Source of the DNA: a virus
Lineage: Duplodnaviria > Heunggongvirae > Uroviricota > Caudoviricetes
Length of the DNA: 64,000 bases
Strand: one strand, 5' to 3'
IMG/VR virus record: IMGVR_UViG_3300010162_000009
The position numbers and the translations under genes were made by a program. Numbering within the stretch: the first letter of the stretch is position 1; each line of letters begins with the position of its first letter. Shown here piece by piece: positions 1 through 64,000 of this stretch. Below the pieces are notes generated by a model. The model made no database searches, was not told where the DNA came from, and saw only the letters and a list, made by a program, of their open reading frames with translations.

Positions 1-673
1 TATTAAGTTCTGCTGTTTGCGCCATTTTTTCGAGAGTTTGAGTAACTTTGTCATTTAGTTGTAGCAACTGTTCAAATTTATTTTTCAACTCTTCCATATC
101 ACTATTTGCTTTATCCTGACCGTCGGTTAGTTGAGATATGTCTATAACATTATCTCCAGGTTGTAATCCACCTTCTTCACCTTCCATATCAATATCCTCA
201 TACTCTTCTTCACCTTCCATTGGAGCAGCATTCGGGTCAGCGTTTGGATCCATACCAACATTTGGGTCTGCCGGAGCAGCGTTAGGGTCTGCATTAGGAT
301 CTGCTGGTGGTGGAGCATTCGGGTCAGCGTTTGGATCCATACCAGCATTTGGGTCTGCCGGTGGAGCGGCGTTAGGGTCAGCATTAGGATCCGCTTCCTC
401 ACCTTCTTCTTCAAGTCTGGTATTAAAACCATATTCGGTTATCATCTTGAATCTTTTTGCGTAATTCCTAACAGCATTTTCCTTCATAATTCTTTCGTTA
501 TCATCATCTTTTATATCAGAAAGAATCCACGCCTTTGTTGCTTCTATGTTTGACAATTCTTCAAATACCGGTTCATTAGGATCCCAAGAAGGTTTAAAAA
601 TATCAAAACAACCATCCAAAGTTTCTTTTATCTTATATCCTTTGTAGGAGTATTTCTTAACATATTTTTTCAT
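1..673 (-). CDS. Hypothetical protein, 3'-truncated by the window edge. N-terminus [21 protein letters not shown]; contains DPNA/ADPN Pro-Asp-Asn low-complexity repeats. Paralog of 25193-25567.
   Basis: Manual translation of the minus strand from ATG at 673..671. The ORF track misses it because no stop lies in the window. The N-terminal 20 aa are near-identical to the product of 25193-25567. The plus-strand ORF 138-464 is its antisense artefact. Confidence 0.5.
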
Positions 674-676
674 AGT

Positions 677-844
677 AATTAGTCGTTTAATAGAAGTTTA
701 TTATCTTCGGTTATCAGAGTTTTTGCACAAGCAGTATATCGCTTTTCCAATAAACCATCGTTTTTTCTGATGCGTTTTACCGTTTCTACCGGTTTTTCAC
801 CCAATAGCGCACCTATCCTATTTTTTTGTTCCGATATAGTCATT
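677..844 (-). CDS. Small hypothetical protein (~55 aa, [18 protein letters not shown]...).
   Basis: Manual minus-strand ORF below the 60-aa track threshold, packed between flanking minus-strand genes. Confidence 0.25.
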
Positions 845-867
845 TTAGTAAAATATTATTTTTCTTA

Positions 868-1056
868 TTATTCAACATCCCCACTAAACAGATTAGGATG
901 TTGTTCAACCATCTCAATTTTTTGAACAGGAACAACTTTAACTTCTGGTGCTGGGGTTTTTGCCTCTGTTGTTTGAATAATTTCCGTGCGTTTTTTATGC
1001 GGAAAAACCAACTTTGGCATGTTATGAATGTGTTTTCTATTATATCTTTGTAACAT
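868..1056 (-). CDS. Small hypothetical protein (~62 aa from internal ATG).
   Basis: ORF track 868-1083. Start trimmed to the ATG at 1056 to avoid overlap with the upstream gene stop at 1061. Confidence 0.25.
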   Translation of the reverse strand: MLQRYNRKHIHNMPKLVFPHKKRTEIIQTTEAKTPAPEVKVVPVQKIEMVEQHPNLFSGDVE

Positions 1057-1060
1057 ATTA

Positions 1061-1891
1061 TTAAGTATTTTTGATTTCGTCAATTACCTGTCTTATTTCA
1101 AATAGTTTCATTGCTTTGTTAATATCAGAAGAATCTTCAAATAATATTTGTTCTTTTAGTTGAAGGAATTTTTCCTTTAATTCTACATCTTCTGTTTCTT
1201 TGATTAACGTATTAAGAGAAGTTGTTATTGATTTTTGATATTCAACCAACACACCTTGTGGTTTAGTTGTTTTAATCAATTCTCTTACTAAATTCATTTC
1301 TTCGGAGGTTAATTTACCGGCGTATTTTTTATTGAAATCCTCAATTTTACTTTCAGGTGTTACTTGTTCATTAATTCCATTATCCTTTAATTTAAGGTTT
1401 TTAGCAAACGCATTTTTACATTCTATAAATAAGGATAAATCTTTGGATTTACCTTCATATAGTAAATAATCAAGAGTTCTGAAAACAGGAATATCTTTTG
1501 TTAATACCCACTTTTCTTTTTCAGTACCTTCGGTTAAAACATTACCCTCTTTCATGGTTCCCCATGGATTTTCAGTTTCTGTTATAATTTCATTGTTCAA
1601 CAAAAACCAAAACAATTTGTCATTGGCTTCAGACAACTCCTTTTTCGGAATATCACTAATAGAATTTAAAATTTCATTGACATATTCGTCTTTTGCACTT
1701 TCTTTGATATAAGAAGATACACCTTCCTCAATCTGTGCATACAAATCGTATTGCCTCTTTAAAATTTTATTTTCCTTTATCAGTTTGATGTAATTAGCGA
1801 TTACTTTCTTACCTTCATCGGTTTCATACAACTTACCAATTTTGGAGTTAAAGAAACTATTCATCTTATTAAATGACCTTATTTGTCTCAT
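1061..1891 (-). CDS. Hypothetical protein, 276 aa.
   Basis: Long ORF. ATAAATAG motif 17 bp upstream of the start. Confidence 0.6.
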   Translation of the reverse strand: MRQIRSFNKMNSFFNSKIGKLYETDEGKKVIANYIKLIKENKILKRQYDLYAQIEEGVSSYIKESAKDEYVNEILNSISDIPKKELSEANDKLFWFLLNNEIITETENPWGTMKEGNVLTEGTEKEKWVLTKDIPVFRTLDYLLYEGKSKDLSLFIECKNAFAKNLKLKDNGINEQVTPESKIEDFNKKYAGKLTSEEMNLVRELIKTTKPQGVLVEYQKSITTSLNTLIKETEDVELKEKFLQLKEQILFEDSSDINKAMKLFEIRQVIDEIKNT

Positions 1892-1908
1892 ATAATTTGA
1901 TTTTTAAT

Positions 1909-1916
1909 ATAAATAG
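1909..1916 (-). promoter_or_regulatory. Conserved phage promoter-like motif (plus strand ATAAATAG, sense strand CTATTTAT) upstream of 1061-1891.
   Basis: Motif instance 1 of about 18; see findings. Confidence 0.5.
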
Positions 1917-2070
1917 AAATATTTTATTTTAAATTATTTTACAAAATGATTTTCCGCATAACCCTCTTCTTTGACATCTAATATGATTTTAAATGGAATT
2001 AGAATGGAAATAGACATGTAATTATTGAAATATCAAAAAAAAAATTATATTTAAATAAAATGGTTAGTAG

Positions 2071-3552
2071 ATGGGTAAAAAAATAACGACAGAAGACTGG
2101 ATAAAAAAAGCAAGTAAAGTTCATAATAACAAATATGACTACTCAAAAACTATATATACCAATGCCAGAGAAAAGGTTCACATAATATGTCCTGAACATG
2201 GTGAGTTTTTTCAAACACCAGACGCACATGCAAGAGGACAAGGTTGTCAAGCATGTGGAGGAAATAAACCGCTAACAAGAGAAGTTTGGATTGAAAGAGC
2301 AAAAATAGTTCATGGTGATAGATACGATTATTCAAAAGTTGAATATGTTAATTATGATAAAAAGGTTTGTATAATCTGTCCCATTCACGGGGAATTTTGG
2401 CAAACAGGAAATAGTCATTTGAAAGGGTTTAATTGCCCAAAATGTTATGGTAGAAATAGAACAACAGATGAATGGATTGAAAAAGCAAAACAGATTCATG
2501 GTGATAAATATGATTATTCAAAATCAGAGTATATTGTTCTTCAAGAAAGGGTGTGTATTATTTGCCCAATACATGGGAAATTTTGGCAAACACCAGCAAA
2601 CCACTTAAGAAAAAGGGGATGTCCAAAATGTATAGGAAAAAATAAAACAACCGAAGAACTTATTGAAGAAATGAGAGAAATTCATGGTGATAAGTATGAT
2701 TATTCAAAGGTTGAGTATACTTCTGCTATAACAAAAGTTTGTATAATCTGTTATAAACATGGGGAATTTCAGCAAACACCAAATAAACATTTGGGGTGGA
2801 AGGGATGTCCAAAATGTGTGGGAAAAAACAAAACAACAGAAGAGTGGATCAAAGAAGTAAAACAAGTTCATGGTAATAGATATGATTATTCAAAAGTCAA
2901 ATATATTGATAGTATAAAAAAAGTTTGTATAATTTGTTCAGAACACGGTGAGTTTTGGCAAACACCTCTGAACCATTTTAACAGCAACGGTTGTGCGAAA
3001 TGTGTTGGAAAAAATAAAACAACCGATGAATGGATTAAACAAGTAAAACAAGTCCACAACAATAGATATGATTATTCAAAATCTATATATACTAACGCTA
3101 AAGAGAAGGTGTGTATAATATGTCCTGAACATGGGGAATTTTATCAAATCGCATTCAGTCACTCAAATGGGAGTAAATGTCCCAAATGTATTTCCTCTAA
3201 AATGGAAGATAGTGTGTCTGAATTTTTAAACAAACATAGTATTTTATATGAAAAAAAATATCGCGGTTTTGCTTGGTTAAAATATAAACAACGTTTAGAA
3301 TTAGATTTTTATATCCCATCATATAATATTGGTATTGAATGTCAGGGTCAACAACATTTTATTTCTATTAATTATTTTGGGGGGCAAGATGGTTTTGAAA
3401 AAACAAAAATTCGTGATAAAATAAAAAAACGATTGTGTGAAAAACATAATATTCCACTATTCTATATTAATTATAATGACAATATTGAAGATAAACTTAA
3501 TACTTTATTTTTCAAAAGCAAACACATAAAAATAGACAACACCTATTTATAA
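2071..3552 (+). CDS. Zinc-ribbon repeat protein. Six ~68-aa repeats ([12 protein letters not shown]...[23 protein letters not shown]) plus a C-terminal PD-(D/E)XK/Vsr-like nuclease-like domain (ELDFY...IECQGQQHF). Paralog of 20244-21266.
   Basis: Internal repeats visible in the translation. CxxC and H-G-E motifs. The C-terminal E-x-D...E-C/H-Q-G-x-Q-H motif is shared with 20244-21266. Confidence 0.6.
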   Translation: MGKKITTEDWIKKASKVHNNKYDYSKTIYTNAREKVHIICPEHGEFFQTPDAHARGQGCQACGGNKPLTREVWIERAKIVHGDRYDYSKVEYVNYDKKVCIICPIHGEFWQTGNSHLKGFNCPKCYGRNRTTDEWIEKAKQIHGDKYDYSKSEYIVLQERVCIICPIHGKFWQTPANHLRKRGCPKCIGKNKTTEELIEEMREIHGDKYDYSKVEYTSAITKVCIICYKHGEFQQTPNKHLGWKGCPKCVGKNKTTEEWIKEVKQVHGNRYDYSKVKYIDSIKKVCIICSEHGEFWQTPLNHFNSNGCAKCVGKNKTTDEWIKQVKQVHNNRYDYSKSIYTNAKEKVCIICPEHGEFYQIAFSHSNGSKCPKCISSKMEDSVSEFLNKHSILYEKKYRGFAWLKYKQRLELDFYIPSYNIGIECQGQQHFISINYFGGQDGFEKTKIRDKIKKRLCEKHNIPLFYINYNDNIEDKLNTLFFKSKHIKIDNTYL

Positions 3553-3576
3553 TATATATTATAACCGTATTCAACA

Positions 3577-5523
3577 ATGGCAAAAAAACAGGATAAACCC
3601 ATAAGCATATATCAAGCACTGATTAAAACGTTAACAGGGTGGGATAATGGAGAATATAATACGACTGTTCAATCAAATCGTCAACGTGTCTATAATTATA
3701 ATGATGATATTATTATTAGAACAAAGGATAAGAACGAATATGAATCTGCACTCATACAAGCAAAACAAGATAAATTTTTGAGTTCAGCATGGGTACACGC
3801 ACATGCAAGTACTAACATGTTGGATATGAAGAGTATATCCTATGTAGATTTAATGATGCGGGACTGTGAAAACATGTCCCAAAGACCGGAAATTTATCAA
3901 GCATTAAACATTATGGCATCGGAAACATGTAGTCTTGGAGGCGACGGTTCCTTAATCAACATAACATCCAAATCAGAAAGAATAAAATTCATACTTGAAG
4001 ATCTTTTTGTAAACAGACTTCAAATACACTTAGAATTATTTCCATTAGTCCGTACCATGTTGAAGTACGGTAATGAATATAAATTGTTAAACATTCAAGC
4101 AAAGAATGGGATTCTTGGATGGCATTCAATACCAGTAGTACAAATGAGAAGATTCCAAAGTTTACATCCTTACGGAATTATGCCGAGAACAACTGGTGAA
4201 CAAGCAAATGATATGACACAACTTCAACCACATTTTGAATTTCTTGGGGCAGGTGCACCACAATCTTTTCATAATTGGCAAGTTGCGCATTTTAGATTAA
4301 TGAATGATATGATATGCCAACCTTATGGATGTAGCGCAATTAATGGTGCTAGACAACAGTGGCGTAGACTCATGATGGCAGAAGATCATATGCTTATACA
4401 CATGGCGGATCGTGCATATGAACGATTGATATTTAAAATCGACGTTGGTTTAATTGATGATGCTGACGTTGAAGCATACGTACAGGAAATTGCAAACCGA
4501 TTTAAAAGGACACAGAGAATAGACCCACAAACTGGACAACTTGATTTGTCTAAGAATCATATGAGTCCCTTAGATGATTTCTTCATTCCGGTTAGGGGTA
4601 ATAACGATGCAAGTAAGATAGAAACACTTGCTGGTAGTTCAGCATTTGATAAATTCAAGGATATGTTAGAATATCTTCACTTACAAATGCTCACCGCATT
4701 AGGTGTCCCCAAAGTATTTTTGAATTTTGAAGCATCTCCAGCAGAAGGTAGAACATTATCAATGACCGACATAAGATTCGCTAAACTCATCAATCGTTTT
4801 CAACAGTGTGTAATATTAGAGTTAAATAAGATTGCAATTATTCATCTATATCTATTAGGATTTGAAGACGATTTAAATAATTTTACAATAACGATGAATA
4901 ATCCTTCAACTCAAGTTGAAATTATGAGAGTTGAAGAAATGCAGAAGAAAATGCTTGCTGTTAGAGATGGTCTAACAAATACGGATGCCGGTCTACCAAT
5001 ATATTCATGGAAAAAGGCGTTGAAAGAAATTATGAAATTTTCAGATGCTGAAATTAATCAAATATTGGAAGATATGCGTTTTGAAAAAGCGGTATCAACA
5101 GAATTGTCATTAACACAACAAATTATTAAGAAAACAGGAATATTTGATAAAGTTGATACATTATATGGTGAACCAAATTCAGAATATGATTATTCAGTTA
5201 CTGAAATAGGTCAAGCCGAAGCGGCGGCCGGTGGCGGTGGCGGCGGTGGAGGTGGTGGCATGGGCGGCGACATGGGTATGGGCGACATGGGTGGTGGCGA
5301 AGAAGGTGAAGCCGGAGCAGAAGAAGGTGGTGCGCCAGTAGAAGGTAGTGGAGAAGCACCTGCACCAGAAACCGGAAATACGGAAGGTGCGCCGATGGAA
5401 AATAAAAGGAGAAGAAAAGAAAATATTATTACAGAAAATAGATTTCCTATAAACGAGGAATTTGAGAATTTGATAGTAAAAATGGATGAGTATTTGAAAA
5501 GTAAAGATGATTTTCCCCAATAA
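3577..5523 (+). CDS. Portal vertex protein, T4 gp20-like, with a C-terminal poly-Gly and acidic extension.
   Basis: Segments IETLAGSSAFDKFKDMLEYLHLQMLTALGVP and MTDIRFAKLINRFQQ resemble the conserved gp20 core as I recall it. 648 aa. The GC-rich stretch 5215-5400 encodes GGGGGGGGGGMGGDMGMGDMGGGEEGE. Confidence 0.6.
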   Translation: MAKKQDKPISIYQALIKTLTGWDNGEYNTTVQSNRQRVYNYNDDIIIRTKDKNEYESALIQAKQDKFLSSAWVHAHASTNMLDMKSISYVDLMMRDCENMSQRPEIYQALNIMASETCSLGGDGSLINITSKSERIKFILEDLFVNRLQIHLELFPLVRTMLKYGNEYKLLNIQAKNGILGWHSIPVVQMRRFQSLHPYGIMPRTTGEQANDMTQLQPHFEFLGAGAPQSFHNWQVAHFRLMNDMICQPYGCSAINGARQQWRRLMMAEDHMLIHMADRAYERLIFKIDVGLIDDADVEAYVQEIANRFKRTQRIDPQTGQLDLSKNHMSPLDDFFIPVRGNNDASKIETLAGSSAFDKFKDMLEYLHLQMLTALGVPKVFLNFEASPAEGRTLSMTDIRFAKLINRFQQCVILELNKIAIIHLYLLGFEDDLNNFTITMNNPSTQVEIMRVEEMQKKMLAVRDGLTNTDAGLPIYSWKKALKEIMKFSDAEINQILEDMRFEKAVSTELSLTQQIIKKTGIFDKVDTLYGEPNSEYDYSVTEIGQAEAAAGGGGGGGGGGMGGDMGMGDMGGGEEGEAGAEEGGAPVEGSGEAPAPETGNTEGAPMENKRRRKENIITENRFPINEEFENLIVKMDEYLKSKDDFPQ

Positions 5524-5598
5524 TACCGCAGAATTTGAATTAACTACATGGGTATTTTGTGGAAAGTAGAATTTTTTGAAAAAACACAAAAAAACTGT

Positions 5599-5606
5599 CT
5601 ATTTAT
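5599..5606 (+). promoter_or_regulatory. Orphan CTATTTAT motif in the 430-bp intergenic region after the portal gene; no CDS within 170 bp.
   Basis: Exact motif on the plus strand. It is followed by a GC-rich structured element at 5843-5886. Confidence 0.3.
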
Positions 5607-5842
5607 ATTAGAATAAAAAAAGTGATGTTAGTTTTGAATACATATACGTCGGGTTTACCCAAATTTCATCTTAATGAGCAACCAGAGGATAATATACCAT
5701 TGGGAGTGATTTCTATGTAATTTTTGTACATCCACACATCATAATATCAAACTCCCATTGAAATAATCTTTGGGGGTTTTTTGTTTTTTTATACGTTCTT
5801 TGACATGGTGGTTAAAAAATATGTCGCGTTGGACAAGAGGTA

Positions 5843-5886
5843 AGTCACCGCGCTTTCACCGCGGAGTGAGGGGATCGTTACCCCTA
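5843..5886 (+). other. Pair of GC-rich stem-loops (tcaCCGCG-ctttcac-CGCGGagtga and AGGGG-atcgtta-CCCCT). Candidate structured RNA or terminator.
   Basis: Inverted repeats read directly from the sequence. Local GC is far above the window average. Confidence 0.3.
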
Positions 5887-5953
5887 CGCGATACTATGAT
5901 CAGAAAATTTTCTATTTCTTATTTTTGTGGTATATTTTTAAAAAAAATTTAAT

Positions 5954-6415
5954 ATGAAAAACGGTTTTATCACGCTTCAATTTCATGCACAGGATCTCGA
6001 ATCATATTCAAATATGAGTCTAATAGACTTTTATAATATGAAGGAGAATGAGAGGAAATCTCAGTATGCTGCTGAAAAGTCGATTAAAGATGCAAAACTT
6101 AAAGTTATTAATGATATGGTTGGAAAAATATTTCTAATCAATTTCAATGATAATTCTTACAGGGTTTTTGTGCACGACACACCATTAAAAGTGTATTCTG
6201 ATACAGTGAACACAAAAACCCCGATAATCTGTATAATGAAGAATAAGAGTGTTTATTTCGATAGTTATACATACGTTCAATCGGAATGGTTGGTTGGAAT
6301 GAATGTCAAATCATGTGTTGAAATAACTAAAAAAGAACGTGACGTGATAGTTAAACAAATTGAAAAAATTTCATTAGATGTTTCAAACATAATTATCAAG
6401 AATACTGTTATATAG
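5954..6415 (+). CDS. Hypothetical protein, 153 aa.
   Basis: ORF track; tight spacing with the next gene. Confidence 0.5.
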   Translation: MKNGFITLQFHAQDLESYSNMSLIDFYNMKENERKSQYAAEKSIKDAKLKVINDMVGKIFLINFNDNSYRVFVHDTPLKVYSDTVNTKTPIICIMKNKSVYFDSYTYVQSEWLVGMNVKSCVEITKKERDVIVKQIEKISLDVSNIIIKNTVI

Positions 6416-6459
6416 GTTTTAGATTAACATCTATATATCTTTATAATAACTACAAAATT

Positions 6460-6846
6460 ATGATCTTTAACAAGGAATTGATTAGGATATTTAAAACATT
6501 TAATGAAAATTTGAAACTGTGTACATATAATGATATGCTTAATGTTCAAAGCAGCCGGTTAGTGATTAAAGAACATAGAGATTTACGTATTATTACAATA
6601 TACGCTGCACAAGAAAATATAGGAAGGGAAGTAACTTTAAAAGAGTGTATTGAGATACTATCAAAATTCAATGAGGAGTCTATTATACAGACAATGGACT
6701 TCAGTAGAGCAGTTTTGTGTTGTGAAAATATTACATTCAAAGAAAGTGGTGATAAATTGATAATGAAGGCAAATGGAATACAACAACGGTATTTGTGTAG
6801 TTGTGGTAGAACATCACCTTCTTTAGATTTTGAGGATGAAGAATAA
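6460..6846 (+). CDS. Hypothetical protein, 128 aa.
   Basis: ORF track; its stop lies 2 nt before tRNA-Asp. Confidence 0.5.
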   Translation: MIFNKELIRIFKTFNENLKLCTYNDMLNVQSSRLVIKEHRDLRIITIYAAQENIGREVTLKECIEILSKFNEESIIQTMDFSRAVLCCENITFKESGDKLIMKANGIQQRYLCSCGRTSPSLDFEDEE

Positions 6847-6848
6847 TT

Positions 6849-6921
6849 GGTGCGTTGGTGTAGTGGTTAACATATCTGCTTGTCACGCAGGGGATCATGG
6901 GTTCGAATCCCATACGCACCG
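6849..6921 (+). tRNA. tRNA-Asp (anticodon GTC).
   Basis: Cloverleaf folded by hand. Acceptor ggtgcgt/acgcacc; T-arm atggg-ttcgaat-cccat; anticodon loop ttGTCac. Confidence 0.8.
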
Positions 6922-6924
6922 CAT

Positions 6925-6998
6925 CGGAGAGTAGCTCAGTGGGAGAGCAATAGATGGTCAAAGTCTATGTGACGAAAGTTCGATTCTTTCTTCTCCGA
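6925..6998 (+). tRNA. tRNA with a non-canonical anticodon arm. Simplest fold gives a 6-bp stem atagat/gtctat and loop ggTCAaa, i.e. anticodon TCA (UGA-reading, suppressor-like). Identity uncertain.
   Basis: Good acceptor stem (cggagag/ttctccg), D-arm (tagctcagtgggagagc) and T-arm (gaaag-ttcgatt-ctttc). U33 is replaced by G in the proposed loop. Confidence 0.55.
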
Positions 6999-7004
6999 CA
7001 AAAT

Positions 7005-7076
7005 GGTAATGGTGGTGTAGTGGTAGCATGTCAGATTGTGGATCTGTTGGGTTTGGTTCGAGTCCAAACATTACCC
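7005..7076 (+). tRNA. tRNA-His (anticodon GTG).
   Basis: Acceptor ggtaatg/cattacc with discriminator C; anticodon loop ttGTGga; T-arm tttgg-ttcgagt-ccaaa. Confidence 0.75.
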
Positions 7077-7109
7077 AAAAAATTGTATATTTAATAAAAT
7101 TTAAATAAT

Positions 7110-7289
7110 ATGAAACAATGTCATGGTACATGCGATTGTCTAGAAGAGAAAACAGTACCCGTTGAAATAAGAAAGGAACCTGATGTAGAAGAGATAGGTT
7201 GGTTTTGCAAACAACTTGGGGTTTGGTTTATAGAACCAAAAGCATGGGGAATCTGTATGGATCCCGATGACATGGGTAGTTGTTTTTAA
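7110..7289 (+). CDS. Small Cys-rich protein (59 aa, MKQCHGTCDCLEEK...CMDPDDMGSCF) embedded in the tRNA cluster.
   Basis: Manual ORF between tRNA-His and tRNA-Asn; below the track threshold. Confidence 0.3.
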   Translation: MKQCHGTCDCLEEKTVPVEIRKEPDVEEIGWFCKQLGVWFIEPKAWGICMDPDDMGSCF

Positions 7290-7296
7290 TCAATAT

Positions 7297-7368
7297 TGGA
7301 ATATAGTTCAGCGGTAGAACACCTGACCGTTAATCAGGGAGTCGTAGGTTCAAATCCTACTATTCCAG
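7297..7368 (+). tRNA. tRNA-Asn (anticodon GTT; C at position 33).
   Basis: Acceptor tggaata/tattcca; D-arm gttc-agcggta-gaac; anticodon stem cctga/tcagg with loop ccGTTaa; T-arm gtagg-ttcaaat-cctac. Confidence 0.7.
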
Positions 7369-7374
7369 CTCATT

Positions 7375-7917
7375 ATGAAGTATATAATTGTAATATTATT
7401 ATGTTTTTGTGTTGAATGTTTTGGACAAACAAGACGTTCACCACAAAGAAATATTAGAAGACAGAATACCCAAACGTGTTTTGTGGAGTTTGGTGGACCA
7501 GGTCAAGGGTTTACATTCAATTTCGATACACGTATTTTAGGTGAGGGGGATTTTGGTCCAGGATTTCGTATAGGTGCAGGGGTTGGTTTCGATGGTGAAT
7601 TGTTCGATGAACCGGGTATAGGTATGTTTGCTGTTATTCCGGTTGGGGTAGATTGGGTTTTTGGTTTTAAAAATAATTATTTTGACATAGGATCCAGAAT
7701 ATTATTCTATTCCAGATTACCATATCATTTTTATAATACAGGTAATATCGCTAATACAAAATATCCAAACGATAAAATGATATTAATAATTGGAGGAAAC
7801 TATAATCCGGATCCTATTGGAAGTAGGTATTTTTTGAAAATAGGTGGGGGAGTATCAATGTCGAGGAATAGAATTCTTCCGTATATGAACTTCGGAATGG
7901 GATTCGTAATAAAATAA
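7375..7917 (+). CDS. Secreted Gly-rich beta-strand protein with a signal peptide, possibly outer-membrane beta-barrel-like; 180 aa.
   Basis: N-terminal signal MKYIIVILLCFCVECFGQ; alternating hydrophobic and Gly-rich pattern. Lies between tRNA-Asn and tRNA-Pro. Confidence 0.5.
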   Translation: MKYIIVILLCFCVECFGQTRRSPQRNIRRQNTQTCFVEFGGPGQGFTFNFDTRILGEGDFGPGFRIGAGVGFDGELFDEPGIGMFAVIPVGVDWVFGFKNNYFDIGSRILFYSRLPYHFYNTGNIANTKYPNDKMILIIGGNYNPDPIGSRYFLKIGGGVSMSRNRILPYMNFGMGFVIK

Positions 7918-7927
7918 AATTTTAAAT

Positions 7928-7999
7928 ATGGGTGTGGTCCAGTGGTAGGGCGGTAGGTTTGGGACCTACAAATCGTGGATTCGATTTCCACCACCCATA
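7928..7999 (+). tRNA. tRNA-Pro (anticodon TGG).
   Basis: Acceptor atgggtg/cacccat; anticodon stem gtagg/cctac with loop ttTGGga; T-arm gtgga-ttcgatt-tccac. Confidence 0.8.
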
Positions 8000-8029
8000 C
8001 GAATAAGTGGTTTATTTCCACAAACTAAT

Positions 8030-8111
8030 GCGGTTGTGGCGGAATTGGTAGACGCACCAGATTTAGGATCTGGTTCCGAAAGGAGTGGGAGTTCGAGTCT
8101 CTTCATCCGTA
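8030..8111 (+). tRNA. tRNA-Leu (anticodon TAG), type II with a long variable arm.
   Basis: D-arm tggcggaattggtagacgc as in bacterial tRNA-Leu. Anticodon stem ccaga/tctgg with loop ttTAGga. Variable arm tccgaaaggagtggg. One acceptor-stem mismatch. Confidence 0.7.
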
Positions 8112-8117
8112 CAAAAA

Positions 8118-8193
8118 GACCTTATAAATCAGTTGGGTTAGAGCAATTGATTTTTTAATCCGCAGGTCGGTAGTTCAAGTCCACCTGTGGTCA
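8118..8193 (+). pseudogene. Degenerate tRNA-like element. D-loop-like tcagttgggttagagca and T-arm-like ggtagttcaagtccacc are present, but no consistent anticodon stem.
   Basis: Resembles a tRNA-Lys(TTT)-type sequence, but I could not fold the anticodon and T arms canonically. Confidence 0.25.
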
Positions 8194-8229
8194 CTAAATT
8201 ATTGTCTTGTGGTGTAATGATTAAAAATG

Positions 8230-8706
8230 TTATTCATTACATTTAATGTTCATTTTATCTCTTAGTTCTACACGATATTGTAGTATATCACCTTCTACAT
8301 TAAGTTCTGTCTTTACGGAGTGTGGACCATAACTATTTATATGATTATAATTATTAATCCTGATAAGTGCCATACGACCACTATTATCTAGACCAAAACG
8401 CCCATTTATATCAACACAGTCTCCACCAACTATCCCTTCTTCATTCGGTTCTATGTTAGTATCTATTTGTTGATTAATTGGTGATTGAAAATGTTCTCCA
8501 ATATATTCTGCATCAGCGCAATCAGGGGTTGAATGTGTATGACCACCACTTTTAGTTCCTCTACCACGCCCATCACCATCACCAATAGCGTTTGGGTGAT
8601 TAACGTCATACTCTTCATTATTTTTATATTCATTTTTTTTCAACAATGTTGGTCTATGTTCTAAAGCAATGTTTTCAAGACAAGTTTGACCATTAATTAG
8701 TGCCAT
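8230..8706 (-). CDS. Hypothetical protein, 158 aa.
   Basis: ORF track; ATAAATAG 30 bp upstream. Confidence 0.55.
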   Translation of the reverse strand: MALINGQTCLENIALEHRPTLLKKNEYKNNEEYDVNHPNAIGDGDGRGRGTKSGGHTHSTPDCADAEYIGEHFQSPINQQIDTNIEPNEEGIVGGDCVDINGRFGLDNSGRMALIRINNYNHINSYGPHSVKTELNVEGDILQYRVELRDKMNIKCNE

Positions 8707-8736
8707 GTTTGTATATTATTTTTCAATTATTTTATT

Positions 8737-8744
8737 ATAAATAG
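8737..8744 (-). promoter_or_regulatory. ATAAATAG promoter-like motif upstream of 8230-8706.
   Basis: Exact motif. Confidence 0.45.
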
Positions 8745-8769
8745 TATTTTTGTTGGAAAAATATGTTAT

Positions 8770-9141
8770 ATGGATTTTATTTTAAATAAAAGGTTGTCAA
8801 AATCTATTGAAGAGTATTGTAATACCAATAGTTTGGATATTAACGAATATCTCAATAATTTGATTGAGAAAGCACATTTTTCATTTGTATATGGTGAACA
8901 ACCATCTATTGTAAAACAACCAGCACCTGTTCCAGAACCATTGATAAAAACCCCTGTTCAAATACCGGAACCACCAAAACAAGAACCAATAGATGTTCCG
9001 GTGATAGAACAACCAATCCCAATCCCACAAACCCCACCAATGTCAATTCAAAACCCACCATCTAAAGATACAATGGTGCATACAAGGGGTATACAAGTTG
9101 TTCCGATTAGTAATAAACCTAAAATAAGAAGATTATCATGA
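8770..9141 (+). CDS. Pro-rich hypothetical protein, 123 aa.
   Basis: ORF track. Confidence 0.5.
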   Translation: MDFILNKRLSKSIEEYCNTNSLDINEYLNNLIEKAHFSFVYGEQPSIVKQPAPVPEPLIKTPVQIPEPPKQEPIDVPVIEQPIPIPQTPPMSIQNPPSKDTMVHTRGIQVVPISNKPKIRRLS

Positions 9142-9323
9142 TGAATTTAGAACTTGATTTAGGGGATCACTTACATAGTGAGATCCTTGAAAATGGAATA
9201 GAAGATGTTGGATTAGATGTTTACGAAAACGGTATCTGTCTAACCACAAGTGTTATTGTTTTGACTTTGACAGCAAATCAAGCATCAGAGTTGAAAACAT
9301 TATTAGATTTGTATAATTTTTAA
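9138..9323 (+). CDS. Hypothetical acidic protein, 61 aa.
   Basis: ORF track; ATGA overlap with the upstream gene. Confidence 0.35.
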   Translation: MMNLELDLGDHLHSEILENGIEDVGLDVYENGICLTTSVIVLTLTANQASELKTLLDLYNF

Positions 9324-9332
9324 AAAATAAAC

Positions 9333-9611
9333 ATGGAAAATCAAGAAGTACATTTCATTGGTGTGGTTAACATCAAAGGTTCAACCGCAGAAAAGTTGAA
9401 CATAGTTTATATGGCAGGTTATCAAAAAATGCCTGGTGCGTGGGAGTATTGGCAATTACATAACATGTTATCTCACGAAGAAAATTATAAGAATATCATG
9501 TGTGATATTATTTTGGTTCCATTTTCAGAGGCAACCTGTCGTACCGAAGAAGAAGTTCAAAGATTCCGTCAGATGAGGGAAGAAATGTTCAAAAAATCCT
9601 CCGAACAATGA
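9333..9611 (+). CDS. Hypothetical protein, 92 aa.
   Basis: ORF track. Confidence 0.45.
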   Translation: MENQEVHFIGVVNIKGSTAEKLNIVYMAGYQKMPGAWEYWQLHNMLSHEENYKNIMCDIILVPFSEATCRTEEEVQRFRQMREEMFKKSSEQ

Positions 9612-9799
9612 TAGCAATAAAAATATCACACTTGATATTATGTTTGTGGATGATTTTTACATTCGCATGTGTATTTTGGACAACAAATCTATCAAAACAC
9701 AAGGGAGATTATTCCTTTGGTCTTGAAAAAATTGTACCATTTCTATTATGGTTATTTGGGTCAATGTTTGCGCTAATCATTTGGTTAATTGTAAGATAA
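9608..9799 (+). CDS. Small membrane protein, 63 aa.
   Basis: Two hydrophobic segments; ATGA overlap. Confidence 0.35.
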   Translation: MIAIKISHLILCLWMIFTFACVFWTTNLSKHKGDYSFGLEKIVPFLLWLFGSMFALIIWLIVR

Positions 9800-10737
9800 T
9801 GGAAACAAAAAAAGAAGATAAGGTTATTACCCCTAAAAGAAAAGAAGGATATAGGGAATGTTCTGTATATAGCATTCCAGGCATAGGTTATAAACATTAT
9901 GAGAATATATCTACTTATATGGCGGTCAATAGCATCAAATACAAAAATATTGAAGGTATTTGTTTCGTTGGCGATGTTCACGGCGAATGGAAGACTCTTG
10001 GTTATAAAGCAGTCGAACAATATGGATTAGAAAATTATCTTATTATTCAACTCGGTGATTTTGGTATTGGATTTAATTCTGAAGAATATAATAAAATAGA
10101 ATTAAAGAAACTTAATAGTAAACTCAAAAAGAAAAATAATCAATTGGTTGCACTGCGCGGGAATCATGATGATAAATCCTATTTCACCCCCGAATATTCT
10201 AAATCATATTCCAACATAAATTTAGTACCTGATTATACTATTCTTGAAATAGAATATGAAAGGGATGTTCCGGATGATGGTATTCAAACAACTTCTGGGT
10301 ACATGAATATATTATGTATAGGTGGTGGATTAAGTATTGATAGAACTGAAAGGTGGAAATGGAAAATATCGAAACCCGGTAGAAATTACTATTGGGATGA
10401 TGAAATGCCGGTATATGACGAATTAAAGTTGAATGAAATTAATAAAGATTATCCGAATGATATTCATGTTGTAGCGACACACACCTCTCCGTCATTTACA
10501 TTTCCATTTACAAAAACGGGTATTCACCATTGGATGATGCGTGATATGCAACTGAGACATGATAGTGAAGTGGAAAGAGGGGCAATGGATAAAATTTTCC
10601 ATAAACTTAAAGAAAATCAAGAAAATTTATCCGAATGGTATTACGCACATTTTCATGCAACGCAAAGCATAACGATAGAAGATGTTTCTTTTCGATTGTT
10701 GGATATATATGAATTTAGATCTATCGTATTGAAATAA
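9799..10737 (+). CDS. Calcineurin-like metallophosphoesterase.
   Basis: Motifs GDVHGEW, GDFG and GNHDD. Start moved to the ATG at 9799 (METKKEDK), adjacent to the upstream stop. Confidence 0.7.
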   Translation: METKKEDKVITPKRKEGYRECSVYSIPGIGYKHYENISTYMAVNSIKYKNIEGICFVGDVHGEWKTLGYKAVEQYGLENYLIIQLGDFGIGFNSEEYNKIELKKLNSKLKKKNNQLVALRGNHDDKSYFTPEYSKSYSNINLVPDYTILEIEYERDVPDDGIQTTSGYMNILCIGGGLSIDRTERWKWKISKPGRNYYWDDEMPVYDELKLNEINKDYPNDIHVVATHTSPSFTFPFTKTGIHHWMMRDMQLRHDSEVERGAMDKIFHKLKENQENLSEWYYAHFHATQSITIEDVSFRLLDIYEFRSIVLK

Positions 10738-10907
10738 TGAGTGATGAAACAAATATGGTCAGTTTTATTGTTGGGAGTAGCACTTCTATTCACACCAGGA
10801 GCATTGTTTTTGATTATTGCTTTTCTTGGTTACGTAATGTTTACAAAAAAACGAAAATTGATTGTATATTTTAGATTATTAAAAATTAAATTTAACACAT
10901 TAAAAAA

Positions 10908-11537
10908 ATGACTGTTTACGAAAAATATTTAGCGTTGAAAGACATTATAAATATAGGTGCAATAAAAATTTCACCAAAGGAGAAAATTTTCAAATTTACA
11001 TCCGGAATATCATCTCCAATATATTTTGATAATCGTTTAACATTATCATATGATGATATTCGTAGAAAAATAACTAATGGTTATTTGGAAATAATCATCA
11101 AAAATTTTATAGATGTCGAGGTGATTGCTGGTGTAGCAACCGGTGCAATTTCACAGGGAACTCTTGTTGCTGATAGACTTGGATTACCGTTTGTGTATGT
11201 ACGAAGCGGTGCAAAAGAACATGCTACCAAAAAACTTGTTGAAGGAAAAATCAAAGAAAATCAAAAAGTTGTTGTTATCGAAGATCTTATTTCAACCGGT
11301 GGTAGTTCTATAAAAGCGGTAGAAGCGTTGAGAGATGAAGGTGCAGATGTTTTGGGAGTAATCGCCGCATTTTCATATGATTTTAAAGTATCAGAAGATA
11401 TATTTGAAAAATCACAGTGTAAATTATATTCATTATTTAATTTTGAAGATTTAGTATTTGCTGTGTTGGAAGAAAAGTATATCGAAGAATCTGATGTTGA
11501 AATTTTACATAACTGGAGGGATGATCAGAAAATTTAG
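10908..11537 (+). CDS. pyrE: Orotate phosphoribosyltransferase.
   Basis: PRPP-binding motif VVVIEDLISTGGS and overall OPRT-like sequence (FTSGISSPIYFDNR). Confidence 0.85.
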   Translation: MTVYEKYLALKDIINIGAIKISPKEKIFKFTSGISSPIYFDNRLTLSYDDIRRKITNGYLEIIIKNFIDVEVIAGVATGAISQGTLVADRLGLPFVYVRSGAKEHATKKLVEGKIKENQKVVVIEDLISTGGSSIKAVEALRDEGADVLGVIAAFSYDFKVSEDIFEKSQCKLYSLFNFEDLVFAVLEEKYIEESDVEILHNWRDDQKI

Positions 11538-11570
11538 TTGATATTTTATTAAACCTAATATTTTATTAAA

Positions 11571-11909
11571 ATGGAAGAAATAATAAATTTTTTAGGATTT
11601 GGTGGTAGAGGCACTGAGTATGTTTTATCTAAAAATGTAACCAAAGAGATCCCACCTTTATTTATCAACAATGATAACAAGTTTGTTTTTTCTGTAACAA
11701 GAATGTGTAATAAATACACCGGAATGTTACATAATGACAATGTTGTTCCGATTAAAATAACCGATGAAACAGGAAATCAAGTATATGATACAAAAGATAC
11801 TCTGTTATCAGATGGTATAAATTTCTATAAAAGGATTCTTCAACCAACCGGATGGGAATTAATTCCAGAACTTATATTATACACACCAAAAACAAAAAAA
11901 CATGAGTAA
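11571..11909 (+). CDS. Hypothetical protein, 112 aa.
   Basis: ORF track. Confidence 0.45.
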   Translation: MEEIINFLGFGGRGTEYVLSKNVTKEIPPLFINNDNKFVFSVTRMCNKYTGMLHNDNVVPIKITDETGNQVYDTKDTLLSDGINFYKRILQPTGWELIPELILYTPKTKKHE

Positions 11910-12177
11910 TAACTGGTATAAAATAGTAGTTTGTGAAAACAAAAAGTGTGGTGCGCCGATAAACCAAAAACACAAAAATGATCGTAATAACAACAATCGA
12001 AAAAATTAGTTTGTTTTGGTCACTAATATTAGGTAACACAATATGGGTGATACTAATGTATTTAACATCCAAACAAACCCCAAAACACGAACAATATAGC
12101 GGATGTGCGCTTCATATGCTCATTTGTGCAATTGGAGCATTCATCCTATCATTAGGAATAATATATTTAAAAACAAG

Positions 12178-12453
12178 ATGAAAAGAATAATTTTTTTAAT
12201 AACATTTTTACTGATAGTTGGATTGAATTCTTGTTGTGATAATAACAATAAAAAACAATCTTCTAATACAAAACAATCATCTAAAAAGGAGGTTGTATAT
12301 AGAGGACATAGGTGGGATATAGTAAAAATATCTGAAAATATCTATGTTATTGCACCTGGTGGTAACGCAAGAAGAGGGGATCTACCCATAGTTGTTGATG
12401 TTAATCTTCCTGGTGGGGTTGAAACAATTAATAAAGCAATGAAAAATGAGTGA
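12178..12453 (+). CDS. Putative lipoprotein (MKRIIFLITFLLIVGLNSC lipobox).
   Basis: Start trimmed to the signal-peptide Met; lipobox L-N-S-C. Confidence 0.5.
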   Translation: MKRIIFLITFLLIVGLNSCCDNNNKKQSSNTKQSSKKEVVYRGHRWDIVKISENIYVIAPGGNARRGDLPIVVDVNLPGGVETINKAMKNE

Positions 12454-12628
12454 CAAAGAAATAATATTTTGGATATTAGTTGTAATAATAGGTGGAGGAA
12501 TATTATTAATATCAGGGATATATCATTATCATGCTGAGAAAGATAATCCTCTTGGCATTAATAAAAAAGTTAAAGAAGTTGAAAGTATTGAGGAGTGTAA
12601 TGAATATATTGATAATTTAACCCTTTAA
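12446..12628 (+). CDS. Small membrane protein, 60 aa.
   Basis: ORF track; one TM segment. Confidence 0.3.
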   Translation: MSDKEIIFWILVVIIGGGILLISGIYHYHAEKDNPLGINKKVKEVESIEECNEYIDNLTL

Positions 12629-12639
12629 TCTTTAATAAA

Positions 12640-12984
12640 ATGGAAACGATAGTAAATTTGACACCAGGAAAACTTGTAGAGGAATTTTTACCAAATTGCG
12701 AAGGTAAATGGAAGGATCACATGCACTTTGAACATGATTGTGAGTATGATGATTTAGAGTTTACCGGATTACGAGAAGAAGATGATTTAGATTTTATTCA
12801 AATTCATTTTCAAGAATCACTACAAATCTTTGTAGATAGCATCTGTAAAATACAAAGAAAAAATTGTGCCACCAATGTTGTAGAGTGGGATATAAGAAAG
12901 GAGATTTTAAATGCTCCACAACCAAGTGTTGACACATTTTTTATCGGACGTAAACCTATAAAAATGGCAACATGTAAAAAATAG
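12640..12984 (+). CDS. Hypothetical protein, 114 aa.
   Basis: ORF track. Confidence 0.5.
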   Translation: METIVNLTPGKLVEEFLPNCEGKWKDHMHFEHDCEYDDLEFTGLREEDDLDFIQIHFQESLQIFVDSICKIQRKNCATNVVEWDIRKEILNAPQPSVDTFFIGRKPIKMATCKK

Positions 12985-13006
12985 TAAACAAAAATTTTTT
13001 AATAAT

Positions 13007-14053
13007 ATGTTATATAGAATTTTAAAACCATTATTTTTCAAATTTGACCCAGAAACCATGCACAGTTTTGTTGGTGGTTTAATGCGGTTTGCTTACTGTG
13101 TCCCACCTCTTCGGTGGTTGATACGTAAAATGTATTGTATAGAACACCCTAATTTGGTTAGGAGGTTTTGTGGAATGAAATTTTCAAATCCGGTTGGATT
13201 ATCTGCTGGATTTGATAAGAACGGAACGTTGTTCAGAGCATTTTCTATGCTCGGTTTTTCCTTTGTTGAGGTTGGAACGGTAACACCAAAAGGACAAGTT
13301 GGTAATCCCAGACCAAGGATATTTCGGATAGTAGAAGACGAAGCGTTAATCAATCGAATGGGGTTCAATAACGATGGGGTTTATGCTGCCGTTAAAAAAC
13401 TAAAAGGTAAAAGACCAAAAAATTTAATTGTTGGTGGTAATATCGGTAAAAATACCCTTACACCAAACGAACATGCCACCGATGATTATGTAAAATGTTT
13501 CCGTGAATTATATGAGTACGTAGATTATTTCACGGTAAATGTAAGTTGCCCAAATGTTGTAAATCTTAGTTCATTACAAAATATCAACTCGTTGAAGGAA
13601 ATATTAGACGAACTATATAATCTACGAAGATTTTTTATAGAAAATTATAAATGGGAACATAAACCAATTCTTCTTAAAATCTCCCCTGATATTTCAAAAG
13701 AACATTTAAATGATATTTTGGTACTTGCAAAAGAAATCGAATTAGAGGGTATTGTTGCAGCAAACACTACCACTACAAGAGATAATTTATCAGAAGATGT
13801 TTCACATATTGGTAATGGTGGATTAAGCGGAAAACCATTAACATCAAAAACGCTTGAAACCGTCAGATACATTACCAAACAAACTGGTGGACAAATGCCT
13901 ATAATAGCGGTTGGTGGTATTATAACACCGGAAGATGCTATACTTTTATTACTAGCTGGGGCAACGCTTGTACAAGTATACACAGGATTAATATATAGTG
14001 GTCCAGGTTTGGTTAAGGAGATAAATAAATGTATCTTGGATACACCTTTTTAA
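13007..14053 (+). CDS. pyrD: Dihydroorotate dehydrogenase (quinone-type, class 2-like).
   Basis: Motifs GLSAGFDKNG, NVSCPN and GGI. N-terminal extension typical of the membrane-associated class. Confidence 0.85.
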   Translation: MLYRILKPLFFKFDPETMHSFVGGLMRFAYCVPPLRWLIRKMYCIEHPNLVRRFCGMKFSNPVGLSAGFDKNGTLFRAFSMLGFSFVEVGTVTPKGQVGNPRPRIFRIVEDEALINRMGFNNDGVYAAVKKLKGKRPKNLIVGGNIGKNTLTPNEHATDDYVKCFRELYEYVDYFTVNVSCPNVVNLSSLQNINSLKEILDELYNLRRFFIENYKWEHKPILLKISPDISKEHLNDILVLAKEIELEGIVAANTTTTRDNLSEDVSHIGNGGLSGKPLTSKTLETVRYITKQTGGQMPIIAVGGIITPEDAILLLLAGATLVQVYTGLIYSGPGLVKEINKCILDTPF

Positions 14054-14063
14054 TGATATAAAA

Positions 14064-14294
14064 ATGAAACATAAAAATATTTCAGAACAAACCGAACATT
14101 ATACAAAAGTATATTCACAATGTGGTTATGTTTTTATTTGTAATTCTAAAATGAACGAAAAAAGTGTTTTAGACCGTAAGACCGCACAGATTTCTATAGA
14201 AGATAATGAAGGAAACACAGCACATTATCTTAATTTAACCGATGATGCTATTGATGCACTAATCATGGCACTTAAAAACGCAAAAACAAAATAA
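14064..14294 (+). CDS. Hypothetical protein, 76 aa.
   Basis: ORF track. Confidence 0.4.
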   Translation: MKHKNISEQTEHYTKVYSQCGYVFICNSKMNEKSVLDRKTAQISIEDNEGNTAHYLNLTDDAIDALIMALKNAKTK

Positions 14295-14296
14295 AC

Positions 14297-14824
14297 ATGT
14301 ATAAAAAAGTAAGAGAAGGGGTTTTTGAAACCAATAGTAGTAGTGTTCACAGTATAACGGTAAGAACAAAATGTGGTTTAGAACGTCAATTAGTGGATGG
14401 GCATAACATTTTATATCCTGAAGTATTTTATAATAGGGATGTTGAAGTTAATGACATTGATACGTATGGTTATACCGAATGTAGACAATGGTCTGCTTAT
14501 ACGTTTGACGAAAAGGCGGCGTTGCTTATGTTATATCTGAATTATACCCGCATATGTATGGAATCCTTTGATAAGGTTAAGGTTGAAATGTCAATCGAAT
14601 ACGTATCAAAACAATTACCATACAAAAATATTATTTTAGGAAGAGAGTGTATAGACTATTTTTCCGACATGGGACAATTAGATTTTGACTTTTATATGCT
14701 TTCCGCTTCTCCTGAAACAACATTTGACGAAGTTAAAGAAGAATTACTTGATAGATTTCTTAATGTTATTAAGGATGATAGTAAATATATTATTGTAGTT
14801 CAATCAAAAAACAAATACGCATGA
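14297..14824 (+). CDS. FETNSSS-H family protein (paralog 1), 175 aa.
   Basis: N-terminal REGVFETNSSSVHS motif plus a shared central LYLNY motif; related to 14821-15351 and 31066-31404. Confidence 0.55.
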   Translation: MYKKVREGVFETNSSSVHSITVRTKCGLERQLVDGHNILYPEVFYNRDVEVNDIDTYGYTECRQWSAYTFDEKAALLMLYLNYTRICMESFDKVKVEMSIEYVSKQLPYKNIILGRECIDYFSDMGQLDFDFYMLSASPETTFDEVKEELLDRFLNVIKDDSKYIIVVQSKNKYA

Positions 14825-15351
14825 AAAAAGTAGAAAGAGAAGGGGTTTTTGAAACCAATAGCAGTAGTGTTCATACACTAACTGTAAGTGAAAGACAAAA
14901 AGAAGAGTATCGTAGATTTGTCAAAGATGATATTTTATATCCTGATGAATTTTATAAAACTTACGTTAAGTATGGTGAGTTTGACGATATACAAGAAGGG
15001 AAGTTGTGGGAAGCAACAACATTTGATGAAAAGGCGTGTCTTTTGTTTCTATATCTAAATTACGGTAGGTTGGAAATTATTACCGCTCAAACCGAATATA
15101 CACAATGCGATGGGAGATTAGTTTTTGTTGCTATTAACATGGCAAAAAACCTACTTCCTTACAAAGATGTTTGTTTCGGAGTAGAATCTATATCACCACT
15201 TGTAGACAGAGGTGATGTAGCAATAGATCTTACAGGTTTATTACTTTATCCTGGTGAAGATACACCAAATTACAAGAAAGCAATCGAAGATTTTGTTCAT
15301 ACTATCAATAATAATAATCTTATTATAAGAGTTGTAACCGGTAAAAACTGA
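14821..15351 (+). CDS. FETNSSS-H family protein (paralog 2), 176 aa.
   Basis: Tandem duplicate of the upstream gene with ATGA overlap. Confidence 0.55.
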   Translation: MKKVEREGVFETNSSSVHTLTVSERQKEEYRRFVKDDILYPDEFYKTYVKYGEFDDIQEGKLWEATTFDEKACLLFLYLNYGRLEIITAQTEYTQCDGRLVFVAINMAKNLLPYKDVCFGVESISPLVDRGDVAIDLTGLLLYPGEDTPNYKKAIEDFVHTINNNNLIIRVVTGKN

Positions 15352-15355
15352 TGTC

Positions 15356-15535
15356 ATGAAGGGGTGGTGGGGTCGAATGCTATGTATTCACGATTATGAA
15401 ATACTGGAAGAGTGGAATAATGCGGCAAGATATAGCGGTGGTTCAAATATCCCTTATAAACGTTGGTTTTGGGCAAGATTTAGGTGTAAAAAATGTGGAA
15501 ATTATATAATATATAAATTGTTAAAACCGAAATGA
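15356..15535 (+). CDS. Small Cys-containing protein (~59 aa, ...RCKKCGNYII...).
   Basis: Manual ORF; ATGA overlap with the next gene. Confidence 0.25.
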   Translation: MKGWWGRMLCIHDYEILEEWNNAARYSGGSNIPYKRWFWARFRCKKCGNYIIYKLLKPK

Positions 15536-15804
15536 AAGTAAATTTTAAAGAATGTTTCAAGAGTATGAGAGCATGGTGTTTCTATGTAGGATTATCCATT
15601 GGGTTTCTAATTGGATTAACATTATTGAACCTGTACGGACAATATTTCAATAAACCAGTTTTAAAAATGTTGGAACACTTTGGTCTATCATACCAATACA
15701 TAATATTATTCATAATAATATTCATAATAGTAGCAGCATCATGGTATTTGTACATTTACAAACACAAACATGGTCATTTGAAATTATTTAAATTCACCAA
15801 CTGA
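15532..15804 (+). CDS. Small membrane protein, 90 aa.
   Basis: Two TM segments. Confidence 0.4.
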   Translation: MKVNFKECFKSMRAWCFYVGLSIGFLIGLTLLNLYGQYFNKPVLKMLEHFGLSYQYIILFIIIFIIVAASWYLYIYKHKHGHLKLFKFTN

Positions 15805-16262
15805 TGGGAAAACTCATAATATTTTTCACAACATTCACAATAATATTAACTGCATGTTTTAGGTTATTTAATATGCAGATAATATTTTCGGATATGTGGA
15901 TAGTAACACAGATAGTAGGGATATACCTGACTTTATCCTCTTTTTATTTTATATCTGCGTTTTGTTATAGATACATAGTAGAAACAGGAACTAAAGAATA
16001 TATAGGTTTCAGGTTATGGTTTATTTTTGGTATTCTATCAGGATTAATACCAATAGGTGGATTGTTTGTGGGAATAATAACATGGATAATTATAGGTGTC
16101 AACCTATTGTGTGAAGACTGGGGAAGTGAAAAATCAGGGTTTAGATTAGAACCGTTTTACAAATTCTATAAATTCATTAACATAAAGATAACTTCGGATA
16201 TGATCAGAAATTTTTTTAAAAATTTTATTAACCTTAAATTAATAAAAGTCAAAGTCAAATGA
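15804..16262 (+). CDS. Membrane protein, 152 aa (four TM segments).
   Basis: Hydrophobicity pattern. Confidence 0.45.
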   Translation: MGKLIIFFTTFTIILTACFRLFNMQIIFSDMWIVTQIVGIYLTLSSFYFISAFCYRYIVETGTKEYIGFRLWFIFGILSGLIPIGGLFVGIITWIIIGVNLLCEDWGSEKSGFRLEPFYKFYKFINIKITSDMIRNFFKNFINLKLIKVKVK

Positions 16263-16552
16263 AAGCAGAAGATTATTTTGGAAATGAAAGGATACAAATA
16301 TTTTTAAAAAAGTATTTGGATGATGATATACTTAGATTTGAAAGAGGTGATACTGATTATAACAAAATCTATGACATCTATTTCAAATCAGATGACATCG
16401 TAAAAGATCGTCTTGAATTAACAAATTCAATATTTTGTGTTATTTTTTGGAATGATATTCATCCTATCATTTGTAATGATAGATTTTTTGATTTTGGAAG
16501 AAAAGAAAGCGTTTTTTATGTTAAAGAAAATTTTAAATTTAAAAGGAAATGA
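16259..16552 (+). CDS. Hypothetical protein, 97 aa.
   Basis: ORF track; overlapping starts. Confidence 0.4.
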   Translation: MKAEDYFGNERIQIFLKKYLDDDILRFERGDTDYNKIYDIYFKSDDIVKDRLELTNSIFCVIFWNDIHPIICNDRFFDFGRKESVFYVKENFKFKRK

Positions 16553-17010
16553 ATAGAAAATTGTATTTGATTGTAACCTTTGATGAGAGTAAGTGGGGTG
16601 ATTACGCAGATGTTCACCCACAACTTTTACTTGAAGATTCCGGATTACTTGACGGTATCAAAGACGGTGTTTCTGCTAAAATTCTTGAAAGGGATGAAGA
16701 TGAAGAAGAAACGTGGAACAGAATTAAAGCGGAAAAATTAAACACCTTCATTATGGATAATGATATTAAATGTTATGTTATATCATTAGCATTAGATGAA
16801 GAAGATGTTAAACTTCCAATTAAAGAATTTGAAGAAATAGATAAAGTAGCAGGTGTTTATACCGCATTCTCGGAAGAAGAAACGCTTATGTACCACTATC
16901 TCACAGAAGAAGAAATCGTTGTTGAAGTATCAGAAGAATTTGAACCAATAACATTTTCGGATTTATTGGAAATGTTTGAAGAAGATTGTCAAAAAAATTT
17001 AAGAATATGA
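16549..17010 (+). CDS. Acidic hypothetical protein, 153 aa.
   Basis: ORF track. Confidence 0.5.
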   Translation: MNRKLYLIVTFDESKWGDYADVHPQLLLEDSGLLDGIKDGVSAKILERDEDEEETWNRIKAEKLNTFIMDNDIKCYVISLALDEEDVKLPIKEFEEIDKVAGVYTAFSEEETLMYHYLTEEEIVVEVSEEFEPITFSDLLEMFEEDCQKNLRI

Positions 17011-17354
17011 ATAGAACAATAATCTTATTACAAATAGAGGAAGATGGTAGGATATTACATCCAAGAGATTTTCCCAAAGATTGTGGTGATGTTTCACCAA
17101 TTTATATATATAAGGTGCGCTTATTAACTGAAGATGCCTCACCTTTTGGACCGTGTATTTACGAATATGAAAATGAAGATGGTGGATTATTATACACAAC
17201 TTCGTTATATGAAATAAATGGTCAGTTCAAAAATAGATATCTCATTCTGAAAACAAACAGTAATGATTATTCAGATGATTTATTATTTTCTTCTATGGAG
17301 GAAATGCAAGATGAACTTTTGAAATTGAATGTGGAGTGTTTTCCAGAAGACTAA
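16986..17354 (+). CDS. Hypothetical protein, 122 aa.
   Basis: ORF track. Confidence 0.45.
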   Translation: MSKKFKNMNRTIILLQIEEDGRILHPRDFPKDCGDVSPIYIYKVRLLTEDASPFGPCIYEYENEDGGLLYTTSLYEINGQFKNRYLILKTNSNDYSDDLLFSSMEEMQDELLKLNVECFPED

Positions 17355-17360
17355 TCCAAC

Positions 17361-18347
17361 ATGTACACTCGCCTTGAAAGAATATTTGAAAAATTTTTAG
17401 GTGATACAAAGAGTGGTGTCAGCGAGTCTGGTCAGGCTCAGTTTCCGTGTGTATTCTGTTCTAGTGGTAAACCGAACTTGGAAGTAAATTTTCCAAAAGG
17501 GTTATATAATTCGTGGTGTTGCCCTGAAAACTCGGGGAGGTTATCTTACCTCATAAAACAATTTGGAGGCGAACAAATACTAAAAGAATACTACCAGGAG
17601 ATACAAAACATAAGAGAAAGTCGTTTATATAAACTGGATTTCAATGATGATTGTTTTGAAAAACCAGAAGTTGTTATACCGAAATGTTGTGTACCTATAA
17701 ACAAAAATTTACAACAACACAAAGAAGCATACCAATATCTTATTGATAGAGGATTAAATGATAATGATATTAAAAAGAATAATATATATTGCACTACAAA
17801 TACATGTGATAAATGTACTTCAAACTGCAAGTACAAACATATTATTCGTAATCGCATTATCTTCACTAATTGGAGTTTCGGTAATTTAGACTATTGGATT
17901 GGTAGATTGTATAAACCAAACAAATATCAAACAAAATATCTCCTACCATTAAATTCAAATAAACGTGAAATAATATGGGGATATAATAATACCCAGTTTG
18001 ACGGAGAAGTTAGACTGGTAGAGGGTGTTTTAGATTCAATTCCACTACCATCAAATGGTATTCCGATATTAGGTAAGAAATTAAATTCAGATTTTCGTTT
18101 ATTTAACGTTTTAGTTGAAAAAGCGAATAGCGTATTACTTATACCAGACTATGAGGAAAAGGCGTATGAGGATTGGACAAGGATTTATCATGACTTGAAT
18201 GTGGGTAGATTAAAAGGTAGAGTAAGAATAGTGGATTGGTCAAAATTATCAATCAAACCGGAAGAGTGTAATGATATTTCTGCTCTATATAAATTAATGG
18301 GTAAAATGGGTGTGATAAATCTTTTGAAAACCGGATATTCATTGTAA
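17361..18347 (+). CDS. Zinc-ribbon protein with a possible TOPRIM-like E-G-x-x-D motif; candidate DNA primase, weak call.
   Basis: FPCVFCSSG...WCCPENSG Cys cluster; LVEGVLDSIPLP later on. No full motif set verified. Confidence 0.3.
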   Translation: MYTRLERIFEKFLGDTKSGVSESGQAQFPCVFCSSGKPNLEVNFPKGLYNSWCCPENSGRLSYLIKQFGGEQILKEYYQEIQNIRESRLYKLDFNDDCFEKPEVVIPKCCVPINKNLQQHKEAYQYLIDRGLNDNDIKKNNIYCTTNTCDKCTSNCKYKHIIRNRIIFTNWSFGNLDYWIGRLYKPNKYQTKYLLPLNSNKREIIWGYNNTQFDGEVRLVEGVLDSIPLPSNGIPILGKKLNSDFRLFNVLVEKANSVLLIPDYEEKAYEDWTRIYHDLNVGRLKGRVRIVDWSKLSIKPEECNDISALYKLMGKMGVINLLKTGYSL

Positions 18348-18368
18348 ATTTGTAAAAAAATCATTAAG

Positions 18369-18632
18369 ATGAAAGTCATAGAGTTAATTAAAATTTTACA
18401 GGAATTTCCGGAAACAACAAAAGTACTCATTGAAGGTTATGAAACCGGATACGATGAAATAACTTCTGTCGAAGAAAAAGTTGTCTATCCAAAAGAAAAG
18501 AAGGATAGGTGGTGGAATGGATATTACCAAGATTCAAATGTTGATAAAATCCTAGGACCTGAAGAAAAAGTAAAATATATTGATGAAACATCAATATCAG
18601 TAATAGCGTTATTTAAAAGCAAACCATTCTAA
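18369..18632 (+). CDS. Hypothetical protein, 87 aa.
   Basis: ORF track. Confidence 0.4.
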   Translation: MKVIELIKILQEFPETTKVLIEGYETGYDEITSVEEKVVYPKEKKDRWWNGYYQDSNVDKILGPEEKVKYIDETSISVIALFKSKPF

Positions 18633-18997
18633 TGGGAACAATAGAAGTAATAAACATTCACAGTACAATAGTACCAACAGACGGTGTGTATATCTATATT
18701 GGTAGGGGTAAAACCAGTGTATTGGGTAATCCGTTCACACATAAAAGAGACGGAACATTAGCACAGTATTATGTTCCAAATAGGGAAATGGCAATTTCAG
18801 GTTATGAAACATATCTTGAAGAAAGTTATCGAAATAACGAAGAATTTAAAAAAAGAATTGATGAAATATATGATTTCTATTCTCACGGTTCTAAAATATA
18901 TCTTGGTTGTTTCTGCGCACCTAAATCATGTCATGGGGATATCATTAAAAAATATATTGAAAAAAGATATATCAAAGAACATTTAAAAATAAACTAG
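18632..18997 (+). CDS. Hypothetical conserved phage-type protein (YIGRGKTSVLGNPF motif), 121 aa.
   Basis: ORF track; motif noted but family not assigned. Confidence 0.45.
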   Translation: MGTIEVINIHSTIVPTDGVYIYIGRGKTSVLGNPFTHKRDGTLAQYYVPNREMAISGYETYLEESYRNNEEFKKRIDEIYDFYSHGSKIYLGCFCAPKSCHGDIIKKYIEKRYIKEHLKIN

Positions 18998-19300
18998 ATG
19001 AAAATTGAAGATTTAGATAAAGTTATTGAAATCAGAGATACTATCAAAAGTCTAACACACTTAGATAGAGCACTTGATGGTAAGGATAATTATAACAATG
19101 ACATAGGTATTTGTTCTAATTATAAAAAAAATAGTAATGATTCACCAAATTTCACGTTTGTTTTAGGGTTTGGTGGTGGATATCATGAAGCGAATGTATT
19201 CAAATCAATTCGAGAACAACTACTACCGTATCTTAAAGATATAGTAAACAATGAAATAACAAAGGCAAATAGTGAATTGTCTGACATAATTAATAATTGA
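18998..19300 (+). CDS. Hypothetical protein, 100 aa.
   Basis: ORF track. Confidence 0.45.
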
Positions 19301-19548
19301 TAACAATGAGTAAGGGTATAATTATACAAAACGGTGAAGTAGTAGAAGCATTGGGAAATGCAGCGTTTAAAGTTGAACTGGATAACGGGCACATTGTATT
19401 GTGTACAATATCTGGTAGAATCCGTAAAAATAACATTAGGATTCTAGTTGGAGATAATGTTGAGATAGAAATGTCCCCATACGATCTTACAAAGGGGAGA
19501 ATATCTCGAAGACATAAACTACCGAAAATCAATTTTGATGAGACTTAA
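19297..19548 (+). CDS. infA: Translation initiation factor IF-1.
   Basis: Near full-length match to bacterial IF-1 ([49 protein letters not shown]); 83 aa, S1-like OB fold. Confidence 0.85.
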
Positions 19549-19675
19549 TGTCAGACAAAACTGTCATTATGTCATATCAAATGGTAATTATGTCAGAAAT
19601 AGTGGGTTATAATACTATTGGCATAGTGTTTGAAGAATAGTCAGCAAATAATATTTTAAATAAATTTTTAATAAA

Positions 19676-20188
19676 ATGAACACAAAAAATTGTCGTATCA
19701 GAAGTCAATATCCCAGAACATATATTGGTGATATTATTGATTACCCAAATCCATGGTTTGGTATTTTTCCTCCACATCCATGGTACGGTGAACCGGGTTA
19801 TAGTCCTGGTTATAGTGGAAATACCACTACCTTTGCAGATGCGTTGAAGGAAATTACTAAATCTAAATATAGTTTAACCCATCGCGTTATTAATGACGAA
19901 AAATCTTTTTCGGTTGAATTCAGTTGTCCTGGATTTAATAAGGAAGATATTGAGATCATGTTACAAAATAATGTTTTGACAGTAGAAGTTAGAAAAGAGG
20001 AAGAGGGTGAAACCGAAGGTACAAAATATTTCTTCGCAAAAGAAGGTAAGGAGAGTTTTGTACTTCCGAAAGAATGTGATTTATCTACTATTACAAGTAA
20101 ATACGAAAATGGTATTTTGAGCGTGTCGGTAGAGAAAATCGAAAAGGTTCCGGAAAAACCGGAAATTAAAAGAATTGAAATAAATTAA
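19676..20188 (+). CDS. Small heat-shock protein (Hsp20/alpha-crystallin domain).
   Basis: ACD-like segment SFSVEFSCPGFNKEDIEI...VLTVEV...ENGILSVSVEK. Confidence 0.65.
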   Translation: MNTKNCRIRSQYPRTYIGDIIDYPNPWFGIFPPHPWYGEPGYSPGYSGNTTTFADALKEITKSKYSLTHRVINDEKSFSVEFSCPGFNKEDIEIMLQNNVLTVEVRKEEEGETEGTKYFFAKEGKESFVLPKECDLSTITSKYENGILSVSVEKIEKVPEKPEIKRIEIN

Positions 20189-20219
20189 ATTTAGGTACAT
20201 GTAATTCTTTTTTATATCC

Positions 20220-20227
20220 CTATTTAT
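20220..20227 (+). promoter_or_regulatory. CTATTTAT promoter-like motif 17 bp upstream of 20244-21266.
   Basis: Exact motif on the plus strand. Confidence 0.45.
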
Positions 20228-20243
20228 ATCTAAAAAGATATAA

Positions 20244-21266
20244 ATGGGATATAAATTAGATACAAAAAAATGTATAGAGCGGTTTAATTCAATACATGGT
20301 AATGAAAAATACGATTATTCAAACGTTGTATATGTGAATCAAAACACTAAAGTAGAAATTACTTGTAAAATGTGTGGTAATATATTCAACCAAATACCAA
20401 AAAGTCATTTTATCGGAAAGGGTTGTCCAAACCCAATCTGCGTTGTTAAAAGATGTGTTAGAAGTAAAAAATACAATTACAAAAGGAAAATAAAAGGATA
20501 TGCACATACAACAGAAGAGTGGATTAAAATTGCAAAAAATATACATGGTAATAAATTTGATTACAGTAAAGTGGAATATGTTCATAATAAAATAGAAATA
20601 TGTATAATTTGCCCAATACATGGAGAATTTTTCACCAAACCAATCAGTCATTTAGAAACAACTTATGGTTGTAAAAAATGTTGGGAGGATGTTAAAAAAA
20701 AATTGTTTAATTTAGATAGGGATAAGTGGATTGAGATGGCAAAAAAAAGACATGGTAATAAATTTGATTATAGTAAGGTAGAATATGTAAATCAACATAA
20801 ACATGTTTGTATAATTTGTCCAATACATGGAGAATTTTATCAGAATCCAAATAATCATTTACGTGGAAGGGGTTGTGAAAAATGTAAAGGAGAAGATAAT
20901 ATTTATGAACAACGGTTATATAATGTTTTGAATAATGAATTACCAAATATAAAATGGGTTAGGAATTTCAGAGATAAATCATTGTTTGGAAATTTTGAAT
21001 TAGATTTTTATAATGATGAATATAAAATAGCAATTGAACATCAAGGTAGTCAACATTTTTTTCCTGTAAGACATTTTGGTGGTGTAAAAAAGTATAACGA
21101 AGTTGTTCAATGTGATATTTTAAAACATTCAATTTGCCAAAAAAATAATATAACTTTATTATATTTTGCATACGAAAAAATTAAAATACCTGAAGATTAT
21201 ATAGATATAGTATATCAAAAAGAAAGTGAATTAATAAATAATATAAAAATAATAATTAAAAATTAG
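20244..21266 (+). CDS. Zinc-ribbon repeat protein with a C-terminal nuclease-like domain ([21 protein letters not shown]); paralog of 2071-3552.
   Basis: Three HG(N/D)K(F/Y)DYSKVEYV...[10 protein letters not shown] repeats plus the shared C-terminal motif. Confidence 0.6.
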
Positions 21267-21274
21267 TTAAATAT

Positions 21275-23239
21275 ATGAGTAATAAAATTATAGGTATAGA
21301 CCTTGGGACCACATCGTCATGTGTGTCGGTAATGGAAGGTGGTAAAGCAGTTGTAATACCAAACAGCGAAGGTAGAAATACCACACCTTCAGTGGTAGCA
21401 TTTTTAAAGGATGATGTATTAGTAGGCGATGCTGCTAAACGTCAAATGGTAACAAATGCAGAAAACACAGTGTATTCAATAAAACGTTTCATGGGGGAAA
21501 CTTACAGTTCATCTATAAAAGAACATGATAAAGTTTCGTACAAAATTGTAAAAGGTAATAACGATACTGTTCGTGTTAAGATTGGTGAACGCGAATTTAG
21601 TCCTCAAGAGATATCTGCAAGAGTCTTACAAAAAATGAAGAAGACGGCTGAAGATTATTTAGGACATGAAGTTACAAAATCTATCATAACTGTTCCAGCT
21701 TATTTCAACGATTCCCAACGTCAAGCAACCAAGGATGCTGCTGAAATAGCAGGATTAGAAGTTCTCAGAATCATCAACGAACCAACAAGTTGTGCTTTAT
21801 GTTTTGGATTGGATAAAGCTAAAGAAGATATGAAAATAGCAGTTTATGATCTGGGTGGGGGTACATTTGATATTTCAGTTCTATCATTGGGTTCCGGTAT
21901 TTTTGAGGTTTTATCTACCTCTGGGGATACGTTTCTTGGAGGTGACGACGTTGACCGTGTTATTATAAACTTCCTTGCTGATGAATTTCAGAAAGAATTT
22001 TCTTTGGATTTGAGAAAAGATCCTATGGCATTACAGCGGTTAAGAGAAGCAGCAGAAAAAGCAAAAATCGAATTATCCTCTTCTATTCAAACTGAAATCA
22101 ATCTACCATACATAATGCCGGTTGATGGTATCCCTAAACACCTTGTACAAACTATCACCCGCGCTAAATTTGAACAAATGATTTCAGATATTGTTCAACG
22201 CACCATTGAACCATGTAAAACCGCATTAAAAAGCGCAAATTTAACCATAAATGATATTGATGAAGTAATTCTTGTTGGTGGTAGTACACGTATTCCTGCT
22301 GTTCAAGATGCTGTTGAAAAATTCTTTGGTAAAAAACCGAACAAGAGTGTAAATCCGGATGAAGCAGTATCTTTGGGAAGTGCTATACAAGGGGCAATCC
22401 TCTCTGGTGAGGAGACTGATCTTCTTCTTTTAGACGTTACCCCATTATCACTTGGTATTGAAACTCTCGGTAGTGTATTCACGAAGTTGATTGAAGCAAA
22501 CACAACAATTCCTGTAGAAAAATCACAAATATTCAGTACGGCAGTTGATAATCAACCGGCAGTAACAATCAGGGTTGGACAAGGTGAGCGACCATCCTTT
22601 AATGATAATAAACTGTTAGGTATATTTGATTTGGATGGTATTCCACCAGCAAGGAGAGGTGTACCTCAAATTGAAGTAACATTCAGCATCGATGTGAATG
22701 GTATTATGTCCATTAAAGCAAAGGATAAAGGAACGAACAAGGAGCAGAGTATTACCATTCAATCTTCATCTGGTTTATCTTCCGAAGAGATTGAAAGAAT
22801 GAAGCGTGAGGCTGAAGAAAATGCTGACGCTGATAAGAAGAAAATGGAAAAGGTACATGCGTTGAATAAAGCAGATTCATTAATTTTCTCTACTGAAAAA
22901 CAATTTGAAGAGTTAGGTGATAAAGTTACCGAAGAAGATAAGTCAAAAATTCAACCAATAGTAGATGAACTGAAAGAAGTTCTAAAAAATCAGGAACATG
23001 AAAAGGTTGAAGATTTGTCGAAAAAGTTAGAGGAAGCGTGGATACCAATCAGCGCAAAATTATATGCGCAAAGTAATCCTGACGGTAATTCAAATCCATT
23101 TGCTAATATGGGTGGTAATCCTTTTGCTGGTGGAGATAATCCATTTAGTGGATTTGATTTCAGCAAAGGTGCGCCAAACCCTACCGATGATACCTCTGCA
23201 CCGGAATGGGCGGAAGAAGTAGATCCTGATAAAAAGTAG
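21275..23239 (+). CDS. dnaK: Molecular chaperone DnaK (Hsp70).
   Basis: Full-length Hsp70: [28 protein letters not shown], and substrate-binding and lid regions. Confidence 0.95.
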
Positions 23240-23278
23240 AGTTTTTTATTTTAAAAAAGTTTTATTATTTAAAAAAAG

Positions 23279-23310
23279 AAAACCCCATTCAAATCGAGTG
23301 GGGTTTTTAA
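23279..23310. terminator. Bidirectional rho-independent terminator (cccca-11nt-tgggg flanked by A and T runs) between convergent dnaK and 23328-25145.
   Basis: Hairpin plus T-tract read on both strands. Confidence 0.6.
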
Positions 23311-23327
23311 TGTTTAAGAAGTATTAT

Positions 23328-25145
23328 TTACTTTTTTCTTTTAAACGATTCTTTAGGAATTTGTCCTACGACAGTCCCATCTTGTTCAACGATATATAAT
23401 TTTTTACTCCTTGATTCAGTTTGCGCTTGTGGTTGTTGTGTTTGCATTGATTGCATTTGTGCTTCAAGATCATCTAATCTTTTGTTTTGTCTTGCACCTT
23501 GCATTCCAGGTGCAACCTTAGCACCCAAATAACCACTAACATAACCTTCTTCAATATTATCATCAACCACTTCAATTTCTACCGAACTAAAATTTTTAGG
23601 AGAGGAATTACCTGAATGTTTTCCAACTGTTGAATTTATTTTATCAAGAGTATCTTGATGGTGGTTTCCCAAACCTATTTCGCCATCCGCACTGACATCT
23701 TCAAAACTTGTTCTACCTTTTGAATCTGGTTCAACAGGACTATAACTGAATTTATCTTTTGTCACATCGGAAGCAACTGTATTAATAGTTTCTTTGACAA
23801 TTTTATCGACCATTCTTTTAATACTTTCGTTGAAATTCTTTTCACTATCCATATCGAAGATTCTCTTACCCATATCCTCATCATCGCCACTTCCCATCAT
23901 ACGATGAAAATCGTCATCGACATCAGATGTTCTATCATCGAATTCTTCTTCAGCAACAATTTGATCAATTTTTTCTTTCAATTTTTCTGCTATTTCATGG
24001 TAATCAAGATACTCTTCCTGATTTCTTAACCAACTGATTACAGCATTTTCAAATGAAACTTTATGTTCTTCTTGTTGTTTTGGTAAAGTATTATATTTAG
24101 TATTTAGTTTATCTGATAAAAATGCTTCGCTCAAACCACATTCTCCAACTTCGTCGCCACCTAAAAATTCTTCGTCATCTAAAGTTATTTCCTCTTCACC
24201 AGATTCACCATCTAACTTTTGTTCAATACTATTTAATTTATCCATTAAGGCGTTTAGAATATCCATTTCTTCTTCCATGTGGTCATCGGTTTCGACTTCA
24301 CCTTCTTCAAACTCATCGTCTAATTCCTCTTCGTCAGAAAATTCATCATCCAGATCAATTTCTTCTTCGTCACCGAACATTTCTTCGTCATCCAAACTTA
24401 TTTCGTCTTCTTCCGAACTCTCACCTGTAAGACCGCTGACAGTATCTCCAACAGCACCGGTAACACTGCTTGCGACATCGCCAACAGCATCAACAGCACC
24501 ACTGGCAACTTTACCAACACCTCTTGCAGCACTACCGATAGCACCACCAACAAGACCGAGAACTTCATTTACTTCACCTTCGTTTACACCATCGGTAAGC
24601 ACACCTTCTTTTTTATCACCAATTTTAACTTGTTCGTTTAAAGGTTTTCCCGCTCTCTTTTGAACACTTGTACTTCCTTTTGTTACTATCATGTTTGTAT
24701 TTTCCATAATCTCACGAATACGATCAATCTCACCACGCATTTCTTTTGTAGTTACAGTTTGTGCAAGATTAGTATCAACACGTTGTCTTTCTTCAACTAC
24801 CAATTCTTTTTTATTGATGTTTTCCGCAAGAGTAACTAATTCTTCTTTTAGAACTTTTTCCGCTTGATTATACGATTTATATTCATATAAACCTTTACAT
24901 TGACGATTTCCACCAAGATATTCAAAATCTTCCAATTTTAAATCCCTATCTTTAGTAGATGTTTTTAAATAGTATTTTGAATTTTCTTTAATAATAGCAT
25001 AAGAATTACCATCACAACCTTTATATACTCTTTCGATATTACCTAACGGTTGACTTACAGATTGTACTACATGAGTACTATTACCCATAAGATTTTGCAT
25101 CCTTTTTATGCTTTCTTCCACAGTTGCATAATTATTTCTATACAT
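23328..25145 (-). CDS. Acidic Gly/Ala-rich protein, 605 aa (AVGDVASSVTGAVGDTVSG, then poly-Asp/Glu). Candidate virion-internal or scaffold-like protein; permuted paralog of 56175-57569.
   Basis: Shared segments with 56175-57569 (EGEVNEV...GAAG...; GNSYAIIKENSKYYL vs GNEYLMECDNYNQSFILEYKNPEKL). ATAAATAG 33 bp upstream. Confidence 0.55.
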   Translation of the reverse strand: MYRNNYATVEESIKRMQNLMGNSTHVVQSVSQPLGNIERVYKGCDGNSYAIIKENSKYYLKTSTKDRDLKLEDFEYLGGNRQCKGLYEYKSYNQAEKVLKEELVTLAENINKKELVVEERQRVDTNLAQTVTTKEMRGEIDRIREIMENTNMIVTKGSTSVQKRAGKPLNEQVKIGDKKEGVLTDGVNEGEVNEVLGLVGGAIGSAARGVGKVASGAVDAVGDVASSVTGAVGDTVSGLTGESSEEDEISLDDEEMFGDEEEIDLDDEFSDEEELDDEFEEGEVETDDHMEEEMDILNALMDKLNSIEQKLDGESGEEEITLDDEEFLGGDEVGECGLSEAFLSDKLNTKYNTLPKQQEEHKVSFENAVISWLRNQEEYLDYHEIAEKLKEKIDQIVAEEEFDDRTSDVDDDFHRMMGSGDDEDMGKRIFDMDSEKNFNESIKRMVDKIVKETINTVASDVTKDKFSYSPVEPDSKGRTSFEDVSADGEIGLGNHHQDTLDKINSTVGKHSGNSSPKNFSSVEIEVVDDNIEEGYVSGYLGAKVAPGMQGARQNKRLDDLEAQMQSMQTQQPQAQTESRSKKLYIVEQDGTVVGQIPKESFKRKK

Positions 25146-25177
25146 AATTAAAATTATATTTTTATGTTATTTTAATA

Positions 25178-25185
25178 ATAAATAG
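25178..25185 (-). promoter_or_regulatory. ATAAATAG motif upstream of 23328-25145.
   Basis: Exact motif. Confidence 0.45.
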
Positions 25186-25192
25186 CAGTGTT

Positions 25193-25567
25193 TTACAATA
25201 AATAGTTTTTTAAGTACTGTTCTACTATTGGTCGAATAATATTTTGTTTTATTTCTTCTTCATTTATACTAATACTATAAGGTGGCATCTTTCTTACATG
25301 ACTCGATGCTTTACCAAAAGCAGGGGCATCATATGTTGCAGATCCACTTCCACCACCAAATGCTGCACCACCACCTCCACTGAAACCAGCAGCACCTTCA
25401 TTTTCTTCTAATGCTGTTTCAGAATTAACACATGCTTTCGCGTCATCTATACTTGATAAATTTTCAGATATTAGACCTATATTAGGTTTTAAAACATCAA
25501 ATGTCCCTTCTTTGGTTTCCCTTATCTTGTAACCCTTATAAGAATATTTCTTTATGTAATTACTCAT
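25193..25567 (-). CDS. [10 protein letters not shown]-family protein with a Gly-rich low-complexity middle, 124 aa; paralog of truncated 1-673.
   Basis: N-terminal [28 protein letters not shown] matches the 1-673 product. Confidence 0.5.
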   Translation of the reverse strand: MSNYIKKYSYKGYKIRETKEGTFDVLKPNIGLISENLSSIDDAKACVNSETALEENEGAAGFSGGGGAAFGGGSGSATYDAPAFGKASSHVRKMPPYSISINEEEIKQNIIRPIVEQYLKNYLL

Positions 25568-25583
25568 TAAATTTAAATTTTAT

Positions 25584-25591
25584 TATAAATA
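25584..25591 (-). promoter_or_regulatory. ATAAATAG motif upstream of 25193-25567.
   Basis: Exact motif. Confidence 0.45.
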
Positions 25592-25622
25592 GAAATTTGT
25601 AATTATTTACTATCACAATTAA

Positions 25623-28600
25623 TTACGATATTTTCTCTATAAGTTTTTCCAACCTTTCAATTCTATCAACCAAATTATCAACCATACTTAATGCGACAAC
25701 AGATAGTTTTGTATAATCAACTGCCAAAAACCCTTCCTCATTGGTTGTAACCAGTTCCGGACATATTTTTTGAACATCTTGTGCTATTACACCAATATGT
25801 TGTGTTTTTGTTTCATCATCGTTTAACTGATAGTAGATTTTCTTTAAATGTTTAAATGTTTCAATAGTATAATTTGAATCAACTTCTCCTGTTACTGTTT
25901 TTAAACGTGTATCCGATTCTTGGAAAAATCCACCTCCGGCATATATTCGCTGACTACCATCTCTAAATACTACCGAACTTGCAACACTACTTCCTGTTAC
26001 TGGACAAGCGGTTGGTACACCATTTGTAGCAAAGTAAATAGGTTGTATACCACTACCAAGTGCTCCTTGCCCTGTACCGTTACCTAAAACAAGTTGAGTA
26101 GCAGTAGCAGCAGTACCACTTGTTCCAAGTCTTGTTGCTGAACCGGCATTACCTGTTACTGTTGTTGGTGCCGCTGGCATAGTTAATGTACGTGCCGTTG
26201 CGGTAACTTGCCCGTTTGTTGCTTGACTTACTTGTGGTACAATAAATGTACCCCCATAAGTCAAGGTTGCGTTTGCAGCAGGTCCTGTTGCAGCAACCGC
26301 CGTAAATGTTGGGGCAGCTGGTGCCGCCGGCAGAGTCATTGCACGTGCCGTTGCAGTAAGTTGTCCGTTTGTAGCCTGACTCACTTGTAATACATTAAAG
26401 GATGCACCAAATGTCAAAGTTCTAGCAGCAGTCTCACCGGTATTTGATACGGCAGTTACTGATATTGTTGGAGCAGCTGGCATAGTCATTACTCTTGGAG
26501 TAATTGTCATTTGACCACCTGCTGCTTGTGATGCTTGCAGGACAGTAAATGTTCCTCCATAAGTTAAAGTTTTTGCAGCAGCTTCTCCACCACCTGTTAC
26601 CGCCGTAATAGCGGTACATGCTGTTGGAACACCGGCATTTAAATACATAGGTTGTGTCAACCCTCCAACCGTTCTTGTTGATGTTCTTAAATTACCATTC
26701 CCATCCGATGAGTCTACAACAATCATATTATACGCCGTCGATGAAACACCAGGAGTTATTTGTGTTGGAACACCAGCATTTAAATATATAGGTCTTTGTA
26801 CTGCGCCAACCGTACCCGGAGCATTTCCGTTACCTAATACAAGTTGTGTTGCAGTTGCTGCGGTTCCGGCTGTACCTAACCTTGTTGCTGAACCGGCATT
26901 ACCGGTTATTGTTGTTGGTGCGGCCGGCATGGTCATTGTATAACTTGTAGCTGCAACTTGTCCACCTGCAGCCTGACTTACACCAGGAACACTAAATGTA
27001 CCACCGAAAGTTAAAGTTGCGGCGGCAGAAGGACCTGCTGCTGCAACCGCATTAATTACAGGGAACGTTGCCAAAGAACCATCACCTCTTAAATACTGAG
27101 TGGCTGTTCCGAGTCCGCTGTGAGCGGTTATTGCATGACTTGCTGGGGCAAAAGTTGTGGGTTTATCCGTTATTTGTGCCCAAAGATGATCATGTGTAGT
27201 AGGTGTCATAGACGTTGGAAACGTTGCTAAAGAACCATCCCCCCTTAAATACTGCGCACTAGTTCCTAATCCGGTATGACTGTTCAAAGCATGACTTGCC
27301 GGAGCAAAAGTTGTTGGAACACCAGTAAGGTTACTATATGCCCAACTTGTTGGTCTGTCTGTAATGTTTGCCCAAGTATGATCGTGTGTTAGAGGCGCAT
27401 ATGCTGAAAATTGTAACTGTGTTCCTGACTTTGTAACCGCATTTCCACCAACTGTTGCCGATTGAATCGCTGTATCAACCTTCCCACCTTGCGTATTAAT
27501 CGCTGTCCACACGTCACTTAAATCCACGTTTGCACTAAACTCTTTCCACTCGAAGTCGAAACGATAAAATGCGTTGTCGCTGTTTCTGTTATGCCATAAA
27601 TCACCCAGAGTTTCTTCTACATTTGGTTTATTTACACCTTCAATACCATAAGTTGTATTTGCTGTTCCACTCCACGTTCCGTTATTAATAATATAACATG
27701 ACCAGAATGTGTCAGCAACTAAATTTGATATATTTTCTTGACTATTCACATACCATAATGTTCCGTTTCCGAACATTGTGTTTTGTGGTGTATTATCTGG
27801 CGGTGTCGCCGATATAATTCCGCGAAACCCGAAAAATCCACTTCCCATCGTGGATAACATTGTTTCCACCCACGATTTTCCGGTGGTTTCAGTCCATTTA
27901 CCATTTACTTGTGTTTGTAAATTATTAAGATCTGTCTGAGATGCGGCGTTATCCGCTTTTGTTCCCTGTGCAGCAGTAGCAAATGCGGCAGCATTTTGTA
28001 ATGCAGTATCTGCTTTTGCGCCTTGAGCTGCTGTAGCAAATTCGGCAGCATTTTGTAACGCGGTGTCTGCTTTAGCACCTTGTGCTGCTGTTGCGAAATC
28101 AGAAGGATTTAATTCATCAGGATACTCCGGAAATTCTAATACACCACCAGTTTTTGTAACAGCAAGACCACCAACAGTTGCAGACTGTACTGCACTATCT
28201 GCTTTTGCACCTTGAGCGGTGGTAGCGAATTCGGCAGCATTTTGTAACGCGGTGTCTGCTTTAGCACCTTGTGCTGAAGTTGCAAACCCTTCGCTTCTGT
28301 CTTTAAATTCGTTAAAACTTGTTTGAGTCGGAGCACTATCTGCTTTAGCACCTTGTGCTGATGTGGCGAACCCTTCGCTTCTATCTTTAAATTCGTCGAA
28401 ACTTGTTTTAGTTGCAAACGCTGATGCATCTTGTAACGCCGTATCTGCTTTTGCACCTTGAGCAGCAGTTGCAAACGCTGAAGCGTCTTGTAACGCTGTA
28501 TCTGCTTTTGCACCTTGAGCAGCAGTTGCAAACGCTGAAGCGTCTTGTAACGCTGTATCTGCTTTTGCGCCTTGCGCTGCGGTAGCGAATTGTGATGGAT

Positions 28601-28742
28601 CGATTTCCGGAATATCTATATTATCTGGAATGGTATCAACCATTTCTACAAGAACGTCTTGTAGAACGTCACCTTTAATCGCTTTACTGCTATTCTTGTA
28701 TATCTTACCTTTGATATACGTCTTTAGTTGTGTTAGTGTCAT
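25623..28742 (-). CDS. Tail fibre or tail spike protein, 1039 aa. N-terminal module shared with 43235-50005; about ten 18-aa FATAAQGAKADTALQDAS repeats; C-terminal peptidase-S74 intramolecular chaperone autoproteolysis domain.
   Basis: C-terminus ...SDTRLKTVTGEV...IGVIAQDVQKICPELV...LAVDYTKLSV matches the endosialidase/L-shaped-fibre chaperone domain signature. Repeats and shared module read directly from the translation. Confidence 0.75.
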   Translation of the reverse strand: MTLTQLKTYIKGKIYKNSSKAIKGDVLQDVLVEMVDTIPDNIDIPEIDPSQFATAAQGAKADTALQDASAFATAAQGAKADTALQDASAFATAAQGAKADTALQDASAFATKTSFDEFKDRSEGFATSAQGAKADSAPTQTSFNEFKDRSEGFATSAQGAKADTALQNAAEFATTAQGAKADSAVQSATVGGLAVTKTGGVLEFPEYPDELNPSDFATAAQGAKADTALQNAAEFATAAQGAKADTALQNAAAFATAAQGTKADNAASQTDLNNLQTQVNGKWTETTGKSWVETMLSTMGSGFFGFRGIISATPPDNTPQNTMFGNGTLWYVNSQENISNLVADTFWSCYIINNGTWSGTANTTYGIEGVNKPNVEETLGDLWHNRNSDNAFYRFDFEWKEFSANVDLSDVWTAINTQGGKVDTAIQSATVGGNAVTKSGTQLQFSAYAPLTHDHTWANITDRPTSWAYSNLTGVPTTFAPASHALNSHTGLGTSAQYLRGDGSLATFPTSMTPTTHDHLWAQITDKPTTFAPASHAITAHSGLGTATQYLRGDGSLATFPVINAVAAAGPSAAATLTFGGTFSVPGVSQAAGGQVAATSYTMTMPAAPTTITGNAGSATRLGTAGTAATATQLVLGNGNAPGTVGAVQRPIYLNAGVPTQITPGVSSTAYNMIVVDSSDGNGNLRTSTRTVGGLTQPMYLNAGVPTACTAITAVTGGGEAAAKTLTYGGTFTVLQASQAAGGQMTITPRVMTMPAAPTISVTAVSNTGETAARTLTFGASFNVLQVSQATNGQLTATARAMTLPAAPAAPTFTAVAATGPAANATLTYGGTFIVPQVSQATNGQVTATARTLTMPAAPTTVTGNAGSATRLGTSGTAATATQLVLGNGTGQGALGSGIQPIYFATNGVPTACPVTGSSVASSVVFRDGSQRIYAGGGFFQESDTRLKTVTGEVDSNYTIETFKHLKKIYYQLNDDETKTQHIGVIAQDVQKICPELVTTNEEGFLAVDYTKLSVVALSMVDNLVDRIERLEKLIEKIS
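28040..28600 (-). repeat. Intragenic tandem 54-bp (18-aa) repeats, including an exact ~60-bp duplication at 28441-28560.
   Basis: Repeated ctgcttttgcaccttgagcagcagttgcaaacgctgaagcgtcttgtaacgctgtat units. Confidence 0.7.
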
Positions 28743-28774
28743 AAATTTTTGTTTGTTTTATTTATTTTTTATAA

Positions 28775-28782
28775 ATAAATAG
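28775..28782 (-). promoter_or_regulatory. ATAAATAG motif upstream of fibre gene 25623-28742.
   Basis: Exact motif; divergent promoter region. Confidence 0.5.
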
Positions 28783-28799
28783 ATTCATATATTTGAATC

Positions 28800-28807
28800 C
28801 TATTTAT
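28800..28807 (+). promoter_or_regulatory. CTATTTAT motif 17 bp upstream of 28824-29534, preceded by TATATTTG (Bacteroidota -7-like).
   Basis: Exact motif on the plus strand. Confidence 0.45.
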
Positions 28808-28823
28808 TATAAAAAAAAATATT

Positions 28824-29534
28824 ATGGCAATTACAACAAACGGAATAGGTACATTAACTGAACTTGGTAATAAAGGAGTAGGTTGGTTTAATGGTGCGAG
28901 TGGTCATCCCTCTCCAGGAGTCACTTCTTCACAATGTCCAATACAATCAATAATACAAAATAATCTGTATGGTAAGATTATAAATAATACTTATACTAAT
29001 ACTCAAATAGTTCGTTACAACGATGTAATTCCGGATAAATTTCCGGTTACTATATCATGTACAGGTTATGTTACATGTTCTTTAGCAGTTTATTTTTATT
29101 ATGGTCCAACTGGTTTTCTTAATGGAAGCAACTACCCAACTGGTGATTGTGAACAAGTTGGTGGAATTTCTGGTGGTACATACGGTTCATATGATTCAAA
29201 CAGATCTTTATTTAAAACAAACCTTGATCGAGCAAACCTTTATGGAATAGTTGTACAAAACACACATGCGGAAGGATCAAACAGATATTTTGATATAGAT
29301 TTAAAAATACATTCAAGAAGTATTGGAACTTCCGGCACACCTGGTAGTATCAATAATACCATACAAGATTATGTATATAATATACCTGTTCCATATATAA
29401 CTACAATCGGACCATCATCTCAGTGGGGTTATGTTGTTAATAAATTTCAACCGCTTCCGGCTAATATTGAACTTCATTTTACTACTTATGAAGGTGGTGG
29501 TGGAACAGGTTCTGGTGGAAGTGGTCCAACCTAA
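28824..29534 (+). CDS. Hypothetical Gly/Thr-rich protein, 236 aa; possible structural protein.
   Basis: ORF track; promoter motif upstream. Confidence 0.5.
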   Translation: MAITTNGIGTLTELGNKGVGWFNGASGHPSPGVTSSQCPIQSIIQNNLYGKIINNTYTNTQIVRYNDVIPDKFPVTISCTGYVTCSLAVYFYYGPTGFLNGSNYPTGDCEQVGGISGGTYGSYDSNRSLFKTNLDRANLYGIVVQNTHAEGSNRYFDIDLKIHSRSIGTSGTPGSINNTIQDYVYNIPVPYITTIGPSSQWGYVVNKFQPLPANIELHFTTYEGGGGTGSGGSGPT

Positions 29535-29545
29535 AATTAATTGTT

Positions 29546-30622
29546 ATGTTGAGAAGAATTCATATAATAGGATTACCTCATTTACCGGTTTCTGAATATT
29601 ATCAAACTTGTGCTTTTACACAAAAAATTATCAAGTTAATTAAACAATGTAAAATGTATAATCATGAAGTTTATCTTTATGGTATTAGTGCAAGTGACAA
29701 AGTAAAAACATTATGTGATAAATATTTTCAAGTATTACCATACGAAGAATTTTTAAATATAGAATATATAAACAACCTTAGTGGTTTAAATTTTATGAGT
29801 AATGGAAATCATGAATTTAATGAATTATTTGGTACAAGTGCGGGTAAATTAGTTCTTGAAAATAGAAGAACATTAGAAGATGTTGTATGTATTACACATG
29901 GTAGAATACAAAAATCTGTGACTGATGTAACTAAAAAACAAGTAATAGAAATAGAATCTGGTATCGGTTATATTGGAACGTATCTAAATAATAGGGTTTA
30001 TGAATCGTATATATGGATGCACACCATAGATTATACCGGGACTTCAAATGGGAACTCTTTATGGACTGTTATACCAAATTGCGTGGATACAGATGAAGAG
30101 TGGCAATACTCTGAAAACAAAGACAACTATCTTATTTTTATTGGTAGATTAATTCGCAACAAAGGTGTAAAACAAGCAATAGATGCTGCTACAAAACTAA
30201 AAACAAAAATAGTAATAATCGGTCAGGGTAATATTAATGAATTTGTTGATAAAGAAAATATTAAATATGTTGAATATTTAGGTGTTAAACAAGATATAAA
30301 AGAAAAATCAAGTTTGATTTCAAAAGCAAAATGCATGTTAGTCCCCACTCAATATATTGAACCATTTGGGACAGTTCATGTAGAATCATTATATTGTGGT
30401 ACACCTATTATTACATCAGATTATGGTGTTTTTGTCGAAACAAACATACATGGTGTTACTGGATATAGATACAGATTGTTTGATCAATTGCTTGAATGTA
30501 TAAATAATGTTGATGAAATTTCTCCTGTTGTTTGTAGAAAATATGCAGAAGATAATTTTACACTGTCTGTAACCGCAAAACAATATGATGAATATTTTAA
30601 AACTTTACGGATTTGTACTTAA
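29546..30622 (+). CDS. Glycosyltransferase, GT4 (GT-B) family.
   Basis: C-terminal E-x7-E-type motif IEPFGTVHVESLYCGTPIITSD and the preceding GRLIRNKG nucleotide-sugar-binding region. Confidence 0.65.
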   Translation: MLRRIHIIGLPHLPVSEYYQTCAFTQKIIKLIKQCKMYNHEVYLYGISASDKVKTLCDKYFQVLPYEEFLNIEYINNLSGLNFMSNGNHEFNELFGTSAGKLVLENRRTLEDVVCITHGRIQKSVTDVTKKQVIEIESGIGYIGTYLNNRVYESYIWMHTIDYTGTSNGNSLWTVIPNCVDTDEEWQYSENKDNYLIFIGRLIRNKGVKQAIDAATKLKTKIVIIGQGNINEFVDKENIKYVEYLGVKQDIKEKSSLISKAKCMLVPTQYIEPFGTVHVESLYCGTPIITSDYGVFVETNIHGVTGYRYRLFDQLLECINNVDEISPVVCRKYAEDNFTLSVTAKQYDEYFKTLRICT

Positions 30623-30826
30623 GTGAACTTTTTATAGTTTTATTCTCAAAAATTTATTTATAATAGAATTTGCAGCATCAGGTGATTTTATAGGATATCC
30701 AAATCCCAGTGTAGAATATCCTTTAAAATATTCTAATGGTTTATAATCTAATTCAGATGGTCTTTTTCCTGTTCTTTCAAATAATAGTTTATCTAATGTA
30801 TCATTCATATTATAATTGTCCTTTTA

Positions 30827-30980
30827 AAAAATGTCGTTGTTGGTACATCATATTACAATAGTCTTCAAAACACTTCGCAACAATCTTCTTAATCACCCTT
30901 TCAAAGTCGCGGTTTTCCAATTTCTTTTTGAACCACTTCTCAACATCGTCTTCATCCATGTAATCTTCACCTTTTGCCAT
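30827..30980 (-). CDS. Small hypothetical protein (~51 aa, MAKGEDYMDEDDVEKWFKKK...).
   Basis: Manual ORF; ATAAATAG 17 bp upstream. Confidence 0.3.
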
Positions 30981-30996
30981 CACATTTTTATTTAAT

Positions 30997-31004
30997 ATAA
31001 ATAG
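30997..31004 (-). promoter_or_regulatory. ATAAATAG motif upstream of small ORF 30827-30980.
   Basis: Exact motif. Confidence 0.4.
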
Positions 31005-31065
31005 AATGTTTTGAAATATGATATAATATATGTATCTTTTAATTGAAATAATAATTTAAAATAAT

Positions 31066-31404
31066 ATGAAAAGGGTAGTAAGATTAGGATCATTTGAAAC
31101 AAATTCCAGTTCAACACATTCTCTTAGTATTGTAACTAAGGAAGAATATGCTGCTTGGGAAAATGGGGAACTTTTTTTCAGTAACGACGAAGAGCGTTTA
31201 ATAACAGAAAGTGAAGTCAAAGAACTCTATGAAAAAGAGTTAAAAGAAGAACCAGACACAGACTTTGAAGAGTTTAGAGAAGATAATTTTCAAACATATG
31301 ATGAGTACTGGGACGAAGAGTATCTAGAAATATTCACACAAGAACACAAAACTAAAAGTGGTGACGAAATAGTTGTGTTCGGAAAATATGGTCAAGACGG
31401 TTAG
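31066..31404 (+). CDS. FETNSSS-H family protein (paralog 3), 112 aa.
   Basis: N-terminal RLGSFETNSSSTHSL. Confidence 0.5.
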   Translation: MKRVVRLGSFETNSSSTHSLSIVTKEEYAAWENGELFFSNDEERLITESEVKELYEKELKEEPDTDFEEFREDNFQTYDEYWDEEYLEIFTQEHKTKSGDEIVVFGKYGQDG

Positions 31405-31419
31405 GTTAGGTTGAAAAAA

Positions 31420-31456
31420 AAATGGGGTGTCTAATTTTTTAGACAACCCCATTTTA
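31420..31456. terminator. Bidirectional rho-independent terminator (ggggtgtcta/tagacaacccc) between convergent genes.
   Basis: Hairpin with flanking A and T runs. Confidence 0.55.
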
Positions 31457-31595
31457 TCATTATGAAAATTTTTAATTCAATGAAGAAAGTCAGTAAAAAT
31501 CCCCCATTGTGGTTTAATATCCTCTACGCACTCGGTCTATTGTTTTTTACAATTTGTGTTATGGCGTGGTTTACTTTTAGGTATTTACCAACACT

Positions 31596-32087
31596 TTAGT
31601 AGGCTAAGACGCAGTAGTCTGGTCTAATATTAAATGTTACTGTTGATATTTCATTAGACTTATAATCTAAACTACCAAAATCAACATCACCGTCTATCAT
31701 ACAATTAACCAATATCCATTTTTGAACAACAACTCCTGTTGGATCAAGCATTTCCAATTCACAATTACGTTTATAACCAGCAGCGTATCCTTGTCTACCA
31801 GTAACGCTTTCACTATGCAGACGAACCCATTCCATTACAGCTTGACTCGTTGAAGGTCCGATTGTTTCTCTCAATTCAACTTTAATTTGTTCCCATCTAT
31901 ATCTACCAACAACCCAAGTAGAGGTATTTAAAAATTCTATTTCTTGCACCGCCATATTAATTTTTGGTCTGCTAGCAGTTTTTACCCACCATTCTTGTAT
32001 TCCTAAATCCGATGGAAATCTTAGTAAGAAACGATTTTGTCTCAAAGGTTCGTAAACCAGCGGCATTTTTATCAATAAATCACTCAT
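31596..32087 (-). CDS. Tail tube protein, T4 gp19-like.
   Basis: 163 aa, the size of gp19. Segments NRFLLRF and IDGDVDFGSLDYKSNEISTVTFNIRPDYCV parallel the gp19 N- and C-terminal conserved blocks as I recall them. Confidence 0.5.
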   Translation of the reverse strand: MSDLLIKMPLVYEPLRQNRFLLRFPSDLGIQEWWVKTASRPKINMAVQEIEFLNTSTWVVGRYRWEQIKVELRETIGPSTSQAVMEWVRLHSESVTGRQGYAAGYKRNCELEMLDPTGVVVQKWILVNCMIDGDVDFGSLDYKSNEISTVTFNIRPDYCVLAY

Positions 32088-32129
32088 ATTGCAATATAAT
32101 ATTTAATATTATTCTTTTTTCTTTTGTTA

Positions 32130-32137
32130 ATAAATAG
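32130..32137 (-). promoter_or_regulatory. ATAAATAG motif upstream of 31596-32087.
   Basis: Exact motif, 43 bp upstream. Confidence 0.4.
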
Positions 32138-32188
32138 TATCTTTTTAAAAAATTCATAATTTTGTAGATCGAAATTTTATTTTTATAT

Positions 32189-32842
32189 ATGAATGGGTTG
32201 ATAACATATAATAATCAGTCGGCAACAATTGCTCTACCCCATAATAAATATGTGGATAGGGTTTTGGGTAGTAATTCTTTTGAAGAGTTATGGTGGAGAT
32301 TTAAGGGTGCTGATAGTCCGAGTAAAGAAATAAGTGAAAGTTATGCAGCATTTTCAAATTTAAAAAAACAATGTATTATCAAAGATTATTCATGGTTACA
32401 TATAGGTGATGGTGCATATACAAGAACAGCAGCAATATTTACTTTTTTCAGTAAAACAAAAAATTATTCTGTCGACCCACTAATTAACGAAGAGAGATTT
32501 CACCTGTGGAGAGAAAAATATGATGTTCAAAATATACATATATCAAAAACTAAATTTGAAAATTTTGAACATGATTTTAAATCACCTTACGGAATAACAT
32601 GTGTACACGCTCATGTAGATTTAGAAGATGTGGATAAAAAATTTCCGGATTGGGCGTTTTTATACACAAATGCCTGTTGTTTTCCTACCAAACAAATGTT
32701 TAGTCAAAAATATATGTTGGAAAATAAAATCATCAAAATGATAGATAAATATGATTTGGGAATAACAGGACACGAAAGGCGAATAGTAGTGTACAAAAAC
32801 ACGCGGTTTCGTGATAAAAATGGAAATATCATTTATTTATAA
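32189..32842 (+). CDS. Hypothetical protein, 217 aa.
   Basis: ORF track. Confidence 0.5.
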   Translation: MNGLITYNNQSATIALPHNKYVDRVLGSNSFEELWWRFKGADSPSKEISESYAAFSNLKKQCIIKDYSWLHIGDGAYTRTAAIFTFFSKTKNYSVDPLINEERFHLWREKYDVQNIHISKTKFENFEHDFKSPYGITCVHAHVDLEDVDKKFPDWAFLYTNACCFPTKQMFSQKYMLENKIIKMIDKYDLGITGHERRIVVYKNTRFRDKNGNIIYL

Positions 32843-32999
32843 TATAAAACCAATTTAAACTTATGTATTCTAAAAGTTTTGATCAAATGTTTCAAGAATT
32901 ACTTGCAAGTGCGGGTGCTGTTCTTATTGTTGTCGCTGTGTTGTTTGTAGGATTAGTTGTATACAAACTAATCAAAAGTAGAAAGAAATGGTAAAATCT

Positions 33000-33392
33000 T
33001 TACTCGTTTTTAATACCTTTTGTTTTTTTCCACTTATTAACAGTATCGTCTAAAGCCACGTTAGGTTTTTTTGCAATTCCAATATAATCAGAATATAATT
33101 TTAATATATTTTCACTATCATTAGGATTATGTCTTATTGCTTCTTTTATTTCCATTTGTAATAATATTCGATAGTTTTCAACTATATTATGATTTAGGTT
33201 ATTAATAACTTCTATTTGTAAAGTTGTTTCTTCTCCGAGTTTTTCCAATAATGTTATCTGTGATTTGAATATTGGATCAAAAACTTCATTTAAAGTTTTT
33301 TTGGGGCGTTTGAACATAACAATAAGAAACCCTACCGATACTATTAGTAATAGGAGAAACCAAAGTGTTGTTACTGACTCATGCGTTATCAT
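33000..33392 (-). CDS. Single-pass membrane protein (paralog of 33379-33894).
   Basis: Start trimmed to the internal Met before the TM segment. Shared NI.KLYSDY and WKK motifs with its neighbour. Confidence 0.45.
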   Translation of the reverse strand: MITHESVTTLWFLLLLIVSVGFLIVMFKRPKKTLNEVFDPIFKSQITLLEKLGEETTLQIEVINNLNHNIVENYRILLQMEIKEAIRHNPNDSENILKLYSDYIGIAKKPNVALDDTVNKWKKTKGIKNE

Positions 33393-33894
33393 TGTTATTG
33401 GTTTTTTTCTTGTTTTTACTTGTGTGTTCAGCAACCTTATGTTCAACAACTTTATCAACAGAAGGATATTTTCCTGCTTCCCAATCTTTCATCAATTTAT
33501 CCACATAGGAATTACCCCCCATTTCTTTATAGGTCTGATATAACTTATAAATATTTGGTTCGTTTTCGGATCTGTGATCCATAGCAGATATAATTTCTAA
33601 TCGCAACAGAGTTCGGTTTATGTTTTTAAACTCATCATTTATCTTACCAAATGAATTTATACTTTTAGTATTAATATCATTAAGTTGTTCTAGAATCTTA
33701 TTATTGATTTCGAGTGTTTTGTACAAAGACGAATTTTTACTAAGATCATCAACATTTATCAATGATGCCATATTTGTGGCAATATTTGTTCTTATTTTCC
33801 TAAATAGTGCTGCCAGCCCACCTATTACAACAATCGCCGAAGATAAAATAGCAAAAATATCCGTTATACTCAAATTCAAATCTTGCATTTCCAT
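33379..33894 (-). CDS. Single-pass membrane protein, 171 aa; ATAAATAG 12 bp upstream.
   Basis: N-terminal TM segment; paralogous to 33000-33392. Confidence 0.5.
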   Translation of the reverse strand: MEMQDLNLSITDIFAILSSAIVVIGGLAALFRKIRTNIATNMASLINVDDLSKNSSLYKTLEINNKILEQLNDINTKSINSFGKINDEFKNINRTLLRLEIISAMDHRSENEPNIYKLYQTYKEMGGNSYVDKLMKDWEAGKYPSVDKVVEHKVAEHTSKNKKKTNNNDNA

Positions 33895-33905
33895 TCTCTT
33901 TCTAA

Positions 33906-33913
33906 ATAAATAG
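33906..33913 (-). promoter_or_regulatory. ATAAATAG motif upstream of 33379-33894.
   Basis: Exact motif. Confidence 0.45.
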
Positions 33914-33971
33914 GGGGGTTTAAAATTTTTGTTTATTTAGTATTGTTCTAATTTTGTAGTAGATATAAATA

Positions 33972-34614
33972 TTAAGATTCAACCAGAACCCTATTCTGAA
34001 TGTTATTTTTCAGTTCTTGTAATGACATTGGGCGATATTCGTTTCGCTCAACACAAACATTATAATGGTTATTTGTATATTCAAATGGTTTTTCATGGGT
34101 ATGACCAAAAAAATGTTTCATACCATGATACTGTCCTGAATAATGTACTTGTGGATAATGGTCAAGCAGATAACGTTCATCATTGTAACGAAGTTCCAAT
34201 CTTTCCCTTATCAGAAACAATTTATCCATTCTTGTAACCTCTAACCTATCACCGGAATGTCGTTCAATTAGTTTGTATTGTTCGGATAACTTTTGTAATG
34301 TTTTTGGGTGATCATGATTTCCTTTTATGAGAACTTGATAACCATTAAGTTTTCCTATCAGTTTTGACCAAATAACAGGACTCTCTGACCAACAAAAATC
34401 ACCAAGATTGAATACAATATCATCTTCTTTGACAACCCTATTCCAATTATCAACCAATGTCTTTGTCATATCATCAATATCAGAGAATGGTCGGTTGCAT
34501 AACTTTATAATGTTAGTGTGGAACATGTGAAGGTCGGATACAAACCATATATCCTCAGGATCACCTTCTATTTCCAAATAACCGTATTTGAATAATTTTT
34601 TGATATATACCATA
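33972..34614 (-). CDS. Calcineurin-like metallophosphatase.
   Basis: Motifs VSDLHMFH, LGDF, GNHDHP and GHTH. Start trimmed to MVYIKK. Confidence 0.7.
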
Positions 34615-34668
34615 ATATTATGTATTATTAGATTCAAATGTATAGTAAAAATTTTAAAAAATAAAGTT

Positions 34669-35184
34669 ATGTTGAGCATTATAGTCGCAATGGATGTGAA
34701 TAACGGTATAGGTGCGAACAACCAACTGTTATGTCATTTACCGAATGACCTAAAAAATTTCAAGGAATTAACGACTGGTAATACAGTTATCATGGGTAGG
34801 AAAACATATGAATCCTTACCCGAAAAATTCCGACCACTACCTAATAGGGAAAATGTTGTTATATCTCAAACATTAACCGAAATACCGGGTTGCACAGTTT
34901 TATCTTCTATAAAAGATGTTATAATGTATATAGCACCTCCAGGTAGAACAAAATTAACAAGTGATAAACAATATTTCGTAATAGGTGGTGGAACAATATA
35001 TGATGAATTGTTACCACTAACACAAAAATTATATATTACGAGAATTTATCACATGTTTGAAGAAGCGGATACATTTTTTCCGGAAATCAATCCTGACGAA
35101 TGGGAATTACAATCATCAGCAAGACATAAAAAAGATGAAAAACACGCATACGAATATTCCTTTGAAACGTATATCAGACTCTAA
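34669..35184 (+). CDS. folA: Dihydrofolate reductase.
   Basis: MLSIIVAMDVNNGIG..LPW-like region, IMGRKTYESLP and VIGGGTIY motifs. Start trimmed to the ATG at 34669. Confidence 0.85.
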   Translation: MLSIIVAMDVNNGIGANNQLLCHLPNDLKNFKELTTGNTVIMGRKTYESLPEKFRPLPNRENVVISQTLTEIPGCTVLSSIKDVIMYIAPPGRTKLTSDKQYFVIGGGTIYDELLPLTQKLYITRIYHMFEEADTFFPEINPDEWELQSSARHKKDEKHAYEYSFETYIRL

Positions 35185-35290
35185 CGAGAAGTTACCACTC
35201 GTTATTCTTTCAATTTATGCAATTGGTTATGTTTTGTGGATTTCTTTGTTGTGTGTATATTTAGGGTAGAAAAATTTTAAAAATAATATC

Positions 35291-35971
35291 ATGGATTTTA
35301 CAGAAGTTGATTTAACCAAAGACATAATTGAAACATATGACGAATACGTCAAATTGTTGGAAAAAGGAATTGATGACCTTATTGGGTTAGCAGTAGCACA
35401 CGGTTATACCGGAAATGAAACCGATTATCACGAAGGTATCCGATTAAGAGCAAAAATTCAAGAACTAAAAAACGCTATTGAAAAAGAAGATGAAATAACA
35501 GGTAATGGTTTAGTACAAAATTATTTGGATTCTATGGAACTATCATCTTTTAAGCGTCATGTCATAGAACTGTTGGATGATAGTTATATAGAAGTATTAT
35601 CATATTTTTCATACCCTTCTTGTGTTAGGCGTGTTATATTATCAACCAATGTTAATTATAAAACACCAGAACATGATTGGTTAACAGCATTTGCAGAAAA
35701 AATGTTTTATGAGGTGTTACCAAGATATAATATTTTCATTGATAATAAAATTGCAATAAAAATCAAACCAAGAAATCCGAATATCAAAGAATCGGAAGAT
35801 AATTGTTCAATGTGGTTTGGTAGTAAGGATGGGCAATATTATATTGGATTAAATGCTGAGAATATGGATGGTTTCCCTATTAGAATAGCAAATCTAAAAA
35901 AAAGGAAAGAATTGTTTGAAGTAGATGTTGAAAATATTGAAAATGAGGGGGATTATGACAACCTCCAGTAA
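35291..35971 (+). CDS. Hypothetical protein, 226 aa.
   Basis: ORF track. Confidence 0.5.
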   Translation: MDFTEVDLTKDIIETYDEYVKLLEKGIDDLIGLAVAHGYTGNETDYHEGIRLRAKIQELKNAIEKEDEITGNGLVQNYLDSMELSSFKRHVIELLDDSYIEVLSYFSYPSCVRRVILSTNVNYKTPEHDWLTAFAEKMFYEVLPRYNIFIDNKIAIKIKPRNPNIKESEDNCSMWFGSKDGQYYIGLNAENMDGFPIRIANLKKRKELFEVDVENIENEGDYDNLQ

Positions 35972-35976
35972 ATAAT

Positions 35977-36996
35977 ATGTCTAAAAAAAAATTACTTTGT
36001 TTAACATGTGACACTGTGTTCACACAACATCCACCAAAACCCTGTAAAAATTGTGGTGGAAAGGTTGTTTTGTGGGAACCAACCCCAATTAAAATAATAC
36101 CAAAAATAGAGGAATATAATAAAAAATTGATAAGTGAACAATATGAAAAATTGATTACAGAAGTACAGTCTATATCCTCACATGTTGAAATAGTATCAAA
36201 TCATATTTTTAATCTTATTAAAGAAAATCCTAATTTAACAAAAATTGAAAATGTAGATTTTATTGGTTCAGCTGATATAGAACTTAAAGCAGTTGATTTT
36301 AGTAATAATATTCAATTTAAAGGTTTTTCTGGTAATTCTGATTACACAAATAATAAAGAAAAAGTATACATTTATAACAATCAAATATATGGTATAGAAT
36401 TTTATATAGAATATGCAACTGAAAATGGTGAAATTGTTGATAATAATATATTAGATATGATATATCATGAGATACAACATGCTTATCAAGATTACTGTAA
36501 GTTGTTGGGTGGAGTAGATATTTATGAATTACCAAAAAACAAATTGTATAATTTTGCTCTTGAATATTACGGTTCTAAAAATTATTATTTACATAATTTT
36601 TCTAATATATTATATATGGCAAATGATGGGGAACAAGACTCTTTCATAAATCAACTATATTCTTCGTTGAAATATAATGAACATATAAATAAATTTAACA
36701 TATATAGTTATTATCACACAAATGAAGCATATCTTAGATTACAAAATTTATTGAAATTAAAAGAAGAAATACCACAGTGGAATGAAAATAGTGAATTATT
36801 TTTTTATATGGAAACCGCTTTAATGCAATATGGTATAAAATTCACCAAAAGTGAAATTATTAAATTACTTAAAAATACCATCGTAAGATATAGTAGAAAA
36901 CTAAAAAAGATGTTTGCAAAAATCATGATGGAAAAAAATATAACTGAACATATTTCAATTAGTAGAAGAAATCCAAAATTTGTTAAAAATGAGTAA
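35977..36996 (+). CDS. Hypothetical protein with an N-terminal zinc ribbon, 339 aa.
   Basis: CLTCDT...CKNCGG. Confidence 0.5.
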   Translation: MSKKKLLCLTCDTVFTQHPPKPCKNCGGKVVLWEPTPIKIIPKIEEYNKKLISEQYEKLITEVQSISSHVEIVSNHIFNLIKENPNLTKIENVDFIGSADIELKAVDFSNNIQFKGFSGNSDYTNNKEKVYIYNNQIYGIEFYIEYATENGEIVDNNILDMIYHEIQHAYQDYCKLLGGVDIYELPKNKLYNFALEYYGSKNYYLHNFSNILYMANDGEQDSFINQLYSSLKYNEHINKFNIYSYYHTNEAYLRLQNLLKLKEEIPQWNENSELFFYMETALMQYGIKFTKSEIIKLLKNTIVRYSRKLKKMFAKIMMEKNITEHISISRRNPKFVKNE

Positions 36997-37195
36997 AATA
37001 ATTAAAGACGGAAAACTCCCGAAAGAATATAAAAATGTTATTACCGTAACATGTAATAGGTGTGAGACTGTTTTTGAAGAAGAACAATCTAATTGTGAAT
37101 ATATTACAAAAATACAGGTTATGTGTACGTGTCCACATTGTCACTATAAAATTTTAGCGGAACAGAATTTTAAAAGTGTACCTTATTATGAGTGA
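36980..37195 (+). CDS. Small zinc-ribbon protein, 71 aa.
   Basis: CNRCE...CTCPHCH. Confidence 0.4.
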   Translation: MLKMSKIIKDGKLPKEYKNVITVTCNRCETVFEEEQSNCEYITKIQVMCTCPHCHYKILAEQNFKSVPYYE

Positions 37196-38120
37196 GAGGA
37201 ATAAAACCATAATATTATCTGAATCGCAGATAGAAGAATATTCTAAACGCTGTGTTACAACCCCATTTGCACACAGCATTAGTAATCAAATTCTTTGTTA
37301 TAACACGTTTGAAATATTACCTATAATTTCAAATGAAATATTTGATTTGATAATAATCGATCCGCCATTTAATTTAAATAAGACTTTCAATGAATTGTCA
37401 TTTAAAAAAATGGGGTTTAACGATTATATAGAATATCTTAATTCATTTTTGAAGGATTGTGCAAGAATATTAAAACCTCATGGAACATTGTATTTGTGTG
37501 GTGATTGGAAATCATCATCTGCAATGCAAATAGCGTTATCTATGGCGAATCTTCACATTCAAAATAGAATAACATGGTCACGTGATAAGGGTCGTGGAAA
37601 CAAATCAAACTTCAAAAACAATATGGAGGATATATGGTTTGCAACAAAACACCAAACACAATATACCTTCAATGTTGAAAGTATTAAGATAAAGAAAAAG
37701 GTAATCGCACCATACAGAGACGCGGAAGGTAATAAAAGAGATTGGGAAAAAACCGAAGATGGTAAAAAATGGAGATTAACATATCCTTCAAATATTATTA
37801 CGAATTGTACCGTACCGTATTGGTCAATGGCAGAAAATACTGAACACCCAACACAAAAACCAGAAAAACTAATAGCAAAACTGATATTAGCATCTTCTAA
37901 TGAAGGTGATTTTGTTCTTGATCCATTCAATGGTTCAGGTACAACTACGGTAGTTGCATCAAAACTTGATAGAAGATATTGTGGTATCGAACTCGATAAA
38001 AAGTATTGCGCACTTGCACAATATAGATTGGAACGCGCACAAACAGATAAACGTATTCAAGGATATGATAGCGAAGAAAAATGTTTTTTAGAAAGAAATT
38101 ATAACGATAATAGGGCATGA
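37176..38120 (+). CDS. DNA methyltransferase, beta-class (motif IV DPPF precedes motif I FNGSGTT); probably N6-adenine.
   Basis: IIDPPF and DPFNGSGTT motifs. Confidence 0.85.
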   Translation: MYLIMSERNKTIILSESQIEEYSKRCVTTPFAHSISNQILCYNTFEILPIISNEIFDLIIIDPPFNLNKTFNELSFKKMGFNDYIEYLNSFLKDCARILKPHGTLYLCGDWKSSSAMQIALSMANLHIQNRITWSRDKGRGNKSNFKNNMEDIWFATKHQTQYTFNVESIKIKKKVIAPYRDAEGNKRDWEKTEDGKKWRLTYPSNIITNCTVPYWSMAENTEHPTQKPEKLIAKLILASSNEGDFVLDPFNGSGTTTVVASKLDRRYCGIELDKKYCALAQYRLERAQTDKRIQGYDSEEKCFLERNYNDNRA

Positions 38121-38276
38121 AAAGACTTTGTAAAGTAGTTTGCCGTAGTTGTAAAAAAAGATATGGTTCTGAAGATTTGTACAAACGTTGTAAATCTTGT
38201 GGTTGTGAAATCATTCTGAGATGGGAGGATGGTATTAAACCACCACCAAGAAGAAGAACTTTCGGAATGTCGTAAA
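38118..38276 (+). CDS. Small zinc-ribbon protein (~52 aa, CRSCKKRY...CKSCGC).
   Basis: Manual ORF; ATGA overlap with the methyltransferase. Confidence 0.3.
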
Positions 38277-38346
38277 ATTAACTACTGCAAACACTGTTAT
38301 TATCTAACTTTTTTACAGTTTACAATAGCATTTGCAATTGTTATTT

Positions 38347-39417
38347 TCACCTCCTAGAACCACCACTAGATGATGAAGATGTGGATGTAGAGGTTGTTGA
38401 ACTACTTCTACTACTTGTTGATGGTGCAGTGTAAGTACTACTAGAACTACTCCTGCTACTACTTGATGGTGTACTGTAACTTGGAGTAGAAGAACTTCTC
38501 GTACTATTAGTAGTACTACGTGCAGGTGTACTTGTTACTGTTGTATTTGAACGATTTGTATTTGTTGGTGTGGAATAAGTAGTCGAACTTCTATTACTAC
38601 TGGTAGTTGTACTAACATTTGTACGATTATTATTGTTTGGTGGTTGTACCGTTGTTGTTGTCGTTGTTGTTCGTGAACTTGTCGATGTGGTAGTTGGCGT
38701 ACTTCTGGTATATGTTTGTTGTGGTGTACGAGTGTACGTTGGTTGAGAACTAGTACTACGAGTTGAACTTACCGTTGTTGAAGTTGTGCGAGAACTACTA
38801 CTTGGTGTTGCCGTACTTCGTACCACTGTACTTGTTGAACTTGTTCTGGTAGGTGTATTATACCTACTCGAAGAATATAAAGGACTGCTGCTTCTACGAT
38901 TAACTGGTCCCGCTATTGTTGTCCTATTCGGATATGATCTCGGATAATAGTATACAGGATAGTATACTCTTGGATAATAATATGGGTAATAGTGGTGTGG
39001 ATAATAAAATCTAGGATGGTAGTATGGATAAAAGAATGGATCCCATGCGTATCTGTAATACCATGGGGTGTAATACCACGGATTATAATAACCAAAACTA
39101 AATGTTATTCCAATACCATTAAATCTATTGAATCTCGCAGCATACGAAAAATCATAATCGTAATTATTGTAGTAGTTGTTAGTTACATAAACATTGGTTT
39201 GTTGTGGTTGAGATTCTTGATACATTACGTATCTCTCGTAGTTACTCATTTCCCTTGCCGGTTCAGCGTAACTGTTTGCTGCGACATAAGATACTGAAGT
39301 AGTTCTGTTTGGATTGTAGTAAATATCATCGTCAAACTTGGATTGGGATATTAGTTTGTTGGATGAACATGCTGTCCCTATGACAACAATCGCTAAAAAT
39401 GTGATTATCTTTTTCAT
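38347..39417 (-). CDS. Lipoprotein with Tyr/Pro-rich repeats (YYPYYHPRFYYPHHYYPYYYPRVYYP) and a Ser/Thr-rich C-terminal half.
   Basis: Lipobox GTAC-S after the signal peptide; extreme compositional bias; ATAAATAG 17 bp upstream. Confidence 0.6.
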   Translation of the reverse strand: MKKIITFLAIVVIGTACSSNKLISQSKFDDDIYYNPNRTTSVSYVAANSYAEPAREMSNYERYVMYQESQPQQTNVYVTNNYYNNYDYDFSYAARFNRFNGIGITFSFGYYNPWYYTPWYYRYAWDPFFYPYYHPRFYYPHHYYPYYYPRVYYPVYYYPRSYPNRTTIAGPVNRRSSSPLYSSSRYNTPTRTSSTSTVVRSTATPSSSSRTTSTTVSSTRSTSSQPTYTRTPQQTYTRSTPTTTSTSSRTTTTTTTVQPPNNNNRTNVSTTTSSNRSSTTYSTPTNTNRSNTTVTSTPARSTTNSTRSSSTPSYSTPSSSSRSSSSSTYTAPSTSSRSSSTTSTSTSSSSSGGSRR

Positions 39418-39433
39418 GGCATTGGGGTTTTAT

Positions 39434-39441
39434 TATAAATA
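39434..39441 (-). promoter_or_regulatory. ATAAATAG motif upstream of 38347-39417.
   Basis: Exact motif. Confidence 0.45.
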
Positions 39442-39464
39442 GTAGAACAAAACCTATGCCAAAC

Positions 39465-39986
39465 TTACTGGTTTTCGTTTTGAATATCGCGAGCTCGTCT
39501 TACTTGTATTTGCCCATCATACGGACGACTACCACCCCCACTTTCCGGTTCATCCCTAGTTATGTTTAGACTACGCTCTAATACTTCCAATATCAGATTA
39601 CGCATTTCAGCGGCATTCATATTATTTTTAGATATTTCATATATTTCTCTAACAATAATATTTTGACTTTGCATTGCCTGTATCTTGATCAGTGAAACCA
39701 CATTATCACTTGAAACAGTTAATTCGGCAATTATAGAATCGTTGAAACGTATCTGGTTACTCCAGTACGTATTCATTGATTGTTCATGTTCTCTCAAGAA
39801 ATCACCTAACTTATGTATTTCAATTATAATTTTTTCATCAACTCCCTTTTCATTGATGTAAATATAACTGGCAGACGACAAAGCAATGGTTACACTAATA
39901 AAAAAGAATACCATGGTACTCTTCGGAACACCTATTATCCAGTTCCAAGCACTGGGTATTAAATCTAAAATTTTATCTATTGCCAT
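39465..39986 (-). CDS. Membrane-anchored hypothetical protein, 173 aa.
   Basis: ORF track; N-terminal TM segment. Confidence 0.5.
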   Translation of the reverse strand: MAIDKILDLIPSAWNWIIGVPKSTMVFFFISVTIALSSASYIYINEKGVDEKIIIEIHKLGDFLREHEQSMNTYWSNQIRFNDSIIAELTVSSDNVVSLIKIQAMQSQNIIVREIYEISKNNMNAAEMRNLILEVLERSLNITRDEPESGGGSRPYDGQIQVRRARDIQNENQ

Positions 39987-40042
39987 AATTTTGTATATGT
40001 TAAATTTGTTAAAAAATTAAAATGATTGTCATTTTATATACA

Positions 40043-40050
40043 TAAATAGT
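40043..40050 (-). promoter_or_regulatory. ATAAATAG motif 57 bp upstream of 39465-39986.
   Basis: Exact motif. Confidence 0.35.
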
Positions 40051-40086
40051 TATAAAAACAATCAATTTTTAAAAAAATGGGGTAGA

Positions 40087-40875
40087 TTAAGAAAAATTTA
40101 CCCGCTGTAGTGTTATTTGAACATATTCTTCTGATATATCCATACCAATATATTTTCGATTGTTTAGTTTTGCCATTTTACATGTTGTTCCCGCGCCACA
40201 CATTGGGTCGAATACTAAATCACCCTCATTGGTCCACGATAAAATATGATCTTCTGCTAATTTTTCCGGAAATATTGCCGGGTGTTTGAATGCAATTTTA
40301 TCTCTAGTTGAACCACCTAATCCCACAGCATATTCCCATATGTTTGTTAATGTTTTTTCCTTTTTAAGTTCAGCAGTTACTTTATTATTAACACCATCCG
40401 CTTTCTTATTAGCAACCAACTTCTCAACACCATGTCTTACCGTTTTTGTTTTAATAGGATTGAATGTCTTCGGGGAACCTTTCGATAAAATGAACATAAA
40501 TTCATGACAATTAGTATATGCGTTTGACCTCATGAAAGGGGTGTTTTTCTTTTTATAAATCATTATGTCGTGAACATTGAAACCTATTTCCTGAAAGAAT
40601 AAACATTGCTTAAAACTTGTTAAACTACGATTTCCATTGGTTATTTTATCACCAACCACCCACACAACAACACCACCAATTTTCACAACACGATACAATC
40701 CTTTGGCAATATTCTCAAAGTCAAAATCATATCCAGAATATGATCTGAGATTATCATATGGCGGACTCGTTACTACTAAATCAACCGTTTCGCTTGGAAT
40801 GGTTTTCATACCAACAAGACAATCAACATTGTAAATGTTATTTTCATCAACGTATACAATATTATTAGATAACAT
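40087..40875 (-). CDS. DNA methyltransferase, beta-class with an SPPY motif IV (N4-cytosine or N6-adenine).
   Basis: VVTSPPYDNLRSY and DPMCGAGTT motifs. Confidence 0.85.
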   Translation of the reverse strand: MLSNNIVYVDENNIYNVDCLVGMKTIPSETVDLVVTSPPYDNLRSYSGYDFDFENIAKGLYRVVKIGGVVVWVVGDKITNGNRSLTSFKQCLFFQEIGFNVHDIMIYKKKNTPFMRSNAYTNCHEFMFILSKGSPKTFNPIKTKTVRHGVEKLVANKKADGVNNKVTAELKKEKTLTNIWEYAVGLGGSTRDKIAFKHPAIFPEKLAEDHILSWTNEGDLVFDPMCGAGTTCKMAKLNNRKYIGMDISEEYVQITLQRVNFS

Positions 40876-41251
40876 GATCTTCTGAAATATTTAAGAGTTT
40901 TACATTTTCTTTAATTAATCCTTCCATAAATTTTTTCAAATATTTCAAACCATCTTCTGCATTAGGGTTTGAATAAAGAGAACAACCCTCATTTTCTTCA
41001 GAACGATCTTTCCAATAATAACTGTTATTCGATTCGCGACTTTTGATTATACTATCATAATAGTTATCTTTACCTGCAAGAATTGATAACTTCAAAATAT
41101 CATCTATTTTAACAGGCATATATTGAAGAACATATATACTTTCTGTCTTGTCTGTTCCTATGACAAATGTTCTTTTTATTATTCGGAAACACTCCTCAAT
41201 CCCTTTAATTTTCTTCTTATCTTCTTCTGAAATTGTTATAACTCTGTCCAT
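40865..41251 (-). CDS. Hypothetical protein, 128 aa.
   Basis: ORF track. Confidence 0.45.
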   Translation of the reverse strand: MDRVITISEEDKKKIKGIEECFRIIKRTFVIGTDKTESIYVLQYMPVKIDDILKLSILAGKDNYYDSIIKSRESNNSYYWKDRSEENEGCSLYSNPNAEDGLKYLKKFMEGLIKENVKLLNISEDHVI

Positions 41252-41331
41252 ATTATGTCCTGATTAAATAATCAACTATCTGATTTATAATAATATTTAT
41301 ATTTTATTCTGTCCAAATTCTGTCCTGATTC

Positions 41332-41643
41332 CTATCTCCAAAATGTCTTGAAACCATTTTCATCAATTATCATGTATTCACCCCAACGATAGGCACACTC
41401 AGTCCAATAAGTACGTTCCCTCCTGTGCTTCATTTTATTTTTTTGCATCCACTGCCTATGGTGTTTATGGATAACATCTTCTGGTCTTTCAGCGGTTAGA
41501 ATTTCATCTATAATACCATCATTGGTACTATCCAAATCAAATCCAAACAAACCAATACATTCACGTAACTTGTACGTTTTGTAATTTGCAACACGTTTGC
41601 GCAAATTTCTATATTTTATTTTTCGACAATATTTTCGTAACAT
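41332..41643 (-). CDS. Hypothetical basic protein, 103 aa.
   Basis: ORF track. Confidence 0.45.
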   Translation of the reverse strand: MLRKYCRKIKYRNLRKRVANYKTYKLRECIGLFGFDLDSTNDGIIDEILTAERPEDVIHKHHRQWMQKNKMKHRRERTYWTECAYRWGEYMIIDENGFKTFWR

Positions 41644-41649
41644 CTTATT

Positions 41650-41868
41650 TTAAAATATTTTGTGAAGACTAGTTTGATAACATTTGACAACTTCAAATGG
41701 ATCATCGGAACAAATTTTAGCACTGCTTAATGCACTCTCTTCAGTAGCGTAAAATGTGATCGACATCAATGTTCGACCATAATCATTTTTTAGATCAACC
41801 CACTCTTTACCCTGCTCATTCCATAGATAACCGGAAATAACGTGCCTTATTACAAATGAACTTCTCAT
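41650..41868 (-). CDS. Hypothetical protein, 72 aa.
   Basis: ORF track. Confidence 0.35.
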   Translation of the reverse strand: MRSSFVIRHVISGYLWNEQGKEWVDLKNDYGRTLMSITFYATEESALSSAKICSDDPFEVVKCYQTSLHKIF

Positions 41869-42227
41869 CTCGTTAAATGTAATGCTTTAAACCAATTATA
41901 AATACCATTATATTCATATAACCATTTACCAGTCAAAATGAATTTAAATGGTATTGATACGAACATTAATAATAGTAGGATGAATGCTAGTGGGAATGTT
42001 AGGCGCAACCAAAATTTTACGGGTTTAACAGCAACTTCGTAAAATTCCATTTGTGGTTTGGTTGTCATCAGATAATGTTTCATCATTTCAGAATCAACAT
42101 TTTTCAATTCTGGAATACTATTCTTCAAAATACTTGAAGCATACCAATAATCTATTTTTCTTTTTCTCCTATACATAAAAAAAACGTTTACTTTCTTCAA
42201 ATAAACGTTTTTTATATCAAATTTCAA
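41865..42227 (-). CDS. Membrane protein, 120 aa.
   Basis: ORF track; TM segment. Confidence 0.4.
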   Translation of the reverse strand: MKFDIKNVYLKKVNVFFMYRRKRKIDYWYASSILKNSIPELKNVDSEMMKHYLMTTKPQMEFYEVAVKPVKFWLRLTFPLAFILLLLMFVSIPFKFILTGKWLYEYNGIYNWFKALHLTR

Positions 42228-42235
42228 AGAAATGG

Positions 42236-42646
42236 TTAGTTATACATTTTGAATACATATTTTATCCAACCATACCATTTTCTTTCTTTACCATAATTAA
42301 GGTTTTCTGAATTGTAATACGCTTCTTGTTCAAATGAAATAGATTTGTACGCCACGTTATCACCTTTTCTTCTCGTGATAACAACAACAAGAAGTTTTAC
42401 TAACCATTCCAAAAAATACCATAGATAATATGGTAAAATAAGCATTTCTTTTGCTTGCATCGTATGAATCATTTCATGACGAATAGTATTGTCAGATATT
42501 CGTTTCATACTGTTTGACATACGTGTATATGTGGGAAATGGATAAAGATTTATTGCCGAAAACCCCTGTGGAGGTATCATACCAGCAGGATTTTCAACCA
42601 AAGTTAGTTTCATTCCATACGCTTCTCTTTTAAATTTTTGTTTCAT
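42236..42646 (-). CDS. Putative HExxH zinc metallopeptidase-like protein, 136 aa.
   Basis: HEMIH motif (IRHEMIHTMQA). Confidence 0.4.
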   Translation of the reverse strand: MKQKFKREAYGMKLTLVENPAGMIPPQGFSAINLYPFPTYTRMSNSMKRISDNTIRHEMIHTMQAKEMLILPYYLWYFLEWLVKLLVVVITRRKGDNVAYKSISFEQEAYYNSENLNYGKERKWYGWIKYVFKMYN

Positions 42647-42650
42647 AATT

Positions 42651-43223
42651 TTAGAAATTAAAAAAGTAGTATAATACGATATATAAACTAATGAAGCATA
42701 TCATTTCTGCAAAAAATACAATAGCGTTTCTTTCTGGTTTTCCTTTTAAATTCTCACGAGTTCTACCACCACAATACAATCCACACATTATGAAAAATAT
42801 TGCAAGCGGTACTATGATATAGGAAATAGGAGAATACATCAATATCCAAATAACACACCCGGCAGCACTAACCAATGCTAGACTACAATGTATGATAAAT
42901 TTGTATTTCGCATCCTTGAAATCACCTGCTATCCCTACTCCTACTAACCCGAGCGCGGTCAAATACGCGAGGAGTTGTCCTGACATATCATTCGCATTTA
43001 AATGATATAACCATACTATTAATAATGGTATGGCGGTTAAAGAACACATTAAATACCAAAGTAAGTGCCCTACCTTGCGGTGGTTTACAAGATATCTGGT
43101 TTCAGATAATGAAACCGGAATACCACCCGTCTTGTGCAAGAGAACCCAAGTCCACCCAAATAGCACAAGGAAACTTATATAAAATAAGTATGATAATTCA
43201 AAATTTGTTGTTAAAAATTCCAT
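42651..43223 (-). CDS. Polytopic membrane protein, 190 aa.
   Basis: About five hydrophobic segments. Confidence 0.5.
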   Translation of the reverse strand: MEFLTTNFELSYLFYISFLVLFGWTWVLLHKTGGIPVSLSETRYLVNHRKVGHLLWYLMCSLTAIPLLIVWLYHLNANDMSGQLLAYLTALGLVGVGIAGDFKDAKYKFIIHCSLALVSAAGCVIWILMYSPISYIIVPLAIFFIMCGLYCGGRTRENLKGKPERNAIVFFAEMICFISLYIVLYYFFNF

Positions 43224-43234
43224 CTTTTTTCTTA

Positions 43235-46200
43235 CTATTGAGAATCATTTCCTAAATAAATAGCACCATCCTTATCTACCGTAAATCCTGGTCCTAACTT
43301 AATCTTAATGGAATCACCTAAAGCTAACACTGGAAGAGAGATGGTGAAAATATCAAGGGTGGTACCGCTACTTCGTGGCATATATAACTTTCCATTGTAA
43401 ATTTGACTTGTGTTTCGAGTTATATTTGCAGGAATTGTTGTCGTGCGAGTAGTTTCTGTTACCAAATCAAAAATCTCAAGGGTGGCACCACCACCACTTT
43501 GTGGCATATATAACTTTCCGTTGAAAATTTGACACGTAAAACGCTGCATATGTGTAGGAAGTGTTACCGTGCGAGTGGTTTCTTCTTCCAAATCAAAAAT
43601 ATCAAGTGCGCTGCCACTATGTTGTGGCATATATAACTTTCCGTTGAAAATCTGACTTATCCATCGCTGCCTACTTGCAGGAAGCGTTATCGCACGACCA
43701 GTTTCCGTCACCAAATCAAAAATCTCAATGGTGGCACCACCACCACCTTGTAGCATATATAACTTTCCGTTGAAAATCTGACTTGTGTATCGCCACATAT
43801 TTGTAGGAAGTGTTACCGTGCGAGTAGTCTCTGTTACCAAATCAAAAATCTCAAGGGTGGTACCACCAGTTCCTGGTATATATAACTTTTCGTTGAAAAT
43901 TTGACTTGTGTCTCGTTCCATATCTGTAGGAAGCGTTACCGTGCGAGTTGTTTCCCTAACCAAATCAAAAATCTCAAGGGTGGTACCACCAGTTCCTGGT
44001 ATATATAACTTTTCGTTGAAAATTTGACTTGTTTTTCTACCCATATTGGGAACTGTTACCGTGCGAGTGGTTTCAGTTACCAAATCAAAAATATCAAGGG
44101 TAGTATTCCAATCACTTGGTATATATAACTTTCCGTTGAAAATTTGACTTGTTTGTCTCTGCATATTTGTAGGAAGTGTTACCGTGCGAGTAGTTTCTTC
44201 TCCATTGGTAATTTTAATATTTGGATAAGCAGGAAACCTTATTTCATTATTAACTTTTTCAACCTCTTGTCCACCAAGCATAATTTTCGGAATATCAGGA
44301 TATACCGGAAGGATAAACTCATTACCAACCTTCTCTACCGGAATACCTAAATCAAAAATCTCAAGAGCGGTACCACCATCTTGCGGCATATATAACTTTC
44401 CGTTGAAAAATTGACATGTAGCCTTCCATACAGATGTAGAAAGTGTTGCTGTGTATTCTTCTTCTGTTACCAAATCAAAAATCTCAAGGATATTACCACC
44501 ATCTGGTATATATAACTTTCCGTCGAAAATATGACTTGTTTGTCGTCCCATGTTTGTAGGAAGTTCTACCATGCGAGTAGTCTCTGACACCAAATCAAAA
44601 ATCTCAAGGGCGGTGCCATTATGTTGTGGTAGATATAACTTTCCGTTGAAAATCTGACTTGTTTGTCTCTGCATATTTGTAGGAAGTGTTACCGTGCGAG
44701 TGGTTTCCGCTATCAAATCAAAAATCTCAAGGGTATTACTACCATCTCGTGGCATATATAACTTTCCGTTGAAAATTTGACTTGTTCTTCGCCACATATT
44801 TGTAGGAAGTGTTACCGTGCGAGTAGTCTCTGTTACCAAATCAAAAATCTCAAGGGTGGTACCACTATATTGTGGTAGATATAACTTTCCGTTGAAAATC
44901 TGACTTGTTTGTCTCTGCATATTTGTAGGAAGTGTTACCGTGCGAGTAGTTTCAGTTACCAAATCAAAAATTTCGAGAGTGGTACCATTATCTCGTGGCA
45001 TATATAACTTTCTGTTGAAAATTTGGTTTGTTATTCGCCCCATACTTGTAGGAAGTGTAACCGTGCGAGTGGTTTCTGTAACCAAATCAAAAATCTCAAG
45101 GGTGGTATTCCAATTCCCAGACATATATAAATTTCCGTTGAAAATTTGACTAGTACGTCTCTGCATATTTGTAGGAAGTGTTACCGGGCGACCAGTTTCT
45201 GTACCAATTTTTACAGATGTATAAGGTGGAAATACTAATTTATCTCCTATCTTTTTTACATTATTTCCTACAATGTTAAAAATTTCAAGGTTTTTCCCAA
45301 AATTTTCTGGTATATATATTTTCTCATCGAAAATTTGAATTATACTTCGTTGCATGTTTCTAGAAAATCTTACCACGTGAGTAGTTTCTGTTACCAAATC
45401 AAAGATCTCGAGGATGGAATTCCCTGCCATATATAACTTTCCCTTGTAGATTTGACTTCCAGGACGATTCATGTTTGTAGGAAGTGTTACCGTGCGAGTA
45501 GTTTCTGTTACCAAATCAAAGATCTCGAGGGTTGTACCTTGCTCCTGTGGTATATATAACTTATCATCATAAATTTGACTTGTGTATCGCAGCATATCTG
45601 TAGGTAGTTCTACTGTTCGCATTTCTTCAGTGGTTAAATCAAATATTTCCATAGTTGTATAACCAGAACTTGGTATATATAATTTACCATCGTATAGTTG
45701 CCCAGTATATCTCAACACATCTGTTGGAAGGGTAATATATCGCGTTTCCTCGGTATTTAAATCAACAACTTCAAGTTTCACACCAGAACTTTCCGGTATA
45801 TATAACTTTTCGTTATATAAAAAACTTGTTAGTTTATTTGTCATCATGTCACTCAAACTAGGGAGTCCAATCATACTCACTTCTTCAGTTTTTAAATCAA
45901 ATACTTCAATCATTTGGTACATAACTGAAGGTATATATAACTTATCATTATAAATATGACTTGTAAGTCTTCCTATAGTTCCATTAAGATCTACTGTTCG
46001 CATTGTTTTAGAACTTAAATCAAATATTTCGAGAACAACACTACATAGTAAATATAATTTACCATTGTAAATTTGACTACCCAATCTCTGAAATTCAGTA
46101 GGAAGTTCTATTGTTTCTATTATTTCTATACTTTCTTCTCCAATACTAGCGAATTGTACTGCCGTGTCAATTTTCTCTAATTTTGCTTCATCTATTTCCG

Positions 46201-49200
46201 GAACTTTTGGATAAGGGGGGAAATATAACACATCACCCACTTTTTCTACTTCAATGTTAATATCATAAACCTCTAAATTTCCTTCACCTAAATTTTCTGG
46301 TATATATAATTTTCCTTCGTGAATATGAAATGAACTATCTCTATATGAATCTACTGGAAGTGTTACCACACGAGTTTTTTCAGTAGCAAAATCAAATATT
46401 TCAAGATTTGAACCATAACCACTTGGTATGTATAATTTTCCATTTAAAATGTTACATATAAAACGATCTGTTAAAATAGGAAGTTTTATTGTACGGATTT
46501 CTTCTGTGGTTAAATCAAAAATAACCATGTTTGTACCATTATTTTCTGGAACATATAACTTTCCATTATAAATTTTAAAAGTTTCATAGGTTATATTCGT
46601 AGGTAGTGTTACATATCGCACCTCCTCAGTAGTTAAATCAAAAATTTCAACGGTTTTATCATTCGATTCACCGCTCATCATATATAATTTTCCATCAAAA
46701 ATTTGAGATGTGTTTAACATATGTTTAACCATGGTAAGCGATACTGTGCGTGTTTCCTCTGTAGTTAAATCAAATATATCAAGACCATTATTATTACTTC
46801 GACGTATATATAACTTTCCGTTGAAAATTTGACTTGTCCTTCTAGAATTCCAACCATCAGGTAATGATACTGTGCGTGTAGTTTCAGTTACAAAATCAAA
46901 AATTTCAATAATATTCTGATTCAGACCTAACATATACAATTTATCATCATAAATTTGACTTGTTGCGCGTCCCATATCACTTGTAGGAAGTGATATGTTG
47001 TAAAATTCTTTGGTTTTTATATCAAATATATCCATTCTTGTACCCCAACCTTCAGGTATATACAACTTTTCGTTATAAATTTGACTTGTAAAACGGTTTA
47101 AAACAACAGGTATCTTGAATATTTCAGTATTATCTTTACCAATAAATGCGGTTATTTCCGGATAAGCAGGAAATACCAATTCCGTTCCATTTTTTTCTAT
47201 TGATGTGGTAATACTAAATATTTCAAGGGTGTTACCATTACCTTGTGGCATATATAACTTTCCGTTGAAAATATGACTTGTATGTCGCTGCATACTTGTA
47301 GGAAGCATTACCGTGCGAGTGGTCTCTGACACCAAATCAAAAATCTCAAGGGTGTTACCATTGTCTTGTGGTATATATAACTTTCCGTTGAAAATTTGAC
47401 TTGTAGAACGAGTCATAGATGATGTAGGAAGTGTTACCGTGTGGGTGGTTTCTGCCGTTAAATCAAAGATTTCGAGGGTTGTATTCCAATCTCCAGGTAT
47501 ATATAACTTTCCGTTATAAATTTGACTTGTACGTCGCTGCATACTTGTAGGAAGTATTACCGTGCGAGTGGTCTCTGACACCAAATCAAAAATCTCAAGG
47601 GTGTTACCATTCCATTGCGGCATATATAACTTTCCGTTGTAAATTTGACTTGTGATTCGCTCCATACTTGTAGGAAGTGCTACCGTGCGAGTAGTTTCCG
47701 TCAGAAAATCAAAAATCTCAAGGGTAGCACTACCACTTCCTAGTATATATAACTTTCCGTTGAAAATTTGGCTTGTTCTTCGCCACATATTTGTAGGAAG
47801 TGTTACCGTGCGAGTGGTCTCTGACACCAAATCAAAAATCTCAAGGGTAGCACTACCACTTCCTGGTATATATAACTTTCCGTTGAAAATTTGACTTATT
47901 AGTCGAGACATATTTGTAGTAGGAAGTGTTACTATACTTCTTTTACTTGTTAAATCAAATATTTCAATATTATTATATGTTGGTATATATAACTTTCCGT
48001 TATAAATCTGAGTTGCTGATCCCATTTCAATGGAATTTACCTCTATTGTTTCTATTTCTTCTTTAGAATATATAACCGCTGATTGTATAGAACTATCTGA
48101 TTTATTTCCTTGATCAGCGGTAGCAAACTGTGTTGTATCAATTTCCTCATAAGCAGGTAATTTAAATATAATATTAGTATCTGCAGTAGCAAGAGTTATA
48201 ATTTCAAGTGTATCATCCAAAGAAGGTGGTATATATAATTTTCCATTGTAAATTTGGCTAGTATATCTACCTATATCCGCCGGAAGTGTTTCAACATGTA
48301 CCTCTTCCGTTGCTAAATCAAATACTTCAAGTGTAGTATACCAATCTTGTGGTATATATAATTTTCCATTAAAAATTTGACTTGTGTATCGTTCAACATT
48401 AGAAAGAATAGGTAATACACGAGTAATTTCAGTGGCAAAATTAAAAATTTCAATGTTTACATTATTAGGACCTACCATATATAAATTTCCATTGTAAATT
48501 TGGCTAGTTGGTCTATCCATACTTGTTGGAAGCGTTACTGTACGAGTTGTTTCTGTAGTCAAATTAAAAATTTCAAGAGTGGTACCTCCGAATTCTGGCA
48601 TATATAATTCTCCATAGTAAATTTGACTAGTGCGTCTCTGCATACCTGTAGAAAGTGTTACTGTACGAGTTGTTTCTGTAGTTAAATCAAAAATCTCAAG
48701 GGTTGTGTCAACCCCACCCATCATATACAACTTCCCATCATAAATTTGACTCTCATATCTATTAGCTGGTTGTAGTGTTACTGTACGAGTTGTTTCTGTA
48801 GTTAAATCAAAAATCTCAAGGGTTGTTCCACTATGCTCCGGTAAATAAAGATTCCCATTATAAATTTGACTTGTAAAACGCATCATATTTGTTGGAAGTG
48901 TTACCGTGCGAGTAGTTTTTGTAGTTAAATCAAAAATATCAAGGGTATCACCGCTATCTTCTGGTATATATAATTTCCCATTATAAATTTGATTTGTACG
49001 ACGGGTCACGCTAGAAGGAAGTATTTCAGTATCAGTTATTAAATCTTCAAGTGAAATCCATTCACTGTTAGTTATTTTTTGAACAGGTTCATCACCAAGC
49101 ATTATTTCTATTTCAGGTACTTCAGGGTATTCAGGTAATTGTAATTCTGTACCAACTTTTGGGACAAATTCACCCCCAATACTTATTGTCTGAACAGCGG

Positions 49201-50005
49201 TATCAACCTTACCACCCTGTGTGTTAATCGCTGTCCACACGTCACTTAAATCCACGTTTGCGCTAAATTCCTTCCACTGGAAGTCAAAACGATAAAATGC
49301 GGTGTCACTATTTCTGTTATGCCATAAATCACCCAATGTTTCTGATACAGTCGGTTTGTTCACGCCTTCAATACCGTAGGTGGTGTTCGCCACAGAAGAC
49401 CATTCACCATCTTGAATTACATAACATGACCAGAATGTGTCAGCAACCAAATTTGACATGGTTTCTTGATTGTTAACATACCATAATGTTCCGTCACCGT
49501 ACATTTTATCTTCAGGGTTGTTACTCGGAGGTGTCTCCGACACCACCCCACGAAACGTAAAGAAACTGCTTCCCATTATGGACAACATTGTTTCCACCCA
49601 TGATTTTCCGGTGGTTTCTGTCCATTTTGTATTTACTTGTGATTGTAAATTGTTAAGACTTTCTTGTGTTGCGGCATTGTCTGCTTTAGCACCTTGTGCT
49701 GAAGTTGCAAACCCTTCGCTTCTGTCTTTAAATTCGTTAAAACTTGTTTGAGTCGGAGCACTATCTGCTTTAGCACCTTGAGCAGCAGTTGCAAACGCTG
49801 AAGCGTCTTGTAACGCTGTATCTGCTTTTGCACCTTGAGCAGCAGTTGCAAACTGCGATGGATCAATTTCTGGAACGTCTATATTATCTGGTATTGTGTC
49901 TACCATTTCAACAAGCACGTCTTGCAGCACGTTACCAGTAATTGCTTTGCTACTATTTTTGTATATCTTACCTTTGATATACGTTTTTAATTGATTTAGT
50001 GTCAT
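43235..50005 (-). CDS. Giant fibre or structural protein, 2256 aa. N-terminal ~290-aa module shared with 25623-28742, followed by about 45 tandem ~42-aa beta-propeller-like repeats (consensus TTRTVTLPTNMQRRTSQIFNGKLYIP...GTTLEIFDLVTE).
   Basis: Uninterrupted ORF. Repeats visible in the translation and at DNA level. Repeat pattern resembles YVTN/NHL-type propeller blades. Confidence 0.8.
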   Translation of the reverse strand: MTLNQLKTYIKGKIYKNSSKAITGNVLQDVLVEMVDTIPDNIDVPEIDPSQFATAAQGAKADTALQDASAFATAAQGAKADSAPTQTSFNEFKDRSEGFATSAQGAKADNAATQESLNNLQSQVNTKWTETTGKSWVETMLSIMGSSFFTFRGVVSETPPSNNPEDKMYGDGTLWYVNNQETMSNLVADTFWSCYVIQDGEWSSVANTTYGIEGVNKPTVSETLGDLWHNRNSDTAFYRFDFQWKEFSANVDLSDVWTAINTQGGKVDTAVQTISIGGEFVPKVGTELQLPEYPEVPEIEIMLGDEPVQKITNSEWISLEDLITDTEILPSSVTRRTNQIYNGKLYIPEDSGDTLDIFDLTTKTTRTVTLPTNMMRFTSQIYNGNLYLPEHSGTTLEIFDLTTETTRTVTLQPANRYESQIYDGKLYMMGGVDTTLEIFDLTTETTRTVTLSTGMQRRTSQIYYGELYMPEFGGTTLEIFNLTTETTRTVTLPTSMDRPTSQIYNGNLYMVGPNNVNIEIFNFATEITRVLPILSNVERYTSQIFNGKLYIPQDWYTTLEVFDLATEEVHVETLPADIGRYTSQIYNGKLYIPPSLDDTLEIITLATADTNIIFKLPAYEEIDTTQFATADQGNKSDSSIQSAVIYSKEEIETIEVNSIEMGSATQIYNGKLYIPTYNNIEIFDLTSKRSIVTLPTTNMSRLISQIFNGKLYIPGSGSATLEIFDLVSETTRTVTLPTNMWRRTSQIFNGKLYILGSGSATLEIFDFLTETTRTVALPTSMERITSQIYNGKLYMPQWNGNTLEIFDLVSETTRTVILPTSMQRRTSQIYNGKLYIPGDWNTTLEIFDLTAETTHTVTLPTSSMTRSTSQIFNGKLYIPQDNGNTLEIFDLVSETTRTVMLPTSMQRHTSHIFNGKLYMPQGNGNTLEIFSITTSIEKNGTELVFPAYPEITAFIGKDNTEIFKIPVVLNRFTSQIYNEKLYIPEGWGTRMDIFDIKTKEFYNISLPTSDMGRATSQIYDDKLYMLGLNQNIIEIFDFVTETTRTVSLPDGWNSRRTSQIFNGKLYIRRSNNNGLDIFDLTTEETRTVSLTMVKHMLNTSQIFDGKLYMMSGESNDKTVEIFDLTTEEVRYVTLPTNITYETFKIYNGKLYVPENNGTNMVIFDLTTEEIRTIKLPILTDRFICNILNGKLYIPSGYGSNLEIFDFATEKTRVVTLPVDSYRDSSFHIHEGKLYIPENLGEGNLEVYDINIEVEKVGDVLYFPPYPKVPEIDEAKLEKIDTAVQFASIGEESIEIIETIELPTEFQRLGSQIYNGKLYLLCSVVLEIFDLSSKTMRTVDLNGTIGRLTSHIYNDKLYIPSVMYQMIEVFDLKTEEVSMIGLPSLSDMMTNKLTSFLYNEKLYIPESSGVKLEVVDLNTEETRYITLPTDVLRYTGQLYDGKLYIPSSGYTTMEIFDLTTEEMRTVELPTDMLRYTSQIYDDKLYIPQEQGTTLEIFDLVTETTRTVTLPTNMNRPGSQIYKGKLYMAGNSILEIFDLVTETTHVVRFSRNMQRSIIQIFDEKIYIPENFGKNLEIFNIVGNNVKKIGDKLVFPPYTSVKIGTETGRPVTLPTNMQRRTSQIFNGNLYMSGNWNTTLEIFDLVTETTRTVTLPTSMGRITNQIFNRKLYMPRDNGTTLEIFDLVTETTRTVTLPTNMQRQTSQIFNGKLYLPQYSGTTLEIFDLVTETTRTVTLPTNMWRRTSQIFNGKLYMPRDGSNTLEIFDLIAETTRTVTLPTNMQRQTSQIFNGKLYLPQHNGTALEIFDLVSETTRMVELPTNMGRQTSHIFDGKLYIPDGGNILEIFDLVTEEEYTATLSTSVWKATCQFFNGKLYMPQDGGTALEIFDLGIPVEKVGNEFILPVYPDIPKIMLGGQEVEKVNNEIRFPAYPNIKITNGEETTRTVTLPTNMQRQTSQIFNGKLYIPSDWNTTLDIFDLVTETTRTVTVPNMGRKTSQIFNEKLYIPGTGGTTLEIFDLVRETTRTVTLPTDMERDTSQIFNEKLYIPGTGGTTLEIFDLVTETTRTVTLPTNMWRYTSQIFNGKLYMLQGGGGATIEIFDLVTETGRAITLPASRQRWISQIFNGKLYMPQHSGSALDIFDLEEETTRTVTLPTHMQRFTCQIFNGKLYMPQSGGGATLEIFDLVTETTRTTTIPANITRNTSQIYNGKLYMPRSSGTTLDIFTISLPVLALGDSIKIKLGPGFTVDKDGAIYLGNDSQ
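43300..49100 (-). repeat. Long array of ~126-129 bp intragenic tandem repeats with high DNA-level similarity.
   Basis: Recurrent accgtgcgagtagtttctgttaccaaatcaaaaatctcaagggtggtacc units across roughly 5.8 kb. Confidence 0.8.
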
Positions 50006-50020
50006 ATTTTTATGTGTTAA

Positions 50021-51832
50021 TTATTTGATTATTCCTAATACCTTATCAACTTTTTCAAAGATGATTTTCTTTTTATTGTCTACTGTTAATATATCGGCGT
50101 TTTCCATATATTGTCTTAAATTTGTAAAATCTTTATCCACCCAAGCACCTGGTGTTGAGGGGTCTGTGACCATATCCCAGCAAAGAAGTTCAAAATCATC
50201 TCCAACAATACCTATATTATTTTTTCCGGATTCTACTGAACCAACACCTCTTGAAGACACACCCATTTTAAGTCTATTGAAATAAATATTATTTGCAATA
50301 ATATCTCCGGGCGTGGAACAGATACCGTGTTTAACATATGCTGGTGATATTAATAATTCAAAATCACCTACCACAGTTTTTCCTTCCCACCAAAGTTTTA
50401 AAATATTCATGGAAATACCTTTGGTTGATATGATGGAACTCTCCGGGTGGTCTGAGTTATTAGTCCAGTGTGTCTTTCCATTACACATACAATACCATGT
50501 ATGATTTTTAACTTTAACACACATTACTTTACCCACATATTTTTCTTTTGTTATAGATAAATTTTTGTAAATGGATATGAATTTATTTAATGATTTATAA
50601 GTGAAAAACATATTACTACAATTTTCACCTTTTATTAATCTATCACCTATATATCTATCATATTTTCTATCTTCTTCTTTAAATGTTCCTGAATACCCTA
50701 TTTTTAATTGTATTTCATTTAAATCTAATACCAACCGTTTAGATGTTGAAAAAACATCATTTGAATTTACTCTTTTTCTACCATCACCTAAAACAAACCA
50801 ATCATATAATATGGTTAATAACTCTTTTGATAAGTTTTTTATTTCAAAAGGAATATATTTATCATAACATATACCTAATTTTGATAAGTATGTATGAAGT
50901 CGCGCATCGGTGATAAGAAATACGTTTTTTTCTCCTTCTTTACCACATTTAGTAAATGGTAAACCAAGTTCATTTAACATTGTTTCTATTTCATCAATTA
51001 CTTCTTTCTTTTTTTGGTGAATATAAATTCCATATCCTCTATTTTTTTCATTTCTTTTTGATGCGCTACCTTCTGAAAGATATATACCCATAAATGCCAT
51101 AAATGGTTTTATTGGTAATACAAGATCTTCATTTAATTGTTTTCTAAAATTTTCAGATATATTAAAGTGAGGTTCCTTATTCAATTTAGGTATAATAAAA
51201 AATTCTTCGTCAGTTTTTTTCATCCATTTTCCTTGTTTTAAAAAATGACAATGATTTTGATCTGGTATCATACTATCATACAAATCTTGTGCTGAAAAAT
51301 TTCCTTTATATTTATGGTATCTATCCCATATTGGATAATTGTGATTAGGTGTAACAAGATCGTTGATATGCCTACCTTTTATTCTAATCATATCACCATT
51401 ATGATCAAACACAGGTTTTTCTTCAATAGGATTTATTTCTATTTCCTCTGTTTCAGTGTTGAGTGTTAAAATATTTTCACCAACTTCAACATCTTCAAGT
51501 GTTTTCCAACCGGTTTCGGTTAATATCATTGTATCAGGTGTATAACATTCTCCATATGCTCTTCTTTCTCTGATTTTTACGTTATATTTTTCTACTTCTC
51601 GTTCCAATATTCTTCTAGGATATATTCTACCGTTGGCATTTGGGGTATCGCATTTTTGAAAAACAGCATGTAATACATAAGGAAATGGAATATACCATTC
51701 TTCACTTACCTTACCTTCAAATAACATCTTATCTTCTTTTGGGAGAACATATCCATCATTTTCAAATAGAAATCCGTATCCGTATTTTCCACGTTTTACC
51801 TCTTGTAAATTCTGAACATCTTTTACTTTCAT
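50021..51832 (-). CDS. Prohead core protease (T4 gp21-like) interrupted by an intein. The spliced host protein would be ~239 aa.
   Basis: Exteins: GRIYPRRILEREVEKY..RAYGE / SDHPESS...GVSSRGVGSV. These match the gp21 blocks (KRLYPKRILEKAVKDY...LGELNHP...GVSSRGLGSL) as I recall them. ATAAATAG 19 bp upstream. Confidence 0.8.
   Translation of the reverse strand: MKVKDVQNLQEVKRGKYGYGFLFENDGYVLPKEDKMLFEGKVSEEWYIPFPYVLHAVFQKCDTPNANGRIYPRRILEREVEKYNVKIRERRAYGECYTPDTMILTETGWKTLEDVEVGENILTLNTETEEIEINPIEEKPVFDHNGDMIRIKGRHINDLVTPNHNYPIWDRYHKYKGNFSAQDLYDSMIPDQNHCHFLKQGKWMKKTDEEFFIIPKLNKEPHFNISENFRKQLNEDLVLPIKPFMAFMGIYLSEGSASKRNEKNRGYGIYIHQKKKEVIDEIETMLNELGLPFTKCGKEGEKNVFLITDARLHTYLSKLGICYDKYIPFEIKNLSKELLTILYDWFVLGDGRKRVNSNDVFSTSKRLVLDLNEIQLKIGYSGTFKEEDRKYDRYIGDRLIKGENCSNMFFTYKSLNKFISIYKNLSITKEKYVGKVMCVKVKNHTWYCMCNGKTHWTNNSDHPESSIISTKGISMNILKLWWEGKTVVGDFELLISPAYVKHGICSTPGDIIANNIYFNRLKMGVSSRGVGSVESGKNNIGIVGDDFELLCWDMVTDPSTPGAWVDKDFTNLRQYMENADILTVDNKKKIIFEKVDKVLGIIK
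50456..51547 (-). mobile_element. Intein (~364 aa) with a LAGLIDADG homing-endonuclease domain, inserted between GE and SDHP of the protease.
   Basis: Block A CYTPDTMILTETG; block B TPNHNY; LAGLIDADG-like FMGIYLSEGSAS and WFVLGDGRKR; C-terminal ...THWTNN followed by a Ser +1 residue. Confidence 0.75.
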
Positions 51833-51850
51833 TATAAAAAATATTTTAAT

Positions 51851-51858
51851 ATAAATAG
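51851..51858 (-). promoter_or_regulatory. ATAAATAG motif upstream of the protease-fibre operon.
   Basis: Exact motif. Confidence 0.5.
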
Positions 51859-52073
51859 GATAAATTGTATCTTTCTAACATGTTTAACGTATAATTTAAT
51901 AAATCACATGGTCATGGTAAAAGAAGTTTTAGAATTAGTTTTTGAAAATTGGTGGAAAATCTGTTTGATAGTAATATCATTCGGAGCGTCATTTGGTGTT
52001 TATAGGATCTTCAGAAGAATATCCGAATACGATTACAGACGAAAATAATTAATAAAATTTAAAAAATTGAAAA

Positions 52074-52643
52074 ATGAATGTAAGCAATGAAGTCACATTG
52101 TTATGTGAAGGTGTATCAGTTACCCCATATTCGGGTAGTAAGTTTGAGGTGGTTTTAACCAACCCTAAATCTCAAAGTCCAAATGTTTATATCAAGGAAG
52201 ATGAAAGATTTAAAAATCCATTATATCATATTGATATATATGATGTGATAGAATATTATGGTGAAGAAAAGTTATTAGACGAGATAGACACAGATTCTCG
52301 CACAGCAGTTAACCATTACGGTATCTACAATGTTTTAGAAAACATAGAAGTAAACGATGTAATCGAACATTATGGTGAGAGTGCTATTCTTGAAAAATTA
52401 GGAATAGATGATGTTATTACGAATAAAAATAAAATAACAGATGGGAGATTATTGTTTGATGATAAAACATTTTATACAAGACTTCTATCTCATTTAACTA
52501 CGTGTAAAGCACATTGTCCAATAGGTGAGGATGAACTTCAATATCTTAGGCGAGTCGCTGAAAAACTTCAAAGTTTTCAAATAGAAACGGTTGATAGAGG
52601 TAGCGAAGAATATCGCTATTTGAAGAATTTGGATTTGGTATAA
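52074..52643 (+). CDS. Hypothetical protein with internal DVIE(Y/H)YGE repeats, 189 aa.
   Basis: ORF track. Confidence 0.5.
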   Translation: MNVSNEVTLLCEGVSVTPYSGSKFEVVLTNPKSQSPNVYIKEDERFKNPLYHIDIYDVIEYYGEEKLLDEIDTDSRTAVNHYGIYNVLENIEVNDVIEHYGESAILEKLGIDDVITNKNKITDGRLLFDDKTFYTRLLSHLTTCKAHCPIGEDELQYLRRVAEKLQSFQIETVDRGSEEYRYLKNLDLV

Positions 52644-52689
52644 CGCTACTAATAGGAAGTTAGTGCATTAGAGAACTTTGAAAAACTTG

Positions 52690-52697
52690 CTATTTAT
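52690..52697 (+). promoter_or_regulatory. CTATTTAT motif 21 bp upstream of 52718-54622.
   Basis: Exact motif on the plus strand. Confidence 0.45.
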
Positions 52698-52717
52698 TAT
52701 TGAAAATTAATTAAATT

Positions 52718-54622
52718 ATGTGTAATATGAAAAAGTTTTTTTTATTAAGTTTAGTGGTTTTAGTGATTTCTTTCATGGGTTGTAAACCGGAAGAGTTTCC
52801 TGAGATTATTTATGAAGACTCTGTTGTTTTATTAGACGGAGCATTGATTCTAAACAACGCACCTGTTGATGTAATGGTAACTCGAAAAAACCAGTTGATA
52901 GGTAGTAGATTAAAAGGTATGGTTGCAACCGCCAATGAATACAGGTGGAAATTGGTTGCTGAAATGGGTACATTAGCGGTAGTTGATGACCGAGATAGGA
53001 GCGGTAGAACAGTTAGAAACGCACAAGCAACTCACGTAAAGTTTTCCAGTGGAAATGGACAGGGTTCAGTGTTTGTGTCGTATAATAATAAAGGTACACC
53101 AAATATTGGTGGAGTTGTTATCTTTGATTATTTTGTAAAAGAAGGATCTATTGAATCGGTTAGCGTTGATTTAGACGCAACAAGTGTTCTTAGAATGCCC
53201 AGAGCACAAATCAATGCTGTGGATTACGACCCTGTAATGAATAGATTGTATATGGTTGGTGCCAATGAAGACACACGCACAGGATACAAAGGAGACGCAA
53301 ACCTATCATTTGTTATGGTTATGGATTTGGATCCGGGCACAGGAAAATTCATGTTGAAAGATCCTGTGTTTATGAAACAACTCACATCGTATCAAGCAAC
53401 CTCTGTTAAAAAGTTCGGTGATAAAGTATATGTTACTGTTGGTGACGGTACAAAAAGTACTCAAGGCGGTTTATATATATTTAATGAATCGGACAACTTT
53501 AAACAAGTCGGTCAAATATTGAGATTAGAACATGCAAGAAGCGTTGACGTTGATGAATCAGGCATCTATGTTTTCCAAGCAAATTCAAGTAAGGTTACAA
53601 GATATAATTTAGACGGAAGTGGTGGAACAGTAATATTCTTTGATTCAGAGAGGGCATTACAAAAAGACGCAAAGAGCGAATTACTTGTTTGGAAAGATCT
53701 TGTATTTGTTACCGAAAACGAAGCGGGTATGACCATGTTGGATAAATCCAATGGAAGAGTATTACTTCAATTGGAAAGACCAGGTGACTGTCCTGAAAAT
53801 GAGGTTATGAATAGTATTTCGATTAACTCTGATAAGAAGAGAGCAGCAAGTGGTGAATTAGTTCAATCAGATTTACTGTTAATTGCCAGCGGACAATCAG
53901 GAATGATATGGTACGACATAGTAAAAGATGAAACAGGTCAAACAAGGTTGATGGTGAAAGGTGTTAATAGTATTCTTGAAAACGAAAACAGCGTTAACTA
54001 TGTTGAATCTCGTGGAAACATCGCATTTGTTGCTGACGGTTTAGGTGGGTTGAGAGTATTATATCTGTTGGGTAAAGAAAGTGATGATAATATTTGTCCT
54101 GACGGTACAAAATTCTATACGTTCTTAAAAGACAACGGTAACGACCACGGTAATCCATATACAAGAAAGGTAGGTGATGTATTTGTTCAAGCAGAAGGTG
54201 ATAATTTGGTTGTGTATATTTTCAGTATTGCGCAATTACCAGATGGTTTCGTATATGTTGATGCTGACGGAGTTGCAAATCCAAACGTAAAAACCGTTGA
54301 TTTGAAATACGCAGGTGTTATGTTCGGACCAAGTCTGAAACACTTTGAAGATATTAACCTGTTAAGAGGTAATGGAAATATGAACAACGGTGTTATGAAC
54401 AATTATAACTATCAATATCGTGAATATATTCCTGGTGGCGTTAAATTTACATTCCCAATGGATAGCGAAGCACTTAAAAATGGAACAAATTTAATGGTTG
54501 TTTATAGCGGAAACGGAGCATGGGGTTATGGCGACCCTAACGGTCCAAGCGGTTCCACAGGAACAGGAGCACACAACAACGGACAAATTATTACACTTGG
54601 CGACATTGTTTATTGTCAATGA
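52718..54622 (+). CDS. Large lipoprotein (lipobox SFMGC), 634 aa, beta-rich; candidate virion or surface protein.
   Basis: Signal peptide plus Cys; Gly-rich C-terminus; late-type promoter motif. Confidence 0.55.
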   Translation: MCNMKKFFLLSLVVLVISFMGCKPEEFPEIIYEDSVVLLDGALILNNAPVDVMVTRKNQLIGSRLKGMVATANEYRWKLVAEMGTLAVVDDRDRSGRTVRNAQATHVKFSSGNGQGSVFVSYNNKGTPNIGGVVIFDYFVKEGSIESVSVDLDATSVLRMPRAQINAVDYDPVMNRLYMVGANEDTRTGYKGDANLSFVMVMDLDPGTGKFMLKDPVFMKQLTSYQATSVKKFGDKVYVTVGDGTKSTQGGLYIFNESDNFKQVGQILRLEHARSVDVDESGIYVFQANSSKVTRYNLDGSGGTVIFFDSERALQKDAKSELLVWKDLVFVTENEAGMTMLDKSNGRVLLQLERPGDCPENEVMNSISINSDKKRAASGELVQSDLLLIASGQSGMIWYDIVKDETGQTRLMVKGVNSILENENSVNYVESRGNIAFVADGLGGLRVLYLLGKESDDNICPDGTKFYTFLKDNGNDHGNPYTRKVGDVFVQAEGDNLVVYIFSIAQLPDGFVYVDADGVANPNVKTVDLKYAGVMFGPSLKHFEDINLLRGNGNMNNGVMNNYNYQYREYIPGGVKFTFPMDSEALKNGTNLMVVYSGNGAWGYGDPNGPSGSTGTGAHNNGQIITLGDIVYCQ

Positions 54623-54644
54623 TAGCGTTTAATACAAAAATTAG

Positions 54645-54676
54645 AACCACAGATTTTCCTCTGTGGTTTTTTTTAT
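54645..54676 (+). terminator. Rho-independent terminator (aaccacag-attttcct-ctgtggtt followed by a T8 run).
   Basis: Perfect 8-bp stem followed by a T-run. Confidence 0.7.
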
Positions 54677-54715
54677 GTATGTTTATGATAATATAAAAAT
54701 TTTAAATAAAATATA

Positions 54716-55648
54716 ATGGAACAACAATATTTGGATATGATGCGACGTATCCTCGATATGGGTGATTACAAAAGCGCAGCAAGGGAGAATTTACCGGGAA
54801 CAAAAGAGATATTTGTTCAAATGATTAGACACGATTTACAGAAAGGATTTCCGTTGCTTACAACGAGAGAAATGCCCATTAGAGGAACATTTGAAGAACT
54901 GAAATGGTTTTTGAAAGGGAGTACAGATGTTAGAGAACTTATTCGTAATAAGTGCAACTTTTGGAGTGAAGATGTGTATAAATTCAATAAGAAAGGATAT
55001 GACAAATTTCCCGATTATGATCTTTGGTTGGAAGTAATAAAAAACACTGAAACAGAATCTTCACATACGGATGCTGGTGAATTATACGGAAAACTGTGGC
55101 GAAACTTCAATGGTGATACTGACCAAATATGTAATTTAGTCAATAGGATATTGAAAGAACCAAATTCTCGTTATCAAATAGTATCGGCATGGAATCCTTC
55201 GGTAGTATCTCGTGGTTTAAGCGCATTACCTTCTTGTCATATGATATGGCAAACAAATGTAAGAGAAGGAAAATATTTGGATTTGGTTATGATGCAAAGA
55301 TCATGTGATATTCCTATCGGTGTACCGGTTAATATTGCAAGTTACGCTTTATTAATCCACATATTATGCTTAATATTACCATACTATCCTGGTGAACTTA
55401 TATGGATAGGTAACAGCGCACATATCTACGAAAATCAGTTTGAAACATGTGAAGAACAGTTAAGTAGAACACCAAGAGAATTACCACAACTTAATATAAA
55501 ACTACGTCCATACATTCAAAATACTTGGGTATCAGAAGAACTAACAGATTTTTTTGATTCATTAAGGTTTGAAGATATTGAACTTATCAATTACAATCCT
55601 CACCCAAAACTCAAATACACTTTTTCAAGTGGGTTAATCAAAAAATAA
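54716..55648 (+). CDS. thyA: Thymidylate synthase (ThyA-type).
   Basis: Active-site LPSCH; QRSCDIPIGVPVNIASYALL with the Asp and Asn typical of dUMP-specific enzymes; YGKLWR. Confidence 0.85.
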   Translation: MEQQYLDMMRRILDMGDYKSAARENLPGTKEIFVQMIRHDLQKGFPLLTTREMPIRGTFEELKWFLKGSTDVRELIRNKCNFWSEDVYKFNKKGYDKFPDYDLWLEVIKNTETESSHTDAGELYGKLWRNFNGDTDQICNLVNRILKEPNSRYQIVSAWNPSVVSRGLSALPSCHMIWQTNVREGKYLDLVMMQRSCDIPIGVPVNIASYALLIHILCLILPYYPGELIWIGNSAHIYENQFETCEEQLSRTPRELPQLNIKLRPYIQNTWVSEELTDFFDSLRFEDIELINYNPHPKLKYTFSSGLIKK

Positions 55649-55649
55649 C

Positions 55650-56126
55650 ATGTTAGAAAAGTTAACATTTAAATATCCTAAAGAATTTCCCATTAAGTTA
55701 GGAGATAGGTTTGTAGTTGGTTGCTGTTTTTGGCAACAACCCGGTTGGACAGAATCTCATCCAGGTATTGTTTTCTCACCGGTGTTACAATATCGTGAAG
55801 TAAATAGCGCAGAGAGTTTAATAGAAGATACACTTATTGATGCCGTAGTACATTCTACATTAGAGTCAGATGATGATATTATAGATGTTAATGAGAATCT
55901 TAGTTGGGCGGGAACTTCATTAAAAACATTAGAACGTAGAATTAAAAACTCCATTGAAAGTTTTAGATTGTATCCTGAAAAGTGTAAATTATTATACGAA
56001 AACAGGTATTCAGAAATAATTGTTCAAGAAGTAGAAATCATCGACATACATGATAATGAAAATGATCGTGAGGTATTAGATTGGAAAATCATTGAAGAAT
56101 TAGTTATTAAACCATATAACACATAA
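55650..56126 (+). CDS. Hypothetical protein, 158 aa.
   Basis: ORF track; ATGTTAG overlap with thyA. Confidence 0.5.
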   Translation: MLEKLTFKYPKEFPIKLGDRFVVGCCFWQQPGWTESHPGIVFSPVLQYREVNSAESLIEDTLIDAVVHSTLESDDDIIDVNENLSWAGTSLKTLERRIKNSIESFRLYPEKCKLLYENRYSEIIVQEVEIIDIHDNENDREVLDWKIIEELVIKPYNT

Positions 56127-56157
56127 AAAAAGAGAGGATTTTTTCCTCTCTTTTCAA
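56127..56157. terminator. Bidirectional terminator (aagagagga-ttttt-tcctctctt).
   Basis: Perfect 9-bp stem with flanking A and T runs between convergent genes. Confidence 0.7.
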
Positions 56158-56174
56158 TTACACATCCATCGGGA

Positions 56175-57569
56175 TTATTTTTTCTTGCGGTAGTTTCTGA
56201 TTGTTTTTTGAATTTTGTCTTGAGCAGCCGCTTCGTTTAATGAAGCACCACCAACCGCTTTTTTAGGTGAATACTCCCATAACCTTTTCATATTATCAAA
56301 ACTATTTTTTAGTTTTTCTGGGTTTTTATATTCAAGTATAAAAGATTGATTGTAGTTATCGCACTCCATTAAATATTCGTTACCTGCTTTGTCAACCATA
56401 ACAAACTTATTACCGGGTGTTTTATATTGTTCTGGAATTAAACTTTTAACATGATTTTCATTAAGGAAAACTGTTTTGTTAAATTTTAAACGTTTTATTT
56501 TGTTTTCATTTTTCTTTTCATCTCCGATACCAAGAGTATCATTAACTTTATCACCAACAGCGTCACCAACCTTTTGACCTGCTGCTGTTGAAGCGGTCAT
56601 AGCAGCGTTTGTTCCAGCGTCTACGGCGACTTGTTTTGCTATATCTTTACAACTTTGTGTACCTGCGGTTTTCGCAGCACTACCAGCGGCTGTCTTACCA
56701 GCAGTTCTTGCAGCAGTACCAGCCGCCGCTTTACCTGCTGCCGCCCTACCAGCTGCGCCAACTACCGCACCAATGACTTCATTAACTTCTTCATTGACTT
56801 CACCTTCCGCTTCGCCTTTATTTTTATTCCTATTCATTAATGCCGATGCACCTATACCAGCGGCATTAACCGCGATAGGTATAAGAGGAACAACTTCATT
56901 AAGTAACTGTGAATTCCCCCTAACCATTTTATTTTCATTCACCACCTTTTTGAATGTTGGTACCGCCAAAGAGTATTTTTTACCACTTTCGTCTACAAAA
57001 TTAATTCGAGTTTTATCCTCATTTAATCCTACAACTGTAAGTTTAATATTATTCTTTGATTCTACAAAGACATCACCTTTTTTCACTTTACTTTCGTCTG
57101 TTGAGAATTTAGGGGTTTTGGTTTGCTGTGTAATCCTAGTGTTTATTTGTGTAGTTCCCATAATATTTGCATATCCTTTATTATCATTTTGCATTTTATC
57201 CCAGAAACCTTTGTTTCCTTTTATAGAAATACCACCAGATGTTTCATCATCAATATCCGGTTGGTCTGGTGAAGATTTACCTTGAACAAGTGCTTTTACC
57301 CTATCTTGATATTTCTTGTCAATAGAATCATAATTTAAGTTCAATGCGTTTCTTCCATAGGGTTGGTTTTCTCCCCTGTAACCTTTGATTTCAGTAGAAT
57401 TACCTTCAGGAGTAGAATCTTTTATACGTTCTTCACCATCCTTCTTAGCATCTTTACTATCATTTTCATTTTCTGATCTAATATTAGTAAAAAGTTTTCC
57501 GTTTGTTGAATCACTTTCTGCTGCTTCATTAATCAGTTTTCCTAACTCTGCTAAATTTACCATAGCCAT
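56175..57569 (-). CDS. Gly/Ala-rich protein, 464 aa; permuted paralog of 23328-25145; candidate virion-internal protein.
   Basis: Shared segments with 23328-25145; ATAAATAG 30 bp upstream. Confidence 0.55.
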   Translation of the reverse strand: MAMVNLAELGKLINEAAESDSTNGKLFTNIRSENENDSKDAKKDGEERIKDSTPEGNSTEIKGYRGENQPYGRNALNLNYDSIDKKYQDRVKALVQGKSSPDQPDIDDETSGGISIKGNKGFWDKMQNDNKGYANIMGTTQINTRITQQTKTPKFSTDESKVKKGDVFVESKNNIKLTVVGLNEDKTRINFVDESGKKYSLAVPTFKKVVNENKMVRGNSQLLNEVVPLIPIAVNAAGIGASALMNRNKNKGEAEGEVNEEVNEVIGAVVGAAGRAAAGKAAAGTAARTAGKTAAGSAAKTAGTQSCKDIAKQVAVDAGTNAAMTASTAAGQKVGDAVGDKVNDTLGIGDEKKNENKIKRLKFNKTVFLNENHVKSLIPEQYKTPGNKFVMVDKAGNEYLMECDNYNQSFILEYKNPEKLKNSFDNMKRLWEYSPKKAVGGASLNEAAAQDKIQKTIRNYRKKK

Positions 57570-57598
57570 ACTCTTATTAATTTAATAATATTTTATAA

Positions 57599-57606
57599 AT
57601 AAATAG
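57599..57606 (-). promoter_or_regulatory. ATAAATAG motif upstream of 56175-57569.
   Basis: Exact motif. Confidence 0.45.
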
Positions 57607-57630
57607 TGGTTTTTTTCAATAATAGTTAAA

Positions 57631-57666
57631 AAACAAAAAAACACACCTGTAAAAACAAGTGTGTTA
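57631..57666 (-). terminator. Terminator for 57695-57983 (acacac/gtgtgt stem with a T-run on the minus strand).
   Basis: Hairpin plus an A-run on the plus strand. Confidence 0.5.
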
Positions 57667-57694
57667 GTTTTTCCGTTTAGTTAGAAATTACGGA

Positions 57695-57983
57695 TTAGGG
57701 ATTTTCATCATCATCCTCTTCGTCGTCTTCGATATCAACGTCGAATACAATTTCGTCGCTCAGAATTACTGGGCTGCTACAAGCAACTACTAAAACCTCT
57801 TTCGTGGTTGTACCACAACGGTTAGTCAGTTTGAACACGCATGGAAATTCTCCATATTCGGTAGGTTCTCCATACAACTCACCAGTTGCCGTATCTAATT
57901 GCACACCTGCGGGTAGCGGTCCTTCAACCAGTTCCCATAAACCGGTTGACCCTTTGTAAAGTATCTGTTTCCTTTCTTCCATC
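57695..57983 (-). CDS. Small Ig-like (BIG/He_PIG-type) domain protein with an acidic tail.
   Basis: LPAGVQLDTATGELYGEPTE motif. The track start at 58021 is a TTG that abuts the promoter motif, so the start was moved to the ATG at 57983 (MEERKQ). Confidence 0.45.
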
Positions 57984-58023
57984 TTACTTATTTTTTTTAT
58001 TACGTTATTATTTAATTCCAATA

Positions 58024-58031
58024 ATAAATAG
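58024..58031 (-). promoter_or_regulatory. ATAAATAG motif upstream of 57695-57983.
   Basis: Exact motif. Confidence 0.4.
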
Positions 58032-58084
58032 TAAAAAATTTTTCATAAATTACCTTATTACTAAAAAAATTAAAAATATTTTTT

Positions 58085-60421
58085 CTACATTTTTCTAATT
58101 GGTATTCTGAACACTAAATGAGTTCCGTATCCAAGTTCAGATTGAACAGTAATAGAACCACCCAACATTTCAACAATTTGTTTTGTGATATAAAGTCCCA
58201 TTCCTGTTCCACCATATCTAATTCTATCCTGTGCATTGATTTGATTAAACCTATCAAAGATAATCTTCAATTTATCTTCAGGGATACCAATACCAGTGTC
58301 TTCAACGGTGAACACTAACATATCAGATTCTATTTCATATCCAAATTTAACATATCCGCTTTCAGTAAATTTCACTGCATTTCCGATAACATTATTCAGA
58401 ATTTGACGTACCCTTGTAACATCTGAATCAATGATACATGGATAGATTGAATTGGAAGTATCAAACACGACTTCTAATCTCTTATCCTTGGTTTTGATAA
58501 AACTATTAAATGATAGTTCCATTTCCTGTAAAATGATATTAATATCAAATTCTGTATGATTTATTGAAAGACTATTGGATTCTATTTTAGCAACGTCTAC
58601 AATATCATTAATCAATTGTAAAAGTTGTTGTGTGCTGCTCCTGACAATCCTTGAATATTCCTTACGCGTTTCCGGATCAATATGGTTTGAATCAATGAAG
58701 TCAAGGAAACCAAGAATACCGTTCATAGGTGTACGTATCTCATGCGACATGTTAGTGAGGAATGAAGATTTCAATTGATTTGCTTCCTCAGCTTTCATTC
58801 TTGCTTTTATCAAATGATTTGTTTGTTCAGTAACCCTGTCTTCCAAACTATCCTTCAACTTGATAAGTTCATCATTCAAATTAAGTAATTTCTTGTTTGT
58901 GTTTCTAATCATGAATAGAAGGAACAATACTATTACAACTGCAATGACAACTATATAGATAATATATTTTCGATATAATAGTTCTTGCTTTTGTGCTGCT
59001 ATTTGCGCTCTCGCTTCAAATAGACTTTGTTCAAAAGTATATTGTGCCGTTACTTGTTGAATATTAAACTTCTCTGTTTCTGTTTTTATTGAATCATTAA
59101 TGGCGTATGCTTGTCTAAGATATTTTATGGCAACAGAGTATTTAGATTTTTCAAAATTAATATCTGATAATATATGTAGAATTTCAGATTTCTTCTGTTT
59201 TAATCCCCTACCTGTTATCAAATCCAAAGCGGTAGTAAAAATTCTATCAGCATCATTCAATTCACTTTTTGAAAAGTAATAATTTCCAAGATAGTAATAC
59301 GCATCAATCAAGTGTATAACAGAATTTGATGCGCGAGCATATTCAATAGCATTTTTATAATATCTTAATTTATCTCTATCGTAGTTACTTCTCAACCCAA
59401 GATTAATATAAATTGTTGATAGTGCAGATGATTTAGGATTATTTTCTTCATATACCCTTATCAATTCATTTAATATTTTAACTACATCACTGTTATTTTT
59501 ATAATATCCTGATATCGCAAGATTGTGCATTACCCTTGCATATTGTAAATTTTCACCAAGAGTTTTGTATATTTCAGCAGACTTGTTATAATATTTATAA
59601 ACACTATCAATCTCACCAAGACCCTTATAAACACTACCGATTAAATCATATATATCTGCTTCGTTGTGTCTATCACCAATCATTTTTGAATGTTCAACCG
59701 CTTTTTCAGCACTTTCAATAGCGTGTTGTGTGTCACTTATGTACGTTAGTATTATCAATGAAATTTTATATCCCGCAATAATATTTTCAGTATTACCAAT
59801 TTCTTCCCATATCAAAATTGCTCTTCTTATCGCTTCAAAAGATTCATATAAACGACCCTGATAACGATAAACAAGTGATAAATTGTAATAATTACGAGCA
59901 AGACATTCCATCTCACCAAGTTTCATACATATATTTATTGAAGCATTAAACATTTCTATCGCCTCATTGTATTCACCTTTCAAATAGTGAATCGTACCGG
60001 TTGTTCTATACAAATCAGAAATACCCCTTTCAAAATTTATAACGTATGCAAGAGTTAATCCGCGTTGAAGAACATCCATCGCCTCAGAATATCTGCGTTC
60101 TACAATTAATTTACGTGCCGAATCACCAGACGCAATTACACGCATCTCATCCTCTGTATCCGTTGGTCTCGATATATTTTCATTAGACTTATTAATAAGA
60201 GGGAAAATAGAAATACCCCTATCCTTACTGATAATATAACCAACAGTAGAACCAACCCGGTCAGTATATTTAATGGCACTATATTCGTTTTGTTCAATTT
60301 GATTATTACTTAAACTACTATAATCTAATAGAACATCTAATTCACTATTAGATTGTGATATCGCAGGTAATAGATTGAACAATACTAATATAACTACCAA
60401 AACTATGTGTTTTTTTGTCAT
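58085..60421 (-). CDS. Sensor histidine kinase with an N-terminal signal peptide, TPR-repeat sensor region, one TM segment, HisKA and HATPase_c domains; no receiver domain.
   Basis: MSHEIRTPMNGI H-box; N/G1/G2 boxes (NAVKFT, DTGIGI, GGTGMGL); TPR-like repeats in the N-terminal 460 aa; ATAAATAG 19 bp upstream. Confidence 0.85.
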   Translation of the reverse strand: MTKKHIVLVVILVLFNLLPAISQSNSELDVLLDYSSLSNNQIEQNEYSAIKYTDRVGSTVGYIISKDRGISIFPLINKSNENISRPTDTEDEMRVIASGDSARKLIVERRYSEAMDVLQRGLTLAYVINFERGISDLYRTTGTIHYLKGEYNEAIEMFNASINICMKLGEMECLARNYYNLSLVYRYQGRLYESFEAIRRAILIWEEIGNTENIIAGYKISLIILTYISDTQHAIESAEKAVEHSKMIGDRHNEADIYDLIGSVYKGLGEIDSVYKYYNKSAEIYKTLGENLQYARVMHNLAISGYYKNNSDVVKILNELIRVYEENNPKSSALSTIYINLGLRSNYDRDKLRYYKNAIEYARASNSVIHLIDAYYYLGNYYFSKSELNDADRIFTTALDLITGRGLKQKKSEILHILSDINFEKSKYSVAIKYLRQAYAINDSIKTETEKFNIQQVTAQYTFEQSLFEARAQIAAQKQELLYRKYIIYIVVIAVVIVLFLLFMIRNTNKKLLNLNDELIKLKDSLEDRVTEQTNHLIKARMKAEEANQLKSSFLTNMSHEIRTPMNGILGFLDFIDSNHIDPETRKEYSRIVRSSTQQLLQLINDIVDVAKIESNSLSINHTEFDINIILQEMELSFNSFIKTKDKRLEVVFDTSNSIYPCIIDSDVTRVRQILNNVIGNAVKFTESGYVKFGYEIESDMLVFTVEDTGIGIPEDKLKIIFDRFNQINAQDRIRYGGTGMGLYITKQIVEMLGGSITVQSELGYGTHLVFRIPIRKM

Positions 60422-60439
60422 AATGTCGTTTTTTTTAAT

Positions 60440-60447
60440 ATAAATAG
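60440..60447 (-). promoter_or_regulatory. ATAAATAG motif upstream of the histidine kinase gene.
   Basis: Exact motif. Confidence 0.45.
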
Positions 60448-60519
60448 GTCTTAATTTTTAAACAAAAAATCAATTATCTTTTCAAATAATTGATTTATAA
60501 ACATATAAATAATATAAAA

Positions 60520-60560
60520 AATCATAAAAAAATACCATCCAAATTTTTTTGAATGGTATT
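60520..60560 (-). terminator. Rho-independent terminator downstream of 60799-62040 (ataccat/atggtat stem with a T-run on the minus strand).
   Basis: Hairpin plus an A-run on the plus strand. Confidence 0.55.
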
Positions 60561-60798
60561 TTAATAAAAGTGTATTTTACTTAAACATAGTCGAAAAAAT
60601 ATGAAGTCCTTTTAATAACACATCCTTTCAGACATTCAGAGGTCTCTTTTCAAATACACTTATTAATTTACTTATGATTTTCCGCAAAAATACCCCTTGG
60701 GTGTTTTTTTGGAAATTGACGCTTCAACGGGTTCGTAACCTCTTCCCTCCACGTCCTCTTCCCCTCTCATCGAAGGTGTTTTATATTTTGAATTGACC

Positions 60799-62040
60799 TT
60801 ACTTCTTTTGAGATGCTTCTTTGGCAATGTCCATCAACATTTTCAAACCTACGGCATCCATAGCGGTATTTACATTACTACCACTTCCACCACCGCCCAA
60901 ATACATTACACCCGGAACAATAGGAACTTGAATCCCAGCAATATTTTTTGAAACAACGTCTGCTATTCTGATCTCCATTTCCATCCGTTGTTGCGGGGTT
61001 AAACCAGCCTGTACTAATAGACGGTTTGCTTCCGCTTCTGCACGTTTTTCTTGGATAATCTTATCAGCAACGAATTTAGCTTGATCTGCTTCTAATCTAG
61101 CAACGTCTCTTGCTTGTTCCGCTTTTGTTACTTCTACCGCTTTGATTGCTTCCTGTTCCCACCTTCTTGTGGCAGCAGTCGCTTTACCTTGTTCTTCCGC
61201 CTTAATAGCGTTTTGACGAGCTTCCATTGACTGCGCCAGGGCTGTTTGAATTTGCATATTTGCTTGCTGTTGAGCAGCAATTTGGTTAATTACAGTTTCG
61301 TCATAACGGATATTTGAAATAGCAAGTTGACTAATTTCAAGTCCGTAATAACTAAACGGTGATACTTCTTGTCGTGCCAAACCACCGGGTGCATTTTCGT
61401 CTCTGATAACATCAGCAACCCTAACAACTTTTTCTTGTTGAGTTAATTCGTCAAATACACGCTGTTCGGTTGTTCGGGTACGATACACACCGTTGTTTAA
61501 CTGGTCGGTTATATACAGAATAAGGTCATTCTTCTTTGCTGCGTAAGATTCAAACGCTGACATCAAAGGACCTGATGCAAATACCGCCTTGACCGTTGTT
61601 GGTCTAATTAGATCATTCATTAGTCGGTTCATTCCCGCATAATCCGTATGTATCCTTTGCAGATACTGCGTTTCCAGCGGTAACTTAACTCGCAAACTAC
61701 CTGATATGCGACCCTTACTACCGTCATTGAATACGATAGGGATATCAAGGTCTATGGGTTTTTCACCACCCTCACCTTCTTCATCGGAGAACCATAACTG
61801 GCGTGTTTTGTCATATTCGGTAATTCTACCAAACAACTGCCATTGAAACCCCGGTGACACCCAATACGCCATTTTCCCTGTGAAAGGGTATTGGTTAACT
61901 ACTATTTTCTCATTATTCACATCTTCACCCATCTTGGCGAATGCAAAAATAAAGAAAACTCCTATTAGCAACGCTAATACTACATACACTTGCTTTTTTG
62001 TAATTTCTAACATTTTAATACAATTTTTAAGGTTTAACAA
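60799..62040 (-). CDS. SPFH/band-7 family protein (HflK/HflC-like) with an N-terminal TM anchor.
   Basis: N-terminal TM segment; central band-7 region; C-terminal Ala/Gln/Glu-rich coiled coil (QQQANMQIQTALAQSMEARQ...). Confidence 0.65.
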   Translation of the reverse strand: MLNLKNCIKMLEITKKQVYVVLALLIGVFFIFAFAKMGEDVNNEKIVVNQYPFTGKMAYWVSPGFQWQLFGRITEYDKTRQLWFSDEEGEGGEKPIDLDIPIVFNDGSKGRISGSLRVKLPLETQYLQRIHTDYAGMNRLMNDLIRPTTVKAVFASGPLMSAFESYAAKKNDLILYITDQLNNGVYRTRTTEQRVFDELTQQEKVVRVADVIRDENAPGGLARQEVSPFSYYGLEISQLAISNIRYDETVINQIAAQQQANMQIQTALAQSMEARQNAIKAEEQGKATAATRRWEQEAIKAVEVTKAEQARDVARLEADQAKFVADKIIQEKRAEAEANRLLVQAGLTPQQRMEMEIRIADVVSKNIAGIQVPIVPGVMYLGGGGSGSNVNTAMDAVGLKMLMDIAKEASQKK

Positions 62041-62282
62041 ACTAAAATATAAAGGACTTTAACTCTTTCCAAACCACAAGACAAATGGTAAAAACCATTT
62101 TGCACTAACACCGAGCTTATGCCCGATTCTTATCACACCTATTAGGTGTAATATCAGTGTAATATAATACACTACGATTCCGATTGTTACTAATATTGCT
62201 AATAACTTCCACATAACTTTAAAATTTTAAGATTTGACATATTATATAATGTATACTAAATTCGTTTCCAAATTTACACTTT

Positions 62283-62450
62283 TTATTCATTACGAATAAA
62301 TTCCGTTTCTTCCCACCACCAATCAATAAGACCATGAAGATATTCTTGTGCTGTTTCTTCTATTTCTTCTTTTGTGGCATCGTCTTCTACTTCAAACCAA
62401 TCTTCTTCAGTCGTTCTTCCAAGTCTGACTGTTACTCTAACTGTTTTCAT
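62283..62450 (-). CDS. Small acidic Trp-rich protein (~55 aa, ...LIDWWWEETE...).
   Basis: Manual ORF overlapping the upstream stop by 14 nt. Confidence 0.25.
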   Translation of the reverse strand: MKTVRVTVRLGRTTEEDWFEVEDDATKEEIEETAQEYLHGLIDWWWEETEFIRNE

Positions 62451-63390
62451 TCTTTTTAATTTTTTTAATTTCTTCTATTAATGGAAACAACACTTCCATT
62501 AAAGGAATATTTTCAATATTATGTAACTCTATTGGAAAAAAACCGGATTTTAGGGGTTTATCAAGATTTACAAATCCTCCCATCCAATCATTTTGGAAAC
62601 CGGTCATTACCAACCCTGTTTTTGTTGAAAGCGGTAACACTCTTTTAGATTGTTCGTATGACCAACCCTGTGTACTAACAAGATTGGTATAATGAATTCT
62701 ACTTTGAGAAAGAGAATGTAAAAATTCAAGTTTTGCCATTTCTTCCGTATATGGTACAATCTTTCCAACATAACTTTGATGCCTTTTATGAAGGTCTTTA
62801 CAATCACAATCTTCTTCTTGAATATCTAATCCCGAAATAACATATGAAATATTATTCGTATTTGATTTTTCATGTGCAAATGAAAACGCTCGGTGTTTCA
62901 TGAAATTCATTGCTGTAATCATATCACAAACAAAGTAGACTGATATTCTTGGTTCATGATATTGTCCTGGTACACAAAGATATTGTAAATCCTCTGTCCA
63001 TTTGTTTTCAATTATCACACGATAGTTTGTTGAAATAGAATATACGTGTGGAGATACATCGTCATGGTAGTCGACAATGGTGTAAGGATTGCCCCAATAC
63101 TTATCCACATCACAATCATCTTCCTGTGTTATATCAAGATAAACTGCACCATGTTCTAACATAGAAAAATCATTTTTGTTAATCAACATATTAACAAATT
63201 TATCAGCACCACCATAGGGGTCGTAACAACACATTCTACCAACTATTTCGATTTCCTTGAATATGTTATTTAACAAAATATCGTTACCAACGTCACGAGG
63301 GTCTGGTCCATTAGTGACATCCCACGTCTTTATGTGTGGTAAAAATATCTGTTCTGTTAGAACTTTTGCACTTGGTTTTTCAACTTTCAT
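62437..63390 (-). CDS. Divergent ThyX-like (flavin-dependent thymidylate synthase fold) protein, 317 aa.
   Basis: Segments LEHGAVY, FM-KHR-AFSFAHEKS and EQSKRVLPLSTKTGLV parallel the ThyX FEH, RHR-x7-S and ARxxLP..T.T blocks. The canonical S-x-R-Y Arg is absent and RHR reads KHR. Confidence 0.45.
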   Translation of the reverse strand: MKVEKPSAKVLTEQIFLPHIKTWDVTNGPDPRDVGNDILLNNIFKEIEIVGRMCCYDPYGGADKFVNMLINKNDFSMLEHGAVYLDITQEDDCDVDKYWGNPYTIVDYHDDVSPHVYSISTNYRVIIENKWTEDLQYLCVPGQYHEPRISVYFVCDMITAMNFMKHRAFSFAHEKSNTNNISYVISGLDIQEEDCDCKDLHKRHQSYVGKIVPYTEEMAKLEFLHSLSQSRIHYTNLVSTQGWSYEQSKRVLPLSTKTGLVMTGFQNDWMGGFVNLDKPLKSGFFPIELHNIENIPLMEVLFPLIEEIKKIKKNENS

Positions 63391-63408
63391 CTTCTTATTT
63401 TTTTTGTT

Positions 63409-63951
63409 TTAATAAAATTTTAATAATTTTTTCTGATCGAGATGAAAAGAATTTTCTGAAAATATCATCCCTCTATCCTTCTTTACTTTGGTTATCACTT
63501 TTCCTATTTTTGATTCCAAGCGTTTTATACGAAAATCACATAGTTTTAATATTTGATTCAAATCAAATTCAATATCAAATTGAGATAACCATTGAATCAT
63601 GTTATTATATCTTGGGTCCGATTTAATTGATTTATCGGAAAGTCTTTTATATGCTATTCTCAATGTTTGCAACAATATACCTGCTTGCGTATCTTTTGAT
63701 TTTTCAAACAAAATATTATTATCTACTTCTATCAATGATTGATACATTCCATTTACCATAGCATCTTGTTCATGGTTTGTAGCATAAAATATGAGCGATA
63801 CAAATCGAATTAATGGATTTTTACTATTGTAACCAAGAACACCAACCTTATAATACAAATCAGTACTATGTGTTTTTTTATTTCCATTTAAATTTGGTTT
63901 AAAACCCCCACCTTTCAGGTGGGAATCATCATTATTAATATTATTATTCAT
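63409..63951 (-). CDS. Hypothetical protein, 180 aa; probably co-transcribed with the ThyX-like gene.
   Basis: ORF track; 18-bp gap to the downstream gene. Confidence 0.5.
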   Translation of the reverse strand: MNNNINNDDSHLKGGGFKPNLNGNKKTHSTDLYYKVGVLGYNSKNPLIRFVSLIFYATNHEQDAMVNGMYQSLIEVDNNILFEKSKDTQAGILLQTLRIAYKRLSDKSIKSDPRYNNMIQWLSQFDIEFDLNQILKLCDFRIKRLESKIGKVITKVKKDRGMIFSENSFHLDQKKLLKFY

Positions 63952-64000
63952 TTTTAAAAACTAAACTATTTGTATTATAAAATTTGTCTAACTTATTGAC

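Follow-up and report, generated by a model that had tools for sequence, protein, structure and literature searches.

Late transcription in bacteriophage T4 is the textbook system in which gp55, gp33 and the gp45 clamp read the promoter box TATAAATA, and T4-like cyanophages carry the variant NATAAATA. The multisubunit RNA polymerases of jumbo phages of the phiKZ/AR9 type recognise short, A/T-rich promoters that lack a −35 element, and in Bacteroides and Flavobacterium promoters the −7 element sits at about −11 to −4. In the T4 late promoter, an 8-bp box lies roughly one helical turn before the transcription start, the DNA downstream of it is A/T-rich and a −35 element is lacking (PMC2988020), and gp55 flips bases into pockets at three positions, −12 and −8 among them (PMC7892883). 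We analysed a conserved box in a 64,000-nucleotide stretch of DNA (the window) from a jumbo phage whose genome measures 269 kb or more; these 64 kb and about 13 kb of flanking sequence were read.

An initial annotation had proposed that a conserved promoter-like motif precedes at least 17 genes of this phage, and the motif proves both real and stronger than claimed. The exact 8-mer CTATTTAT occurs 22 times on the two strands, whereas dinucleotide shuffling predicts 6.78 ± 2.65 copies and not one of 100 shuffled sequences reached 22. Non-coding DNA makes up 6.4% of the window, yet holds 18 of the 22 copies. With a simple gene set, 20 of the 22 lie in sense orientation 11–55 nt before an ATG (mode 16–18 nt); counting the 31-codon ORF at 5625–5720, a small gene also called in L021, the figure rises to 21 of 22. 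The copy before this ORF, at 5599, had been described as an orphan, which it is not; it also lies 214 nt upstream of a tRNA cluster (5823–8112). The sole off-pattern copy in the window, 8333 (+), is either a chance match or an antisense or long-leader promoter. When 70-nt sense-upstream regions were scanned, CTATTTAT ranked first among upstream 8-mers (19 of 22 occurrences, binomial p ~1e-23). Coding sequence away from starts holds a single copy where about six are expected (Poisson P ~0.013), indicating avoidance. One-mismatch variants show no upstream enrichment in the window (10 of 124 upstream, roughly background), and ATATTTAT lies upstream of genes there in 0 of 16 cases.

All sites named in the initial annotation exist in the window; its 25584 and 39434 mark the first base of TATAAATAG, not of ATAAATAG, and 40043 should read 40042. 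Its list was incomplete, lacking the copies at 3543 (+), 25198 (−), 43256 (−) and 8333 (+). The plus-strand block at 8.7–23 kb, said to be boxless, holds one copy at 20220, before a homing endonuclease gene that is followed by DnaK (HSP70, 21275–23239). All copies are collected in Table 1.

Table 1. Copies of the box in the window, with one site of a contrasting promoter class.
Feature	Coordinates	Strand	Context
Box copy	1909..1916	−	17 nt upstream of gene 1061–1891 (276 aa, unknown function)
Box copy	3543..3550	+	26 nt before portal gene 3577–5523 (phrog_213, Portal_T4); overlaps last codons of HNH endonuclease ORF 2071–3552
Box copy	5599..5606	+	18 nt before 31-codon ORF 5625–5720
Box copy	8333..8340	+	within and antisense to gene 8230–8706, 429 nt before plus-strand block
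Box copy	8737..8744	−	30 nt upstream of gene 8230–8706 (158 aa)
Box copy	20220..20227	+	16 nt before HNH homing endonuclease 20244–21266 (phrog_559)
Box copy	25178..25185	−	32 nt upstream of gene 23328–25145 (605 aa)
Second box copy, gene 23328–25145	25198..25205	−	52 nt upstream, inside 3′ end of ORF 25193–25567
Box copy	25585..25592	−	17 nt upstream of gene 25193–25567 (124 aa)
Box copy	28775..28782	−	32 nt before tail-fibre gene 25623–28742 (1039 aa)
Box copy	28800..28807	+	16 nt before gene 28824–29534, then glycosyltransferase 29546–30622
Box copy	30997..31004	−	16 nt before small gene 30810–30980 (56 aa)
Box copy	32130..32137	−	42 nt before tail tube gene 31596–32087 (Phage_T4_gp19, phrog_4542)
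Box copy	33906..33913	−	11 nt before gene 33379–33894 (171 aa); window's shortest spacing
Box copy	39435..39442	−	17 nt before gene 38347–39417 (356 aa)
Box copy	40042..40049	−	55 nt before gene 39465–39986 (173 aa)
Box copy	43256..43263	−	32 nt before membrane-protein gene 42651–43223; in last codons of 2256-aa ORF
Box copy	51851..51858	−	18 nt before prohead protease 50021–51832, intein-containing
Box copy	52690..52697	+	20 nt before gene 52718–54622 (634 aa); unit's terminator 54643–54670
Box copy	57599..57606	−	29 nt before gene 56175–57569 (464 aa)
Box copy	58024..58031	−	41 nt before gene 57695–57982 (95 aa)
Box copy	60440..60447	−	18 nt before TPR histidine kinase 58085–60421
Contrasting promoter class, TTG-N19-TATATTTAG	35234..35264	+	26 nt before gene 35291–35971; fits immuto early-promoter type

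In the logo of 21 window sites all eight bases are invariant and W-W-W-N-R-A-A comes next; at position 9, A and T are each found in 10 of the 21. No conserved −35-like element accompanies them: 5′ of the box no position exceeds 0.7 bits, either in this logo or in that of 345 sites from the wider clade, where the bases past the box likewise read W-W-W-N-R-A-A. Intrinsic terminators (a strong hairpin with a T-run) stand 30–80 nt upstream of two copies. The copy at 57599 lies 34 nt past the terminator 57665–57640, and that at 60440 about 80 nt past the terminator 60562–60529, which has a 15-bp stem; transcription of the genes beyond must therefore begin anew at these places. The unit led by the copy at 57599 stops at a terminator (56155–56127), other box-led units in the window likewise end at terminators, and many are short box–gene–terminator cassettes.

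We consider it probable, judging from the sequence, that CTATTTAT(A/T) acts as the −10-like box in the promoters from which this phage transcribes its late, virion genes. RNA polymerase would read the box without a −35 element, open the A/T-only stretch on its 3′ side and begin transcription some 5 nt past the box, at the conserved purine in position 13 of C1-T-A-T-T-T-A-T8-W-W-W-N-R13-A-A. The resulting 5′ leaders would measure about 7–51 nt, with a mode of 12–14 nt. The motif could alternatively work in RNA, as a processing site, translational enhancer or repressor-binding site in the 5′ leader. Its modal spacing of 16–18 nt from start codons, in a host group without Shine–Dalgarno sites, would suit such a role, and RegB and RegA of T4 provide earlier examples of sequence-specific control exerted on mRNA. 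However, a spacing that ranges over 11–55 nt here and falls to 4–5 nt in many relatives leaves no room for a ribosome-binding function, and little upstream transcript is expected at copies directly past strong terminators. One pair of copies (28775..28782 on the minus strand and 28800..28807 on the plus strand) is divergent and back to back, and Rfam matches in the window are confined to tRNA. We regard an RNA-level role as extremely unlikely.

The initial annotation had tied the box to virion and late genes, and this association holds, since the portal, prohead protease, tail tube and tail fibre genes all carry it; so do the homing endonuclease and histidine kinase genes. Nucleotide-metabolism and chaperone genes are without it, and the boxless genes comprise those for DHODH, phosphoribosyltransferase, DHFR, Hsp20, a primase-like protein and methylases. 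Not every box-bearing gene is obviously late, as the histidine kinase and the glycosyltransferase operon here, and nrdF and GroES in the related phage immuto, illustrate; we call the box 'late' because of the functions of the genes downstream. Among these genes, the tail fibre (25623–28742) bears a Peptidase_S74 chaperone at its C-terminus, the product of 38347–39417 has a lipoprotein-like N-terminus (MKKIITFLAIVVIGTACS), and a 2256-aa kelch-repeat protein (43235–50005) directly follows the prohead protease.

The box extends well beyond this phage. Its core, (A/G/C)TATTTAT(A/T), ranks first among upstream motifs in Flavobacterium phage immuto (compared whole, 160,410 bp), in Microcystis phage Mel-JY01 (188,853 of 190,001 bp compared) and across 80 IMG/VR contigs from the same portal clade. 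In immuto, CTATTTAT lies upstream of genes in 16 of 25 occurrences, ATATTTAT in 20 of 35 and TTATTTAT in 0 of 34; box sites precede the terminase, portal, sheath, tube, hub, tail spike and lysis genes, often right after terminators. Mel-JY01 has ATATTTAT before portal, tube and further genes. Across the 80 IMG/VR loci, 225 of 352 copies of ATATTTAT are upstream (p ~1e-238), a pooled count that takes in orthologous sites of related loci and speaks for conservation, not for 345 independent events. The box stands exactly 4–5 nt before the ATG in 69 of 345 sites of the portal clade, mainly at terminase and portal genes with conserved N-termini; this spacing implies leaderless mRNAs that would start near box position 13, about 5 nt past the box. 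At position 1, this phage alone uses C exclusively; elsewhere the base is mostly A or G. Because immuto infects Flavobacterium and Shine–Dalgarno-like sequence is found at only 1% of starts, the host is probably a member of the Bacteroidota.

With such a host, the box might be read by the housekeeping sigma, perhaps with a phage activator, as a variant of the −7 element TAnnTTTG and with no phage sigma involved. The Bacteroidetes housekeeping promoter (−33 TTTG, −7 TAnnTTTG) does resemble the present one in its TA-initial, T-rich box unusually near the start, in the probable host phylum and in the lack of Shine–Dalgarno sites. A start at position 13 would put TATTTATW at about −11 to −4; this sequence and the −7 element have T, A and two of the three T's in common, but not the final TG. 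The immuto late variant ATATTTAT agrees at seven bases with that phage's early −7 box, TATATTTAGG, and searches of immuto and Mel-JY01 did not find a phage sigma. Unlike the Bacteroidetes promoter, however, the box here has its TTTG end replaced by TAT(A/T) and lacks the −33 TTG partner, which is present about 19 nt upstream in immuto early promoters. These early promoters form a separate class, TTG-N19-TATATTTAGGTA, that retains the two-part Bacteroidetes-type architecture, so that two distinct classes exist in one genome. TAnnTTTG itself is unenriched upstream of window genes (8 of 136), and a strict choice of C versus A at position 1 that differs between related phages would be hard for one conserved sigma to make. 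Mel-JY01 has the same core, yet is recorded on a cyanobacterium (host per its record) and uses Shine–Dalgarno sites. Recognition by the host sigma is, in our judgement, unlikely.

The constancy of the core across relatives recorded on different host phyla, with a first base that varies by phage, looks like co-evolution with a phage-encoded reader. This reader would most probably be host core RNA polymerase together with a phage-specified factor other than a recognisable T4 gp55. A distinct sigma or activator specificity, as the initial annotation had suggested, is plausible in that immuto and Mel-JY01 share the core without detectable gp55; the sigma or activator itself was not found. Searches by tblastn, a five-sequence HMM and hhalign, which would overlook a factor whose sequence has diverged beyond recognition, returned no gp55 in immuto (complete) or Mel-JY01 (nearly complete). 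The window and its flanks gave none, and the gene may lie elsewhere in the genome. No sigma or gp55 match to Pfam or PHROG was obtained among 65 hypothetical proteins of immuto. As a positive control, the same HMM picks up a 41-aa gp55 fragment in contig L001, and in this gp55-bearing contig the same pipeline finds ATAAATA, not TATTTAT, upstream of genes in sense orientation.

Failure to find a sigma in the relatives would also fit a box used as promoter by an RNA polymerase that the phage itself encodes, either single-subunit or of the split multisubunit kind known from jumbo phages. Promoters of the phiKZ/AR9 type are comparable, being short, A/T-rich, without a −35 element and from jumbo phages, and a short, A/T-only, near-invariant box is what dedicated polymerases tend to use. 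Their consensus is different, however, and polymerase genes of this type were neither seen in the window nor annotated in immuto, which shares the box with a genome of 160 kb and whose record carries only a small 'subunit N' RNA polymerase label. No polymerase domain was found in the largest unassigned proteins of immuto, and no polymerase-like protein in the window or its flanks. A dedicated phage polymerase thus appears very improbable.

Returning to a phage-specified factor acting with host polymerase, we propose tentatively, rating it at somewhat less than an even chance, that a large, mostly uncultured T4-like clade, probably living on Bacteroidota, carries out late transcription through an unrecognised factor that is unrelated, or unrecognisably related, to gp55. 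Such a factor would read a box that mirrors the T4 late one, possibly via the other strand or through re-shaped base pockets; its mRNAs would often be leaderless, and its first-base preference would have switched between lineages, becoming exclusively C in this jumbo phage. A large environmental clade combines T4-like heads and tails with an equally strict but different box, gp55 not having been found. The clade includes at least one cultivable phage–host pair, immuto on Flavobacterium sp. LMO8. With the box as a defined DNA target, the late-gene switch of these phages becomes open to testing. The box can aid annotation of metagenomic contigs from the clade by showing where late transcription units lie, which start codons are true and which genes are leaderless, and the switch between C and A/G at position 1 supplies a natural pair of specificities in which to study promoter–factor co-evolution.

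Comparison with T4 itself reveals both departures and likenesses. The box is not the canonical T4 one: its sense strand, (C)TATTTAT(A/T), is the reverse complement of TATAAATA(G), and TATAAATA is unenriched in sense orientation. Of the 27 copies of TATAAATA in the window, about 11 are the box as read on the antisense strand; the remainder fits the chance expectation of 14. The non-template strand of the window box accordingly presents neither TATAAATA nor NATAAATA, by which a T4-type late promoter is recognised. An 'inverted' T4 box, as it had been called, fits as a reverse complement, but the sequence can also be described as a two-base direct variant: in the same orientation, TATTTATA and TATAAATA differ at two central bases, and the A's at −12 and −8 are retained. 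In contrast to T4, position 1 carries an additional discriminating base, gp55 is undetectable in the relatives with this box, and the immuto replisome consists of PolA and DnaB, which makes clamp coupling doubtful. A distance of 4–5 nt from leaderless ATGs in relatives would also place the box slightly nearer the start. Like the T4 late promoter, it consists of a single, nearly invariant box at −10, about 8 bp long and A/T-only, without a −35 element and followed by an A/T-rich stretch up to the (here predicted) start; and it precedes a T4-like module of portal (gp20-like), protease (gp21-like) and tube (gp19-like) genes, together with a homing endonuclease.

The box CTATTTAT occurs 22 times in the window against an expectation of 6.78 ± 2.65, a count that no shuffle reached, and 18 of the 22 copies are in non-coding DNA, which makes up 6.4% of the window. 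An ATG follows 20 of the copies at 11–55 nt in the sense orientation, and in an unbiased scan of the 70-nt upstream regions CTATTTAT ranked first among all 8-mers (19/22, p ~1e-23). These figures bear out the proposal, made in the initial annotation, of a promoter-like motif ahead of many genes. Its list of copies was nevertheless incomplete, as four were missed, including one before the portal gene; the plus-strand block at 8.7–23 kb, described as lacking the motif, contains a copy, and the supposed orphan at 5599 is situated 18 nt ahead of a 31-codon ORF that is also called on a metagenomic contig. The box is strict to an unusual degree: variants with one mismatch were upstream of a gene in 10 of 124 cases, approximately background, and ATATTTAT in none of 16. 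Inside genes the box is avoided (1 copy versus ~6 expected). The sole copy without a nearby start, at 8333–8340, could have arisen by chance, could act as an antisense promoter, or could be a late promoter whose transcript begins with a long leader.

Alignment of 21 sites gave C-T-A-T-T-T-A-T, followed by W-W-W-N and then R-A-A, the purine of which (position 13) we refer to as R13. Apart from a weak bias towards A/T at a distance of 15 nt, nothing upstream of the box was conserved in these sites. T-tracts and A-tracts are frequent there but their positions vary, and we rejected them as a second promoter element. Strong intrinsic terminators closely precede the copies at 57599 and 60440, and the units starting at 52690 and 57599 are closed by intrinsic terminators; this arrangement indicates that several genes are box-gene-terminator cassettes needing their own transcription start. 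We infer from the sequence that the box functions as a promoter.

A box precedes the genes for the portal, the protease (followed by the giant protein), the tail tube, the fibre, a homing endonuclease, the histidine kinase, and proteins of lipoprotein-like and membrane type; none precedes the genes for nucleotide metabolism, Hsp20, the primase-like protein and the methylases. The divergent pair at 28775/28800 serves the fibre gene in one direction and a glycosyltransferase operon in the other. The histidine kinase would be an unusual cargo gene under a putative virion-gene promoter, and the boxed homing endonucleases appear to resemble the late-expressed homing endonucleases of T4.

Features of the window and its immediate surroundings
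Feature	Position	Strand	Basis or remark
T4-type portal			phrog_213, Portal_T4 match
gp21-type prohead protease	50021-51832	-	Peptidase_S77 match in two stretches; intein with Hint and LAGLIDADG between them
gp19-type tail tube			encoded in window
Fibre with Peptidase_S74 chaperone; 2256-aa kelch-repeat protein; DnaK			encoded in window
TPR histidine kinase	58085-60421	-	full-length TPR + HisKA + HATPase; own box; preceded by strong terminator
Hsp20, DHODH, DHFR, phosphoribosyltransferase, DNA methylases			encoded in window
Thymidylate synthase			Pfam annotation of called gene
Seven tRNAs	5823-8112		cluster
tRNA, anticodon TCA	6925-6999	+	within cluster; ARAGORN label SeC, Rfam score tRNA
HNH (DUF723-type) homing endonuclease	2071-3552	+	directly before portal; related to 20244-21266
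HNH (DUF723-type) homing endonuclease	20244-21266	+	before DnaK; own CTATTTAT box
HNH endonuclease (RRXRR/HNH domains)	L006 2355-3698		just outside window; own CTATTTAT box
Two boxes back to back	28775-28807		17 bp apart, within imperfect palindrome
Box without nearby start	8333-8340	+	antisense within gene 8230-8706; aimed at plus-strand block from 8770
TTG-N19-TATATTTAG(G)	35234-35264	+	one copy, before gene 35291-35971
TGTCA/TGTCC short repeats	19549-19675; 41252-41331		two box-less intergenic regions
Low-complexity ORF	138-464	+	S/G/A repeats
316-aa gene	L021 11219-12169		opposite strand over 138-464; called on longer metagenomic contig
Paralogous genes, 175 and 176 aa	14297-14824; 14821-15351	+	adjacent; N-terminus REGVFETNSSSVH common to both

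The window is A/T-rich (G+C ~32%) with a coding density of ~94%. Near-identical DNA was not found in the INPHARED phage collection. Genes identical to those of the window are present on two metagenomic contigs, ENA ERZ27257297:k141_148294 (268,981 bp) and ERZ27257304:k141_684241 (180,245 bp), which makes the window phage a jumbo phage. Its portal is 35–36% identical to those of the Microcystis phage Mel-JY01, an uncultured 484-kb phage and the Flavobacterium phage immuto. Shine-Dalgarno-like sequences precede 1% of starts in the window, 4% in immuto and 62% in T4, a scarcity that fits a Bacteroidota host. The low-complexity ORF at 138–464 is probably spurious, and neither of the adjacent paralogues has a Pfam match. 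With its TCA anticodon, the tRNA at 6925–6999 could potentially suppress opal codons, but opal recoding in the window is ruled out because TGA terminates 20 of 88 genes, mainly in the plus-strand early-type block; this tRNA might be relevant in other parts of the genome or during one phase of infection.

The box extends to relatives. Across the complete immuto genome, (A/C)TATTTAT is enriched ahead of genes: CTATTTAT was upstream of a gene in 16 of 25 occurrences and ATATTTAT in 20 of 35, as against 0 of 34 for TTATTTAT. The immuto sites precede genes for the terminase, portal, sheath, tube, hub, tail spike and lysis, as well as the gene after the portal, and are often directly behind hairpin and T-run terminators. 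Mel-JY01 carries ATATTTAT ahead of the portal, the next gene, the tube and others. Among 80 IMG/VR loci retrieved by portal alignment (893 kb in total), the top upstream 8-mers were ATATTTAT (225/352, p ~1e-238), TATTTATA (208/349) and GTATTTAT (71/143), pooled counts that contain orthologous sites and so gauge conservation, not independent events. Position 1 of the upstream clade sites was A in 228, G in 71, C in 28 and T in 19. None of the IMG/VR loci uses C only, and strict C at this position is a peculiarity of the window phage.

In the clade, the gap between TATTTAT and the ATG peaks sharply at 4–5 nt (69/345). About 25 loci show this spacing at the terminase and ~20 at the portal, and a dozen other genes have it as well; the N-termini are conserved immediately past the Met, and the four spacer bases are variable. 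Such spacing, together with the conserved N-termini, points to leaderless mRNAs that start ~5 nt past the box, and implies that leaderless late mRNAs may be a conserved trait of the portal clade (loci L024–L103), not of the window phage. A start ~5 nt after the box would coincide with R13 of the window sites, where leaders would measure ~7–51 nt, mainly 12–14 nt. The alternative that the box is a signal at the RNA level is the weakest of those we entertained, in view of where the terminators lie, how the spacing varies, and the leaderless arrangements.

If the box is a promoter, its reader may be specified by the phage or by the host. The T4 late factor gp55 was not found by tblastn, HMM or hhalign (best hhalign probability, 4%) in the whole of immuto, in 188.9 of the 190.0 kb of Mel-JY01, or in the 64-kb window with flanks of up to ~10 kb on each side in the 269-kb contig. 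The gp55 HMM, built from five sequences, recognises a gp55 fragment of 41 aa in a control contig. No sigma or gp55 match in Pfam or PHROGs was obtained for 65 hypothetical immuto proteins, and no transcription-related match for the proteins common to immuto and Mel-JY01. Among these shared proteins were a 191/212-aa protein with a Zn-ribbon and coiled coil, a 77/81-aa Zn-ribbon protein of the replication module, and a 184-aa protein after the clamp loader. The small uncharacterised proteins of the plus-strand block of the window showed no sigma domains. Immuto replicates with PolA and DnaB, not a T4 replisome, which makes a clamp-coupled mechanism doubtful there. A host sigma factor could be re-used to read a variant −7 box, or a phage RNA polymerase could read the box. 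Phages whose recorded hosts belong to different phyla have the core of the box in common, and lineages differ at position 1; these observations favour, without proving, a phage-specified reader.

The window has one site of a further promoter class, TTG-N19-TATATTTAG(G). At 60–77 kb of immuto (L004 10957–26217), ~17 small genes lie behind near-identical copies of TTG-N19-TATATTTAGGTA (gTTGc-N19-TATATTTAGGTAtcaataattaaaa). This class has a two-part shape like host promoters, and its sites are probably early promoters of host type. E. coli-type sigma-70 promoters showed no excess in the window (114 versus 105 and 108 versus 101 in shuffles), and the Bacteroidetes-type TTG-N17-21-TAnnTTTG had 14 matches, one of them upstream of a gene. 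Before Hsp20, ATTATGTCA is present twice; a repeated ATTATGTCM motif nearby was not significant (5 versus 3.25 in the window).

Full-text literature searches, whose coverage was incomplete so that an earlier description is possible, found neither the box described nor any late promoters for this group of phages; queries on the motif strings, on late promoters of Flavobacterium or Bacteroidetes phages, on Mel-JY01 and on immuto, under similarly incomplete coverage, returned nothing relevant. In T4 late promoters, a TATA box of 8 bp precedes the start by about one helical turn; an A/T-rich segment follows the box, and no element is present at −35 (PMC2988020). The box described here matches this architecture and differs in sequence. 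Its sense strand reads (C)TATTTAT(A/T), the reverse complement being (A/T)ATAAATA(G). The orientation is secure, since box sites in immuto are distributed 18 versus 4 in favour of the strand bearing almost all genes, and the opposite reading in co-directional runs of the window would yield antisense RNA only. A control IMG/VR contig with a gp55 fragment has sense ATAAATA before five or six genes and TATTTAT never. The initial annotation called the box inverted relative to T4, and its sense strand can indeed be read as the reverse complement; a direct alignment is also possible, however, in which the T4 box TATAAATA and TATTTATA differ at two central positions only. gp55 reads the non-template strand, flipping bases −12, −9 and −8 into pockets (PMC7892883), and A at two of these three positions is kept if the register is the same as in T4. 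On our reading the box would be a late promoter in the style of T4 whose consensus is different and extends across the clade.

Follow-up and report, generated by a model that had tools for sequence, protein, structure and literature searches.

A tRNA gene with an abnormal anticodon arm in a jumbo T4-like phage, at positions 6925 to 6998 on the plus strand of the 64,000-nucleotide stretch of DNA analyzed here (the window), raises the question of whether its product reads UGA, reads some other codon, or has lost the ability to decode. The original prediction, made from the sequence, described a tRNA that is canonical in its acceptor, D, and T arms but not in its anticodon arm, which it considered best read as carrying the anticodon UCA and decoding UGA.

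The first part of this description was confirmed by ARAGORN, by Rfam, and by folding. The element is a genuine 74-nt class I tRNA gene that lacks an encoded CCA and ends in the discriminator A73 at 6998. ARAGORN calls a tRNA at 6925-6999, one base beyond the discriminator, and the Rfam model RF00005 matches 6925-6998 with 52.7 bits (E value of 8e-10; threshold, 29), which falls inside the range of 45 to 71 bits returned for the six neighboring tRNAs. The minimum-energy fold is a cloverleaf with an acceptor stem of 7 bp (one of them G.U), a D stem of 4 bp, and a T stem of 5 bp, and all 21 to 22 stem pairs are intact. The conserved tertiary nucleotides of tRNAs (U8, A14, R15-Y48, G18G19, A21, U54-U55-C56, A58, and G53-C61) are all present on direct reading and in the Rfam alignment, with G15-C48 as the R15-Y48 pair, and G46 is found as well. 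A sequencing or assembly artifact was ruled out, as the odd tRNA is identical, arm included, in four independent assemblies from different samples; these loci match the window at 99.99% identity or more over their whole length and therefore carry no evolutionary or selection signal.

The anomaly is confined to the anticodon arm, which spans 19 nt instead of the usual 17 and so departs from the standard tRNA arrangement of a 5-bp stem and a 7-nt loop with U33 and a purine at position 37; all other arms are canonical. Both geometries given in the original prediction are accurate: the arm can form a 6-bp stem (atagat/gtctat) with a U.G closing pair around the loop GGUCAAA, or a 5-bp stem around the 9-nt loop UGGUCAAAG. 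The minimum-energy fold contains the 6-bp form, which the nearest-neighbor model places 2.6 kcal/mol better than the 5-bp form. The RF00005 alignment skips the anticodon loop, with 8 residues set against 6 model positions, which corresponds to a 5-bp stem and a 9-nt loop. ARAGORN also draws a 5-bp stem, reached by leaving A27-U43 unpaired, and places the anticodon tca at position 34 under the label "SeC." Neither program returns a standard anticodon in a canonical fold. The predicted UCA thus agrees with ARAGORN, but it is just one of at least two registers and comes with G33 and an uncompensated sixth pair. The other register, anchored on the 3' side of the loop, presents CAA, with T6955 at position 32 (able to wobble with G38) and G6956-G6957 as two extra 5' bases. 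Which anticodon is called hinges solely on the assignment of one U.G pair to the stem or to the loop, and the codon read cannot be told from sequence because the anticodon arm is two bases too long. Coordinates are collected in Table 1.

TABLE 1 Positions of the parts of the odd tRNA and of the surrounding tRNA genes in the window
Feature	Position	Strand	Remarks
Acceptor stem, 5' strand (CGGAGAG)	6925..6931	+	Pairs with 6991-6997 (TTCTCCG); C1-G72, one G7.U66 wobble; from the fold and ARAGORN
D arm (GCTC-AGTGGGA-GAGC)	6934..6948	+	4 bp, 7-nt loop, G18G19, no position 20
Anticodon arm (ATAGA / TGGTCAAAG / TCTAT)	6950..6968	+	19 nt; T6955 and G6963, the first and last loop bases, can make a sixth, wobble pair
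Candidate anticodon TCA (centered register, would read UGA)	6958..6960	+	Needs G33 and a 6-bp stem; from ARAGORN
Candidate anticodon CAA (3'-anchored register, would read UUG)	6959..6961	+	U33 = T6958, A37 = A6962, G38 = G6963; from direct reading
Variable loop (GTGAC)	6969..6973	+	GTGTC in cellular Phe tRNAs with the same body
T arm (GAAAG-TTCGATT-CTTTC)	6974..6990	+	T-loop the same as in Enterococcus and DPANN tRNA-Phe; two compensated pairs separate the stem from that of Enterococcus Phe
tRNA cluster 3' of the portal gene: Glu(TTC), Asp, odd tRNA, His, Asn(GTT), Pro(TGG), Leu(TAG)	5823..8112	+	From ARAGORN
tRNA-Asp(GTC)	6849..6921	+	Lies 3 nt downstream of the stop of ORF 6460-6846 and 3 nt upstream of the odd tRNA
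tRNA-His(GTG)	7005..7076	+	Begins 6 nt past the discriminator of the odd tRNA

The "SeC" label does not denote a genuine tRNA-Sec, which is ruled out by architecture. tRNA-Sec has a 13-bp acceptor/T helix (8/5 or 9/4), a 6-bp D stem with a 4-nt loop, and a long variable arm, whereas the odd tRNA has a 7/5 helix, a D stem of 4 bp closing a 7-nt loop, and a variable loop of 5 nt. The natural stop-codon decoders tRNA-Pyl and tRNA-Sec have 6-bp anticodon stems; the likeness of the odd tRNA to them extends to a possible stem of this length and to UCA, which appears only in the centered register and with G33. It differs from both in its normal G18G19 and T-loop and in having none of the Sec or Pyl architecture, and the general tRNA model was the only one reported by Rfam.

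Comparison of the body with other tRNAs led us to a new proposal, which is not certain, that the odd tRNA is built on a tRNA-Phe-type scaffold. Its best BLAST match, and the best among 50,697 phage records, is an Enterococcus tRNA-Phe(gaa), from which the anticodon and T stems differ only by compensated pairs while the T-loop, A26, and A73 are identical; E. coli genomes contain nothing similar. All 99 cellular tRNAs found to combine its D-arm with GTGNC and GTTCGATTC have a GAA anticodon, and the odd tRNA bears the signature of a tRNA-Phe body (D-arm, G44-U45-type variable loop, U59-U60 T-loop, and A73). With bacterial and archaeal tRNA-Phe(GAA) it shares the D-arm TAGCTCAGTGGGAGAGCA, A26, the GUGNC variable loop, the T-loop UUCGAUU (with U59 and U60), and A73, but it lacks GAA and nucleotide 20, has a loop of 9 nt instead of 7, and pairs C1-G72 in place of G1-C72. 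Descent from a tRNA-Phe is left uncertain by two viral tRNAs, Trp(cca) and Ala(tgc), whose scaffold is the same. Recognition as Phe depends on G34, A35, A36, and A73, of which G34 is the strongest determinant in Thermus thermophilus (PMC9976931). No GAA occurs in the loop of the odd tRNA; the CAA register keeps A35 and A36, and the UCA register keeps A36 only. Two shortest paths lead from a Phe loop (Y-U-GAA-R-N) to the observed one: a GG insertion after position 32 with a G34-to-C change, or a UC insertion after G34 with a U33-to-G change.

We tentatively favor, with a probability of roughly 0.36, the reading that the odd tRNA is a decoding-impaired Phe-type derivative kept in a coprocessed tRNA block. 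Under this model, the loop of a genuine, correctly folding class I gene on a tRNA-Phe-type scaffold would have grown from 7 to 9 nt. The gene would still be cotranscribed with the neighboring tRNAs and its product released by RNase P and 3' processing, and the CCA would be added by a host enzyme, since no tRNA in the cluster encodes one. The enlarged loop would cripple standard decoding, either through the lack of U33 together with an uncompensated sixth pair or through a 2-nt bulge before U33, and at least one PheRS anticodon determinant among G34, A35, and A36 would be lost. Persistence of the intact body could reflect the young age of the gene in this lineage, a contribution of a foldable unit to processing of the Asp-X-His precursor, or both. 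If the tRNA is indeed inactive, it shows that a phage gene labeled automatically as "tRNA-SeC" or "suppressor" is not evidence of recoding and that isotype in phages is not inferable from the scaffold alone.

Judging from their spacing, the Asp, odd, and His tRNAs make up a compact block that would be released from a single precursor by processing; promoter and terminator scans gave signals at or below shuffled background. Decay does occur in the cluster, as shown by a degenerate Lys-like tRNA at 8118-8193 with an 8-nt loop, broken stems, and a score of 24.6 bits. With pseudo-tRNAs of phage clusters the odd tRNA has in common its lineage specificity, a noncanonical anticodon loop, and this decayed neighbor, but its own body is flawless, with 52.7 bits and every stem paired. 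The odd tRNA was ruled out as a paralogue of a neighboring tRNA (best identity, 66%). We also considered joint acquisition with tRNA-Asp from a Firmicutes Asp-Phe operon and rejected it, as the Asp of the window looks, by eye, nearer to the Asp of a related phage (L007); the adjacency of Asp and a Phe-type tRNA is probably coincidental.

A scan for orthologues guided by the portal gene recovered loci at 51 to 76% identity (L007-L012 and L014-L017), among which a tRNA cluster at the same position is found only in L007 and L008. In the clusters of these two closest relatives (73 to 76% portal identity) both the odd tRNA and a tRNA-Phe are absent, a protein search returned no intermediate relatives, and IMG/VR yielded no exact or near-exact copies of the odd tRNA. 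As far as these comparisons reach, the gene is lineage specific, and covariation analysis is impossible because no diverged orthologues exist.

Impairment is supported by the fact that no register yields a canonical 7-nt loop on a 5-bp stem, by the loss of PheRS determinants, by the lineage specificity of the gene and the decay seen in its cluster, and by coding tests, described below, that reveal no need for a new decoder, although these span ~86 kb of a ~269-kb genome. Against it, at least two mutational events lie inside the 9-nt loop while all stem and tertiary positions are intact, and under purely neutral decay a second event in the loop would be expected with a probability of ~12%; a putative role for the body in processing would remove this objection. 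Also against impairment, the loop looks proper in both registers, as UCA followed by A37-A38 or as G-U-CAA-A-G, and similar arms appear to recur on unrelated phage scaffolds, as described below.

Possible, although doubtful, is a tRNA that reads UUG. U6958 would act as U33 and make the U-turn, CAA would be the anticodon, and the stem would keep its 5-bp length, with U6955 taking position 32 and pairing with G38 and the two extra G residues lying on the 5' side in the manner of SufJ. Weak charging of such a tRNA by PheRS (for which A35, A36, A73, and U59 are retained) or by LeuRS (through A73) is conceivable, as are +1 slippage at UUG-A and resistance of the altered loop to a host anticodon nuclease. 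GUCAAAG does follow the canonical loop rules of U33 and a purine at 37 (G32-U33-CAA-A37-G38), its U-C-A fits the UNR motif of U-turns, and one of the two shortest routes out of a Phe loop leads to this register, with U33, A35, A36, and R37 preserved. The same GUCAAA occurs as a normal 7-nt loop (G-U-CAA-A-N) in other phage tRNAs of class I length (L129 and L136), and phage tRNAs with anticodon-loop changes that evade nucleases are known (PMC10264068). SufJ, a tRNA-Thr with C31.5, provides a precedent for insertion on the 5' side: three zero-frame pairs form, nucleotides 33 to 37 can be superimposed on those of an ordinary loop, and the 32.38 pair is made by the inserted base instead (PMC4238358). 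The odd tRNA likewise has a loop enlarged by insertion, as in the Suf class, and in one alignment its extra bases are 5', next to the stem. It differs from SufJ, however, in having two extra bases instead of one and in being natural to a phage instead of laboratory selected, and we found no natural precedent for a 2-nt 5' insertion.

Several other observations weigh against the UUG register. The nearest-neighbor model closes the U.G pair and so centers UCA; the tRNA has lost G34, the strongest PheRS determinant, and has neither A15-U48 nor A20a, which are elements for LeuRS; and the closest relatives do without the gene. The window contains 297 in-frame UUG codons, 116 of them followed by A, so that efficient Phe insertion or +1 shifting would harm the phage's own proteins. 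No +1 frameshift target above control level emerged from a scan of UUGA sites: a single site has an open +1 frame of at least 40 codons past the stop, compared with 0 to 18 such sites for control quadruplets. If active in this way, the gene would represent a natural SufJ-like nonstandard decoder, of interest for recoding and genetic-code expansion.

We consider it unlikely that the odd tRNA is a weak opal suppressor, in which U.G closes a 6-bp stem and the 7-nt loop GGUCAAA displays U34-C35-A36 with A37-A38. It would compete with RF2 at UGA and insert an amino acid (Phe or another) at low efficiency, which could produce C-terminal extensions, interfere with host termination, or constitute a first step toward TGA recoding. 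In addition to the ARAGORN call and the 2.6-kcal/mol advantage of the 6-bp form, UCAAA corresponds to positions 34 to 38 of Trp(UCA)-type opal decoders, A36-A37-A38 being a motif of readers of U-starting codons, and the 6-bp stem resembles that of tRNA-Pyl. The AT-rich genome (32% GC) also fits. Phages do carry TGA suppressor tRNAs, one of them in a relative of recoded phages that itself uses the standard code, a setting in which they are proposed as a first step to recoding, and noncanonical members are expected among them (bioRxiv 10.1101/2021.08.26.457843). The odd tRNA resembles these phage Sup-UCA tRNAs in its phage origin, AT-rich genome, and UCA in one register, but it has neither their canonical 7-nt U33 loop nor TGA depletion, in-frame structural TGA codons, an RF1 or TrpRS gene, or a Trp-like acceptor and discriminator. 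A Trp-type suppressor combines a canonical UCA loop with G73 and A1-U72; here the loop is noncanonical, and A73 with C1-G72 fails bacterial Trp identity. The near-universal U33 is replaced by G, the extra stem pair comes without the shorter variable loop or connector of tRNA-Pyl, and A36 is the sole surviving PheRS anticodon determinant. A deliberate UCA would need ~4 substitutions and two insertions from a Phe loop, whereas two events suffice for the observed loop, in which "UCA" then arises incidentally.

Across the ~86 kb (of ~269 kb) covered by our coding tests taken together, nothing in the genome supports decoding of UGA, and the odd tRNA is probably not part of a genetic-code change. 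TGA ends 16 of the 73 genes in the window (22%), several of them in ATGA overlaps, against 26 to 27% in relatives that lack the odd tRNA, so TGA is not depleted as a stop. Backup stops follow 4 of 16 TGA and 6 of 46 TAA codons in the window, which is no significant excess. Readthrough of UGA in the window would add 0 to 58 residues and fuse no genes, and in-frame TGA codons, which the original prediction had proposed to look for in conserved genes, are absent from the portal, protease, tail fiber, and major capsid protein (MCP) genes. As that prediction stated, the standard code leaves the long ORFs intact, and this is true of the capsid module too: the window is 90% coding and the capsid module 91 to 92% coding under code 11, with a full-length MCP. 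Translation under code 4, with TGA as Trp, leaves the 10 longest ORFs essentially as they are, one of them gaining a single residue. No release factor or aminoacyl-tRNA synthetase gene, and hence no RF1 or TrpRS companion, is present among the 40 largest ORFs of the window, and the gene is missing from the closest relatives. These results weaken the predicted role as a UGA decoder, which is not the best-supported reading, but do not refute suppression. An active gene would be a natural, virus-used tRNA with an enlarged anticodon arm, perhaps a weak stop-codon suppressor in a phage with an unchanged code, and would bear on how code changes begin.

Enlarged GUCAAA-containing arms recur on unrelated scaffolds in phage tRNA arrays (L013, L018, and L019), making four scaffolds with the odd tRNA, and were found in none of 185,579 cellular species (one genome per species), although the search pattern itself required GGTCAAA. 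A fair control for GGUCAAA enrichment is hard to design, as canonical loops are also matched by every 7-mer whose third base is T. This distribution hints at phage-specific selection. Quite improbable, in our estimation, is a phage-restricted class that would combine an extended anticodon stem and a GUCAAA-containing loop with unrelated scaffolds (a Phe-type one here, a Trp-like one in L018, and further ones in L013 and L019) and whose members would act at U-UGA or UUG-A as opal suppressors or +1 frameshifters, or would be nuclease immune; it would amount to a natural nontriplet or nuclease-proof decoder in a standard-code jumbo phage.

The tRNAs for Glu, Asp, His, Asn, Tyr, Gln, and Thr are classic targets of anticodon nucleases, and the cluster holds the first four and those of relatives Tyr, Gln, and Thr as well. 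Very unlikely all the same is a nondecoding mimic that would never act at the ribosome and would instead engage a host tRNA-targeting defense nuclease or a modification enzyme as its decoy, inhibitor, or sensor: phage tRNAs are documented counterdefenses (PMC10264068, PMC11464382) and the recurrent arms would suit this role, but we saw no partner gene in the window, the recurrence came from a pattern that presupposed the motif, and cellular genomes may simply purge defective tRNAs. Among the recurrent arms, that of the L018 tRNA GGUCAAAC sits on a Trp-like acceptor (A1-U72 and G73) in a 27-tRNA array otherwise without Trp, so the UCA reading fits there, a point in favor of opal suppression.

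The tRNA gene between tRNA-Asp and tRNA-His is a real but unusual one. ARAGORN calls it at 6925-6999 with anticodon tca, the 'SeC' label following from that anticodon alone, and the general tRNA model of Rfam matches 6925-6998 at 52.7 bits, inside the range of the neighboring genes, with an alignment that must skip two surplus residues in the anticodon loop. The minimum-energy fold is a cloverleaf with all stems fully paired and a sixth anticodon-stem pair, U.G, around GGUCAAA; once this pair is opened, the stem shortens to 5 bp and the loop becomes the 9-nt UGGUCAAAG. The energy model favors the closed form by 2.6 kcal/mol. The standard tertiary positions are all present. The ARAGORN call, the Rfam match, and the cloverleaf bear out the original prediction's description of a tRNA with a non-canonical anticodon arm. 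tRNA-Sec was ruled out by the 7/5 acceptor/T helix, 4-bp D stem, 5-nt variable loop, and ordinary D-loop and T-loop. Four assemblies from different samples carry the identical sequence, which is therefore not an artefact; since overall these loci match the window at 99.99% identity or above, they are silent on selection.

Features of the window, and viral tRNAs built on the same scaffold
Feature	Coordinates	Strand	Remarks
493-aa HNH/DUF723/DUF4379 homing-endonuclease-like protein	2071-3552	+	Directly upstream of portal
gp20-type portal	3577-5523		
tRNA cluster	5823-8112	+	Directly downstream of portal gene; Glu(TTC), Asp(GTC), odd tRNA, His(GTG), Asn(GTT), Pro(TGG), Leu(TAG)
59-aa cysteine-rich ORF	7110-7289	+	Between tRNA-His and tRNA-Asn; gene call also in the four identical assemblies (L003-L006)
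Degenerate tRNA-like element	8118-8193	+	Directly after tRNA-Leu; Rfam tRNA 24.6 bits, below gathering score of 29
Hsp20, full-length DnaK/Hsp70, TPR-containing histidine kinase, 2256-aa Kelch/beta-propeller repeat protein	19676-23239, 58085-60421, 43235-50005	+, -, -	
Second DUF4379 protein	20244-21266	+	
gp21-type prohead protease (Peptidase_S77)	50021-51832	-	603-aa ORF with mid-ORF LAGLIDADG_3 domain
Viral tRNA-Trp(cca)	L194 4699-4771	-	Exact D-arm, variable-loop type, T-loop
Viral tRNA-Ala(tgc)	L193 9845-9917	+	Exact D-arm, variable-loop type, T-loop

We tentatively read the gene (probability roughly 0.36) as a Phe-type tRNA derivative with impaired decoding that is young in this lineage and would be kept as a foldable unit of a co-processed Asp-X-His block. 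We favor this reading because the anticodon arm offers no canonical register, PheRS determinants have been lost, the genome shows no need of a new decoder, relatives lack the gene, and a second, clearly decayed tRNA closes the cluster. The main counter-argument is that the body is flawless, with the changes concentrated in the loop.

Among 50,697 phage records, the best BLAST match of the 74 nt is a tRNA-Phe(gaa) from a record that in fact represents an Enterococcus tRNA operon, where tRNA-Phe comes after tRNA-Asp, as the odd tRNA does. The two genes share the D stem, A26, the T-loop UUCGAUU, and A73; their variable loops are one base apart (GUGAC in the odd tRNA, GUGUC in Phe), and the anticodon stem (ATAGA/TCTAT versus ATGGA/TCCAT) and T stem (GAAAG/CTTTC versus GGCAG/CTGTC) differ in compensated pairs only. 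We scanned one genome per species from 185,579 bacterial and archaeal species for the exact D-arm, 17 free positions, GTGNC, and NNNNGTTCGATTC, and the anticodon was GAA in 99 of 99 matches. In IMG/VR, the same pattern recovered a viral tRNA-Trp(cca), whose discriminator is G73, and a viral tRNA-Ala(tgc), which has A73; phages therefore reuse across isotypes a scaffold that is Phe-only in cellular genomes, and in phages the isotype is not predictable from the scaffold. Judged by its sequence, the body is probably best fitted by Phe, given A73, the similarity of the anticodon stem, and the fewest loop changes.

Phe identity is carried by G34, A35, A36, and A73, in E. coli also by U20 and U59, and bacterial Trp identity requires G73, the anticodon, and A1-U72 (PMC9976931). 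The odd tRNA has A73, U59, C1-G72, and G15-C48, and its nucleotide 20 is missing. With two of the three PheRS anticodon determinants kept in a CAA register and one of three in a UCA register, it would be at best a weakened PheRS substrate, and it is a poor candidate for LeuRS. Trp identity fails on A73 and C1-G72.

Cellular Phe loops read Y32-U33-G34-A35-A36-R37-N38, from which the observed U-G-G-U-C-A-A-A-G lies two events away by either of two paths: insertion of GG after position 32 with G34 changed to C, giving U32-[GG]-U33-C34-A35-A36-A37-G38, or insertion of UC after G34 with U33 changed to G. Reaching UCA as a designed anticodon takes about four substitutions and two flanking insertions. 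Read in the 3'-anchored register, GUCAAAG follows two extra bases and makes a canonical loop on a stem of the standard 5 bp, with U33, A37, and the anticodon CAA, which decodes UUG; the 5'-anchored register gives GUC and lacks U33. In structures of the frameshift-suppressor tRNA SufJ, which has a 5'-side insertion, nucleotides 33-37 are superimposable on a normal loop and form three zero-frame pairs, the 32.38 interaction passes to the inserted base, and +1 frameshifting results (PMC4238358). These structures support the 3'-anchored register, as do the phage class-I-length tRNAs with a normal 7-nt G-U-CAA-A-N loop (L129, L136). A UUG decoder in this register, possibly frameshift-prone or nuclease-resistant, is unlikely in itself and nearly as likely as the decoding-impaired reading. 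In-frame UUG occurs 297 times in the window, 116 times followed by A, and a tRNA that efficiently inserted Phe or shifted +1 there would damage the phage's own proteins. Of the UUGA sites, a single one is followed by a +1 frame that stays open for 40 or more codons beyond the stop, a number not above that of control quadruplets.

The original prediction of a UGA decoder survives insofar as UCA is the anticodon in the centered register (G32 and G33, 6-bp stem), the choice of ARAGORN and the energy model, but the UGA-decoder interpretation is not the best supported and the genome gives no sign of need; we regard such a decoder as rather improbable. Coding checks covered about 86 kb of the roughly 269-kb genome. 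Under the standard code 90% of the window is coding, with 46 TAA, 16 TGA, and 11 TAG stops, several of the TGA stops sitting in ATGA start/stop overlaps. Taking TGA as sense does not lengthen the window's longest ORFs, and readthrough of the 16 TGA stops adds 0 to 58 residues and creates no gene fusions. The TGA share of stops is 22%, against 27% and 26% in the closest relatives L007 and L008, both of which lack the odd tRNA, and immediate backup stops follow 4 of 16 TGA versus 6 of 46 TAA stops, which is not significant. The major capsid protein (P0133, 661 aa, on a contig with the same signature as the portal's) is full-length, and the capsid module is 91-92% coding in the standard code, with TGA serving as stop. 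No release factor, aminoacyl-tRNA synthetase, or tRNA-modification gene was found among the window's 40 largest ORFs.

In the portal search, the range between 100% and 76% identity was empty. At the same place, L007 (76%) has tRNAs for Thr, His, Pro, Asp, and Asn and L008 (73%) for Thr, Tyr, Glu, His, Asp, Asn, Gln, Pro, and Leu; neither cluster holds the odd tRNA or a tRNA-Phe, and more distant relatives lack a cluster at the portal-adjacent position. The element after tRNA-Leu looks like a decaying tRNA: it has no ARAGORN call, its D and anticodon stems are mispaired, and its 8-nt loop (TTTTTTAA) resembles that of Lys(UUU). Anticodon nucleases classically target a Tyr/His/Asn/Asp set and a Glu/Gln/Lys set, and the isotypes Glu, Asp, His, and Asn, with Tyr, Gln, and Thr in relatives, fit a counter-defence role of the whole cluster. 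That the odd tRNA itself is a non-decoding decoy is possible but has a low probability.

A scan for the architecture (GCTC/GAGC D-arm, 19-nt-type arm with GGTCAAA, T-loop) matched once in IMG/VR (L013) and twice in JGI metagenomes (L018, L019); the 185,579-species genome set had no match. Each of the three matches belongs to a dense tRNA array of phage type, and their scaffolds are unrelated. Recurrence of the enlarged arm is suggestive, but the GGTCAAA motif was itself imposed by the pattern and its frequency has no control motif for comparison. L018 (1-5683) is a 5.7-kb contig with 27 tRNA genes for all amino acids but Trp and Gln; its unassignable tRNA combines a Trp-like acceptor (A1-U72, G73, with CCA encoded) with an extended stem that carries the loop GGUCAAAC. 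The arrays of the unrelated phage contigs L013 (500-4800) and L019 (2700-7600) include tmRNA and several non-canonical tRNAs, among them a 'Leu(caa)' of 75 nt, tRNAs with a hairpin inserted in the D-loop, and others whose anticodon loop has 6, 8, or 10 nt. GUCAAA also occurs in other class-I-length viral tRNAs: L129 and L136 are short 'Leu(CAA)' tRNAs with a canonical loop and no long variable arm; L147/L165/L179, L156, and L160 have GG in the stem and then a UCAAAAG/C loop; and L155 has the 9-nt loop UCAAACAUU and the ARAGORN label Val(aac), most of the group other than L129 and L136 being labeled Phe(aaa).

The window derives from a jumbo T4-like myovirus, has a GC content of 32%, and also encodes a tail fiber with an S74 chaperone domain, DNA methylases, and nucleotide-metabolism genes; an identical portal occurs on metagenome contigs of up to 268,981 bp. 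The LAGLIDADG_3 domain in the prohead protease, whose gene adjoins that of the Kelch/beta-propeller protein, is probably an intein or homing-endonuclease insertion, and intein domains are also found in relatives' portal genes (P0004, P0012, P0016). The HNH/DUF723/DUF4379 protein has internal repeats ∼186 nt apart (self-hits, 68-77% identity), and related DUF723/DUF7487 genes also flank the capsid module (L121). Some capsid homologues of the phage clade (P0129, P0210) lie in MAG bins labeled Firmicutes or Bacilli, a weak hint at the host phylum.

Follow-up and report, generated by a model that had tools for sequence, protein, structure and literature searches.

The 64,000-nt window (the whole stretch of viral DNA analysed here, IMG/VR record IMGVR_UViG_3300010162_000009) carries two fibre genes, fibA and fibB, both on the minus strand and with start codons exactly 21,263 nt apart, so that their related 5′ ends (hereafter head-ends) lie as direct repeats. 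The product of fibA runs from an anchor through a long repeat array, a globular domain, a connector, and Ala/Gly/Thr-rich repeats to a C-terminal S74 intramolecular chaperone. That of fibB comprises an anchor, three repeats, a globular domain, a connector, and then 41 Kelch-like blades, which fall into six blocks with connector copies between the blocks. The features of the locus are as follows:

25623..28742, minus strand: fibA, fibre gene, 1039 aa (ORF and translation)
28593..28742, minus strand: fibA anchor peptide, aa 1-50 (MTLTQLKTYIKGKIYKNSSKAIKGDVLQDVLVEMVDTIPDNIDIPEIDPS), 92% identical at the aa level to the fibB anchor
27930..28592, minus strand: fibA repeat array, aa 51-271, units of 19 and 28 aa with nine copies of the FATxAQGxKAD motif
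28116-28226, minus strand: internal connector copy inside the fibA repeat array, aa 173-209
27495..27929, minus strand: fibA globular domain, aa 272-416, orphan family
27393..27494, minus strand: fibA connector, aa 417-450 (TQGGKVDTAIQSATVGGNAVTKSGTQLQFSAYAP), where the shared region ends
25746..25916, minus strand: fibA S74 chaperone domain, PF13884 at aa 943-999 plus the motif SDTRLK
43235..50005, minus strand: fibB, fibre gene, 2256 aa (ORF and translation)
49856..50005, minus strand: fibB anchor peptide, aa 1-50
49658..49855, minus strand: fibB repeat array, aa 51-116, three FATxAQGxKAD motifs
49223..49657, minus strand: fibB globular domain, aa 117-261
49121..49222, minus strand: fibB connector, aa 262-295, where the shared region ends
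28743..50005, strand not applicable: 21,263-nt unit between the two fibre start codons
28253..28355 and 49678-49780, minus strand: 103-nt identical tract, fibA nt 388-490 and fibB nt 226-328, the longest exact tract
28510..28568 and 49773-49831, minus strand: 59-nt identical tract, nt 175-233 of both fibA and fibB, site of the junction in contigs L006 and L012
28441..28476 and 49818-49853, minus strand: 36-nt identical tract, fibA nt 267-302 and fibB nt 153-188, site of the junction in contig L004

Four parts are common to the two genes, namely a 50-aa N-terminal peptide, the FATAAQGAKAD repeat array, a 145-aa globular domain, and a short connector. By BLASTP, fibA aa 210-448 aligned with fibB aa 46-293 at 73% identity (E 2e-117), and fibA aa 1-147 with fibB aa 1-121 at 72% identity with gaps (E 3e-54). 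The anchors (aa 1-50) align ungapped at 92% aa identity and the globular domains (fibA aa 272-416, fibB aa 117-261) at 81%, and the similarity is thus not limited to low-complexity repeats. At the DNA level, similarity begins ~21 nt 5′ of the ATG. The ~85% identity reported in the preliminary description applies to no more than the first ~250 nt (86.9% over nt 1-244 of the two genes; 84–87% at the gene start), whereas the stretch with the globular domain stands at 75–80% (75.5% over 674 nt by blastn; 80% over the ungapped 435-nt core). The repeat unit, first read as 18 aa, is 19 aa (57 nt) long with a 28-aa (84-nt) variant, as given by TRF periods of 57 and 84 nt; the copy number does differ as had been described, at nine FATxAQGxKAD motifs in fibA vs three in the N-terminal part of fibB.

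Between the two anchors, dS is 1.19 and dN 0.044 (dN/dS 0.037), and between the globular domains dN/dS is 0.14, with dS at ~0.9–1.2 across the two compared regions. Synonymous divergence of this size, coupled with dN/dS values of 0.04 and 0.14, indicates that the duplication is old and that both copies are kept functional. Judging from these alignments, the 5′ ends of fibA and fibB are old paralogues, and the distal parts are completely different. The preliminary description had proposed a shared N-terminal module, and the two BLASTP alignments and the purifying selection uphold one that is not merely repetitive; the limits it gave are close to those found here, the shared region ending at ~27393 in fibA and ~49121 in fibB.

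Beyond the connector, the two proteins are unrelated, comprising an Ala/Gly/Thr-rich, S74-ended fibre in fibA vs a Kelch-like propeller array in fibB. Peptidase_S74 (PF13884) matches fibA at aa 943-999 (E 7e-10; 39.5 bits vs a Pfam cut-off of 22), and the C-terminal part of the protein matches tail-fibre PHROGs. At the start of the S74 domain (aa 943-948), the S-D-x-R-x-K motif is present as SDTRLK; we take this motif to be the Ser/Lys dyad. The distal part of fibB has Kelch and beta-propeller Pfam matches, and the earlier assignment of different distal ends to the two fibres is borne out by both sets of domains.

The shared regions had no Pfam match at E ≤ 0.05, no PDB sequence match at E ≤ 1, and no sequence or profile homology to described anchor domains (e.g., Phage_T7_tail PF03906, gp10-like). 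Searches of the INPHARED phage records with the shared region returned nothing by blastn or tblastn, an exact 26-mer from the anchor was absent in IMG/VR and the GTDB species genomes, the exact fibA and fibB proteins had no record in the contig index, and nothing was found on the repeat peptide by literature search. With fibB aa 1-300 as the query, a word-index protein search returned almost only proteins with FATxxQGxKAD repeats; with profiles, it gave one match for the globular domain and zero for the anchor. The globular-domain family has 11 representatives among 1.84 billion (1.84e9) proteins, with no significant match in Pfam, PHROGs, the PDB, or BFVD, and an AF2 model of the domain has a core pLDDT of mostly 85–95. 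The 50-aa anchor peptide and the orphan 145-aa proximal domain are two undescribed sequence families. In two IMG/VR proteins (L052 and L096), the domain that follows an anchor-like N-terminus ('G.ATPST.P...FY.A') was considered as a remote homologue of the globular domain and rejected (hhalign probability <3%). A tblastn match of the anchor to a 124-aa ORF downstream of fibA (32% identity, E 0.14) was taken as chance.

Relatives join the same pieces to other distal domains, an arrangement that the preliminary description had suggested looking for. P0041 combines an anchor, two repeats, the globular domain, PTR repeats, and S74; P0002 joins a single repeat and propeller blades to the 50-aa anchor and lacks the globular domain; and in P0042-P0048 the globular domain is flanked by unrelated N- and C-termini. 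The S74 end and its S-D-x-R-x-K motif are found in P0041 and also in P0040 (described below). In all homologues, the globular domain is N-proximal, upstream of the variable distal region. As the anchor occurs without the domain in P0002 and the domain with other N-termini in P0042-P0048, the two are separable. By this distribution, the shared head-end is a composite and not one unit, so that the single common module first envisaged stands as regards the shared N-terminal parts but not as regards their unity.

The head-end is probably the common proximal or attachment part of the fibre. A role in virion attachment is suggested by analogy with the N-terminal anchors that other phages with several fibres carry (PMC6872550, PMC12692247) and by a globular-domain homologue on contig L001, encoded immediately following the baseplate hub and wedge genes. 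In the window, the prohead protease gene directly precedes fibB and the neighbours are not tail genes, and so a location on the head or elsewhere on the particle is possible.

With the same orientation and a spacing of 21,263 nt, the two head-ends could serve as direct repeats for homologous recombination. Besides fibB, the unit between the start codons contains ~20 genes, among them those for a glycosyltransferase, DHFR, two DNA methyltransferases, and a membrane protein, and its G+C resembles that of the remaining window. The Pfam and PHROG labels available for part of its ORFs revealed no integrase, replication initiator, or packaging gene. The repeat arrays of fibA and fibB share exact tracts of 103, 81, 59, and 36 nt. 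At ~84% per-site identity, an identical run of 103 nt has a chance near 1e-8 (our own arithmetic), and several public contigs start or end at the edges of this tract. On the background of an old duplication, such exact tracts point to continuing exchange between the fibA and fibB copies.

Newly recognised here are this direct-repeat arrangement and a public 180-kb contig (L004) without the 21,263-nt unit, which carries a chimeric fibre gene. L004 corresponds to window positions 60005-50006 followed by 28476-15623, with 100% identity on both flanks and nothing between. Its chimeric product, P0040, is joined within the repeat array, switching from fibB to fibA sequence inside the 36-nt identical tract, and its first 50 aa are identical to the fibB anchor. 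P0040 is present on two contigs of different size classes, one of 0.2–1 Mb. The complementary arrangement is seen in two circular-looking contigs, L006 (21,404 nt, i.e., 21,263 + 141) and L012 (21,281 nt), in which the fibA upstream region and anchor are fused to the fibB body within the 59-nt tract. This circle junction recurs in a second assembly, where the cassette is a variant lacking one blade, and an assembly with a closed 21-kb contig also contains the cassette-free phage contig. Other contigs have the junctions seen in the window (fibB in L020 and L021; fibA in L013 and L101). All evidence for the deletion and circle junctions comes from short-read metagenome assemblies (assembler k = 141, with every exact identity tract shorter), and the two junctions are not exact reciprocals, differing by two 57-nt units. 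In several assemblies, many contigs break at the shared tracts (fibB nt 180, 218, and 328; fibA nt 178-204, 227, 333, and 388). All contigs are 99.98–100% identical to the window and hence probably derive from one population, so the samples are not independent.

The explanation we favour, and hold to be reasonably likely, is that the composite head-end is both an attachment part and a recombination substrate for a 21,263-nt propeller-fibre cassette. As the proximal part of the fibre, it would allow two different distal structures to be mounted on the same kind of particle site. An exchange within the repeat array would excise the cassette in full, propeller fibre included, and leave a chimeric gene (fibB anchor and fibA body), and the complementary junction (fibA anchor and fibB body) on the self-closing contigs would represent an excised circle or a tandem duplication. 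On this view, the junctions would exist in real molecules as well as in the assemblies. We are doubtful of a further reading, in which the paired anchors form a built-in recombination switch and crossover at the FATAAQGAKAD tracts continually yields genomes with and without the 21-kb cassette and its giant six-propeller fibre, glycosyltransferase, and methyltransferases; as each product would keep an intact anchor-bearing fibre gene, the population would thereby hedge its host range.

The shared module may be real and yet the deletion and circular contigs be assembly artefacts, the two-fibre genome being the only one that exists. The contigs of several assemblies do break exactly at the shared tracts, a sign that the assembly graphs were tangled there, repeats could lead a multi-k assembler into false joins, and both the lack of reciprocity between the junctions and the near-identity of the contigs fit this account. 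However, with the longest tract at 103 nt and those at the junctions at 36 and 59 nt, all below k = 141, the junction k-mers should need real reads; moreover, the hybrid P0040 lies on contigs of two size classes, and the one-blade-fewer variant in the second assembly indicates that the circle junction is not one contig copied. An artefact thus seems rather unlikely to us.

We likewise consider it improbable that the globular domain and repeats form a host- or glycan-binding knob on both fibres, with attachment left to the first ~50 aa or to another protein. The separability of domain and anchor (P0042-P0048, P0002) would suit such a knob, as would the invariant residues of the domain, chiefly aromatics, Asn, and Asp (F, W, Y, N, D), which are common in sugar-binding sites; but the N-proximal position seen in all homologues fits proximal or shoulder domains better, and no lectin or CBM match to the domain was found by sequence or fold. 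The closed contigs in two assemblies, whose length is 21,263 nt plus the k-mer overlap, together with the cassette-free contig in the same assembly, might also be read as an autonomous mobile element (an episome or satellite) with its own fibre gene, integrating by homology to the resident fibre anchor. Given the absence of recognised integrase, replication initiator, and packaging genes among the labelled ORFs, a G+C like that of the remaining window, and a circle junction that tandem duplication by unequal crossing-over explains equally well, we regard such an element as very unlikely.

The favoured explanation, an attachment end that is also a recombination substrate, has parallels in known systems. 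In Klebsiella phage tailspikes and in the jumbo Alcyoneusvirus RaK2/phiK64-1, the receptor-binding proteins of one phage have a common N-terminal anchor/adapter (PMC6872550, PMC10253068, PMC12692247). Here, too, fibre genes of one genome have a conserved N-terminal part and unrelated distal domains, with exchange at the boundary between them. Unlike those anchors, the putative anchor region described here is made up of several pieces (peptide, variable repeat array, orphan domain, and connector), reaches up to 450 aa, and matches no described anchor domain.

In the T-even phages, recombination in the distal tail-fibre genes 37/38 occurs at conserved motifs ('His boxes'). As with these motifs, short conserved tracts within fibre genes would be the crossover points that give rise to chimeric fibres. 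The tracts here, however, lie in two paralogous genes of one genome, 21 kb apart, so that a crossover would delete or duplicate a whole gene cassette, vs the swap of an adhesin tip only in the T-even phages. With endosialidase-type S74 (PF13884) fibres, fibA, P0040, and P0041 have the same C-terminal domain in common; here, it lies outside the shared region, in the distal part, and is missing from fibB.

A conserved fibre N-terminus with swapped distal parts is a known principle, found here in new sequence families, and the locus offers a clear natural case of large phages assembling their fibres from interchangeable pieces. Provided that the junctions are real, this common attachment end could also serve as a recombination site through which a receptor-binding cassette is added or dropped with a fibre gene always left intact, and this would be of relevance to both the evolution of host range and the design of swappable fibres.

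Two giant fibre genes in the window encode a common N-terminal head-end:

25623-28742, minus strand: fibA, 1039 aa
43235-50005, minus strand: fibB, 2256 aa

By BLASTP, fibA aa 210-448 align to fibB aa 46-293 (73% identity, E 2e-117) and fibA aa 1-147 also align to fibB aa 1-121, while DNA similarity starts ~21 nt upstream of the ATG. The common part comprises four pieces: an anchor peptide (aa 1-50; 92% identical in protein, 84% in DNA), an array of FATxAQGxKAD repeats, a non-repetitive 145-aa domain (fibA aa 272-416, fibB aa 117-261; 81% protein identity), and a connector (TQGGKVDTA.Q....GG..V.K.G..LQ...Y) past which the two proteins diverge, further copies of which occur within fibA (aa 173-209) and between the fibB propeller blocks. 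The repeat has a period of 57 nt, or 19 aa rather than the 18 aa of the preliminary description, with an 84-nt variant also present, and its motif is counted nine times in fibA versus three in the fibB head-end. The coordinates and general account of the shared region in that description agreed with BLASTP and blastn; its figure of ~85% DNA identity applies to the first ~250 nt only, the 145-aa domain being 80% identical ungapped and 75.5% across a 674-nt blastn segment. With a non-repetitive domain shared, the similarity clearly extends beyond low-complexity repeats.

Tail-fibre PHROGs match the C-terminal part of fibA, whose terminal domain is a Peptidase_S74 intramolecular chaperone (aa 943-999, E 7e-10) starting at an SDTRLK motif. 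The bulk of fibB consists of 41 Kelch-like blades of ~41 aa each, in six blocks of ~seven blades (43361-49018, minus strand) set apart by short K.G..L.FP.YP connectors. The fibA body (26001-28000) has a G+C of 0.446 versus ~0.31 in the remainder of the window, which could reflect its Ala/Gly/Thr-rich composition or a foreign origin of the distal part.

The head-end sequence families are new and unannotated. Pfam gave no matches to either shared region at E <= 0.05, no PHROG family covered the shared N-terminal part at E <= 0.01 (full-protein queries), and PDB sequences yielded nothing for the head-end (fibB aa 1-300) at E <= 1. When all 1.84 billion representative proteins were scanned with HMMER, only 11 proteins matched the domain profile. 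These include P0040, a near-identical fibA, and P0041 (691 aa), where the same anchor recurs together with two repeats, the domain, 'phage tail repeat' units and S74. In P0042-P0048 the domain is N-proximal and both the N-termini and the distal regions are unrelated; on a metagenome contig (L001), a close relative of P0042 immediately follows genes for terminase, tail, baseplate wedge and baseplate hub. The anchor is rarer than the domain, and outside P0040 and P0041 was found in P0002, a 232-aa 'mini' fibB on a 942-nt ENA contig, with one repeat, a connector, ~four blades and a fibB-like C-terminus, the globular domain being absent. Pieces joined to other distal regions do occur in relatives (P0041, P0042-P0048, P0002). 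Since P0002 lacks the domain and P0042-P0048 carry it behind unrelated N-termini, the 'module' is a set of separable bricks, not a single domain. A looser form of the anchor (..LK.YI...I..N...AITGN.LQ.VL) starts two unrelated fibre-like IMG/VR proteins:

L052, 1804-5073: looser-anchor protein
L096, 7983-9872: looser-anchor protein

After it, both have a common 'G.ATPST.P...FY.A...G.Y.NF' region, in which no relation to the globular domain was detected. Unlike the anchor, FATxxQGxKAD repeats occur widely among fibre-like proteins of phages and bacteria.

An alignment of 10 sequences showed invariant positions in the domain (F, G, P, G.LW.V, W.C, W, Y, P...E, W, N). The AlphaFold2 model built from it (mean pLDDT 76; per-decile values ~85-95 between about residues 40 and 130) predicts two N-terminal helices leading into a beta structure of seven strands. 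Foldseek found nothing significant in the PDB (E >= 0.08) or BFVD (E >= 1.3e-3, TM <= 0.31). Because the model is a monomer of a probably trimeric fibre, we describe the predicted domain as having no recognisable relative, and do not claim a new fold.

Nei-Gojobori counting between fibA and fibB gave a dS of 1.19 and dN of 0.044 for the anchor (ratio 0.037), and 0.92 and 0.13 for the domain (ratio 0.14), values that indicate an old head-end duplication with both copies under purifying selection. The repeat arrays, in turn, share exact tracts of 103, 81, 59 and 36 nt; as a 103-nt identical run at ~84% per-site identity has a chance near 1e-8 (our own arithmetic), this indicates that the arrays have exchanged sequence recently.

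P0040 joins the first 50 aa of fibB to the fibA body, with two fewer 19-aa repeats. Its source contig, L004 (ENA ERZ27257304 k141_684241, 180 kb), reads prohead protease, 1001-aa fibre, 124-aa gene, 605-aa gene, and equals window 60005-50006 joined to 28476-15623 at 100% identity with nothing between, the switch from fibB to fibA falling within a 36-nt tract common to fibB repeat 1 and fibA repeat 3. The start codons of fibA and fibB are 21,263 nt apart, and the segment absent from L004 forms a separate contig in the same assembly (L006; 21,404 nt, that is 21,263 + 141). L012, from a second assembly, is 21,281 nt, shorter by one 123-nt blade, and encodes a 2215-aa fibB variant with exactly one blade fewer. 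Their coordinates imply a terminal overlap of 141 nt, as expected when an assembler with k = 141 closes a path. In both, the upstream region of fibA and its nt 1-174 are fused to fibB nt 234 onward across 59 nt over which fibA and fibB are identical. Other contigs have the window-type junctions:

L020 and L021: protease to fibB nt 328
L013: 236-aa gene to fibA nt 333
L101: fibA nt 227 to beyond the gene end

Most simply, these junctions are read as the outcome of homologous recombination of one head-end with the other. Crossover within one molecule would yield a deletion genome and a circle; if it took place unequally between genome copies, the products would be a deletion and a tandem duplication, the latter bearing the same novel junction as the circle. 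A pure assembly artefact is a caveat, given that the junction contigs are short-read assemblies of seemingly one population (all contigs match the window at 99.98-100% identity), that the shared tracts are break points of many contigs, and that the deletion and circle junctions are not exact reciprocals but differ by two 57-nt units. However, all shared tracts (<= 103 nt) are below k = 141, P0040 occurs on two contigs that differ in size class, and the circle junction was seen again on the cassette variant. On balance, the deletion-type and circle-type junctions are fairly likely to be real.

Besides fibB, the cassette (cargo at 28824-43223) encodes a DHFR, two N6/N4 DNA methyltransferases and the following, with no integrase or replication gene recognised among its available Pfam and PHROG labels:

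29546-30622: GT1 glycosyltransferase
42236-42646: small protease-like protein
42651-43223: multi-pass membrane protein

The flanks encode a portal protein, homing endonucleases, an HSP70/MreB-like protein, HSP20, an eIF-1A-like protein, thymidylate synthase and a TPR-histidine-kinase protein. Cargo unusual for a phage comprises the TPR + HisKA + HATPase_c histidine-kinase-like protein, the 654-aa HSP70/MreB-like protein, HSP20 and the small eIF-1A-like protein (L004 gene table):

58085-60421, minus strand: unusual cargo
21275-23239, plus strand: unusual cargo

The G+C is ~31%, and a contig of 0.2-1 Mb carrying P0040 points to a jumbo phage as the source. Two related HNH/homing-endonuclease genes (phrog_559/681) lie at 2071-3552 and 20244-21266 (both plus strand), one adjoining the portal gene. 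The prohead protease (Peptidase_S77; 50021-51832, minus strand), whose gene ends 15 nt before fibB, is split by an intein with a Hint domain from aa 96 (CYTPDT...) and LAGLIDADG_3 at aa 248-319, the S77 match picking up again at aa 458-567. Two genes past fibA, in the block headed by this protease, a 605-aa extremely acidic protein (23328-25145, minus strand) without a family match may be scaffold-like.

The preliminary description proposed a common virion-attachment module. A shared part with swapped distal parts is present, and we infer attachment from its N-terminal position, from its strong constraint together with the variety of distal parts to which it is freely joined, and from the well-documented conserved N-terminal anchors of phages that carry several receptor-binding proteins (PMC6872550, PMC10253068, PMC12692247). 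Of the bricks, the first 50 aa are the likeliest attachment element; on a rival reading, with which the independent occurrence of anchor and domain agrees, the globular domain would be a shared binding knob instead of part of the attachment device. As fibB directly follows the intein-containing prohead protease gene and not tail genes, it may sit on the head or elsewhere on the particle. With a shared anchor and swapped distal parts, fibA and fibB would follow the principle known from those phages, and the most interesting aspect is that the two anchors enclose a 21-kb fibre cassette which another contig, otherwise identical, does not have.

Follow-up and report, generated by a model that had tools for sequence, protein, structure and literature searches.

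The window (the whole 64,000-nucleotide stretch of viral DNA that was analysed) carries on its minus strand an open reading frame specifying 2256 amino acids, which runs uninterrupted from its ATG start to its stop codon, as the earlier note on this DNA had claimed. It directly follows a prohead protease gene and does not lie in a recognisable tail module. A paralogous, conventional tail fibre is encoded 15 kb away. The features are as follows:

43235–50005, minus strand: whole putative fibre gene, 2256 aa, ATG start, stop codon included, no internal stop
49871–50005, minus strand: conserved head MTLNQLKTYIKGKIYKN...DTIP, aa 1–45, presumed to serve in virion attachment; near-identical in the 1039-aa paralogue and in P0012
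49631–49870, minus strand: three FAT(A/S)AQGAKAD fibre-shaft repeats, aa 46–125
49220–49630, minus strand: non-repeat domain, aa 126–262, found besides only in the paralogous fibre (73% identity)
49031–49219, minus strand: shaft-like segment KVDTAVQTISIGGEFVPKVGTELQLPEYPEVPE ahead of propeller 1, aa 263–325
48173–49030, minus strand: propeller 1, aa 326–611, 7 blades
48050–48172, minus strand: long linker 1–2, aa 612–652, with the FKLPAY strand and a degenerate fibre repeat, FATADQGNKSD
47192–48049, minus strand: propeller 2, aa 653–938, 7 blades, homogenised with propellers 5 and 6
47123–47191, minus strand: short linker 2–3, aa 939–961, NGTELVFPAYPEI
46244–47122, minus strand: propeller 3, aa 962–1254, 7 blades, diverged (~61% nucleotide identity to the others)
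46115–46243, minus strand: long linker 3–4, aa 1255–1297, VGDVLYFPPYPKVPE and the shaft motif KIDTAVQFASIGEE
45254–46114, minus strand: propeller 4, aa 1298–1584, 7 blades, diverged; blades 5 and 6 resemble those of propellers 5 and 6 (mosaic)
45188–45253, minus strand: short linker 4–5, aa 1585–1606, IGDKLVFPPYTSV
44330–45187, minus strand: propeller 5, aa 1607–1892, 7 blades, the most symmetric and the unit whose structure was modelled
44186–44329, minus strand: long linker 5–6, aa 1893–1940, with the G..L.(F/L)P.YP motif twice
43322–44185, minus strand: propeller 6, aa 1941–2228, 7 blades
43238–43321, minus strand: short C-terminal tail LGDSIKIKLGPGFTVDKDGAIYLGNDSQ, aa 2229–2256, conserved in P0012
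25623–28742, minus strand: paralogous 1039-aa tail fibre with the same N-terminal module, more shaft repeats and a C-terminus of tail-fibre type

The presence of a tRNA with anticodon TCA raised the question of stop-codon recoding. This is unsupported, since TAA, TGA and TAG all serve as stops and the standard code gives a coding density of 85%.

Repeat Anatomy

Tandem Repeats Finder detected a 123-nt (41-aa) period, together with longer periods at 246 and 369 nt, the best of them scoring 1635; such periodicity is far above chance. Anchoring on the motif QI(F/Y)NGKLY throughout the protein gave 42 blades with a modal spacing of 41 aa (range 39–45), grouped as six blocks of exactly seven. Their consensus is TVTLPTnM.R.TS.QIFNGKLYIP...G.tTLEIFDLvTETTR. 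The linkers between propellers are 22–48 aa in length, long and short ones alternating. The motif G..L.(F/L)P.Y occurs seven times: after each of propellers 1–5 (twice within linker 5–6) and once ahead of propeller 1. The C-terminal tail past propeller 6 has a degenerate form only. The earlier note had described some 45 tandem blades of 42–44 aa in five or six consecutive propellers, with linkers recurring three or four times. The tandem array, the repeat consensus and the number of propellers stand, and the linkers do define super-repeats, but the blades are fewer and typically shorter than proposed and the linker motif more frequent.

N-Terminal Module and Paralogous Fibre

Over its N-terminal ~290 aa the propeller protein is 72–81% identical to the product of ORF 25623–28742, the C-terminus of which matches tail-fibre PHROGs as well as regions that phage records label peptidase S74 domain or long tail fibre. 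Because this module matches that of a second fibre, we regard the propeller protein as a fibre paralogue whose distal module has been exchanged; the shared module points to the tail fibres, which supports the fibre identity put forward in the earlier note. AlphaFold2 modelling of the N-terminal 330 aa from a three-row alignment was uninformative (pLDDT 35), so that it is the paralogy by itself that points to an attachment role. The FAT(A/S)AQGAKAD shaft repeat is present in many metagenomic proteins (P0003, P0022–P0029), mostly unannotated. Searches of IMG/VR and the JGI metagenomes with the N-terminal module found no loci, and elsewhere within the window there are neither other paralogues of the module nor other propeller genes. 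NCBIfam gave no match to the whole protein, to one propeller or to the paralogous fibre.

Fold and Family of the Propellers

Structure prediction of one seven-bladed unit, propeller 5, yielded a beta-propeller, that is, four-stranded antiparallel blades arranged radially in a closed ring, as had been anticipated in the earlier note. Its assignment to the YVTN/NHL type, on the other hand, has to be replaced: no YVTN, NHL or lactonase model was matched in Pfam at E≤1 or in NCBIfam, and by sequence the family is Kelch-derived. The best Pfam match of the whole protein is Kelch_FKB95 (205.5 bits, cut-off 70), followed by Kelch_2 (28.2 bits, cut-off 21.3), both scores being summed over many repeats; a single propeller scores 37.8 bits against Kelch_FKB95, below the same cut-off, and has no Kelch_1 match. 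The PHROGs matches of the propeller are solely to families of unknown function.

The connection to undisputed Kelch proteins was made through a jumbo-phage protein (L009 ORF 9725–11029) which scores 191 bits on Kelch_1 (cut-off 20.1). Its hhalign comparison with the propeller profile gave a probability of 99.7% (E 3.9e-27, 34% identity), in register. This protein has six canonical blades, which are longer than the 41-aa blades of the fibre. What is shared with the Kelch family (PF01344 and related; galactose oxidase, Keap1, NanM) is the four-stranded blade and the motif in register, R..TSQIYNGKLY ... EI(F/Y)D ... LP..M.R, and galactose oxidase has the same number of blades, seven, as each of the fibre propellers. 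The fibre differs from Kelch systems in carrying six propellers in one chain, and its blades depart from the canonical signature: the Tyr is present, but the Gly-Gly doublet is replaced by P-x and the Trp by T or R.

Structurally the propeller bears a high resemblance to YVTN-type propellers. The PDB profile matches to 1l0q, 3bws and YncE are weak, however, and sequence identity to seven-bladed propellers of the YVTN/YncE/Lp49 and Vgb types is 9–14%; judged by sequence, the link to Kelch is far stronger. WD40 was rejected, as there is no GH, FD stands at the WD position and Pfam WD40 is not among the matches. Tako8, a designed protein whose identical 40-aa repeats follow a WD40-like pattern, did match strongly, but the match comes to only ~8 bits per blade and was discounted because it is the sum of low-scoring identical repeats.

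Relatives Bearing the Same Propeller

Relatives of the propeller, 30–67% identical, have seven blades per propeller of the pattern TSQIYNGKLY(L/M)P...(L/M)(E/D)I(Y/F)D. Those inspected (metagenomic P0001, P0002, P0073 and P0075; IMG/VR L007 and L008) carry 1–3 propellers each. In P0002, whose gene directly follows the tape-measure gene, the propeller is at the C-terminal end; in P0073 it accompanies GpJ FNIII-A and Phage-tail_3 domains, in P0075 BppL_N, and in L007 it closes a repeat protein of >3900 aa. To judge from these architectures, gpJ-like, BppL-like and post-tape-measure tail proteins have the homologous propeller in their distal part, where the receptor is bound. Their N-terminal parts (gpJ-like, BppL_N, LamG or long domain repeats) differ from that of the fibre, and several continue past the propeller into an extra C-terminal domain, where the fibre has only 28 aa beyond propeller 6. 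P0012, encoded on a 942-nt contig (L005), shares the N-terminus and the C-terminal tail of the fibre but has only three blades. The number of propellers, which the earlier note had called exceptional, exceeds that of the inspected relatives within this phage subfamily, but metagenomes also contain proteins with many canonical Kelch propellers (8–9 matched stretches).

Among 50,697 phage records, searched at both the DNA and the protein level, none contained a relative of the gene; the sole match was a weak one (24.6%) to a Paenibacillus phage structural protein. Megablast of the flank 50021–64000 found nothing. Jumbo phage CBB, which has unusual hair-like tail appendages, is confirmed to carry a Kelch-domain protein in its virion (PMC5259590); such jumbo-phage virion proteins, for example CBB_552, are among the Kelch systems closest to the fibre. 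The receptor-binding proteins of Staphylococcus phage phi11 and Brochothrix phage NF5 are also fibre or baseplate proteins whose propeller platform carries the receptor-binding sites (PMC12917162). These have one five-bladed propeller per chain, unrelated in sequence and followed by tower domains, and no sequence match between them and the fibre was found.

Blade Variation and Integrity of the Assembly

Blades share on average 66% nucleotide identity, with values of 73–79% among propellers 2, 5 and 6 and of ~61% for propellers 3 and 4; the similarity between units, which the earlier note had called high, is uneven. The mosaic pattern of identity makes its proposal of a recombinogenic locus plausible. 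Strand residues are the most conserved part of the blade, and variation is focused in the loops NM-x-R-x and P-xxx-G-x. Since the loops of a beta-meander alternate between faces, these two share one face of the propeller, the one on which Kelch and WD40 propellers usually bind their ligands. A crude omega was ~0.4–0.5 for the core and 0.85–1.0 for the loops; it compares paralogous blades, a few of them one residue out of register, does not show positive selection, and its value near 1 in the loops is explained equally well by relaxed constraint and by diversifying selection.

Highly repetitive, recently amplified propellers, with Kelch among their lineages, were described by Pereira and Lupas in 2022 (PMC9218822). 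The fibre resembles these, and propeller lectins built from near-identical blades, in that its blades within one propeller reach 90% identity at the protein level; it departs from them in being amplified at two levels, blade and whole propeller, to give 42 blades in a viral fibre. Its strong blade symmetry could be explained by structural amplification alone.

Collapse or expansion of such repeats during assembly might have produced the observed length from a gene with fewer or more propellers, or from an interrupted one. The best blade pair (5.3/5.5) is 95% identical at the nucleotide level, the longest exact repeat is 78 nt, P0012 with its three blades has the look of a related gene collapsed in assembly, and the exact protein is missing from the public gene index, so that there is no independent copy. 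We nevertheless consider an artefact very unlikely. Each of the six blocks numbers exactly seven blades, the first and last of them diverged; the frame is intact across 6.8 kb; relatives likewise show seven-bladed units; common read lengths, like the largest k-mers that current assemblers use, exceed 78 nt; and most blade units can be told apart because the crude synonymous divergence between blades is 0.4–1.0. The exact six-by-seven pattern and the shortness of the longest exact repeat argue for a correct assembly.

Proposed Function

Based upon these sequence comparisons we think it reasonably probable that the gene encodes a ~250-kDa virion fibre, most likely a tail fibre, of a large uncultivated T4-like phage, which would bind a repetitive host surface ligand multivalently. 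Where in the virion the protein would sit, how it would oligomerise, that it binds and what it binds are set out here as we infer them. The first ~290 residues comprise the presumed attachment head, the three FATAAQGAKAD shaft repeats and the non-repeat domain, and both fibres may dock on the same kind of virion site, their distal modules differing. The distal module consists of six predicted closed seven-bladed propellers of shortened (41-aa) Kelch-type blades on short linkers, each linker opening with a G..L.FP.YP strand and the three long ones adding shaft-repeat motifs. Its most probable role would be to bind the host ligand, probably a polysaccharide or other host surface sugar, multivalently and with high avidity as the phage adsorbs. 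Ligands may differ between the homogenised propellers (2, 5 and 6) and the diverged ones (3 and 4).

Alternatively, the propellers might be purely structural, serving as rigid beads for length, stiffness or spacing, with recognition left to another protein or to the last propeller and the C-terminal tail. Many phage fibres do contain long series of repeated non-binding domains, and the conservation of the strands, the near interchangeability of blades in propellers 2, 5 and 6 and the retention of the short C-terminal tail in P0012 would all agree with this. We hold it to be unlikely, given that gpJ-like and BppL-like relatives have their single propeller distally, at the end that binds the receptor, and that variation falls on two loops of one face and is not evenly spread. 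Somewhat less likely again is environmental adhesion, in which the protein would be a decoration or whisker binding mucin or matrix glycans, with a role like that of the Hoc Ig-like domains, and would retain the phage near its hosts. In its favour, the gene adjoins that of the head-maturation protease and lies outside a tail module; weak Kelch relatives bear the source name N-acetylneuraminate mutarotase, and CBB combines Kelch virion proteins with hair-like tail appendages (PMC5259590). The N-terminal module is, however, common to a fibre with a classical tail-fibre C-terminus, and homologous propellers are located in tail-tip proteins. That the propellers are enzymes, such as polysaccharide lyase or oxidase depolymerases after the manner of Vgb lyase, galactose oxidase or the endosialidase propeller domain, is highly improbable: identity to such enzymes is only 10–14%, no enzyme family model was matched in Pfam or NCBIfam, and six copies with near-identical blades and without a unique active-site blade would be atypical of propeller enzymes.

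There is also a small chance, comparable to that of environmental adhesion, that the array acts as a multi-specificity "glycan velcro", in which gene conversion and unequal recombination reshape at least two propeller classes (2/5/6 and 3/4). If so, there would be up to 42 blade-level sites per chain, or 126 if the fibre is trimeric; recombination between blades and whole propellers would alter specificity and length; and the three-blade P0012 would be a real short form, its propeller completed by oligomerisation. For lectin-like sugar binding at each blade, blade symmetry and the focusing of variation on loops provide indirect evidence; we know of no lectin activity in this phage propeller subfamily.

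Implications

Since the function is arrived at by inference, the protein is at present valuable chiefly because it gives structural and binding work a well-defined object. With respect to annotation, the blade is a Kelch repeat shortened to 41 aa, and a single propeller falls below the Kelch_FKB95 cut-off; a dedicated profile would label 69 clusters at E≤1e-30 and 585 at E≤1e-10 in a library of 50%-identity representatives. The gene presents a natural two-level amplification in a virus, of blades and then of whole propellers, which informs the origin of propellers from single blades and the retuning of binding by repeat arrays. Should the protein be a real virion fibre, it would extend phage receptor-binding designs from the 1–3 propellers of inspected relatives to six complete propellers per chain. 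If its propeller classes are remodelled by recombination, its repeats would offer a way of changing host range that differs both from diversity-generating retroelements and from the swapping of whole fibre genes.

Repeat array and fibre identity

The ORF at 43235..50005 on the minus strand encodes, without interruption, a protein of 2256 aa which begins with an N-terminal module of approximately 290 aa (presumed attachment head, FATAAQGAKAD shaft repeats and a non-repeat domain). Anchoring on the motif QI(F/Y)NGKLY gave 42 blade units at a modal spacing of 41 aa, and at the DNA level Tandem Repeats Finder reported a period of 123 nt with super-periods of 246 and 369 nt (43347-45207, 47246-47919 and 48476-48998). 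Five larger gaps (63-89 aa) divide the array into six runs, each of exactly seven blades:

Propellers of the 2256-aa protein
Propeller 1: aa 326-611
Propeller 2: aa 653-938
Propeller 3: aa 962-1254
Propeller 4: aa 1298-1584
Propeller 5: aa 1607-1892
Propeller 6: aa 1941-2228

The linkers between them measure, in order, 41, 23, 43, 22 and 48 aa, that is, long and short linkers alternate. An earlier note on this DNA had the blade consensus correct and, in proposing five or six propellers, was largely right on their number; its figures of about 45 blades of 42-44 aa were slightly off, and the linker motif which it saw three or four times occurs seven times.

A tblastn search with contig L005, which encodes a short three-blade relative (P0012), led to a second ORF of 1039 aa (25623-28742, minus strand) which has the N-terminal module in common with the 2256-aa protein. 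The two are approximately 71% identical over residues 1-123 and 73% identical over residues 46-293 (81% over aligned columns). The 1039-aa protein carries more numerous FATAAQGAKAD repeats and a C-terminus of tail-fibre type, which matches several tail-fibre PHROGs as well as stretches of phage records annotated as peptidase S74 domain or long tail fibre subunits. Because of the common N-terminal module and this C-terminus, the two proteins are paralogous fibres that share a proximal module and differ in the distal one, and the phage thus encodes at least two fibres whose proximal part is common. The assignment of the 2256-aa protein to the fibres in the earlier note was therefore largely right. 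The motif VGGLAVTKTGGVLEFPEYPD stands between the FATAAQGAKAD repeats of the 1039-aa fibre, and for this reason the G..L.FP.YP element found after each of propellers 1-5 is a shaft element. Further shaft motifs (FATADQGNKSD, KIDTAVQFASIGEE and LGGQEVEKVNNEIRFPAYP) occur in the three long linkers.

Fold and propeller family

The beta-propeller fold suggested in the earlier note was borne out by structure prediction. The AlphaFold2 model of propeller 5 with its flanks (pLDDT 85, pTM 0.80; core mostly >90) contains 28 strands, in seven sets of four; confidence was low for the flanking linkers.

The best Pfam matches of the whole 2256-aa protein were to Kelch_FKB95 (205 bits), the model of an F-box-associated Kelch-type propeller, and to olfactomedin. 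A single propeller scored 37.8 bits on Kelch_FKB95, against a Pfam cut-off of 70, and no match was found in NCBIfam. The top match in a profile search of PDB sequences was Tako8, a designed protein of identical 40-aa repeats with a WD40-like pattern, whose score is the sum of approximately 8 bits per blade across those identical repeats. It was followed by Fbw7, a Kelch protein and the YVTN proteins 1l0q, Lp49 and YncE.

The decisive link to a family came from L009 (IMG/VR UViG_3300029984_000001), a 264-kb jumbo phage contig with four tandem paralogous genes of approximately 430 aa each at 7105-12398. Each specifies a six-bladed propeller possessing both a TSQIYNGKIY motif and the canonical Kelch GG and W; the set is a multi-gene counterpart of the fused six-propeller gene. 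One of these proteins scored 191 bits on Kelch_1 and aligned in register (99.7% probability, E 3.9e-27, 34% identity) with profile A1, built from the six propellers of the 2256-aa protein and four homologous propellers from two metagenomic proteins. The blades of the 2256-aa protein carry neither the GG doublet nor the Trp. Since the L009 proteins bridge to canonical Kelch_1, these blades appear to be shortened Kelch repeats which have lost both features. The YVTN/NHL label of the earlier note is wrong by sequence, the family being Kelch-derived, but understandable by fold because the closest solved structures belong to the YVTN group.

Relatives of the propeller

While a word-indexed search found few relatives, an exhaustive profile search returned 2919 representatives at E<=1e-3, of which 585 remained at E<=1e-10 and 69 at E<=1e-30. 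The closest share the blade motif and likewise have propellers of seven blades. They include:

Metagenomic proteins carrying related propellers
P0001, 1578 aa: three propellers; N-terminal part weakly matching a PHROG tail-protein family
P0002, 1602 aa: one propeller; gene directly after the tape-measure gene, C-terminal domain matching a tail-fibre PHROG
P0073, 1721 aa: one propeller; GpJ FNIII-A and Phage-tail_3 domains
P0075, 808 aa: two propellers; BppL_N domain
P0013, 304 aa: one propeller; on a crAss-like contig
L007 protein, >3900 aa: one terminal propeller, 66-67% identical to propeller 5, after a long run of domain repeats of approximately 90 aa

The last of these ORFs is carried by two near-identical IMG/VR contigs (L007 149-11749 and L006 149-11746), and in L006 it is broken into 2692 and 1154 aa. 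From these architectures and contexts, the propeller module recurs, in one to three copies, at the end of phage tail proteins that is distal and binds the receptor. The search also returned giant proteins in which 8-9 stretches matched; the two inspected (P0072 and P0089) are more distant and have canonical Kelch arrays interspersed with other domains. Among the subfamily members examined, which form part of the match list, six propellers is the maximum. Jumbo phages have been reported to encode Kelch-domain proteins, one of which is confirmed as part of the CBB virion (PMC5259590); in the literature covered, which is incomplete, we found no published description of tandem propellers in a phage fibre.

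Integrity and evolution of the array

The public gene index yielded no independent copy of the fibre gene. A related protein is P0012 (232 aa), encoded by the 942-nt contig L005 (ENA ERZ27257304, k141_1285919; 1-942), which has the first 60 residues of the 2256-aa protein, one shaft repeat, only three blades and a C-terminal tail of like type. The DNA upstream of P0012 is a better match to the DNA preceding the 1039-aa gene than to that preceding the 2256-aa gene. P0012 might be a genuine short form, but a collapsed or chimeric short-read assembly is the likelier explanation, and as such L005 shows that this fibre family is hard to assemble. One might then ask whether the length of the 2256-aa gene is itself an assembly artefact. 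Several points argue against this: all six propellers have exactly seven blades, with terminal blades diverged as expected; the frame, in which the earlier note had considered an interruption, is intact through the 6.8 kb of 43235..50005; the longest exact repeat is 78 nt; and seven-blade units are found in the relatives too.

Mean identity between the 42 blades is 51% for protein and 66% for nucleotides. Propellers 2, 5 and 6 are mutually 73-79% identical at the nucleotide level, whether compared in register or not, and propellers 3 and 4 have diverged (approximately 61%). Within propeller 4, blades 5 and 6 are 74-78% identical to blade 5.3 and resemble those of propellers 5 and 6, whereas the remaining blades (57-62%) do not, a mosaic such as would be expected of gene conversion. 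The most diverged blades are the first and last of each propeller. Synonymous divergence between blades, by a crude estimate, is 0.4-1.0, which suggests that the array is not very recent. These features fit the continual blade amplification described for propellers, Kelch included (PMC9218822).

Variable loops and presumed function

Over all 42 blades, column entropy is low for the strands and the NG turn and high for N-M-x-R-x and P-x-x-x-G-x, which in the model of propeller 5 are the loops between strands 1-2 and 3-4. In a beta-meander, each loop points to the face opposite that of the loop before it, so that both variable loops would be on one face of the propeller. Crude dN/dS values between blades are approximately 0.4-0.5 for the core and 0.85-1.0 for the loops. 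Based upon the loop variation and the homologous propellers in tail-tip proteins, the most likely role would be multivalent binding, during adsorption, to a repetitive ligand on the host surface, which is probably a glycan.

The virion location and oligomeric state of the 2256-aa fibre, like its binding and its ligand, are inferred. The common N-terminal module would permit the phage to mount the propeller fibre alongside a conventional one. Most tail fibres are trimeric; were this one so, a seven-bladed propeller could not occupy the three-fold axis, and the propellers would be disposed around shaft nodes built by the long linkers. Because linker lengths alternate one might speculate that the arrangement is possibly P1 | P2-P3 | P4-P5 | P6.

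Genomic setting

No close relative of the phage was found in the phage collection, and the genes adjoining the fibre gene are not a tail module. The small proteins encoded downstream had no informative family match.

Other genes of the window
2071-3552 (+): HNH-type homing endonuclease, directly upstream of the portal gene
3577-5523: T4-like portal protein (35-36% identity)
5823-8112 (+): cluster of seven tRNA genes
20244-21266 (+): HNH-type homing endonuclease, paralogue of that at 2071-3552
21275-23239 (+): DnaK/Hsp70 homologue, most similar (approximately 62% identity) to those encoded by the 630-735-kb metagenomic phage genomes LR756502, LR745206 and LR756501
37176-38120 (+): DNA methyltransferase (phrog_67)
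40087-40875 (-): DNA methyltransferase (phrog_67)
42236-42646 (-): 136-aa protein encoded downstream of the fibre gene, at a distance of two genes, with an HEMIH motif and a match to a PHROG annotated as protease; it might conceivably act in fibre maturation
50021-51832 (-): gp21-like prohead protease (Peptidase_S77, PHROG 207), directly upstream of the fibre gene (15 nt) and split by an intein with Hint and LAGLIDADG domains
58085-60421 (-): 778-aa protein, unusual in a phage, with a match to sensor histidine kinases in its C-terminal third and 41% identity to part of a 735-kb metagenomic phage genome

The tRNA at 6925-6999 has the anticodon TCA, was called SeC by ARAGORN and would read UGA. 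Wholesale stop recoding is unlikely, as all three stops are in use (TAA 36, TGA 12, TAG 11) and coding density under the standard code is 85%.

Significance

In this fibre six Kelch-type propellers in a row make up the distal module; the relatives identified in this analysis carry between one and three. The building block is already known, and the function is one that we infer; the architecture is nonetheless striking, and provides a clean system in which to study how propellers are amplified and how multivalent adsorption works.
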